Made by a program: the position numbers and the translations under genes | Assembly: GCF_000002075.1 (NCBI RefSeq) | Contig: NW_004797290.1 | Span: forward strand, 1,472,743-1,536,742 | Reading direction: 5' to 3' | Source of the DNA: Aplysia californica | Taxonomy: Eukaryota | Length of the DNA: 64,000 nt | Shown here: positions 1 through 64,000 of the stretch, one piece after another | How positions within the stretch are numbered: the stretch's first letter is position 1 | How the letters are laid out: every line of letters begins with the position of its first letter | Notes under the pieces: model-generated | What the model saw: the letters and a program-made list of their open reading frames with translations, nothing else | Told to the model about the DNA's origin: nothing | Databases searched by the model: none

Positions 1-23336: not shown

Positions 23337-26300
23337 TACCATAGTTAGTATTTCTAGTGTTTCTTTAGAAATAGAAGATTCACACATTTCACCTTGATTT
23401 TGTTGGTGTTTCGATATTCTACATTTCAGCTTCATCAGAAATGTATGTGGATGAAAAAAGACTTCAATGGAAAAAGCTTGTCTTGTGGGTGCTGCTTTGG
23501 TTTTAACAGTCCTTTTCATGTACACCTCTCATATTATTTGCTTTTTCTTAGTATGGAATGAAATGTTTGTTACTTTTCTTTTCATGTTGTGGCAATGTTA
23601 TTGTTATTTATCATTTTGTCACACAACTATTGTTGATATTTGCATGTATGTATACATACTTGTGTACATTTATATCTGCATCTGTGCTTCTGGGACATGT
23701 TTAATTGTTGACATATTTCATGTACTTGTGACAGTGAGAGTAACTGTTGCGCTTCCATAAATGCTGTATAATTTGTGTATGATCTTGGCTTCAGTCGACT
23801 TCAGCATCTGATAAAAAAATTCTGCAAAACAAGTTTCTGTAGCCTATCTTGTGCTGTAATGGATAGACTCTTTTCTGTTACACGCAGAAGAAATAGATTC
23901 AATTCCCAAATAAAAAGTTTCTTTCTCAAGTTTCTCCATCGGTCTATTGGGATGTTATATTCCATTCCCCCCTGATTGACTCTGATGGGGAAAGTGAAAA
24001 CCTCTCAAGCGGTATATATTGTATCTATATGATGAAACATTTATGATCAATTACAATCAATCAGGTTCTTGCGACATACCTTAGAGTGACTCTTATAACA
24101 TATCTTGGAGACGATTTGTGCCTTCAAAAATGTATCATTTATAAAGATTCTACTATATATATTATAGTATATTATATACACACTTGTACTTACATTACTT
24201 TTCTTTTGATAATTTCTCAAGTCCATTTTTGTGTGTCATGCAGATGTTTTTGCTTTATTGTTACAACCACTAATTTTAATTTCTTATCCTCACATAAAGA
24301 GTGTTGAACATGGTTTAGGATCACTCTTTCTCTGAAATCTGATTGTTTGAGTTTTTTAGTTTTTGCTGCCAGTAAACACATTCCTCATAGTGTTTCTATT
24401 GTTAGAACACTCATTCCTTGCAGTGTTTTTCTTATTTTTGTGCATATTGCCACTGCACTGGTGTAGAATTACATTCACTCATGATCTTTCAACATGGTTT
24501 TTTGTTTTCTGCATTCACACATTCCTGGTACTGTTGAACTATTTCTTTTGCCTCAGTTCTGTGTACATGTTTTCATTTTATGCCAATGGTTTTTCTTTCC
24601 TACAAATTATTTCTGCTGTGCAGGTTTGGGGCTGTTTCTCTCAGCTTCTATCATATCTCAACACAGCTTTGGTGCCTCGAATTTCTGGAGGCCTTGCCTG
24701 TGACAAAGTGCTGCTTGATATGAGGCTTAGCATTCTAGAATGCTTATTTCAGCTGGCTTATTGTTTTCTCTCTAATCATTTCCTTGGAGAAGTACTTTGC
24801 TTGTTGCAGAAACAGATGGGCAGTGATGCCGCTGTGAGGTGTTAACTTGGTTGATTGGTATTAACTATTATGCAAAACTTCTGTGTGTGTGACCCTGGTT
24901 TGATGCCCCATTAGGGCAGACTAGGGTTGTTTTCGTGACTTTCCTCCCACTTAATTCAGTTCTGTTGGAGATGGACTTCAAGTTCAAAGGGTCAGCTTGA
25001 TATAATACATTACGACCTCATTGTGTTGAACGGGGCATTAATCCATACATATGCCTTACCATACACTGCCTGACTTGTGTAGCTAGGCTTTGTTTGTGGC
25101 ACTACAATTAATGTTCTTGTGCTGTATCTCTATCTTTAGTTCAAGGGCCTTCGATAAGGATCTGTTTGAATTATCCTGTTTTGTAAATCACGTATTTAGA
25201 TGAGTACTGTCGGGCAAGGATAGCTTTAACACATTTGGGATTGACAAAAATGTATTCATCAAAGCCATTAAAGTTGGGTAAACTGATATAGCGAAAAATT
25301 AAAGAGATATCTGTCGGGGAATGGCAACTTGTACAACTTATCCGTGATTTCGAGACCTTGTTTGCGTTATCCGAGCCCAGTTGTACTTCTTTATGCTGAC
25401 TGACAAAGAGCCAATACTGATCAGCGAAAAAAGTAGACTATATACACATGGATCAGACTAGACATCCAGATATGGTCCTGCACTTTTTGTGTTGAGCTAA
25501 TTATTTTCCCATATTCACATCTTCGAAATGCTGGACAGGTGTATTTGTAATTTCATACTGTGATCGGTATGCTTTTAATGGCAATATGTTACCAATTTTT
25601 TCCTCTTATAAATCATATGCTTTAGTTTACATTGTGTGTGTATATCAATGGAATTTAAGTGCTTTTTTACTGAAGATGGGTTTGGAAAGCATAAAACATT
25701 ATGTCCTGAAAATCAAGAAAGGAAAACTGGGAAATACTGTTCGTACTGATGTTACTTTCGTTTTGAAAGAGTTGTAATATAGTAGGCCCCATTATGTCAT
25801 TTTCATCTCCATACCCTTTAGCTCCCTATAGAATTATGAGGATTGGTGGAGGTCACAGAGAGGGCTGAAGAGGCATTAAAAAATCTGTCTTTAAAATGTC
25901 ATACTCCAAAGGGATTGATGTGTGTGAATGGGGTATGTTTCTGGTGTGGTTCGCTCCTTTATTTCTATCAAACATCTGTCATCCTTGGCTCTCCTCCTTT
26001 TTTGTGTATTACTCTCTAATATCATCTCTAATCTTTGGCACTTACTTGACCTGAGATTTGTGCTGCAATGCTATATATAAGTCTTGCTAAAACTAAAAAA
26101 TCAAGTTATTGACCAATAGCTAACTATGACAGTGTGCGGAAAAGTTAGCCCCCCCTCCCCATTCACCTGTCTGTAGGAAATGACTGCACACAGGATACTT
26201 TGCTGGAAATGAGAGCTCTGACGAAATGACTCAATGTGCTTTTCCTTTTATTACCCCGACAGATCCCATTGCTCGACACTCCAAAGGACACAAATTTAGG

Positions 26301-28284
26301 CTCAGATCAAGATTCAAATTGAGGATTAATGTTTTTTTTTCTTGTAACTGCATGGGCTTGAGTGCTCGTAACCTAAGTTAAGTATAACCGTCTGAGCACT
26401 GAATGCATGCCTCAACATACATGATACAATGATATAAATCTAGCTAGCAGTTTACCCAAGGGAGCTTGGTTGCACAGTTCTTGTAGGTGCTAGGGGCTAG
26501 TTTCCAAAGGGTTGGGAACCTGGCCATAGTATTAATATTGGTAAGAAGGTTGAGAATTGATTATATTATTTTTTTGTAGCTTAAATGTAGCTTTTTTTTC
26601 TTTACTCTTCTTGACATCATCTTTCACTAAGTACACCAGGGGTGTCCGTGGTACTCTGGGCAAACAGTTCACCAAGCAACATGTTAACGACTGTCTCTGT
26701 ATCAGATCCTTCAAAGATCTTCATACTTCATATAGTGGTGCCTTACGTTTGCGGTTTCGATGTCATTCCGCTGTTTCCGAGCACTGAAGCTTCAAAAACT
26801 GTTTACCACTGTGCATTTGGCATTTAAGTAAATAGTAGGTAGGCCTATATAATAATTTTTGAAAATTAATTTTCTGATCAAACTGCAAAAATATAGTTTC
26901 GTTTTTTATAAGTTAACCATATAATAATACAATGTACATGTAACTTTATTGTGTGTGCATCTATATGTACACAGACACAAACACACACACTCGCGCACAC
27001 ACAAAAACACACACACACACACATATATCTATTTTAATATACATGTATACATTATATACATGCATATGTTTTATTCCATCCTATTTCCACATTGTTTTAT
27101 TTCTCTGCTCAACTTTTGTGTTTCTAGAAAATATGATCAGTTTCGACAAATCCATTATCCACTGGACCCATAGCTGATTCAACTCATTGTATCCTTGATT
27201 GTCTAAGTGGACAGCTAGGACTTTGTCTCTTCAATGAAAAAAGGAACGCTTGTGTTTGTTCAAGTGGAGTGATGATATATTGGTCTTTGTTTGTCTGCAG
27301 TTAGCAATTGAATTAATGCAGTCAGTCAGTCAGTGAAGTGTGGAGTTGAAAGAATTTTTTTTAAAAATCCCTACTGACTCTGTGATAACAATCAACAGAT
27401 TATTTGAATTAATTTAATTAAGTGTCTGTAGAGATGATCCATCTGTACCTGACACCACCAAAGCGTGTTTAGTAGTTTTTAAGGAAGCAAACAAAATTAT
27501 TTGCTATATCATGTGGTCCCTTTTTGCCATCCTGTAACATCCGTTTGATGGTGTACTATATATCTGGGTCAGTAAGTTTAAGAATATTCTTCAGGTACAA
27601 GTAAATTGATACAAATCCATGTGGAAATTGTTTGTAGATTTATTTGTATTTTGTGTGATTTGAAAATTACACCCACAAAATGCCAGTAGTTTTTGAGCTG
27701 TGATTTATTCCACATGGTCAGCTTTTGACCCACCCTTCCCTTCTTGACTTTTGACTCCCATTTTATAAAGCGCCTGCTGTAACTGTAATATAAATTTGAT
27801 GTTCATAGTTTTGTATATTTTTGCTGTTTTCCAAATCCACACAGAAATCGGTGATGTTCCAATGTTAACATTTTGTGATGATCTAATAATTTTATTTCTA
27901 TGGGATGTGATGTAGAGTATGTGTGCGGACGTTGGAAGAGTTTTGCATTTACTCTGCAAGGAATGTAGCTTAGTGGGGCTTCATTTTGGCCCTTGTTTCA
28001 TAGAAAGGACTTTATTTCTATTCCACAATCATCAATCAGTGCCAATTGATGCACTGATACCGTCAACAGCATACCATGTTTGTTCTTACGTTGTCTTTTC
28101 CAACGATTGTAAGCGGGCAGGGAACCGTTTTGTAGTTAGGGTAGTATTATTATTAGGGAAAAGTAAAAAGAAGTATTAGTAGGCCTATTAAGTATTAGAT
28201 TATAGTAATAGAATATTTCTGCCGTGTGTCTCCTAGATCTTGGAAAGTCTGTGAAGCATCAGTGCCACCTGCCACCTATTGGTA

Positions 28285-28432
28285 GTTCAGCTGTGTGCAT
28301 TCGATTCTACCATTCAACATTCACGATTTTTGCACTATTCAGTTATTCGAAGCATGGCAGAGCCATTCGAATGCTGTATAATTTTTTACAATATAATGGA
28401 TTTTCGTCTCATTTTTCTCAACCGGTAATAAA
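28285..28432 (+). repeat. Dispersed repeat (DNA-transposon-end-like, with attcgaa motifs); inverted copy at ~33225-33365
   Basis: attcaacattca.gatt.ttgc.ctattca...gccattcgaatg...tttttctcaacc is shared between the two loci. Confidence 0.6.
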
Positions 28433-28776
28433 ATGAGAGCTTAACATAATAATATCTAAACTATTCATGGATTACTTGGATTTACTTGGATCCAGAGCTA
28501 GAATCATAGCAGGCGGCACATGTCCATAGCTGCTCATCTCTCCTTTCCAGCGTCCACCTCAGGGTCTTCCTGCTAATTGTCTCCATGAGGAGCTGGTTTG
28601 AGACACGCCTGACCACTCCTCGGAGCAAACTTTTTTTCGCTGTTCCCTGCACACACTATTCACGGAGGTAAATCCAACAAATTTGTAGCTGATGATTACG
28701 GGACTGAGTGGTAAGTGGAGCCAACAGGAGTTATTAAACATGCCTTTAAGTTAATGAGGTTCTTGTCTCACACCGT

Positions 28777-29013
28777 GAGATCATTGCTTCAAAGTGTAGC
28801 GGGTGGTTTTGCGTAGGCTGGCACTCTGAGCTCCCCTGGCCTCTTTCGAAATTCAAAGCGTTAGACTATAATAATATAATGTGAGTAGTCAGTCTCACAA
28901 GGAACAGCTCAAGAGACCATTGCTTCGAAGGGCAGTGAATGGTTTTTGCATAGACTGGCATACTGTGCTCCCCATTCAAAATTCTAAGCATTAGGTGTAA
29001 ATATTAATGTGAC
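28777..29013. repeat. Degenerate tandem duplication, ~135-bp period, 2 copies
   Basis: gaga(t/c)cattgcttc.aag...tggtttt.gc.tag.ctggca...gctcccc...aattc.aagc.ttag...aatgtga occurs twice. Confidence 0.65.
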
Positions 29014-29559
29014 GCCAGCGAATGGCTACGTGATGTGCAGGGTTAGGAGACCTACAGTTGTGATTTGAAAGAAAACCAAAAAAAGGTCAGCCAGCCACCA
29101 CACTCATGGGATCTGTTAGTCTCACTGGGTGGGTAGTTGTGGTAGGACTAGGTGTGATGGGGGAATGGCAGGAACCAGGGAAATGAGAGATAATGAGTAT
29201 TTAGGTGTGCTGGCCGAGTGTTCACCTCTTTTTATTATCCCATCCTATATCCCCTCCCCCATGCGCTCATATCATTGTCGCCTATGTTTTAGATTTAGAA
29301 CACTGAACAGTGTGTCATCACCCGAGAGCTGTGCAAACAGCAGCTGCGATACGTGAAGAGGTAGGCACACACTGAGCTCAGAATCATTGGGTGAATAGTG
29401 GTGGTGTGATTAGTCAATATTGAATCTCAAATGCCGCTGATAGACTCGTATTAATGTAAGTTTTAAAAACCTATCCTCTCATGGTATTCGAATAGCATGA
29501 ATAGTCACCCTTGCTTCTAAGCTTAAATTTAGTGTTTTTTTCCCTCAAAATCACACAGC

Positions 29560-29986
29560 GTAAGCGTGTGATCCCTCATAACCCATAAGCCCCGTCCAGA
29601 GCTCGTACACAAATCGTACGTGAGATGAGTGGTCACTATTTACCCAGTCTGTAACAAAGTAACAATGGACGTCAACAAGAACTTGTAACAGAAATGTTGC
29701 TCGTTCTCTGAGTGGTAGCGACCCATTTGTTTGTTTTACCATTGCACTTGGTCTGCCTTGTCTGACACATTTAGTTTTATTGTCATCCTTGCCCAAAAGC
29801 AGCAACAAAAGAAAAAAAAACCCAGCGAAAACAACAACAATAACTTTGCGGCTACCTTTGGTTGAGACCTCAGAAAGAAATGGTTTGTTTTCTTCATCTT
29901 GATAATTCCTGCCTAAGATGGCCACTTGTCTTATGCGGCCACTTTTCTCCTTGACAATGGGTGGCCGTCTTACACAGGTTCGACTG
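29560..29986 (-). mobile_element. Truncated copy (left half) of the 8305-9123 MITE
   Basis: Reverse complement starts cagtcgaacctgtgtaagacggccacccattgtcaaggagaaaagtggcc and aligns to ~8305-8750. More decayed relatives lie near 21905-22078, 36340-36415, 37080-37155 and 63600-63790. Confidence 0.85.
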
Positions 29987-31628
29987 TATTTTGTCTTGGA
30001 CTCTTGGTAGTATGTATTTAGAAGTTTTACTGCTCATGATGAAAATGTCATTTTGTTTTTATCATACATGATTCAGAGTGAAAGGTTTTAAAGCTATAGT
30101 CAGCATGCAATGATATGAATGACGTTAAAATAAAAATTATATGTGGACTTGAATTATTTATCATCTCGGCTTTGCTTTGACATATTTCATGAAATTAAAG
30201 TTTTCCTACGCCTTTATTTTTGTTCATGCTTTTTGTATATTATAAATTATATGTGTGCTTGTTGCTTTTCCATATTTCTGCTTAGTAAACCAGAGGGGTA
30301 ATGTGCAAAGGGTAATGTGCAAATGCTTCGATGAAAGTCAAATTTTAGACTTCAAGGAAAGTCAAATCTTGTGATATAATAATATTATATTTGTGAAAGT
30401 TCGTCACTTTGGTTGCGAAAAACTTCCCAACCACTGAACTTTCAAATTTGACAAAATTAATGGTGGTTCAGAGTCATTTAAAGTTAAAGAGTGCACAGTT
30501 ATAATATGGAGTCTGAAGTCACTGTAGTTTAATTTTCAGTTTTTCATTAGTTTCGTTTAGATCTAATCTTGGGAAAGTTCACCTTCTTAAGACGCCATTG
30601 TAAACAAGTGAGAGTTCCGTTCCCAAACAGTGCATACTGGTTCCACAATGACTTGAGGATCGATTTTTTTTAGCCCGCTCATCGAACGGGTTACCCAGCT
30701 CGTTATTAATAATGATAAATAGCATTTGTGCAGAGCATTTCCATTTTTCAAAATGTTTCCCCGCTAGTGCCCCATTCCTTGCCACAAAAGTTCTCCATCT
30801 TCCCTGCACTCTGTATTACTAGTATTAGTTCATGAAGTTGTTGGCAACTGTCAGATTTTACGCTTTCAGTATATGATATAGGTCTTCTCTTATATTCTCT
30901 TTGCCTTTACTTTGCCCTGAAGCACAGTTGTTATCAGGTCTATTTGATGCCTCTGTTTGTGAGACCAGGTTCTTTCAGGTCACTTTTAGTTTTCTCTATC
31001 TCTATCCATTTAACCTGAAGCAGTCTTCTGTGTAACAACGTTTCTACTACTAGGTACCTATTTTTATCTTTCTTCTTAATGTCTAGGCCTCACTCTCATA
31101 AAGAACTGTGGGCTCTCATGATCTATTCCTCTTATTCAACAGGTCCAAGGTTTGAAACCTGACAATGCCAAAAATTTAAAAACAATTTTCTACATTCACC
31201 TCCTCTTCTGCTCTCTAGTCATGTTCTTTCAACTCCAATTTTGATAAGCTGGTTTCAAATTTCTATGTTATTTTTCGGATAGGAAGTAGTTTTCAGTAAG
31301 TTTAAAAACGAAGATCTTATTGTTGGCGGGCCATAGACCTGATTTTTGTGCGTCCAGCCGATGAAATTCACAAAAATAAAGTATTTTTACCAGGATAACA
31401 TCATGTATCATTTTCTTTTCACAGAAAGAACTGATAGCTGTCAGTTTTAACTGAACGCTTCGTACTCTCCTTTAGACACATTCTACAGAAAGAAATTACG
31501 GTAATGGACCACCACTGATCCAGTTACCCCCCCACCCTAAGGCAATATGCAGGTATATGCTACTACTACTACAACCATTTCTATCAATAAATGAATAAAT
31601 CTGCACACTGTTGAAAAAGCATCATTCA

Positions 31629-31634
31629 TTTAAT
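31629..31634 (-). terminator. Candidate ATTAAA poly(A) signal of the progranulin transcript
   Basis: Plus strand tttaat, ~1.2 kb downstream of the last GRN exon, followed on the - strand by U-rich sequence. Not verifiable without RNA data. Confidence 0.3.
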
Positions 31635-32735
31635 TGTTGCTCATTAAATCTCATTGAATCATGAAGTCTGAAGATTTTAAAAAGCATACACATACACACT
31701 TATGACACTTTTCTATTGGACAGAATATAAGCATTTTTTCAACAATCCTCACTTGTAAACCAAAAGCAGTCATCCAGTCTTCCTGTCCACAAGAGACTTC
31801 CTAGTTCTTATTCAATATGTAGCCAGAATGTACAAGGAGAAACCAGTCCCCTGAGCTATACGCAAGAGCCAAGAGAATTATAGAAGTATGAAAAATCTAC
31901 AGTTATCAATATCTTTGTATTGAGTCATTGAATTTCAAAGAAATATAACAAAAGTACTCAGCTGTAATATTGCCATGTGAGCGAAAACACAGGAAAGAAA
32001 AAAAGAACTTTGAATCAAAAGCACCATGACTTCTATAATAAACAACTTTAAGGAAGAACGATCTTCCCAAAGAAATGGAAAAGAGAATTATAAAAGTTTG
32101 AAAAAAACCTACATTCATCAATATCTTCATAATGAGTCCTTTAATTTCAAAAGCAACTAACACAAAAAGTAGGCTACACAGATTTAACGTGTGACATTAA
32201 AACGCAAAATAAGAACTGTCATTTTCACATAGCACATCACATGAAGGGAGAACAAACTTCACAATGAAATGGAATGTTAGTCATGATAATTAAATAAGAG
32301 ATGACAATCTACACCAAATCAGATTCATTCCAATTTGTGATGAAAAACTCAATGAGCAACAATAAGTATAGCACATTTCACCGAGTCTGTGACACAAGGA
32401 ATACACACTAATATATAAATATAGTTGAGCTGCCTGCTGAACAGTCTCACACTAAATTTTCAGGCATCAATGGGTGTTGTTAAGAGGAATTGTTATCTTT
32501 GTTGTAAAAATATATTGTCCACAGTCATCTTGCACAATTGTTCAAATATCTTTCAAACTTCTGCTTCATCTATATACTCAGCAGTGTCAAATATACATGA
32601 TTGTATTAAAAAATTGTTTTAGAATCAATGGACAAAGACAACACATACAAATTACAGTTTAAAAATAAAAGCAAACACATCTTTTTTTGTGAAGTCAAAA
32701 ACAAAAAAACATATATACAAATGATTGCTAACTAA

Positions 32736-32894
32736 TTAAATTAGCCCCAATGAGTGCGACACATTCCACAGCAATGTGGCAGGTGTCTTGCTGAGCCAAG
32801 AGGTGATCTGGTCTCCCGTCACACAGGTCTACTGGATCAGGTCACATCAGAAGCCATTAGGGCAGCAATACCTGAAGTCAGAGAAGCATATAGC
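32736..32894 (-). pseudogene. Decayed granulin C-half exon, probably the terminal exon: [50 protein letters not shown]
   Basis: catcag acceptor. Aligns residue for residue with the intact C-half exons but has in-frame TGA (32849-32847), TAG (32831-32829) and a CC-to-CF change. Confidence 0.8.
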
Positions 32895-35800
32895 CTGATG
32901 AGTCACTGAGCAAGGAACAACAAAACATATACTCAACGCTTTACCAGTCACTAGTTCTCATATTGGGAACTTTCTACTTTTTATAAATTGAAACTGGTGA
33001 AGTGGGCACATACTCTACTCAAAAAAGCTGCAAAGCAAGGTAAAAGAAAGTTTAAATCTCTGAAACGAAATCTTTGAGCAAAAAGCTGTGTGACTATTGA
33101 ATATTAAATAGTAGTGAATACTTCTTAGAGACAAATTTCATAACTCTTGTTGGCTCCACTTATCATTCTGTCTAGTAATCATCAACTTCAACTCGTATTT
33201 AACGCAGTGATATAGACCTATAACTTTATGACGGGTTGAGAAAAATTAAATAAAAATCATTTATCGAATTTAAAAAAACATACGCCATTCGAATGGCTTC
33301 AAATAGCTGTGAATAGGGCAACAATCTTGAATGTTGAATAGCAAAATCAAATGGGCACTGCTCTAATACAGACTCCTACACTAGGAAGGAGTCCATCTCA
33401 TTTCAGTTAAAAAACAGGGCAAACAATAATCACGGTTCCGAGATAAAGTGCAAGCTATTGACTTGTATGGCAACAGGTCAAACACAAGCTGCTGGCATTT
33501 ATGAATCATTTGCTACGGAGCAACAGTGTCTGCTTTCCAAGTTTGTATCTCCAGTTTCTGAGACATGTGAGCTGGATTCTAAAACTTCTACATTGTTTGC
33601 TAATGCCATCAATATAGAGCAGAAAAAACTCACAGGAGTTGCAGGTTCCTTGTTGAACCAAGAGAGAACATCTCCACCCCTGATGCATTTTCCATGAGCA
33701 ACATCACACTTGTAGCCGTTGGGGCAGCAGTGAAGATGGTCAGAGCAGCATGTAGCCTGGGCAAAAACATAAAAAAGTCTAACTCAGATTTCTTCATCTT
33801 ATAATTTGTTGCACAGAATAACAAGCACAGACAAATAAGGGTCCTTTTTCTGTTCTCATTCCTCGCCAAAAATGTCCACCCACCATCTGTTCAATTTCTT
33901 GTGCACATAGTGGCTTTCCAGTGTAAAAGAGAATGTTCCCTGTTGATGCAAGCTTTACAGTAAAGCTACAGCTTAATGCCATTGATCTATTTTTGTCAGA
34001 GTCAAGCTGACAATTGAGGAACCATTGTGGGAGCAACAATGTGTGTGTTTCAGCCGTGTTGAACTCTGAGACGGCATTTTCTAACAGCAAGATAAGACCG
34101 GGTTGGACAGCAAAGAGTTAAATCAAAACGCATAAAGAATAAAACAAGTTAACTTTAAAGCGAAAATCCTTTCTAATAATTATAATAAATGACATTTATA
34201 TAGCGCTCAATCCCGAATAAAGTACTCAGGCTCTGAGCGCTTTACAATACCGTACAACATACAACAGTAAAATAAATCGTTGTGTTCTCACTAAAGAAAA
34301 TTATTCCAAATATTCATCTCATTAATTTAAAAACAGAAACGACTTCAGCTGACATTCGAATGAATCAAAAGATGTGATCTCTCTCAAAGTACTTGGTAAA
34401 GCATTCCAGATTTTGGGGCCTTGGTATTGAAAAGCCCTTTCACCCGTTGTTTTAAGTTTCATAGATGGTAAAATAAATTTCTTTTTGTCAGCTGATGACC
34501 TTAAACTACGAGTTGGAATGTACAGTCTTAATAGATTTGATATATATGATAAAAACCATTCTAACATATATATCAACTAGAAAATATATGTCATTGAATT
34601 TTGAACTCACTGATGGCAATGGACAGCAGCCATATTGTCCAGAAGCAAGTTGACAACAGGTGGTTCCATCAGGGCAGTAAGATGTTCCTCCTGGGCACAC
34701 CACATGCTCTACCTCAGGTTTGGGGGCAATCTGAAACATTTCAAATATTCACTTAGTTCTCTTCAGAATAAATTAGAGCCTGACAGATTGCTTAACATGA
34801 CGAATGGTATTCTTCATAAAAAAAGACACAGATCTTTATTTTTCTTATCAAGCTTGATATCTCATTTTAATGTAAACTTCTTTTCACAGAGGGAACAGTA
34901 AGCACACTGACACAATACAGTAGTCTCTGCCTAAGATCCCACCGCTTACGATCCCGGTTCACTAAAGATCCCGCTGTTTTAAGAAAACAGAATTTTTGCT
35001 ATACAAAAGTCACCCCTAAGATCCCGCTCTGATCCACTCTGAAGGTAAACATTTGGCAAAGATCCCGCATTTCTGATCATAATTTATGGAGCAAACACCC
35101 GGGTGGGCACAACCGATCAACCAAGAGTGAAAAGTTGAGATCAATGAACTGGCCGTAGTGTCAAAGATCAGCCTTCGCTCCAGGTGGGATCACATCGTGC
35201 TGTGAACTCTTCCCTGACCAATGCAGCAGTTTTCTCTATTCCTGAGTTTGCGTGACAGACTGAATTTTTATTTTTGTGGTCACAACGTAATGGTGCGTAA
35301 CGACAAAGACAAGGGAACTTGGTCAGAGAAGGAAGGCTATAAATTTTCGACAGGTAAAGAGGAGGGATAAGCGTAGATCTTGAGACTCACGATAGGAAAA
35401 TAAGTGAAAATGGCACGCCTCATGTCACTATGTACTGTGATAGGCCAATTAGTTAACTACTCTTTATTCGCCATATGTCATAAATCCACCCAAGGGGCAC
35501 GTCAGTTCATTTTCGAGCGGAGGGAGAACATTTTACCAATTTGAGCCTTAACATGGGTCACCGTAGATTCTTCCCTGGGTTCATCGGCTAAGGTCCCGCA
35601 TTTTCCTTGCTCCCGAGCACCGGGATCTTAGGCGGAGACTACTGTAATTAATGACCGGAGGAAAACCAAGACAGACAAACAAAACAGAGGTACTGTAAAG
35701 AAGTAGAACCAACCAGTGGTCCTACAACCAAGTATGTGTACTTTTTGGGGGGGTTTTCGGTGTATTTTTTAAATACAACACCCTTCATGAAAAGGAAAAC

Positions 35801-38800
35801 CCAGAAAAAAGAAAAACTTCCACTTCAAAGGCGTGAAAATTTAAGAAACACATCAATGTCATTGTTCTGCCAAAGAAGAAAATCCATAACATCATTCACA
35901 CAAAATTAACTTCCGTTGCAAACAACACATATCATCATAAATGAATTGAAGCAAGAGTAAGTAATATTTTGGTACCTCAGTGGCAGGTTCCTTGTCGAAC
36001 CAAGAGAGAATGTCTCCACCCCTGATGCATTTTCCATGAGCAACATCACACTTGTAGCCGTTGGGGCAGCAGTGAAGATGGTCAGAGCAACATGTAGCCT
36101 GAGCAAAGAATACAGGTTTTCCATGGTTACGATAAAGTGAGAATTTTCAACAGCTTCTGCAGCATATCAGATTTTATGAATCATTAAGAGACGTTGAATA
36201 TCAAATTTTCAACGAGAGGTGTTTTTTGTAAATAGCCTACTATCAAACCAGCTGTAACAGCCACCACTATAAGACAATTACCTGCCACTTCCCATATCCT
36301 CCCTCCTTTTTTTTTTTAAAATCATTAAAATGAAATGTAAGAGACAGCCACCTGTCTAAGATGGCCATTTTTGTCCTTGGCAATGGGTAGCTGTCTTTGA
36401 CAATTTCAACTGTGCAAGTTTACAAAATTTCAGAAACAAGAAAGAAGAGCTATGAAGCCATCAACAGAAGTACGTCAAATACATTAAGAGTAAATTAATG
36501 TGTAAAAATAGGAAGGATAACTGACCATAACATCGACAGCAAAAATTGCTCAGACCAGTCATGTTTTATATCTGTCGCAGCAGTATCTATTTCAGCAAGT
36601 AGTTTATAAATAATATGAAGTGGGACAAAACCTCCATTTAACATTCTCAAATAGAGGTTGATACACAATAATATGACAAACACCGTCCTGTGTGCAAACA
36701 GCGGTACATCAAAACAGTACCAACAATCTTTTACATCTCAGGATTTATGTCTACACTGCTTACTAGGCATCTCACTTCCCATGAAAACATGGCACAGTTG
36801 TCATCCACCTGTTAAATATTTGCCCCATGTACTGACTAATCTTTGAATGTCAGCATCTGTGGTGAAATGGTTAGGCTTTTCATTGTTGCACGTAGAAGAC
36901 GCAAGTTCAATTCCCACGTTGGGAGGTATTTAAAAGTGTTTCTGCCAATCTACAAAGAAGCGTATGCTATTCAGCTCATGTTGGCAATGACATGTAGGGT
37001 CAAAGCAGCCCATCTCCTAAAAGATCCAAATACAACCACTTCCCCCACTGCATTTTTTTCTCTATTTTAATAACACCGTTCAAGATGCCCACCTGTTTAA
37101 GACAACCACTTTTCTCTTTGACAATGGGAGACCATTTTCAACAATTTTGACTATGCACAACACAAGCCAGCCTATCACAGTTCATGTTAAACGTATTTAC
37201 TCAATCAGAAAAAATTACCGATGGTCGAGGACAGCAGCCATATTGTCCAGAAGACAGCTGACAACAGGTGCTTCCATCGGGACAGAAGGAAGATCCTCCT
37301 GGGCACACTACACGGTCTACCTCAGCTTTGGGAGAAATCTGTGCAATGCAACATAAGAACTGATTAAAAGGAAAACGACAGTATCGGAGTATACATACAT
37401 TTTCTCATTTGTTTTTCTTTAGAAAAAGCTACTCTAAACCAAAATGGAAATTTAAAAATATAACCTCTGTTAAAGGAACAGCAAGTTAATACCTTTACAT
37501 TAGAACTCACACAATATAATGTGCTTTGTCTTTCAAAAACAAAGGTCAGGTACCTTGGTACAAATCTTCTTTGATGTAATATGAAAAAAACACACTATTT
37601 ATTTCATTATAAAGAAGCAATAAAATGTGACATGAAGTATAAAGTAAAATATCAGAACCCAGATAAGAATTAAAACTGAATATCTTGTCAACTTATTTAC
37701 AAAGTTGAATTTACTCACTGGAGTGGCCACTTTTTTGGTCATCCATGATAGAATGTCTCCACCCCTGAGGCATTTTCCATGAGCAACATCACACTTGTAG
37801 CCGTTGGGACAGCAGTGAAGATGGTCAGAGCAGCATGTAGCCTGAGGACAATGGTAAAAAAAAATTAAAAACATGCCATGAAATTGGATATAGCATGATG
37901 ATTCATAGGTGTGGAAAAATATTGTAACATTTCGACAGTCCCATCTTCATTGTATAGAGACAACTGATGTGCCAGATTGACGAGTGAAAAGTTTTCAAGT
38001 TTGTGTGTGAGATTAAGTGACATTTCAAACTCACAGTAAAGTACACCTTTACAAGGACATTTGCTTGCTAAGAAAAAAACTGAAGAAAAAAAAACCTCAT
38101 AGCACAAAAAATGGGTGGGTACAAGCTTCACTTGTGCTCCTGGTAGGAGAGGCGACAACTCGTGTTCGGCAAGCCTCAAATGTACCAATTCCTTATTCTC
38201 CAAAACACAGGTGACATTATACACAGTATCATATCAATTTAGATCAGCCATGGCATGGTGACTGTGCATTGGTGTAATATTGTGCATAATGTCGGTAAAT
38301 TCTTTTGTATGAATTTTGTATGTATGAATTAATTTAACTATGTATGTGTGTTTGGAAAGCCAACTATTCCCATTTGGATCATAATCATCACTAAAAGAAA
38401 CCAAAAACAAAATCTGCAGTACGTCAAGAACTACAAGCTCCTATTTGTACTACATGTGTAGCCAGCACCTTATTTTGAGGAAACATAACATACCTGTGGC
38501 AAAGGACAGCAGCCATACTGTCCAGAAGCAAGTTGACAACAGGTGGTTCCATCAGGGCAGTAAGATGTTCCTCCTGGGCACACCACATGCTCTACTTTGG
38601 TCTCAATCTATATAAGGCAGAAAAAGCATTGACAAAGATCTGGATGCTATGCAAAACTGTTAAGGGGTCTGCTGCTGTGCATGTTCTTATCATGACTTCA
38701 AAATCAGTACAAAATCTTTAAAAAGTTTTCCTATGCATAAGCCCTCTACCTATTAAAATGTTGGAACATTTATAAAAATAGAAACATTTTTTTTTCCCAG

Positions 38801-41800
38801 TTAAACACATTTGTGAGGTGTCGTGGTGAAATCAGGCGCTTGTAAAAATAATGAAAGTAAAGAAAACAGCATTTTTCTTACCATTTGGCAACTTTTATCA
38901 AATTGTTATTTTTTTGCTAAGGCTAATCACTTTAACTTTAAAATGTTGATTAAAGGTACAAAAAATATAAATTTACAGTTTACGAGGACTTTCAAGCTTT
39001 AAATGTCACCCAACTTTGGTGGCTATTTTCTTGCTAATTTTACCTCCGAAACCACATGACCCTCAACTTCTTCAATCCAAAATATCTGGACTTTTATTGA
39101 AGATGGATCAGTAATTGTTTTTTCAAAGCAAGACAATAAACAAGCTTTAAGATGATACCATTAAGTCCATATGCCCCAAAGCGCTTGATTTCACCACGTC
39201 CTGACACATGTACATCTAGTATTGATTCTAGCAAATATAGACGATGTGACTGAAACAAAATATGAAATCCAACAACCACAAGTATTTGTAATGGCATAAT
39301 ATTCTGCCAACAACACAGTAAATTATTATGCTACGTAAACAACAAGAATCATTTCTCATTTTTTAAAGCATGCACCCTGTTTCAACAGAATTCACACTTA
39401 TTAACATATACATCAATTATACAAAATGGGACGAACTACTGAGGAATTCCAGTTTTTCACACAATCAAACGGATAGAACTTTTAAAAGTTCAAAAGGCTA
39501 AAGCAATTTCCACTATGTAAACATCTACAGCACTGATTTTATCATTCTTACCTCAGTGGCAGGTTCCTTGTTGAACCAAGAAAGAACATCTCCACCCCTG
39601 AGGCATTTTCCATGAGCAACATCACACTTGTAGCCGTTGGGGCAGCAGTGAAGATGGTCAGAGCAGCATGTAGCCTTAGGATAATGGTGAAAAAACAAAT
39701 TCAAATCATACCATGAAGTTGGATAGTGAACGATGATTCATATAGTGGAAAAAGATTGCAATATTTTAACAGTACCATCATGTAAGGAAAAACTGCTGTG
39801 CAAGCATGATCAATTGAAAGTTTCAAAGTTTGTGTGAAATTTCAATCTATCTCACAGCAAAAAAATACCAATACTTTACAAAGACATTGCTTGCTAGTTA
39901 TTCAGAAAAAAAAAAGCTGATGACAAAATTTCCATAATTTAGCTTCAGATGGACTGACTTCTTATTTTCCCACATCAACTGTACATCATACATAACACCA
40001 TCTAATGTAAACGTGCCATTGTGTATTGACTGGATGGGTAGGTTTGATATTGTAAATTATGCAATATTGGTCTATTCTATTTTGTATAAATTAATTTAAC
40101 TATATATGGTAAGTGAAATATTCCTATAGGGTATCAATGAAACCAACCAAACCAAACTGTCAAGAACTGAAAGCTTCTACTACTATCACGTCAGTGGTCA
40201 ATGTCAGGGGCCAGAACAAGTAGTCAGCTTTATTTTGAGGAAACACAACATACCTGTGGCAAAGGACAGCAGCCATACTGTCCAGAAGCAAGTTGACAAC
40301 AGGTGGTTCCATCAGGGCAGTAAGATGTTCCTCCTGGGCACACCACATGCTCTACTTTGGTCTCAATCTATACATGGCAGAAAAAACCCCCAGTGATGAT
40401 CACTGACACAAATCACGATATGATCCACATACTCTGGGTCTGCATGCTAACCAGAACAGATAAGGAGTCTGCTGCAGTGCATATTCTCACAAAGATCTCA
40501 AAATCTTTTGAAAGGCATCCTATACTTAAAGAGTGTTTTCCAGTGAAAATATTATCTTCAAAACATTTCCTTGCACGTTAGTTGTAATGCAGACTTTTGT
40601 ATCGCTCTTACTGATGTATACAAGACATAAACCTCACACTTGGGTCTAGATGCTAAACAAAAACCATTTAGGGATCTTTCTGCGGTGCACATTTTCTCAC
40701 AAAAACCTCAAAATCAATAGAATCTACAAAATATTTCAGAAATCTTGTCATACTTAAGGCCCTATTCAATAGGAACTGTCAAAGCATTAACAAAAACAGA
40801 AAGATTTTTTTCAAGCAAAACATATTTATGATGTGATTGAAACAAAATACAAAATTTAACAATAGCAAATATTTGTAAAGGCTTGATATTCTCACAATAA
40901 CAAGTAAAATATGTTGCCATATAAACAAAAAGAAAAATTTATCAATTATAAGTAAGCAGTCTGTTTGAAGAGAATTGCACTTATAAACATATTATGTGGT
41001 AATTATATGAATAGGACGCACTACTGAGAAAGCCAAGTTTTTCAAACAACAAAACTGATAGACCTTCTAAAAGTTTAAAAGGTTACAGCAATTTTCACAA
41101 TGAAAAGACCTAGCAGCACTGATTTTGTCATTCTCACCTCAGTGGCAGGTTCCTTGTTGAACCAAGAGAGAACATCTCCACCCCTGAGGCATTTTCCATG
41201 AGCAACATCACACTTGTAGCCGTTGGGGCAGCAGTGAAGATGGTCAGAGCAGCATGTAGCCTTAAAAAAATTAACCAAAAAACCAAATTCCAAATGTGCC
41301 ATAAAGTTGGACACAGCATAATGATTATATAGTGGAAAAAGAACACAACGTTTCAATAGTTCTATCAAGTAAGAAAAACTGCTCTGCAAGCATGATCAGT
41401 TAAAAGCTTAAAAGTTTGTGTGAGACTTCAGTCTATCTCCCAGCCAAGTAATACAAATACTTCACCAGGACATTGCTTGCTAGTAATTCAGGAAAAAGAG
41501 CATAAGACAAAATTCCCATAACACAAAAAGTGGGAGGGTGCAAGCTAAACTTGTGCTCCCTGTATGAGGGACTGCAAGTTCTACATTGGGCATACTTCAG
41601 ATAGACTGACCCCTTATTCTCCAATATCATCGGTACATCATACACAGTAGCATCCAATGTAAATGCGCCATGGTGTATTGACTGTCTGCATAGGTTTGAT
41701 ATTGTACATGATGCAATATTGGTAAATTCTATAATGTACAAATTATTATAATAACCAAGCATATATAATTAGAGAAATATTACCATAGAGATCGATGAAA

Positions 41801-44800
41801 CCAGCCAAAACCAAACTGTACAGTATGGCAAAAACTACAAGCTTCTATTTCTACCACATCAGTGGCCAGGGAAGGTAGACAACATTATTTTGAGGAAACA
41901 CAACATACCTGTGGCAATGGACAGCAGCCATACTGTCCAGAAGCAAGTTGACAACAGGTGGTTCCATCAGGGCAGTAAGATGTTCCTCCTGGGCACACCA
42001 CATGCTCTACTTTGGTCTCAATCTATACAAGGAAGAAAAAAAAACCCAATCATGATCACAGATACAAAAACATTATATGACCCACATACTTAGGATCTGG
42101 ATGCTATGCAAAACTGTTAAGGGGTCTGCTGCTGTGCATGTTCTTATCATGACTTCAAAATCAGTACAAAATCTTTAAAAAGTTTTCCTATGCATAAGCC
42201 CTCTACCTATTAAAATGTTGGAACATTTATAAAAATAGAAACATTTTTTTTTTCCAGTTAAACACATTTGTGAGGTGTCGTGGTGAAATCAGGCGCTTGT
42301 AAAAATAATGAAAGTAAAGAAAACAGCATTTTTCTTACCATTTGGCAACTTTTATCAAATTGTTATTTTTTTGCTAAGGCTAATCACTTTAACTTTAAAA
42401 TGTTGATTAAAGGTACAAAAAATATAAATTTACAGTTTACGAGGACTTTCAAGCTTTAAATGTCACCCAACTTTGGTGGCTATTTTCTTGCTAATTTTAC
42501 CTCCGAAACCACATGACCCTCAACTTCTTCAATCCAAAATATCTGGACTTTTATTGAAGATGGATCAGTAATTGTTTTTTCAAAGCAAGACAATAAACAA
42601 GCTTTAAGATGATACCATTAAGTCCATATGCCCCAAAGCGCTTGATTTCACCACGTCCTGACACATGTACATCTAGTATTGATTCTAGCAAATATAGACG
42701 ATGTGACTGAAACAAAATATGAAATCCAACAACCACAAGTATTTGTAATGGCATAATATTCTGCCAACAACACAGTAAATTATTATGCTACGTAAACAAC
42801 AAGAATCATTTCTCATTTTTTAAAGCATGCACCCTGTTTCAACAGAATTCACACTTATTAACATATACATCAATTATACAAAATGGGACGAACTACTGAG
42901 GAATTCCAGTTTTTCACACAATCAAACGGATAGAACTTTTAAAAGTTCAAAAGGCTAAAGCAATTTCCACTATGTAAACATCTACAGCACTGATTTTATC
43001 ATTCTTACCTCAGTGGCAGGTTCCTTGTTGAACCAAGAAAGAACATCTCCACCCCTGAGGCATTTTCCATGAGCAACATCACACTTGTAGCCGTTGGGGC
43101 AGCAGTGAAGATGGTCAGAGCAGCATGTAGCCTTAAAAAAATTAACCAAAAAACCAAATTCCAAATGTGCCATAAAGTTGGACACAGCATAATGATTATA
43201 TAGTGGAAAAAGAACACAACGTTTCAATAGTTCTATCAAGTAAGAAAAACTGCTCTGCAAGCATGATCAGTTAAAAGCTTAAAAGTTTGTGTGAGACTTC
43301 AGTCTATCTCCCAGCCAAGTAATACAAATACTTCACCAGGACATTGCTTGCTAGTAATTCAGGAAAAAGAGCATAAGACAAAATTCCCATAACACAAAAA
43401 GTGGGAGGGTGCAAGCTAAACTTGTGCTCCCTGTATGAGGGACTGCAAGTTCTACATTGGGCATACTTCAGATAGACTGACCCCTTATTCTCCAATATCA
43501 TCGGTACATCATACACAGTAGCATCCAATGTAAATGCGCCATGGTGTATTGACTGTCTGCATAGGTTTGATATTGTACATGATGCAATATTGGTAAATTC
43601 TATAATGTACAAATTATTATAATAACCAAGCATATATAATTAGAGAAATATTACCATAGAGATCGATGAAACCAGCCAAAACCAAACTGTACAGTATGGC
43701 AAAAACTACAAGCTTCTATTTCTACCACATCAGTGGCCAGGGAAGGTAGACAACATTATTTTGAGGAAACACAACATACCTGTGGCAATGGACAGCAGCC
43801 ATACTGTCCAGAAGCAAGTTGACAACAGGTGGTTCCATCAGGGCAGTAAGATGTTCCTCCTGGGCACACCACATGCTCTACTTTGGTCTCAATCTATACA
43901 AGGAAGAAAAAAAAACCCAATCATGATCACAGATACAAAAACATTATATGACCCACATACTTAGGATCTGGATGCTATGCAAAACTGTTAAGGGGTCTGC
44001 TGCTGTGCATGTTCTTATCATGACTTCAAAATCAGTACAAAATCTTTAAAAAGTTTTCCTATGCATAAGCCCTCTACCTATTAAAATGTTGGAACATTTA
44101 TAAAAATAGAAACATTTTTTTTTTCCAGTTAAACACATTTGTGAGGTGTCGTGGTGAAATCAGGCGCTTGTAAAAATAATGAAAGTAAAGAAAACAGCAT
44201 TTTTCTTACCATTTGGCAACTTTTATCAAATTGTTATTTTTTTGCTAAGGCTAATCACTTTAACTTTAAAATGTTGATTAAAGGTACAAAAAATATAAAT
44301 TTACAGTTTACGAGGACTTTCAAGCTTTAAATGTCACCCAACTTTGGTGGCTATTTTCTTGCTAATTTTACCTCCGAAACCACATGACCCTCAACTTCTT
44401 CAATCCAAAATATCTGGACTTTTATTGAAGATGGATCAGTAATTGTTTTTTCAAAGCAAGACAATAAACAAGCTTTAAGATGATACCATTAAGTCCATAT
44501 GCCCCAAAGCGCTTGATTTCACCACGTCCTGACACATGTACATCTAGTATTGATTCTAGCAAATATAGACGATGTGACTGAAACAAAATATGAAATCCAA
44601 CAACCACAAGTATTTGTAATGGCATAATATTCTGCCAACAACACAGTAAATTATTATGCTACGTAAACAACAAGAATCATTTCTCATTTTTTAAAGCAAG
44701 CACCCTGTTTCAACAGAATTCACACTTATTAACATATACATCAATTATACAAAATGGGACGAACTACTGAGGAATTCCAGTTTTTCACACAATCAAACGG

Positions 44801-47800
44801 ATAGAACTTTTAAAAGTTCAAAAGGCTAAAGCAATTTCCACTATGTAAACATCTACAGCACTGATTTTATCATTCTTACCTCAGTGGCAGGTTCCTTGTT
44901 GAACCAAGAAAGAACATCTCCACCCCTGAGGCATTTTCCATGAGCAACATCACACTTGTAGCCGTTGGGGCAGCAGTGAAGATGGTCAGAGCAGCATGTA
45001 GCCTTAGGATAATGGTGAAAAAACAAATTCAAATCATACCATGAAGTTGGATAATGAACGATGATTCATATAGTGGAAAAAGATTGCAATATTTTAACAG
45101 TACCATCATGTAAGGAAAAACTGCTGTGCAAGCATGATCAATTGAAAGTTTCAAAGTTTGTGTGAAATTTCAATCTATCTCACAGCAAAAAAATACCAAT
45201 ACTTTACAAAGACATTGCTTGCTAGTTATTCAGAAAAAAAAAAGCTGATGACAAAATTTCCATAATTTAGCTTCAGATGGACTGACTTCTTATTTTCCCA
45301 CATCAACTGTACATCATACATAACACCATCTAATGTAAACGTGCCATTGTGTATTGACTGGATGGGTAGGTTTGATATTGTAAATTATGCAATATTGGTC
45401 TATTCTATTTTGTATAAATTAATTTAACTATATATGGTAAGTGAAATATTCCTATAGGGTATCAATGAAACCAACCAAACCAAACTGTCAAGAACTGAAA
45501 GCTTCTACTACTATCACGTCAGTGGTCAATGTCAGGGGCCAGAACAAGTAGTCAGCTTTATTTTGAGGAAACACAACATACCTGTGGCAAAGGACAGCAG
45601 CCATACTGTCCAGAAGCAAGTTGACAACAGGTGGTTCCATCAGGGCAGTAAGATGTTCCTCCTGGGCACACCACATGCTCTACTTTGGTCTCAATCTATA
45701 CATGGCAGAAAAAACCCCCAGTGATGATCACTGACACAAATCACGATATGATCCACATACTCTGGGTCTGCATGCTAACCAGAACAGATAAGGAGTCTGC
45801 TGCAGTGCATATTCTCACAAAGATCTCAAAATCTTTTGAAAGGCATCCTATACTTAAAGAGTGTTTTCCAGTGAAAATATTATCTTCAAAACATTTCCTT
45901 GCACGTTAGTTGTAATGCAGACTTTTGTATCGCTCTTACTGATGTATACAAGACATAAACCTCACACTTGGGTCTAGATGCTAAACAAAAACCATTTAGG
46001 GATCTTTCTGCGGTGCACATTTTCTCACAAAAACCTCAAAATCAATAGAATCTACAAAATATTTCAGAAATCTTGTCATACTTAAGGCCCTATTCAATAG
46101 GAACTGTCAAAGCATTAACAAAAACAGAAAGATTTTTTTCAAGCAAAACATATTTATGATGTGATTGAAACAAAATACAAAATTTAACAATAGCAAATAT
46201 TTGTAAAGGCTTGATATTCTCACAATAACAAGTAAAATATGTTGCCATATAAACAAAAAGAAAAATTTATCAATTATAAGTAAGCAGTCTGTTTGAAGAG
46301 AATTGCACTTATAAACATATTATGTGGTAATTATATGAATAGGACGCACTACTGAGAAAGCCAAGTTTTTCAAACAACAAAACTGATAGACCTTCTAAAA
46401 GTTTAAAAGGTTACAGCAATTTTCACAATGAAAAGACCTAGCAGCACTGATTTTGTCATTCTCACCTCAGTGGCAGGTTCCTTGTTGAACCAAGAGAGAA
46501 CATCTCCACCCCTGAGGCATTTTCCATGAGCAACATCACACTTGTAGCCGTTGGGGCAGCAGTGAAGATGGTCAGAGCAGCATGTAGCCTTAAAAAAATT
46601 AACCAAAAAACCAAATTCCAAATGTGCCATAAAGTTGGACACAGCATAATGATTATATAGTGGAAAAAGAACACAACGTTTCAATAGTTCTATCAAGTAA
46701 GAAAAACTGCTCTGCAAGCATGATCAGTTAAAAGCTTAAAAGTTTGTGTGAGACTTCAGTCTATCTCCCAGCCAAGTAATACAAATACTTCACCAGGACA
46801 TTGCTTGCTAGTAATTCAGGAAAAAGAGCATAAGACAAAATTCCCATAACACAAAAAGTGGGAGGGTGCAAGCTAAACTTGTGCTCCCTGTATGAGGGAC
46901 TGCAAGTTCTACATTGGGCATACTTCAGATAGACTGACCCCTTATTCTCCAATATCATCGGTACATCATACACAGTAGCATCCAATGTAAATGCGCCATG
47001 GTGTATTGACTGTCTGCATAGGTTTGATATTGTACATGATGCAATATTGGTAAATTCTATAATGTACAAATTATTATAATAACCAAGCATATATAATTAG
47101 AGAAATATTACCATAGAGATCGATGAAACCAGCCAAAACCAAACTGTACAGTATGGCAAAAACTACAAGCTTCTATTTCTACCACATCAGTGGCCAGGGA
47201 AGGTAGACAACATTATTTTGAGGAAACACAACATACCTGTGGCAATGGACAGCAGCCATACTGTCCAGAAGCAAGTTGACAACAGGTGGTTCCATCAGGG
47301 CAGTAAGATGTTCCTCCTGGGCACACCACATGCTCTACTTTGGTCTCAATCTATACAAGGAAGAAAAAAAAACCCAATCATGATCACAGATACAAAAACA
47401 TTATATGACCCACATACTTAGGATCTGGATGCTATGCAAAACTGTTAAGGGGTCTGCTGCTGTGCATGTTCTTATCATGACTTCAAAATCAGTACAAAAT
47501 CTTTAAAAAGTTTTCCTATGCATAAGCCCTCTACCTATTAAAATGTTGGAACATTTATAAAAATAGAAACATTTTTTTTTTCCAGTTAAACACATTTGTG
47601 AGGTGTCGTGGTGAAATCAGGCGCTTGTAAAAATAATGAAAGTAAAGAAAACAGCATTTTTCTTACCATTTGGCAACTTTTATCAAATTGTTATTTTTTT
47701 GCTAAGGCTAATCACTTTAACTTTAAAATGTTGATTAAAGGTACAAAAAATATAAATTTACAGTTTACGAGGACTTTCAAGCTTTAAATGTCACCCAACT

Positions 47801-50800
47801 TTGGTGGCTATTTTCTTGCTAATTTTACCTCCGAAACCACATGACCCTCAACTTCTTCAATCCAAAATATCTGGACTTTTATTGAAGATGGATCAGTAAT
47901 TGTTTTTTCAAAGCAAGACAATAAACAAGCTTTAAGATGATACCATTAAGTCCATATGCCCCAAAGCGCTTGATTTCACCACGTCCTGACACATGTACAT
48001 CTAGTATTGATTCTAGCAAATATAGACGATGTGACTGAAACAAAATATGAAATCCAACAACCACAAGTATTTGTAATGGCATAATATTCTGCCAACAACA
48101 CAGTAAATTATTATGCTACGTAAACAACAAGAATCATTTCTCATTTTTTAAAGCATGCACCCTGTTTCAACAGAATTCACACTTATTAACATATACATCA
48201 ATTATACAAAATGGGACGAACTACTGAGGAATTCCAGTTTTTCACACAATCAAACGGATAGAACTTTTAAAAGTTCAAAAGGCTAAAGCAATTTCCACTA
48301 TGTAAACATCTACAGCACTGATTTTATCATTCTTACCTCAGTGGCAGGTTCCTTGTTGAACCAAGAAAGAACATCTCCACCCCTGAGGCATTTTCCATGA
48401 GCAACATCACACTTGTAGCCGTTGGGGCAGCAGTGAAGATGGTCAGAGCAGCATGTAGCCTTAAAAAAATTAACCAAAAAACCAAATTCCAAATGTGCCA
48501 TAAAGTTGGACACAGCATAATGATTATATAGTGGAAAAAGAACACAACGTTTCAATAGTTCTATCAAGTAAGAAAAACTGCTCTGCAAGCATGATCAGTT
48601 AAAAGCTTAAAAGTTTGTGTGAGACTTCAGTCTATCTCCCAGCCAAGTAATACAAATACTTCACCAGGACATTGCTTGCTAGTAATTCAGGAAAAAGAGC
48701 ATAAGACAAAATTCCCATAACACAAAAAGTGGGAGGGTGCAAGCTAAACTTGTGCTCCCTGTATGAGGGACTGCAAGTTCTACATTGGGCATACTTCAGA
48801 TAGACTGACCCCTTATTCTCCAATATCATCGGTACATCATACACAGTAGCATCCAATGTAAATGCGCCATGGTGTATTGACTGTCTGCATAGGTTTGATA
48901 TTGTACATGATGCAATATTGGTAAATTCTATAATGTACAAATTATTATAATAACCAAGCATATATAATTAGAGAAATATTACCATAGAGATCGATGAAAC
49001 CAGCCAAAACCAAACTGTACAGTATGGCAAAAACTACAAGCTTCTATTTCTACCACATCAGTGGCCAGGGAAGGTAGACAACATTATTTTGAGGAAACAC
49101 AACATACCTGTGGCAATGGACAGCAGCCATACTGTCCAGAAGCAAGTTGACAACAGGTGGTTCCATCAGGGCAGTAAGATGTTCCTCCTGGGCACACCAC
49201 ATGCTCTACTTTGGTCTCAATCTATACAAGGAAGAAAAAAAAACCCAATCATGATCACAGATACAAAAACATTATATGACCCACATACTTAGGATCTGGA
49301 TGCTATGCAAAACTGTTAAGGGGTCTGCTGCTGTGCATGTTCTTATCATGACTTCAAAATCAGTACAAAATCTTTAAAAAGTTTTCCTATGCATAAGCCC
49401 TCTACCTATTAAAATGTTGGAACATTTATAAAAATAGAAACATTTTTTTTTTCCAGTTAAACACATTTGTGAGGTGTCGTGGTGAAATCAGGCGCTTGTA
49501 AAAATAATGAAAGTAAAGAAAACAGCATTTTTCTTACCATTTGGCAACTTTTATCAAATTGTTATTTTTTTGCTAAGGCTAATCACTTTAACTTTAAAAT
49601 GTTGATTAAAGGTACAAAAAATATAAATTTACAGTTTACGAGGACTTTCAAGCTTTAAATGTCACCCAACTTTGGTGGCTATTTTCTTGCTAATTTTACC
49701 TCCGAAACCACATGACCCTCAACTTCTTCAATCCAAAATATCTGGACTTTTATTGAAGATGGATCAGTAATTGTTTTTTCAAAGCAAGACAATAAACAAG
49801 CTTTAAGATGATACCATTAAGTCCATATGCCCCAAAGCGCTTGATTTCACCACGTCCTGACACATGTACATCTAGTATTGATTCTAGCAAATATAGACGA
49901 TGTGACTGAAACAAAATATGAAATCCAACAACCACAAGTATTTGTAATGGCATAATATTCTGCCAACAACACAGTAAATTATTATGCTACGTAAACAACA
50001 AGAATCATTTCTCATTTTTTAAAGCATGCACCCTGTTTCAACAGAATTCACACTTATTAACATATACATCAATTATACAAAATGGGACGAACTACTGAGG
50101 AATTCCAGTTTTTCACACAATCAAACGGATAGAACTTTTAAAAGTTCAAAAGGCTAAAGCAATTTCCACTATGTAAACATCTACAGCACTGATTTTATCA
50201 TTCTTACCTCAGTGGCAGGTTCCTTGTTGAACCAAGAAAGAACATCTCCACCCCTGAGGCATTTTCCATGAGCAACATCACACTTGTAGCCGTTGGGGCA
50301 GCAGTGAAGATGGTCAGAGCAGCATGTAGCCTTAGGATAATGGTGAAAAAACAAATTCAAATCATACCATGAAGTTGGATAATGAACGATGATTCATATA
50401 GTGGAAAAAGATTGCAATATTTTAACAGTACCATCATGTAAGGAAAAACTGCTGTGCAAGCATGATCAATTGAAAGTTTCAAAGTTTGTGTGAAATTTCA
50501 ATCTATCTCACAGCAAAAAAATACCAATACTTTACAAAGACATTGCTTGCTAGTTATTCAGAAAAAAAAAAGCTGATGACAAAATTTCCATAATTTAGCT
50601 TCAGATGGACTGACTTCTTATTTTCCCACATCAACTGTACATCATACATAACACCATCTAATGTAAACGTGCCATTGTGTATTGACTGGATGGGTAGGTT
50701 TGATATTGTAAATTATGCAATATTGGTCTATTCTATTTTGTATAAATTAATTTAACTATATATGGTAAGTGAAATATTCCTATAGGGTATCAATGAAACC

Positions 50801-53800
50801 AACCAAACCAAACTGTCAAGAACTGAAAGCTTCTACTACTATCACGTCAGTGGTCAATGTCAGGGGCCAGAACAAGTAGTCAGCTTTATTTTGAGGAAAC
50901 ACAACATACCTGTGGCAAAGGACAGCAGCCATACAGTCCAGAAGCAAGTTGACAACAGGTGGTTCCATCAGGGCAGTAAGATGTTCCTCCTGGGCACACC
51001 ACATGCTCTACTTTGGTCTCAATCTATACAAGGAAGAAAAAAAAACCCAATCATGATCACAGATACAAAAACATTATATGACCCACATACTTAGGATCTG
51101 GATGCTATGCAAAACTGTTAAGGGGTCTGCTGCTGTGCATGTTCTTATCATGACTTCAAAATCAGTACAAAATCTTTAAAAAGTTTTCCTATGCATAAGC
51201 CCTCTACCTATTAAAATGTTGGAACATTTATAAAAATAGAAACATTTTTTTTTTCCAGTTAAACACATTTGTGAGGTGTCGTGGTGAAATCAGGCGCTTG
51301 TAAAAATAATGAAAGTAAAGAAAACAGCATTTTTCTTACCATTTGGCAACTTTTATCAAATTGTTATTTTTTTGCTAAGGCTAATCACTTTAACTTTAAA
51401 ATGTTGATTAAAGGTACAAAAAATATAAATTTACAGTTTACGAGGACTTTCAAGCTTTAAATGTCACCCAACTTTGGTGGCTATTTTCTTGCTAATTTTA
51501 CCTCCGAAACCACATGACCCTCAACTTCTTCAATCCAAAATATCTGGACTTTTATTGAAGATGGATCAGTAATTGTTTTTTCAAAGCAAGACAATAAACA
51601 AGCTTTAAGATGATACCATTAAGTCCATATGCCCCAAAGCGCTTGATTTCACCACGTCCTGACACATGTACATCTAGTATTGATTCTAGCAAATATAGAC
51701 GATGTGACTGAAACAAAATATGAAATCCAACAACCACAAGTATTTGTAATGGCATAATATTCTGCCAACAACACAGTAAATTATTATGCTACGTAAACAA
51801 CAAGAATCATTTCTCATTTTTTAAAGCATGCACCCTGTTTCAACAGAATTCACACTTATTAACATATACATCAATTATACAAAATGGGACGAACTACTGA
51901 GGAATTCCAGTTTTTCACACAATCAAACGGATAGAACTTTTAAAAGTTCAAAAGGCTAAAGCAATTTCCACTATGTAAACATCTACAGCACTGATTTTAT
52001 CATTCTTACCTCAGTGGCAGGTTCCTTGTTGAACCAAGAAAGAACATCTCCACCCCTGAGGCATTTTCCATGAGCAACATCACACTTGTAGCCGTTGGGG
52101 CAGCAGTGAAGATGGTCAGAGCAGCATGTAGCCTTAGGATAATGGTGAAAAAACAAATTCAAATCATACCATGAAGTTGGATAATGAACGATGATTCATA
52201 TAGTGGAAAAAGATTGCAATATTTTAACAGTACCATCATGTAAGGAAAAACTGCTGTGCAAGCATGATCAATTGAAAGTTTCAAAGTTTGTGTGAAATTT
52301 CAATCTATCTCACAGCAAAAAAATACCAATACTTTACAAAGACATTGCTTGCTAGTTATTCAGAAAAAAAAAAAGCTGATGACAAAATTTCCATAATTTA
52401 GCTTCAGATGGACTGACTTCTTATTTTCCCACATCAACTGTACATCATACATAACACCATCTAATGTAAACGTGCCATTGTGTATTGACTGGATGGGTAG
52501 GTTTGATATTGTAAATTATGCAATATTGGTCTATTCTATTTTGTATAAATTAATTTAACTATATATGGTAAGTGAAATATTCCTATAGGGTATCAATGAA
52601 ACCAACCAAACCAAACTGTCAAGAACTGAAAGCTTCTACTACTATCACGTCAGTGGTCAATGTCAGGGGCCAGAACAAGTAGTCAGCTTTATTTTGAGGA
52701 AACACAACATACCTGTGGCAAAGGACAGCAGCCATACAGTCCAGAAGCAAGTTGACAACAGGTGGTTCCATCAGGGCAGTAAGATGTTCCTCCTGGGCAC
52801 ACCACATGCTCTACTTTGGTCTCAATCTATACATGGCAGAAAAAACCCCCAGTGATGATCACTGACACAAATCACGATATGATCCACATACTCTGGGTCT
52901 GCATGCTAACCAGAACAGATAAGGAGTCTGCTGCAGTGCATATTCTCACAAAGATCTCAAAATCTTTTGAAAGGCATCCTATACTTAAGAGTGTTTTCCA
53001 GTGAAAATATTATCTTCAAAACATTTCCTTGCACGTTAGTTGTAATGCAGACTTTTGTATCGCTCTTACTGATGTATACAAGACATAAACCTCACACTTG
53101 GGTCTAGATGCTAAACAAAAACCATTTAGGGATCTTTCTGCGGTGCACATTTTCTCACAAAAACCTCAAAATCAATAGAATCTACAAAATATTTCAGAAA
53201 TCTTGTCATACTTAAGGCCCTATTCAATAGGAACTGTCAAAGCATTAACAAAAACAGAAAGATTTTTTTCAAGCAAAACATATTTATGATGTGATTGAAA
53301 CAAAATACAAAATTTAACAATAGCAAATATTTGTAAAGGCTTGATATTCTCACAATAACAAGTAAAATATGTTGCCATATAAACAAAAAGAAAAATTTAT
53401 CAATTATAAGTAAGCAGTCTGTTTGAAGAGAATTGCACTTATAAACATATTATGTGGTAATTATATGAATAGGACGCACTACTGAGAAAGCCAAGTTTTT
53501 CAAACAACAAAACTGATAGACCTTCTAAAAGTTTAAAAGGTTACAGCAATTTTCACAATGAAAAGACCTAGCAGCACTGATTTTGTCATTCTCACCTCAG
53601 TGGCAGGTTCCTTGTTGAACCAAGAGAGAACATCTCCACCCCTGAGGCATTTTCCATGAGCAACATCACACTTGTAGCCGTTGGGGCAGCAGTGAAGATG
53701 GTCAGAGCAGCATGTAGCCTTAAAAAAATTAACCAAAAAACCAAATTCCAAATGTGCCATAAAGTTGGACACAGCATAATGATTATATAGTGGAAAAAGA

Positions 53801-56800
53801 ACACAACGTTTCAATAGTTCTATCAAGTAAGAAAAACTGCTCTGCAAGCATGATCAGTTAAAAGCTTAAAAGTTTGTGTGAGACTTCAGTCTATCTCCCA
53901 GCCAAGTAATACAAATACTTCACCAGGACATTGCTTGCTAGTAATTCAGGAAAAAGAGCATAAGACAAAATTCCCATAACACAAAAAGTGGGAGGGTGCA
54001 AGCTAAACTTGTGCTCCCTGTATGAGGGACTGCAAGTTCTACATTGGGCATACTTCAGATAGACTGACCCCTTATTCTCCAATATCATCGGTACATCATA
54101 CACAGTAGCATCCAATGTAAATGCGCCATGGTGTATTGACTGTCTGCATAGGTTTGATATTGTACATGATGCAATATTGGTAAATTCTATAATGTACAAA
54201 TTATTATAATAACCAAGCATATATAATTAGAGAAATATTACCATAGAGATCGATGAAACCAGCCAAAACCAAACTGTACAGTATGGCAAAAACTACAAGC
54301 TTCTATTTCTACCACATCAGTGGCCAGGGAAGGTAGACAACATTATTTTGAGGAAACACAACATACCTGTGGCAATGGACAGCAGCCATACTGTCCAGAA
54401 GCAAGTTGACAACAGGTGGTTCCATCAGGGCAGTAAGATGTTCCTCCTGGGCACACCACATGCTCTACTTTGGTCTCAATCTATACAAGGAAGAAAAAAA
54501 AACCCAATCATGATCACAGATACAAAAACATTATATGACCCACATACTTAGGATCTGGATGCTATGCAAAACTGTTAAGGGGTCTGCTGCTGTGCATGTT
54601 CTTATCATGACTTCAAAATCAGTACAAAATCTTTAAAAAGTTTTCCTATGCATAAGCCCTCTACCTATTAAAATGTTGGAACATTTATAAAAATAGAAAC
54701 ATTTTTTTTTTCCAGTTAAACACATTTGTGAGGTGTCGTGGTGAAATCAGGCGCTTGTAAAAATAATGAAAGTAAAGAAAACAGCATTTTTCTTACCATT
54801 TGGCAACTTTTATCAAATTGTTATTTTTTTGCTAAGGCTAATCACTTTAACTTTAAAATGTTGATTAAAGGTACAAAAAATATAAATTTACAGTTTACGA
54901 GGACTTTCAAGCTTTAAATGTCACCCAACTTTGGTGGCTATTTTCTTGCTAATTTTACCTCCGAAACCACATGACCCTCAACTTCTTCAATCCAAAATAT
55001 CTGGACTTTTATTGAAGATGGATCAGTAATTGTTTTTTCAAAGCAAGACAATAAACAAGCTTTAAGATGATACCATTAAGTCCATATGCCCCAAAGCGCT
55101 TGATTTCACCACGTCCTGACACATGTACATCTAGTATTGATTCTAGCAAATATAGACGATGTGACTGAAACAAAATATGAAATCCAACAACCACAAGTAT
55201 TTGTAATGGCATAATATTCTGCCAACAACACAGTAAATTATTATGCTACGTAAACAACAAGAATCATTTCTCATTTTTTAAAGCAAGCACCCTGTTTCAA
55301 CAGAATTCACACTTATTAACATATACATCAATTATACAAAATGGGACGAACTACTGAGGAATTCCAGTTTTTCACACAATCAAACGGATAGAACTTTTAA
55401 AAGTTCAAAAGGCTAAAGCAATTTCCACTATGTAAACATCTACAGCACTGATTTTATCATTCTTACCTCAGTGGCAGGTTCCTTGTTGAACCAAGAAAGA
55501 ACATCTCCACCCCTGAGGCATTTTCCATGAGCAACATCACACTTGTAGCCGTTGGGGCAGCAGTGAAGATGGTCAGAGCAGCATGTAGCCTTAAAAAAAA
55601 TTAAAAACATGCCATAAAGTTGGATATTGAACGATGATGATTCATATGGTGAGATTTCAACATTCCCATTTTAATAACACGTAAAGACAAACTTTTTTTA
55701 AAAAATCATTAAAATGTTCTAAGTTTGTGCGAGATTTTGTAGTAGAGGTTTTATGGCGCTCGAAACTGCATACGGTCATATGAGCGCCAGAAGATTAGAG
55801 GTGTTACAAGAGAGTAACAAACAGAAAAGAAGGAGGGGAGATAAGTACGATAGATGTTTGATAGGAAAGAAGAAGCAAACCACACCAGAGCACCCACCAA
55901 TCACCCGCAAGTAACACTTATAACTTATTAGGTCACCTGCTTTCTAGTCACAAAGGAAAAAGTGAACACACAAAAAAACAACTCTCATAGCAGAAAAAGT
56001 GGGTGGCTACAAGCTACACTTGAGCTCATTATACTAGTCATTGCGACTTCTGCATTGGGCATTCACCTAAAATGTACCTCATACACAATATCAAACCAAT
56101 AAAGACGAACCATGGCATGTTGACAATCTATCTGTGCTGGTGTGATATTGTGCGGAGCACAGATAGTCAACTTTACTTTGAGGAAACATAGCATACCTGT
56201 GGCAATGGACAGCAGCCNNNNNNNNNNNNNNNNNNNNNNNNNNNNNNNNNNNNNNNNNNNNNNNNNNNNNNNNNNNNNNNNNNNNNNNNNNNNNNNNNNN
56301 NNNNNNNNNNNNNNNNNNNNNNNNNNNNNNNNNNNNNNNNNNNNNNNNNNNNNNNNNNNNNNNNNNNNNNNNNNNNNNNNNNNNNNNNNNNNNNNNNNNN
56401 NNNNNNNNNNNNNNNNNNNNACTTGATCTAAAGTTTGTGTGAGATGTTTCAGTCTATATCAAAAAGAGAAGACAAAAAAAAAGAACAAACAACACAGCAG
56501 AAAAAGTGTTTAGGTGCAAGCTAAACTTGTGCTCCCTGTATGAGGGACTGCAAGTTCTACTTGGGCATACTTCAGATAGACTGACCCCTTATTCTCCAAT
56601 ATCATCGGTACATCATACACAGTAGCATCTCAATGTAAATGCGCCATGGTGTGTTGACAATATCTACAATGGTGTCATATTTTGTACAGCGTTGGTTAAT
56701 TATTTTACGGATGAATTTATTTAACAACGTATGTATGGTAAGCCAACTATTCCATAAGGATCGATGAAACCAGCCAAAACCAAACTGTACAGTATGGCAA

Positions 56801-59800
56801 AAACTACAAGCTTCTATTTCTACCACATCAGTGGCCAGCACAGATAGTCAACTTTACTTTGAGGAAACATAGCATACCTGTGGCAATGGACAGCAGCCAT
56901 ACTGTCCAGAAGCAAGTTGACAACAGGTGGTTCCATCAGGGCAGTAAGATGTTCCTCCTGGGCACACCACATGCTCTACTTTGGTCTCCATCTATACATG
57001 GCAGAAAAAAACGGTGATGATCACTGATACAAATAGATTAAGTGACCCATGTACTCGGGGTCTAGATGCTAAAAAAAACCTGAAGGAGGCTGTTGCAGTG
57101 TATTTTTTTTACCAAAAACTCAAAACTTATACCAAATCTTTTGAAAGTCTTCCCAAACTTAAGGCCCTTTTCCAGTGTAAATATTATTCTTAAAATTTTC
57201 TCTTGTACATTATTTTGTCTTGTTTGGGTTAAGAGAAGCACACCAACAAAACACAAAAAGGAAATAACAGAGGCAAAGAAAAGAAGAAGGACCTAACAGT
57301 TGCGCCCTCTAACCATCCGTTCGTACATTAGTAGTTGTTGTTAGCGATCCAGGTACATTAGTAGTAATGTAGACTTTTGTATCAGTTTTACAATATAAAC
57401 CAAACGTAGCATTTTATTTTGTTTATTTCTAAGCTAGTGGCCCTGAAACTAAGGGGAAGCACTGCCATCTTGGATTTTCTCAGGAACTTAAGGGTTTCAA
57501 TTTTCTGAAATCTTTCATGATCGATAATGTGTCATTTTTTAACAGCGTGTTCTATTGGTGTTGTAGCACAGTAACAGACCCATTTTATAGAGTGTTTGGA
57601 TGGAAAAATGTTGGCAGTAAGATAACATTTTTTTAAAAGAATAAGAAAAGACAAACACATCTGCCTCAATCAGCCTTTATAAAAGTAAAATAACAGCAAA
57701 TTCTCCCAAAAGCTTTGCAACTTAATAAAGGAATTCTCACAAGGCATCATACAAACTTTGAAGAAAACACGACCAACCTAGTAGGAAATAAACATAATTT
57801 TGCTTTACATTTGTTGAGACTATGTAAAAACATTTATAACAACAGAAACATTTTTGTCCAGCTTAACAATTTTAGGCAGAATAATAGATTCTCCCGCACA
57901 AATATTCGTAATGGCTGGTATTCTCACTTAAAATACAGCAGTATATTCTACTACATAAAACAAAAAGTATAATTTCTTTTTTTCAAGTAAGCACTCTCTG
58001 TTTTAACAGAATCTGCACTTGTATAGGTTGTTCACTTTCGTCTGTCCATGTTTAAAAAATTCACACTCGTTTATTAATTTGCCAACACGCATGAAACTAT
58101 GCTTGGCATACCTGTAGGCCAGCAATAAACAAAAATATTTTTTCTGAGAATTCTTGTTCCAGTAATAAAAATTGTTTTTTGGGGGGGCTCTATGTTAAAT
58201 GTTGTACTTTAGATGCATACGAGTACACAGGAAAACAACAATAAATGGTGTACAGTAACTAAACTACAAACTGCTCATTTTGAGACATCGACACCACCCT
58301 GCCCCCACATTTCAGTGTAAGCTTATAGATTTCCTCTCAAGACAGTCTAGACATCTCCAAGTGAGTCTTGATAAGTACCCATCCGGTTTTTGGATCGTGT
58401 ATTATAGAGGCATGCCATGTCAAAATGTGGAGTTGACGAAGATGTTGATGTTTTAGGTGTATGCTGTAGATCCCCTGTTAGTTGGTTTTTTTTTTACCCA
58501 TTATAGACTAACATCAAAGGAAACATGTCAGAATTTTAGTTTGCAGTAACTTTCATTAATGGGCTTTTAGTTTAGATTCTGTCGGTCATCCAACTTTGGA
58601 GCACAGCACACATGCAAAGACCAGGGGCGATAAGACAGAGCAATTTATTTTTATTTTGTTTTAACCATGGTCAGATGAAAGTGAACAAGCTATAAGAAAA
58701 GCACCAATTGCTCAAAATGGAAATCACTGCTTAGGAATTCAACTTTTTAACAAAACCAAACTGACACACTTATCAAAAGGTTAAATCAAAATTTGCGATG
58801 TAGAGATCTTGCAGCATCATCCTCACCTCAGTGGCAGGCTCCTTCTTGAATAAAGACAGAACATCTCCACCCCTGGTGCAGGTACCAGCAGAAACATCAC
58901 ACTTGTAGCCGTTGGGGCAGCAGTGAAGATGGTCAGAGCAGCATGTAGCCTTAGGACAATGGTGAAATGGTGAAAAAACAAAATTCAAAACATGCCATCA
59001 AGTTGGATATAGAAGAATGATTCATATGGCGGACAAAATAGTGCGACATTTGACCTATTCCCATCTTCATAATGTCAGGACAAAGGTTTTTTTGTGTTTT
59101 TTTTTTGGGGGGGGGGGGGGTGGGGAGGGAGGGAGGTTGAGTAAAGAGAAGCACATTGACACAATGATGGTCATTTTAAGCTGAGAAAAAGTAGGACAGA
59201 CAGACATAATAAATGGAAAGCAAAGAAGTAAGACATATCTGTGGCACCCGCCAAGCACCCAATATATAAGGACTAACTGAATGCAAACTTGATCTAAAGT
59301 TCATGTGACATGTTTCAGTCTATATCAAAAACAGAAGACAAAAAAAAAGAACAAACAACACAGCAGAAAAAGTGTTTAGGTAAAAGCTTCACTCCTGCTC
59401 ACTGTAAGAAGGAATGCAATTCCTGCTTGGGTATACATCAAACATACCGACTCCTTTTTCTCCAAAACCAACATTTCATCATACGCATTGACATATCAAG
59501 GCAGACAAGCCATTGTGTGTTGACCATATCTACAATGGTGTCATATTTTGTACAGCGTTGGTTAATTATTTTACGGATGAATTTATTTAACAACGTATGT
59601 ATGGTAAGCCAACTATTCCATAAGGATCTATAAAACCAGCTAAAACCAAACTATGCAATTTGTCAAGACCTACAAACTTCTATTACCTCTACATCAGTGA
59701 CCAGGACAGGTAGTCAACCTTATTTTGAGGAAACACAACATACCTGTGGCAATGGACAGCAGCCATACTGTCCAGAAGCAAGTTGACAACAGGTGGTTCC

Positions 59801-59851
59801 ATTAGGGCAGTAAGATGTTCCTCCTGGGCACACCACACGCTCTACAGAATT
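32847..59851 (-). CDS. GRN: Progranulin (granulin precursor) gene, multi-exon, at least 14-15 granulin modules; 5' end with signal peptide not identified
   Basis: Alternating N-half and C-half exons splice in phase 0 to give C-x6-C-x5-CC-x8-CC-x6-CC-x5-CC-x5-C-x6-C ([31 protein letters not shown]|[24 protein letters not shown]), the canonical 12-Cys granulin motif. Confidence 0.95.
33634..33756 (-). CDS. GRN: Granulin C-half exon B1 ([41 protein letters not shown])
   Basis: 123 nt, ccag acceptor, gtgag donor, phase 0. Confidence 0.93.
34174..34548 (-). mobile_element. 5'-truncated LINE 3' fragment of the L2/Crack group (end of ORF2, 3' UTR and tail)
   Basis: Peptide [10 protein letters not shown]...[47 protein letters not shown] fits the conserved C-terminus of CR1/L2-group ORF2. 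The 3' end reads agcgctcagag...tgagcgctatataaat followed by an (ATT)n-like tail. Confidence 0.85.
34611..34730 (-). CDS. GRN: Granulin N-half exon A1 ([40 protein letters not shown])
   Basis: 120 nt, tttcag acceptor, gtgagt donor, phase 0. Confidence 0.93.
34918..35644. mobile_element. pogo/Tigger-like MITE, 727 bp, in a granulin intron
   Basis: TA TSD. 23-bp TIR cagtagtctctgcctaagatccc versus reverse complement cagtagtctccgcctaagatccc (1 mismatch). Repeated gatccc motifs. Confidence 0.9.
35976..36098 (-). CDS. GRN: Granulin C-half exon B2 (...[21 protein letters not shown])
   Basis: 123 nt, ctcag acceptor, gtacc donor, phase 0. Confidence 0.92.
36853..37030 (+). mobile_element. tRNA-derived SINE relic; a similar decayed head lies at ~23849-23910
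   Basis: A-box-like tggtgaaatggttag and B-box-like gttcaattccc at tRNA spacing, but no intact cloverleaf. Confidence 0.5.
37219..37338 (-). CDS. GRN: Granulin N-half exon A2, divergent ([40 protein letters not shown])
   Basis: 120 nt, cacag acceptor, gtaat donor, phase 0, all 6 Cys kept. Confidence 0.92.
37719..37841 (-). CDS. GRN: Granulin C-half exon B3 (...[21 protein letters not shown])
   Basis: 123 nt, ctcag acceptor, gtgagt donor. Confidence 0.92.
38494..38607 (-). CDS. GRN: Granulin N-half exon A3 ([38 protein letters not shown])
   Basis: 114 nt, tatag acceptor, gtatgt donor. Confidence 0.92.
38812..39208 (-). mobile_element. ~397-bp MITE in granulin intron type P; further copies start at ~42269, 44140, 47597, 49468, 51270 and 54727
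   Basis: ~29-bp imperfect TIRs: tgtgaggtgtcgtggtgaaatcaggcgct versus reverse complement tgtgtcaggacgtggtgaaatcaagcgct. Absent from the homologous Q intron. Confidence 0.75.
39552..39674 (-). CDS. GRN: Granulin C-half exon B4 ([41 protein letters not shown])
   Basis: 123 nt, taag acceptor, gtaag donor. Confidence 0.9.
40254..40367 (-). CDS. GRN: Granulin N-half exon A4
   Basis: 114 nt, same peptide as A3, AG/GT boundaries. Confidence 0.9.
41138..41260 (-). CDS. GRN: Granulin C-half exon B5
   Basis: 123 nt, same peptide as B4, taag/gtgag boundaries. Confidence 0.9.
41909..42022 (-). CDS. GRN: Granulin N-half exon A5
   Basis: 114 nt, same peptide as A3. Confidence 0.9.
43009..43131 (-). CDS. 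GRN: Granulin C-half exon B6
   Basis: 123 nt, same peptide as B4. Confidence 0.88.
43780..43893 (-). CDS. GRN: Granulin N-half exon A6
   Basis: 114 nt, same peptide as A3. Confidence 0.88.
44880..45002 (-). CDS. GRN: Granulin C-half exon B7
   Basis: 123 nt, same peptide as B4. Confidence 0.88.
45582..45695 (-). CDS. GRN: Granulin N-half exon A7
   Basis: 114 nt, same peptide as A3. Confidence 0.88.
46466..46588 (-). CDS. GRN: Granulin C-half exon B8
   Basis: 123 nt, same peptide as B4. Confidence 0.88.
47237..47350 (-). CDS. GRN: Granulin N-half exon A8
   Basis: 114 nt, same peptide as A3. Confidence 0.88.
48337..48459 (-). CDS. GRN: Granulin C-half exon B9
   Basis: 123 nt, same peptide as B4. 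Confidence 0.88.
49108..49221 (-). CDS. GRN: Granulin N-half exon A9
   Basis: 114 nt, same peptide as A3. Confidence 0.88.
50208..50330 (-). CDS. GRN: Granulin C-half exon B10
   Basis: 123 nt, same peptide as B4. Confidence 0.88.
50910..51023 (-). CDS. GRN: Granulin N-half exon A10 (SGQYG to SGLYG variant)
   Basis: 114 nt; plus strand reads atacagtcc instead of atactgtcc (CAG to CTG). Confidence 0.88.
52010..52132 (-). CDS. GRN: Granulin C-half exon B11
   Basis: 123 nt, same peptide as B4. Confidence 0.88.
52713..52826 (-). CDS. GRN: Granulin N-half exon A11 (SGLYG variant)
   Basis: 114 nt, same Q-to-L change as A10. Confidence 0.88.
53596..53718 (-). CDS. GRN: Granulin C-half exon B12
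   Basis: 123 nt, same peptide as B4. Confidence 0.88.
54367..54480 (-). CDS. GRN: Granulin N-half exon A12
   Basis: 114 nt, same peptide as A3. Confidence 0.88.
55467..55589 (-). CDS. GRN: Granulin C-half exon B13
   Basis: 123 nt, same peptide as B4. Confidence 0.9.
56197..56217 (-). CDS. GRN: Granulin N-half exon A13, only the 3' end (GCCPLPQ) visible; truncated by the assembly gap
   Basis: Plus strand gcatac|ctgtggcaatggacagcagcc followed by Ns. Confidence 0.85.
56218..56420. other. Assembly gap (203 N) inside the granulin array
   Basis: Run of N. Confidence 1.
56878..56991 (-). CDS. GRN: Granulin N-half exon A14 ([13 protein letters not shown]...PLPQ)
   Basis: 114 nt, tatag acceptor, gtatgc donor. 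Confidence 0.9.
58024..58692. mobile_element. TA-flanked MITE, ~669 bp, in a granulin intron
   Basis: ~34-bp imperfect TIR taggttgttcactttcgtctgtccatgtttaaaa versus reverse complement tagcttgttcactttcatctgaccatggttaaaa, flanked by TA. Confidence 0.75.
58827..58949 (-). CDS. GRN: Granulin C-half exon B14, divergent ([41 protein letters not shown])
   Basis: 123 nt, taag acceptor, gtgagg donor. Confidence 0.92.
59744..59851 (-). CDS. GRN: Granulin N-half exon A15, the most 5' one recognised ([36 protein letters not shown])
   Basis: 108 nt with ttcacag acceptor (an alternative AG lies about 10 nt inside), gtatgt donor; carries an NGT sequon. Confidence 0.88.
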
Positions 59852-60263
59852 CTGTGAACGGAATTGTACTTTGTAGAGATTGTACCATTATCATTTGGAC
59901 TTTTAGAGGAGCAAAGAACAATTTTTTTTTAAAATTAAAAATTGTTTATCATAACCAAAAAAATTGTACATACTATAATTGTGGAGATAAATCATCATTT
60001 TTTAGGTTTAAAAGCATATATAAGTGTTTACAAAAACATTTGCACTAATAAATAAATAAATATTACTCAGCAAGCAAGTAGAAAAGTGTTAATCTTAAGC
60101 CTGTTTTTAGATAAATGCATGACGTATTTACAAAGCAATAAAATGTAATAGTACGAGAAATACAATAAATGGAGAAATGCAAAAGAAACGCGAACCTTGA
60201 ATAATAAAATGGAGCATACTATATATTCTATACAGTGACATATTATTACATATAACACGTTTT

Positions 60264-60265
<2 letters not shown>

Positions 60266-60315
<50 letters not shown>
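60266..60315. repeat. (GT)n microsatellite
   Basis: About 25 GT units. Confidence 0.95.
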
Positions 60316-60316
<1 letters not shown>

Positions 60317-62922
60317 TGTCTGTTTTTGTGTGGGCGTATGTGTGTGGAGGGGAGGGGGGGGGGAGGAAGCAAACGACACACCTTAACAAAGACAAGGAAA
60401 GAAAAGACTAGACAACTCTTTGTTTTTAATTCTATGAGAGGCACAGACCCTGGTTCCTATAAATTAACCAATATACCATTGACAACAGTCTGAAGGAATA
60501 AAATATAAAAAATACTATTTAGAATAAGAAAAGGCTGAATTTACGTAAAAAGAACCAAAGAGAACCAAAATGTATTTTTTTAAAGTATAGATGATATGGA
60601 AAAAAGTGTGTCAAGTACTAAGACTTGTTAAAAAGGTACACACGCGGCAATCAAGCACATGACCCGCAAAGTGTTAGCAGTCAAGGCCACTTCACGTGAC
60701 AATACAGAGAGCCGATTACTAAGTAGGGGGAGTGACCAACAAATACAATACAGCAGCTTCACGATAACACTGGCTGATTAGCATTGCTAAATCCTGGGGG
60801 TATTTTCCGCGGGCGAAAAATCTCCCTGAAGTGGAAATTTGACAGGTATCAAAGAGGGGCCTTACTTTTTGCCCTTGACACAAAGCTCACGTGAGGAAGA
60901 TTGTGTATCAATGAAGGGCCAGCAATGTTCACTAAATCAGTTATGTCTTCATCGCAATCACCCATCCAGGAATGATAGCTCGACAACCGCACTCATCCTT
61001 TTGGCCTTTGTACATGAGACGCTCTTTTTTAAAAAAGTAATATATTTATTATGTTGGGTCGGTAGGACACAGGCTTAAACATGATTATCTTAAGGAAGAA
61101 AGGAAAGGGCACTTGTTTGATTGACGAGGAGGTGGGGATGATTGAAGATAGGGGAGAAAATATAATCTTCGTACACTTGCGATGACAGCTAATGAGAAAC
61201 GTACGGCAGTTGGGTGTTGCCATCATCCACCCCTCCCCTCTTTTTTTCGGGGGTTAAAAATAATTTTAAAGTTTTCTGTAATATGCAACCAGTTCGGGCA
61301 GTAACAGTTTGTTTGTGGCATTCACCAAAAAAAGAAATTTTAAAATGAACAATACATGATGATGATGATGAAGATCACTGTGGTGAGACTGAAAGACGAA
61401 GAGAGAGACCCACGTGCAGTTAGATACACAATATCGATTGGAAGATTTAAACAAGATACGTATATGGACAGAAAGATAAGTAGATTGACATTACAGTGTC
61501 AGGTGATCATCGGGCCTCACAGCAAAGAGTGAATCAAAACACTTCACACACGCGTGACGTCACACAAGGGAGGCAGGTGGTGGGAAGGACGGATGGGAAG
61601 GACGGATGTGCAGGGGACAAGAGTCCAAAGGTGTTCTCTTCACGAGAAATACAATCACATATACAACAAAATGAAACACAAACGCAGATGTTGTATCTTA
61701 TAGTGCAACCAACCAATTTTTTTTTTTAAGTTTGAGTAAAAGGTTTCCATATACAATTACACACACTGCAAAATGAAACAAAAACACTGACCTTGCGTTT
61801 TATTAGAAAAACATGATTTTTTAAAAAGTTTTACTTGCGACACAAATAGGACAAATATACGTTCCGTCGCTCATTCCATAACTCGTATCAACCTCTTGTA
61901 CGCCATAAGCAGAGACGAGGGTTCACACACAAAGGGCAATTTCAATAGCGTGTGATAAACGAAACCTGAGGCAGCAAGCACCCGAAAAGAAGTAGAAAAG
62001 GTTGAATAATTTTTTGTAGGAATTTTAGGGCACTTTCAACAAAAACATGTCACGAGTGTCGAAGAGTAGAGGAACCACTCTAGAGTAACAACTTTTTTTT
62101 TCAGGAATAAAGGAGCAAAACACACCAGAGTACCCGCCAACTACGCACAGTTGCACGGTTACTACCCCCCCCCCCCCAAAGAAAAAGAGGGAATTATTTT
62201 TTTTAAAAATAAATTTAAAATGGCATCTAGCAGACTATTGATTATTAGGAGGACAAACCCAATAGAAACCACAAGAAAACAAGCAGTTTACGTTTGCTGT
62301 GTTGGCAGAACAACACACATCTACTCATGAGTAGCCCCATACAAGTTTTAAAGCAAACGCGTTTATACTTGTCATTGAAATTGTTCCAGTGATTTGAACG
62401 AGCAACTTTGAACAACACAGCAGACTGCGCAAGCTGACGAGACGAGGCCATTTTTTATGACACCAAGTCTGAAACAGCCAAAATATCTAAATACCGGTCC
62501 ATGAAAAAATCGATTGCATTGTAGTAAAGTCAGCAGGAAGCTCATAAACACAATGATTAGATCTACCACTGTGTCAGAGTACAGGCGAACAAAGGGGCAG
62601 ACAAAACACTTGACGTCAGAAAAAAAGAGAAAAACTATTCGTCCGTAACGGTCTACGAAACAGAAAGGAGAGGCTATGACAAAAAGATATAAAGGCAAAA
62701 ACACATTAATTAATTTAATGATTAATTCAACAGCATGAAAGAATTCCGCACCAGTACTAACTATTCACACAAGTATTACAGAACATTGGAAAAACGGAAC
62801 GTATCATTATTAATTTTTTGTACCATTTTTATGACAAATTATTTCGACGTATAACTATACGACTTTGCACAGCGCACAAGAACCATAAAAGGTTCATCTT
62901 ATGCGCTCGCTTGACGAAAAAC

Positions 62923-63392
62923 NNNNNNNNNNNNNNNNNNNNNNNNNNNNNNNNNNNNNNNNNNNNNNNNNNNNNNNNNNNNNNNNNNNNNNNNNNNNNN
63001 NNNNNNNNNNNNNNNNNNNNNNNNNNNNNNNNNNNNNNNNNNNNNNNNNNNNNNNNNNNNNNNNNNNNNNNNNNNNNNNNNNNNNNNNNNNNNNNNNNNN
63101 NNNNNNNNNNNNNNNNNNNNNNNNNNNNNNNNNNNNNNNNNNNNNNNNNNNNNNNNNNNNNNNNNNNNNNNNNNNNNNNNNNNNNNNNNNNNNNNNNNNN
63201 NNNNNNNNNNNNNNNNNNNNNNNNNNNNNNNNNNNNNNNNNNNNNNNNNNNNNNNNNNNNNNNNNNNNNNNNNNNNNNNNNNNNNNNNNNNNNNNNNNNN
63301 NNNNNNNNNNNNNNNNNNNNNNNNNNNNNNNNNNNNNNNNNNNNNNNNNNNNNNNNNNNNNNNNNNNNNNNNNNNNNNNNNNNNNNNNNNNN
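62923..63392. other. Assembly gap (470 N)
   Basis: Run of N. Confidence 1.
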
Positions 63393-63424
63393 TATATATA
63401 TATATATATATACACATGTATATT

Positions 63425-63575
63425 ATATATGCAGGAGTGCATACAACCATCACAGCAACATAGACGGTGTGCATATAAAGTTAGTGTGTGCGGAAGTGCA
63501 AACATCACAGCAACATAATAAACGGTGTGCATATGAATATATAGTTTGTGCGGAAGTGCATACCCAACAGCAATC
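63425..63575. repeat. Degenerate ~60-bp tandem repeat next to the gap
   Basis: tgcggaagtgca.ac...acagcaac....acggtgtgcatat recurs about 2.5 times. Confidence 0.6.
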
Positions 63576-64000
63576 TCACATCAAACACAATTCACATTAC
63601 GCCAGAACCTGCCTAATACGACCACCTTTTTTTCTGGAGATAATAATGGTCTTCTTAGACAAAGGTTGTCCTTTTCGGACAGTGTCATAATTTCAAAAAC
63701 GCAAAACGGGGGGTGGGTGGTGGGGGTAGAATGGTTATTTGTAAAGGTGATTGTACTGGACAGGCGTTTGTTAGAGCAGACTCGACTGTATAACAGAGTT
63801 TTAAAACAGCAGAACCAACAAAGTCTGCCGCGTTCAAAACCAGACCTTGATATCAAACAGAACCAATTACAAAGTTTACAGTACAGTCTTGCAGAATCAG
63901 TTTTAATTTGTCTACCTGTATAAACTATTACTTCTTGAAATTTTTTTCTGCGAAAAAAAAGTAATATACATGTATTCAAAATAATTATTTTTATATATCT

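What the first reader, a model, noticed from the sequence alone, without database searches (positions are those of the whole stretch)
33634..59851. Giant progranulin polyprotein with at least 14-15 granulin modules, most of them the same peptide
Seen: 15 N-half and 14 C-half exons, all phase 0, encoding 12-Cys granulins. B4-B13 encode one identical peptide. A3-A12 do too, except for one Q-to-L change in A10 and A11. Established: human progranulin has 7.5 mutually divergent modules and is cleaved in the linkers to release granulins. Inference: this gene may act as a dosage amplifier, like a polyubiquitin-style precursor releasing about 10 copies of one granulin, and may vary in copy number between individuals.
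Basis: partly seen in the sequence, partly recalled or inferred. Interest (0 to 1): 0.8.

Follow-up and report, generated by a model that had tools for sequence, protein, structure and literature searches.

The report
Sea-hare progranulin gene, repeated granulin modules
This is the single progranulin gene of the sea hare Aplysia californica: a real, expressed chain of at least 15-17 granulin modules, about ten of them identical, and that oddity was already published for this very gene in 2015.

Summary
On the minus strand lie 14 complete N-half exons (108-120 nt), a 15th cut off by the assembly gap, and 14 C-half exons (123 nt). All are phase 0 with AG/GT borders and together they encode classical 12-Cys granulins. 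Ten C-halves are identical, and ten N-halves are identical except for Q-to-L in two.

The gap is not continuous. Its low side ends inside an N-half exon, so it hides at least one C-half exon, and its 203 N are too few.

The array is a 5.3-kb higher-order repeat of three module types. Introns differ by 20-33% between types, but exons differ by at most 2 of 237 nt.

RNA contigs of one public run cover the exons at depths in the thousands and the introns at 8 or less. The repeated linker junction is about 6.7 times deeper than the unique 3' junctions. Independent DNA contigs have depths that roughly follow the assembled copy numbers, so assembler inflation is unlikely.

Palfree et al. 2015 described it as having 11 of 13 modules identical, and called such repeats a recurrent feature of progranulins.

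The dosage-amplifier idea remains untested. The scan's own earlier notes on this same stretch cover the array mosaic and the fossil last exon.

The parts
31611..32871 (-). Terminal exon: four codons, stop TAA at 32857-32859, then 3' UTR
   Evidence: An RNA contig of X17 runs from the last C-half exon into the acceptor at 32871 (loose end at 41141; sequence). The low end at 31611 is taken from the scaffold coordinate printed in PMC4527844 and was not tested here.
32736..32909 (-). Fossil C-half granulin exon with two in-frame stops; the terminal exon starts inside it in another frame
33634..34730 (-). Module 14: N-half exon 34611-34730, C-half exon 33634-33756 (unique linkers)
   Evidence: X17 RNA contigs join B13 to A14 (depth 1709.6) and A14 to B14 (depth 1756.5). 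Pfam.
35976..37338 (-). Module 13: N-half 37219-37338 (most diverged N-half in the window), C-half 35976-36098
   Evidence: X17 contig over 35981-36042 at depth 1376.6.
37719..38607 (-). Module 12: N-half 38494-38607 (core peptide), C-half 37719-37841 (core granulin part, diverged linker)
   Evidence: the high-identity repeat ends at 38637.
39552..40367 (-). Module 11, type gamma: N-half 40254-40367, C-half 39552-39674
   Evidence: exon bins at depths in the thousands in X17.
41138..42022 (-). Module 10, type beta: N-half 41909-42022, C-half 41138-41260
   Evidence: X17 joint 41138 to 40367 at depth 11652.2 shows C-half to next N-half splicing.
43009..43893 (-). Module 9, type alpha: N-half 43780-43893, C-half 43009-43131
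   Evidence: Exon table; intron lengths 648 and 986.
44880..45695 (-). Module 8, type gamma: N-half 45582-45695, C-half 44880-45002
   Evidence: intron lengths 579 and 986; lies 5328 bp from module 11.
46466..47350 (-). Module 7, type beta: N-half 47237-47350, C-half 46466-46588
   Evidence: introns 648 and 770; C at synonymous position 93 of the C-half, as in the other beta modules.
48337..49221 (-). Module 6, type alpha: N-half 49108-49221, C-half 48337-48459
   Evidence: its introns are identical to those of module 9.
50208..51023 (-). Module 5, extra gamma copy carrying Q to L: N-half 50910-51023, C-half 50208-50330
   Evidence: its introns differ from those of module 4 by one indel only, so this is a very recent one-module duplication.
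52010..52826 (-). Module 4, gamma with Q to L: N-half 52713-52826, C-half 52010-52132
53596..54480 (-). Module 3, type beta: N-half 54367-54480, C-half 53596-53718
55467..56217 (-). Module 2-prime: last 21 nt of an N-half exon (56197-56217) cut by the gap, a 607-nt intron, C-half 55467-55589
   Evidence: 56156-56217 is a 100% copy of 56837-56898, the tail of an N-half exon plus the intron start.
56218..56420 (.). Assembly gap inside the array; hides the rest of one N-half exon, at least one C-half exon and at least one linker intron
   Evidence: The letters were not filled in or looked up.
56421..56991 (-). Module 2 front half: N-half 56878-56991 and 457 nt of its intron running into the gap; its C-half is not visible
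   Evidence: this intron is 85% like the a-type intron; Pfam.
58827..59851 (-). Module 1: N-half 59744-59851 (108 nt), C-half 58827-58949, both diverged from the core
38637..55604 (-). Higher-order tandem repeat: a unit of three modules (5328 bp), about 3.3 copies
   Evidence: Self-BLAST: 38637-45815 against 43965-51145 is 99.57% identical over 7181 bp; 38637-43145 against 51095-55604 is 99.85% identical.

Best explanation
This is the single progranulin (Grn) gene of Aplysia californica, on the minus strand. It runs from outside the window's high end to about 31611. It encodes a chain of granulin modules, each built from one N-half exon and one C-half exon, all phase 0. At least 15 modules lie in the window and at least 17 in the gene. 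The first and last modules are diverged. The middle is a recently amplified higher-order tandem repeat of three module types that encode the same 79-residue unit. Shown here: the exons, frames and splice sites; the repeat structure; strong expression and the predicted splicing in one RNA sample; rough agreement of copy number in an independent DNA sample. Inferred from other progranulins: the product is secreted or lysosomal, and proteases cut its linkers to give many copies of one granulin of about 8-9 kDa. Inferred from the repeat structure: the array grew by unequal crossing-over between module units. The exons are kept alike by gene conversion or by crossovers at the exons, together with selection on the peptide, while the introns of the three module types drifted 20-33% apart.
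For: Exons, phases and peptides. Pfam Granulin split exactly at the exon joint (positions 1-17 and 18-42). The closest solved chains are human granulin A and related granulins. Repeat structure. Exon islands of identity inside diverged introns. RNA (run X17): exon bins at depths of about 6900-17400, and intron bins at 0-8 apart from a dispersed repeat at 38700-39300. The same run gives joints at the predicted splice sites: core C-half to N-half at 11652.2, B13 to A14 at 1709.6, A14 to B14 at 1756.5, and B14 to the terminal exon. DNA (run X11, other sample and study): unique contigs at 3.7-4.7, repeat contigs at 15.8-23.7, which is 3.3-4.5 per assembled copy for three of the four repeat contigs. 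Every Granulin match in the 927,310,431-base genome lies at this one locus. Identity: AplCal3.0 is 927.3 Mb. The Aplysia Grn is placed at scaffold positions 1504353-1556930, and here the granulin exons lie at contig positions 1506376-1543952. One granulin gene is listed for Aplysia.
Against: No full-length transcript was seen, and short-read contigs collapse the repeats. The A-to-B splice inside core modules was not listed as a joint; it is shown only for module 14. The RNA junction ratio of about 6.7 is below the 10 identical junctions in the assembly. That could reflect 3' bias, exon skipping (all exons are symmetric) or fewer copies in that animal. Two polyA RNA runs (X21, X22, about 15 million reads each) had no read on any exon, so expression is restricted. 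The signal-peptide exon is only a candidate. The C-half partner of one upstream N-half exon is not visible; it may lie in N stretches. The tool itself warns that contig depth is a poor measure of copy number, and X11 is only about 4x deep.
Confidence: 0.9

Rival explanations
1. The array is inflated by the assembler: a few real modules were written out many times in this old scaffold-level assembly.
For: The repeat copies are 99.6-99.9% alike over 4.5-7 kb. Modules 4 and 5 differ by a single indel in their introns. There is an assembly gap inside the array.
Against: The modules fall into three types with introns 20-33% apart, arranged in a regular order. An independent DNA run gives contig depths that scale with the assembled 31-mer multiplicity (4.0, 4.5 and 3.3 per copy against 3.7-4.7 for unique flanks), and one segment is twice as deep as expected, not less. 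The RNA junction ratio is about 6.7. Short-read and Sanger assemblers collapse such repeats more often than they expand them. The gap also hides at least one more module.
Confidence: 0.05
2. The gene is real, but the giant protein is not the main product. Because every exon is phase 0 and symmetric, variable exon skipping makes a family of shorter isoforms with fewer modules.
For: All exons are multiples of three. The core junction depth is only about 6.7 times that of the unique 3' junctions, although the assembly has 10 or more such junctions.
Against: No skipping joint with real depth was listed in X17, although identical exons make such joints invisible to short contigs. The 3' bias of polyA libraries, or a shorter array in that animal, explains the ratio equally well.
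Confidence: 0.2
3. The identical modules have no dosage function. The array is a neutral, unstable by-product of unequal crossing-over in a gene whose exon structure tolerates any number of units.
For: Similar runs of near-identical modules arose independently in many animals, and their origin is called unclear. The higher-order repeat is very young, at 0-0.4% divergence.
Against: Exons of the three old module types stay within 2 of 237 nt of each other while their introns are 20-33% apart. This points to sustained homogenisation plus constraint on the peptide rather than drift alone.
Confidence: 0.3

Closest known systems
Aplysia californica Grn as described by Palfree, Bennett and Bateman 2015 (PMC4527844; protein model XP_005090713.1, gene listed as LOC101846478 in PMC9334734)
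   Same: Same scaffold coordinates, split N and C exons, and a run of identical modules (reported as 11 of 13 identical, with a twelfth differing at 3 positions).
   Different: Here at least 17 N-half exons are counted in the gene (15 in the window). A gap hides at least one more C-half. A three-module higher-order repeat and exon-only identity are described. RNA and independent DNA support are added.
Other progranulins with tandem near-identical modules (Xenopus, lamprey, zebrafish GrnA, oyster, sea urchin, amphioxus, Nematostella), same paper
   Same: Diverged modules near the N-terminus and repeats of highly similar modules towards the C-terminus; growth by exon duplication.
   Different: In amphioxus and sea urchin the repeats lie in one large exon. 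Here every half-module is its own exon, and the number of identical units is among the highest reported.
Biomphalaria glabrata progranulin BgGRN (PMC7017051)
   Same: A gastropod progranulin of 12-Cys modules. The full-length form drives haemocyte proliferation, and elastase-released single modules of about 10 kDa trigger reactive oxygen production.
   Different: BgGRN has four different modules. The Aplysia gene has at least 17, most of them identical. No functional data exist for Aplysia.
Human GRN
   Same: Same domain and the same principle of two non-equivalent exons per module; a precursor cleaved in its linkers.
   Different: Human GRN has 7.5 mutually divergent modules and many fused C-plus-N exons. 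Here the N and C exons are all separate.
Polyubiquitin-type polyproteins
   Same: Head-to-tail identical units held alike by concerted evolution.
   Different: Granulin units are separated by linkers of 26 residues between cysteines, are extracellular or lysosomal disulfide knots, and have no known dedicated processing enzyme. This is an analogy only.

Membership tests
Granulin domain (Pfam PF00396) | Twelve cysteines in the pattern C, C, CC, CC, CC, CC, C, C with short spacers | tested here: met
   six Cys in each N-half and six in each C-half, spaced x6, x5, x8, x6, x5, x5, x6.
Granulin domain (Pfam PF00396) | Profile match above the curated cut-off (20.9 bits) | tested here: met
C-half exons score 31.6-37.8 bits alone; core N-half exons score 21.8-24.4 bits. 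The diverged N-halves (module 13 and the two upstream ones) fall below the cut-off on their own.
Progranulin gene | Modules encoded by non-equivalent N and C exons split in mid-domain | tested here: met
   N-half exons end at profile position 17 and C-half exons begin at 18. AG/GT borders, phase 0.
Progranulin gene | Exons spliced in series into one mRNA | tested here: met
   run X17: joints from core C-half to next N-half, B13 to A14, A14 to B14, and B14 to the terminal exon. A full-length transcript was not seen.
Progranulin gene | N-terminal signal peptide (secreted precursor) | tested here: inconclusive
   one candidate 34-codon exon, with a hydrophobic start and a phase-0 donor, lies about 12.7 kb beyond the window's high end. 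It has no RNA support, and N stretches hide parts of that region.
Progranulin gene | Proteolytic release of single granulins from the linkers | not testable with these tools
   Known for mammals and for Biomphalaria. There are no peptide data for Aplysia.
Polyubiquitin-like dosage polyprotein | Identical units kept alike by concerted evolution | tested here: met
   at most 2 of 237 exon bases differ between module types whose introns are 20-33% apart.
Polyubiquitin-like dosage polyprotein | Units joined without spacer and released by a dedicated protease | tested here: not met
   26 residues lie between the last Cys of one module and the first Cys of the next, with no dibasic sites. Cleavage was not tested.

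The most novel reading that the evidence does not exclude
The three module types are old, but their exons are actively homogenised (exon-sized conversion tracts or crossovers at exons) under selection for many copies of one granulin peptide. The array length differs between individual animals, so the amount of granulin released per precursor would be a variable, selectable trait in an immune or wound-repair factor.
Probability: 0.3. Interest if true: 0.5.

Novelty: already known. Interest (0 to 1): 0.3.

Why it matters
Why progranulins of many animals independently carry runs of identical modules is an open question that the 2015 survey itself raised. This locus is a clean case for testing it. 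It has three module types with old introns but near-identical exons, a very young three-module amplification, strong tissue-restricted expression, and hints of structural differences between individuals. For the genome annotation, the public protein model as reported in 2015 (13 modules) probably undercounts the gene, and the array is not closed in this assembly.

Tried and rejected
- Tandem Repeats Finder found nothing in the array because its longest period is 500; self-BLAST was used instead.
- Two raw polyA RNA runs (X21, X22) gave no reads on any exon. The only reads fell on a dispersed repeat in the intron at 38700-39300. They therefore say nothing about splicing, only that expression is restricted.
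- A wider motif scan found no further granulin exons elsewhere in the window apart from the fossil at 32736-32909.
- The C-half partner of the upstream N-half exon (2.5 kb beyond the window) was not found in readable sequence. It may lie in the N stretches, which were left alone.
- The first exon could not be fixed; there is only a candidate signal-peptide exon.
- The supplements of the 2015 paper that are held as text do not mention Aplysia.
- For the same reason, and because novelty does not rest on absence of relatives, the large protein searches were not used.
- No structure or complex prediction was run; it would not have changed the verdict.
Full report
**What is there**

A motif scan of all six frames finds granulin half-motifs only on the minus strand between 33.6 and 59.9 kb. 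Reading the borders gives two alternating exon kinds.
- N-half exons are 114 nt in the core and 108 or 120 nt at the edges. They hold a short linker piece and the first six cysteines.
- C-half exons are always 123 nt. They hold the last six cysteines and 17 linker residues.
- Every exon has an AG acceptor and a GT donor and a length divisible by three, so all are phase 0.

Pfam Granulin (PF00396) matches N-half exons at profile positions 1-17 and C-half exons at positions 18-42. The pair therefore forms exactly one domain. The nearest solved chains are human granulin A and related granulins. I did not scan or search the joined spliced product.

I number modules along the gene, from high to low coordinates. 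C-half exons 2-11 encode one identical peptide. N-half exons 3-12 do too, except for Q to L in modules 4 and 5. Among the core copies only three nucleotide positions vary: one non-synonymous and one synonymous in the N-half, and one synonymous in the C-half.

**The gap**

The N run at 56218-56420 lies inside the array. On its low side the readable sequence begins with the last 21 nt of an N-half exon and its donor (56197-56217). The 62 nt at 56156-56217 are a perfect copy of the tail of N-half exon 2 plus its intron start. Beyond those 62 nt the two introns are unrelated, so these are two different modules.

On the high side of the gap, N-half exon 2 is followed by 457 nt of intron that run into the gap without a C-half exon. 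The gap therefore hides four things:
- the remainder of that intron;
- at least one C-half exon;
- at least one linker intron;
- 93 nt of an N-half exon.

That is roughly 0.8-1.2 kb at the least, against the 203 N written. The two sides are not continuous. The module count in the window is a minimum of 15. I did not fill in or look up the hidden letters.

**Extent of the gene**

- **3' end:** An RNA contig continues from the last C-half exon into an acceptor at 32871, inside a fossil C-half exon that carries two in-frame stops. In the frame used, the protein ends four codons later at TAA 32857-32859.
- **5' side:** A whole-genome Granulin scan found one more match 6.2 kb beyond the window. The fetched flank holds an N-half, a C-half and another N-half exon, all phase 0.
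- **Missing partner:** The C-half partner of the nearer upstream N-half is not visible in readable sequence.
- **First exon:** A candidate signal-peptide exon lies about 12.7 kb beyond the window. It is unconfirmed.
- **Total:** The gene has at least 17 N-half exons.

**Repeat anatomy**

Self-BLAST shows a 5328-bp period. The stretch 38637-45815 matches 43965-51145 at 99.57% over 7181 bp, and 38637-43145 matches 51095-55604 at 99.85%.

Intron lengths and pairwise alignments define two kinds of intra-module intron (a, 648 nt; b, 579-580 nt). They also define two kinds of linker intron (x, 986 nt; y, 769-770 nt). Within a kind the copies differ by 0-0.2%. Between kinds they differ by 20% (a against b) and about 32% (x against y), with many indels.

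The modules are therefore of three types: alpha (a,x), beta (a,y) and gamma (b,x). They are arranged as repeats of alpha-beta-gamma, with one extra gamma. Modules 4 and 5 share the Q-to-L change and differ by a single indel.

The exons of the three types differ by at most 2 of 237 nt, and identity decays within about 25 nt of the exon borders. At the intron divergence one would expect some 10-15 synonymous differences per module pair, so the exons are islands of identity. The two synonymous variants travel with the neighbouring downstream intron type.

My reading of the history is an inference. An old set of module types has had its exons kept alike by conversion or exon-anchored crossovers, together with selection. 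A very recent amplification of the three-module unit followed, and then a single-module duplication.

**Is it real and expressed?**

Twenty public runs of one organism hold the stretch or a part of it. I laid four of them on 35901-41900.

- **Run X17 (RNA contigs):**
  - It covers the exon bins at summed depths of about 6900-17400 and the intron bins at 0-8. The exception is a dispersed repeat at 38700-39300.
  - Its contigs carry the predicted splices. The core C-half to next N-half joint (41138 to 40367) has depth 11652.2. The joint from module 13 C-half to module 14 N-half, which carries the inserted unique linker letters, has depth 1709.6. The module 14 N-half to C-half joint has depth 1756.5. 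The joint into the terminal exon is also present.
  - Identical junctions collapse into one contig, so the ratio of about 6.7 roughly measures core junctions per transcript relative to the unique 3' junctions. It shows that the central exons are in mature RNA.
  - The ratio is lower than the 10 junctions assembled. 3' bias, exon skipping or a shorter array in that animal could each explain this.
- **Runs X21 and X22 (raw polyA reads, about 15 million each):** They have no read on any exon, so expression is tissue- or state-restricted.
- **Run X11 (DNA contigs from another sample and study):**
  - It gives depths of 3.7-4.7 on unique sequence and 15.8-23.7 on repeat sequence.
  - Divided by the 31-mer multiplicity in the window, this is 4.0, 4.5 and 3.3 per assembled copy. 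For the y-type linker intron (40494-41165) it is 7.4-8.
  - One X11 contig joins 40676 to 39106, a mosaic of two linker-intron kinds that occurs nowhere in the window.
  - At about 4x coverage this is coarse, and the tool warns that contig depth is no copy number.
  - Even so, it argues against assembler inflation. It is compatible with extra or different units in the gap or in other individuals.

**Identity and prior knowledge**

- The assembly has 927,310,431 bases in 4332 pieces, and the window is contig 20, positions 1472743-1536742.
- Aplysia californica AplCal3.0 is 927.3 Mb (PMC8861042).
- Palfree, Bennett and Bateman 2015 (PMC4527844) place the Aplysia Grn on a scaffold at 1504353-1556930, which brackets the exons found here. 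They state that 11 of its 13 modules encode identical polypeptides and a twelfth differs at three positions.
- An in-silico immune survey lists one granulin gene in Aplysia (PMC9334734). This agrees, where every Granulin match in the genome lies at this locus.
- An earlier follow-up note of this scan also calls this genome Aplysia.

**Function**

No functional data exist for this gene. In the snail Biomphalaria glabrata, a four-module progranulin drives haemocyte proliferation, and elastase cuts it into single modules of about 10 kDa that trigger reactive oxygen production (PMC7017051).

By analogy, the Aplysia precursor would give ten or more copies of one module of about 8-9 kDa per molecule. 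It is plausible and consistent with the exon-only homogeneity, but it is untested. The analogy with polyubiquitin is loose, because here 26 residues without dibasic sites lie between the last cysteine of one module and the first of the next.

**Verdict**

The central claim was already published for this very gene, so the finding is already known.
- a higher minimum module count than the published 13;
- the demonstration that the gap hides at least one more module;
- the three-type higher-order repeat with exon islands of identity;
- the RNA-supported 3' end;
- a weak hint of structural variation between animals.

Noticed in passing
window 38700-39300: A dispersed repeat inside the linker intron between modules 11 and 12. 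It is the only part of the laid stretch with reads in the polyA runs X21 and X22 (on both strands, most running on into unlike sequence). It reaches summed depths up to about 46,000 in X17 and 1,550 in X11, so it is a high-copy, transcribed element of this genome.
   Followed up: no
window 55786-55909, with 483-608 and 25940-26039: The intron of the module next to the gap carries a 100-127 bp piece that is 80-83% like two other places in the window, on the opposite strand. It is probably a short interspersed element, and it replaces most of the usual intron sequence.
   Followed up: no
L016:2526-2666 (2.5 kb beyond the window's high end): The upstream N-half exon is visibly far more G+C-rich than the 33-42% of the surrounding window, and it has a 17-residue Pro/Arg-rich lead-in. 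No matching C-half exon is readable between it and module 1.
   Followed up: partly
window 60266-60346: A (GT)40 microsatellite lies in the intron upstream of module 1.
   Followed up: no
window 62923-63392 and several N runs in L016-L018: Many N stretches of 100-1600 bases lie in the 5' part of the gene, so the first exons and any further modules there cannot be judged from this assembly.
   Followed up: no
window 38536-38595: A 60-nt X17 contig with one changed letter, at depth 390, lies on N-half exon 12. It is either an expressed allele or a copy variant of the core N-half that the assembly does not hold.
   Followed up: no

What the first reader, a model, noticed from the sequence alone, without database searches (positions are those of the whole stretch)
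38608..55589. Mosaic array grammar PXQY-PY-PXQY-PY-PX-PXQY-P points to crossovers inside the identical exons
Seen: introns within a module come as X (579/580 bp) or Y (648 bp), and introns between modules as P (986 bp; first copy 944) or Q (769/770 bp). Unit sums reproduce the observed periods exactly: PXQY = 3457, PY = 1871, PX = 1802, PXQY+PY = 5328. Exons B6 and B9 (P-B-Y) carry the P-linked silent allele but are followed by intron Y. Exon A10 (X-A-P) carries the X-linked silent allele but is followed by intron P. Inference: an ancestral two-module unit is being recut by unequal exchange within the ~120-bp exons, adding or removing single modules in frame.
Basis: partly seen in the sequence, partly recalled or inferred. 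Interest (0 to 1): 0.75.

Follow-up and report, generated by a model that had tools for sequence, protein, structure and literature searches.

The report
Sea-hare progranulin two-module repeat array
This is the progranulin gene of a sea hare, where ten near-identical protein modules sit in a real tandem repeat with two alternating sets of introns; the exons are likely kept identical by recombination, but the shuffled order printed in this assembly is probably at least partly an assembly error.

Summary
The locus is progranulin on the minus strand; exon B translates 100% identical to an Aplysia californica protein. Its near-identical split-exon modules are already in print (PMC4527844).

Supported: a two-module PXQY unit, and exchange limited to exons. 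The two module types differ at 2 silent sites where 10-12 are expected from 19% intron divergence. Dimer arrays broken by hybrid modules also appear in oyster and nemertean progranulin models.

Not supported: the printed order. Contig depth in 4 of 4 runs fits a near-regular array better than the window (Q/P 0.69-0.99, window 0.43). The fit is about 5 dimers and 0-1 single modules, against 3 and 3 printed. All three odd junctions switch within 95-96 identical bases, which contigs cannot phase. An apparent assembly chimera lies beside the array at an N gap.

Verdict: a real, ordinary concerted-evolution array whose mosaic order is unverified. Two look-ups found no earlier scan note on this.

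The parts
33634..59857 (-). Progranulin gene, part in window: 14 N-half (A) and 14 C-half (B) granulin exons; 5' exons not found in the window
38494..55589 (-). Near-identical core: 10 A exons and 10 B exons separated by introns of classes P, X, Q, Y
38608..39551 (-). First P intron (944 bp); own first ~30 bp, otherwise one substitution from canonical P
39552..39674 (-). Exon B, P-linked type (column 31 = A on +, silent Leu codon); Pfam Granulin positions 18-42
39675..40253 (-). Intron X (within module); other copies 45003, 50331, 52133
40254..40367 (-). Exon A, X-linked type (column 10 = A on +, silent Pro codon); Pfam Granulin positions 1-17
40368..41137 (-). Intron Q (between modules); other copies 45696, 52827; under-counted in the window relative to read depth
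41261..41908 (-). Intron Y (within module); other copies 43132, 46589, 48460, 53719
42023..43008 (-). Canonical intron P (986 bp); other copies 43894, 47351, 49222, 51024, 54481
43040..43135 (.). Switch window of the first P-B-Y junction: 96 bp identical between the two module types
   Evidence: B columns 32-127
48368..48463 (.). Switch window of the second P-B-Y junction (96 bp)
50936..51030 (.). Switch window of the X-A-P junction (95 bp, bounded by the Gln>Leu variant at A column 26 shared by A50910 and A52713)
56156..56898 (.). Suspect assembly join: 62-bp duplicate (56156-56217 = 56837-56898) around a 203-N gap and a chimeric intron piece (56421-56836)

Best explanation
The region is the repeat core of a progranulin gene, a real tandem array with a two-module unit (P-B-X-A-Q-B-Y-A, 3457 bp) present in likely about five copies per chromosome, whose exons are likely homogenised between the two module types by short exchanges inside the exons, while the exact order printed here is probably in part an assembly path through identical exons. 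Shown: the anatomy, multi-copy status in reads, exon identity against 19-22% intron divergence, phase-0 introns. Inferred, tier 1: in-register unequal exchange or conversion over whole dimers keeps each intron class above 99.6% identical and spread a repeat element through all P copies. Inferred, tier 2: out-of-register pairing finds perfect homology only in the ~100-bp exon windows, mostly resolved as conversion (which erases silent differences) and occasionally as crossover (which adds or removes one module in frame). At most about one such single-module unit per chromosome is likely real, not the three printed.
For: Silent differences between module types: 2 observed against 10.2-11.7 expected (Poisson P 0.002-0.0007), and edge exons A56878 and B55467 have 0 silent differences although their shared intron is 33% diverged from X and Y. 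Contigs of the DNA runs break inside the exons where identity predicts, so exon identity is in the reads. Depth in X2 relative to 4 single-copy contigs: P 7.1, X 5.1, Q 4.9, Y 5.5; in X8 relative to 1 contig: 6.1, 5.8, 5.1, 6.0; all 4 of 4 runs lie closer to 6:5:5:5 than to 7:4:3:5. Fit: 4.8-5.5 dimers and 0.1-1.2 singles, against 3 and 3 printed. All three odd junctions omit Q, the class most under-counted. Chimeric intron at the gap: 39 of 39 substitution sites Y-like, 0 of 2 indels. Three rare alleles of the window are the contig letters in X8, X13 and X11, so variants turn over within the species.
Against: The tool warns that contig depth is no copy number; X13 is shallow and noisy, X8 has one single-copy contig, and X11 looks like RNA. 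The error model (5% or 12% per contig) is my assumption, and with 12% three singles are not excluded for X2 (P=0.11). A diploid mean cannot exclude one haplotype as printed and a longer regular one. It is not known that X2 is the assembled animal. 15 of 18 junctions are regular, so the assembler had phase information most of the time, and P in X2 (7.1) matches the printed 7. Windows of ~100 bp are short for homologous crossover (recalled).
Confidence: 0.62

Rival explanations
1. The printed order is a true haplotype: one crossover in exon B made PY, the 5328-bp PXQY-PY block was then duplicated, and one crossover in exon A duplicated PX.
For: Two crossovers and one duplication suffice. The Gln>Leu allele sits on both sides of the PX unit as a duplication predicts. 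The window's rare alleles are real polymorphisms. Hybrid modules in dimer arrays occur in oyster (P0026 module 10, switch inside the C-half) and Tubulanus (5 of 6 isoforms) models, and B. glabrata records have 14, 12 and 13 modules.
Against: Q depth implies about 5 copies, not 3, in X2 and X8, so the second haplotype would need about 7. An assembly loop would also duplicate the Leu allele. The two 5328-bp blocks differ at X column 52. There is a suspect join 0.6 kb from the array end. The best-holding runs date from 2011-2013.
Confidence: 0.2
2. The array is strictly (PXQY)n-P, all three odd junctions are artefacts, and exon identity is kept by selection, silent sites included, with no exchange inside exons.
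For: The X8 fit gives 0.1 singles. The gene is highly expressed in X11 (exon contig depth 1286-1709 against 8.6-19 in introns), so some silent-site constraint is conceivable.
Against: The terminal modules have drifted at 4-21 non-silent and up to 8 silent positions, so sequence is not frozen. Identity runs 24 bp into the X/Y donor side. Selection does not readily explain near-total silent identity.
Confidence: 0.13
3. The whole 17-kb array is an assembly loop over a locus with only two or three modules.
For: Near-zero differences between copies, N gaps nearby, and a second near-identical array at 9515-14693.
Against: Intron classes lie at about 5-7 times single-copy depth in X2 and X8 and 4-6 times in X13. 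87 of 131 homologues surveyed also have three or more near-identical modules (biased set).
Confidence: 0.03

Closest known systems
Aplysia californica progranulin (Palfree, Bennett, Bateman 2015, PMC4527844)
   Same: Same gene: 11 of 13 modules identical, encoded by split exons; near-identical module repeats are called recurrent across animals and their origin 'unclear' (sections 15 and 21, read in full).
   Different: The parts I read describe protein modules and exon types, not the intron classes, the two-module unit or the silent-site deficit; 'gene conversion' and 'concerted' occur 0 times in its main text.
Human LPA KIV-2 copy-number array (PMC4378929, passages read)
   Same: Intragenic array with two exons per domain; types A/B/C differ by 2-3 synonymous exon changes; variants are thought to spread among copies by gene conversion; copy number varies.
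   Different: The passages show no regular alternation of types. Copy-number variation is established there and only suggested here.
Schistosoma SmPoMuc exon-2 genomic repeats (PMC2576457, passages read)
   Same: Exon-plus-intron tandem units under concerted evolution; intermingled repeat types shown by type-specific PCR; the authors note that such repeats defeat assembly.
   Different: There introns are homogenised and exons differ (the paper says the same of spider silk genes). Here introns are homogenised within a class but 20% apart between classes, while exons are homogenised across classes.
Dimer-repeat progranulins of Crassostrea angulata (P0026), Tubulanus polymorphus (P0142), Patella vulgata (P0065)
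   Same: Alternating a-b modules interrupted by a hybrid or extra single module.
   Different: There the two types differ in protein, here only in introns and two silent bases. Their DNA, exon borders and assembly method were not examined.

Membership tests
Progranulin | Tandem 12-cysteine granulin modules (PF00396) | tested here: met
   A matches profile positions 1-17 (22.7 bits) and B 18-42 (37.8 bits), cut-off 20.9; 6+6 Cys in translations
Progranulin | Modules split into N-half and C-half exons in compatible phase | tested here: met
   114 and 123 bp exons, phase 0, GT-AG; as in PMC4527844
Progranulin | N-terminal signal peptide | not tested
   The N-terminus of P0018 has no separate match in the window; it looks like a signal peptide by eye in P0001
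Progranulin | Expressed and spliced | tested here: inconclusive
   X11 exon contigs are about 100-fold deeper than intron contigs, but the run is not on record as RNA and no A-B splice joint is among the joints shown
Intragenic exon-intron array under concerted evolution | Copies, introns included, far more alike within the array than to flanking paralogues | tested here: met
   At most 2 variable columns per class against 19-33% between classes and to flanks; single multi-copy contigs in reads
Intragenic exon-intron array under concerted evolution | Variants spread through copies within the species | tested here: inconclusive
   Contig letters differ between runs at 39371, 39726, 40528, 40746 and 41103, but contigs drop minor alleles, so the share of copies is unknown
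Intragenic exon-intron array under concerted evolution | Copy-number variation between individuals | tested here: inconclusive
   4.8-5.0 against 5.5 dimers in X2 and X8, within error
   Only contigs were served, and they break inside both exons
   4 of 4 runs are closer to 6:5:5:5; rough depth measure, animals may differ from the assembled one

The most novel reading that the evidence does not exclude
Diverged introns confine out-of-register recombination to ~100-bp exon windows, so the exons act as in-frame cut points: sea hares would segregate progranulin alleles differing by single granulin modules, each marked by a hybrid intron junction. The four intron classes would then be a built-in barcode for measuring conversion and crossover in the process behind near-identical granulin repeats, whose origin PMC4527844 calls unclear.
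Probability: 0.4. Interest if true: 0.45.

Novelty: new member of a known kind. Interest (0 to 1): 0.3.

Why it matters
Near-identical granulin repeats arise again and again in animals and their origin is stated to be unclear (PMC4527844, section 21). This locus makes the question testable: the two module types encode the same protein but carry distinguishable introns, so a long-read or junction-PCR survey would count exchange events directly. It is also a caution: the six RefSeq models retrieved carry the same two Gln>Leu modules as the window, so their module number may rest on an array that read depth suggests is 1-2 modules short and misordered. The mechanism is textbook and the protein product barely changes, so interest is modest.

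Tried and rejected
No whole genome was held, so no genome-wide check was possible. No RNA holder was listed on record. Junction phasing from contigs failed because they end inside the exons. The Gln>Leu allele gave no row in the reads, which proves nothing since contigs drop rare variants. Several single-copy flank bins had no cover in X8 and X11; not used as evidence. RefSeq isoforms were rejected as independent support because all six carry the window's two Leu modules. The Fisher table used rough counts and is superseded. My first reading put the A alleles at the wrong columns; fixes them at 10 and 26. The 'HOR-like' and 'hybrid' flags are too loose to count, so only proteins read by eye are cited. 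A search for a long-read Aplysia assembly listed none among the top 15 of 48 papers (listing only). The scan's notes gave nothing by place and eight unrelated micro-exon arrays by words. No structure or complex prediction was run, as the fold is not in question.

Full report
Observation. Self-comparison shows a family of near-identical segments from about 38.5 to 55.6 kb. Six-frame translation gives granulin half-modules on the minus strand. There are 14 A exons (N-half) and 14 B exons (C-half plus linker) between 33634 and 59857. The ten central pairs are 114 and 123 bp, phase 0, with GT..AG introns. B6, B9 and A10 carry the alleles stated.

Identity. Both exons pass the Pfam Granulin cut-off. 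Exon B is 100% identical to P0001, a RefSeq protein of Aplysia californica. All six isoforms in that cluster carry two Gln>Leu modules, like the window, so they are not independent of this sequence. Palfree et al. 2015 (PMC4527844; I saw the abstract, passages, sections 15 and 21, and supplement file 10; supplement file 4 was unreadable) already report that 11 of 13 Aplysia modules are identical and encoded by split exons, and call the origin of such repeats unclear.

The array is real. I laid four runs from four studies on 35000-42110, one copy of each intron class plus flank; all were contigs. X, Q and Y each gave one long contig in X2, X8 and X11 (partial in X13), and P gave two or three pieces around a dispersed repeat. 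Relative to single-copy contigs, X2 gives P 7.1, X 5.1, Q 4.9, Y 5.5 (4 reference contigs) and X8 gives 6.1, 5.8, 5.1, 6.0 (1 reference contig). The contigs stop inside the exons, about 30 bases short of the points where the module types diverge, so exon identity is in the reads. Three of the window's rare alleles (P column 806, X column 52, Q column 161) are the contig letters in X8, X13 and X11, so they are real polymorphisms.

Exchange inside exons is supported. X versus Y and the alignable part of P versus Q differ at 19% of sites. The exons of the two module types hold about 52 silent sites and differ at 2, where 10.2-11.7 are expected (P 0.002-0.0007). Edge exons A56878 and B55467 have no silent difference from the core type used as reference although the intron between them is 33% diverged from X and Y. 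The longest exact match between X and Y is the 24 bp next to exon A, and P and Q have none of 20 bp. Long perfect homology between neighbouring modules therefore exists only in and beside the exons. I infer repeated conversion there; a crossover in the same window would add or remove one module in frame. Relatives show products of that kind at protein level: oyster P0026 alternates two modules and module 10 switches type inside the C-half; Tubulanus module 7 is a hybrid in 5 of 6 isoforms; three Biomphalaria glabrata records have 14, 12 and 13 modules. These are gene models whose DNA I did not see. Near-identical repeats are common: 87 of 131 proteins with five or more parsed modules have three or more near-identical ones. 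That set comes from the best 120 of 728 hits plus earlier hits, includes isoforms, and is biased towards repeats.

The printed order is not supported. The silent alleles lie near the P/Q side of B and the X/Y side of A, so they only place each switch in an identical window: 96 bp in B, and 95 bp in A10 (111 bp without the Leu allele). A crossover and an assembly path would both switch there. Three things favour assembly. First, Q/P is 0.69, 0.83, 0.99 and 0.71 in the four runs, against 0.43 printed and 0.83 for five regular dimers; 4 of 4 runs fit the regular model better. A fit under assumed noise gives 4.8-5.5 dimers and 0.1-1.2 single modules, against 3 and 3. Second, all three odd junctions omit Q and no reciprocal junction is present. 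Third, 0.6 kb beyond the array a 62-bp duplicate flanks a 203-N gap, and 56421-56877 is an ungapped 457-bp copy of intron 59287-59743 in which 54 of 66 differences are Y letters. In its longest tract 39 of 39 substitution sites follow Y but both 1-bp indels do not (P=0.001). That pattern suits base-level overwriting by high-copy reads better than gene conversion; this is inferred, as no reads were laid there.

Results against that reading: contig depth is, by the tool's own warning, no copy number. With 12% noise three singles are not excluded for X2 (P=0.11). A diploid mean allows one haplotype as printed. P depth in X2 equals the printed 7 and leaves room for about one real single module. 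15 of 18 junctions are regular, so the assembler was mostly guided by data. I put the printed order at about 0.2, and real single-module hybrids segregating in the species at about 0.4.

Comparison. The array works like LPA KIV-2 (PMC4378929, passages) and the SmPoMuc repeats (PMC2576457, passages): exon-intron units under concerted evolution. It differs from SmPoMuc in that exons, not introns, are homogenised between types. I found no paper describing the intron classes or the dimer unit of this gene in five searches of the open library (listings only apart from the three papers named); subscription journals are not covered.

Verdict. A known gene and a known class of mechanism, with an apparently undescribed intron-level anatomy and an unverified mosaic order. 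New member of a known kind; interest 0.3.

Noticed in passing
window 9515-14693: Second near-identical tandem array, about 3.8 copies of 1365 bp at 99.2%, with a TG microsatellite and a 50-bp internal repeat; copies 3 and 4 are identical over the first 1080 bp. No reads were laid, so it may be real or an assembly loop.
   Followed up: partly
window 32769-32897 (-): Decayed granulin C-half exon with two stop codons downstream of the last coding exon; a loose end of an X11 contig off exon B carries its letters, so it may be part of the 3' UTR.
   Followed up: partly
window about 38810-39180 and the same place in every P intron: Dispersed high-copy element present in all 7 P copies and without counterpart in Q; another copy at 1947-2184 (76%). 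It likely entered once, before the dimer was amplified.
   Followed up: partly
window 56156-56898: Probable false insertion at the N gap: collapsing the 62-bp duplicate gives a 607-bp intron, similar in size to X and Y.
   Followed up: yes
proteins P0001, P0018, P0021: RefSeq names these progranulin models 'fibrillin-3', and many invertebrate progranulins carry EGF- or Notch-like names; Pfam shows granulin.
   Followed up: no
window 18421-18607: Four perfect copies of a 47-bp unit.
   Followed up: no
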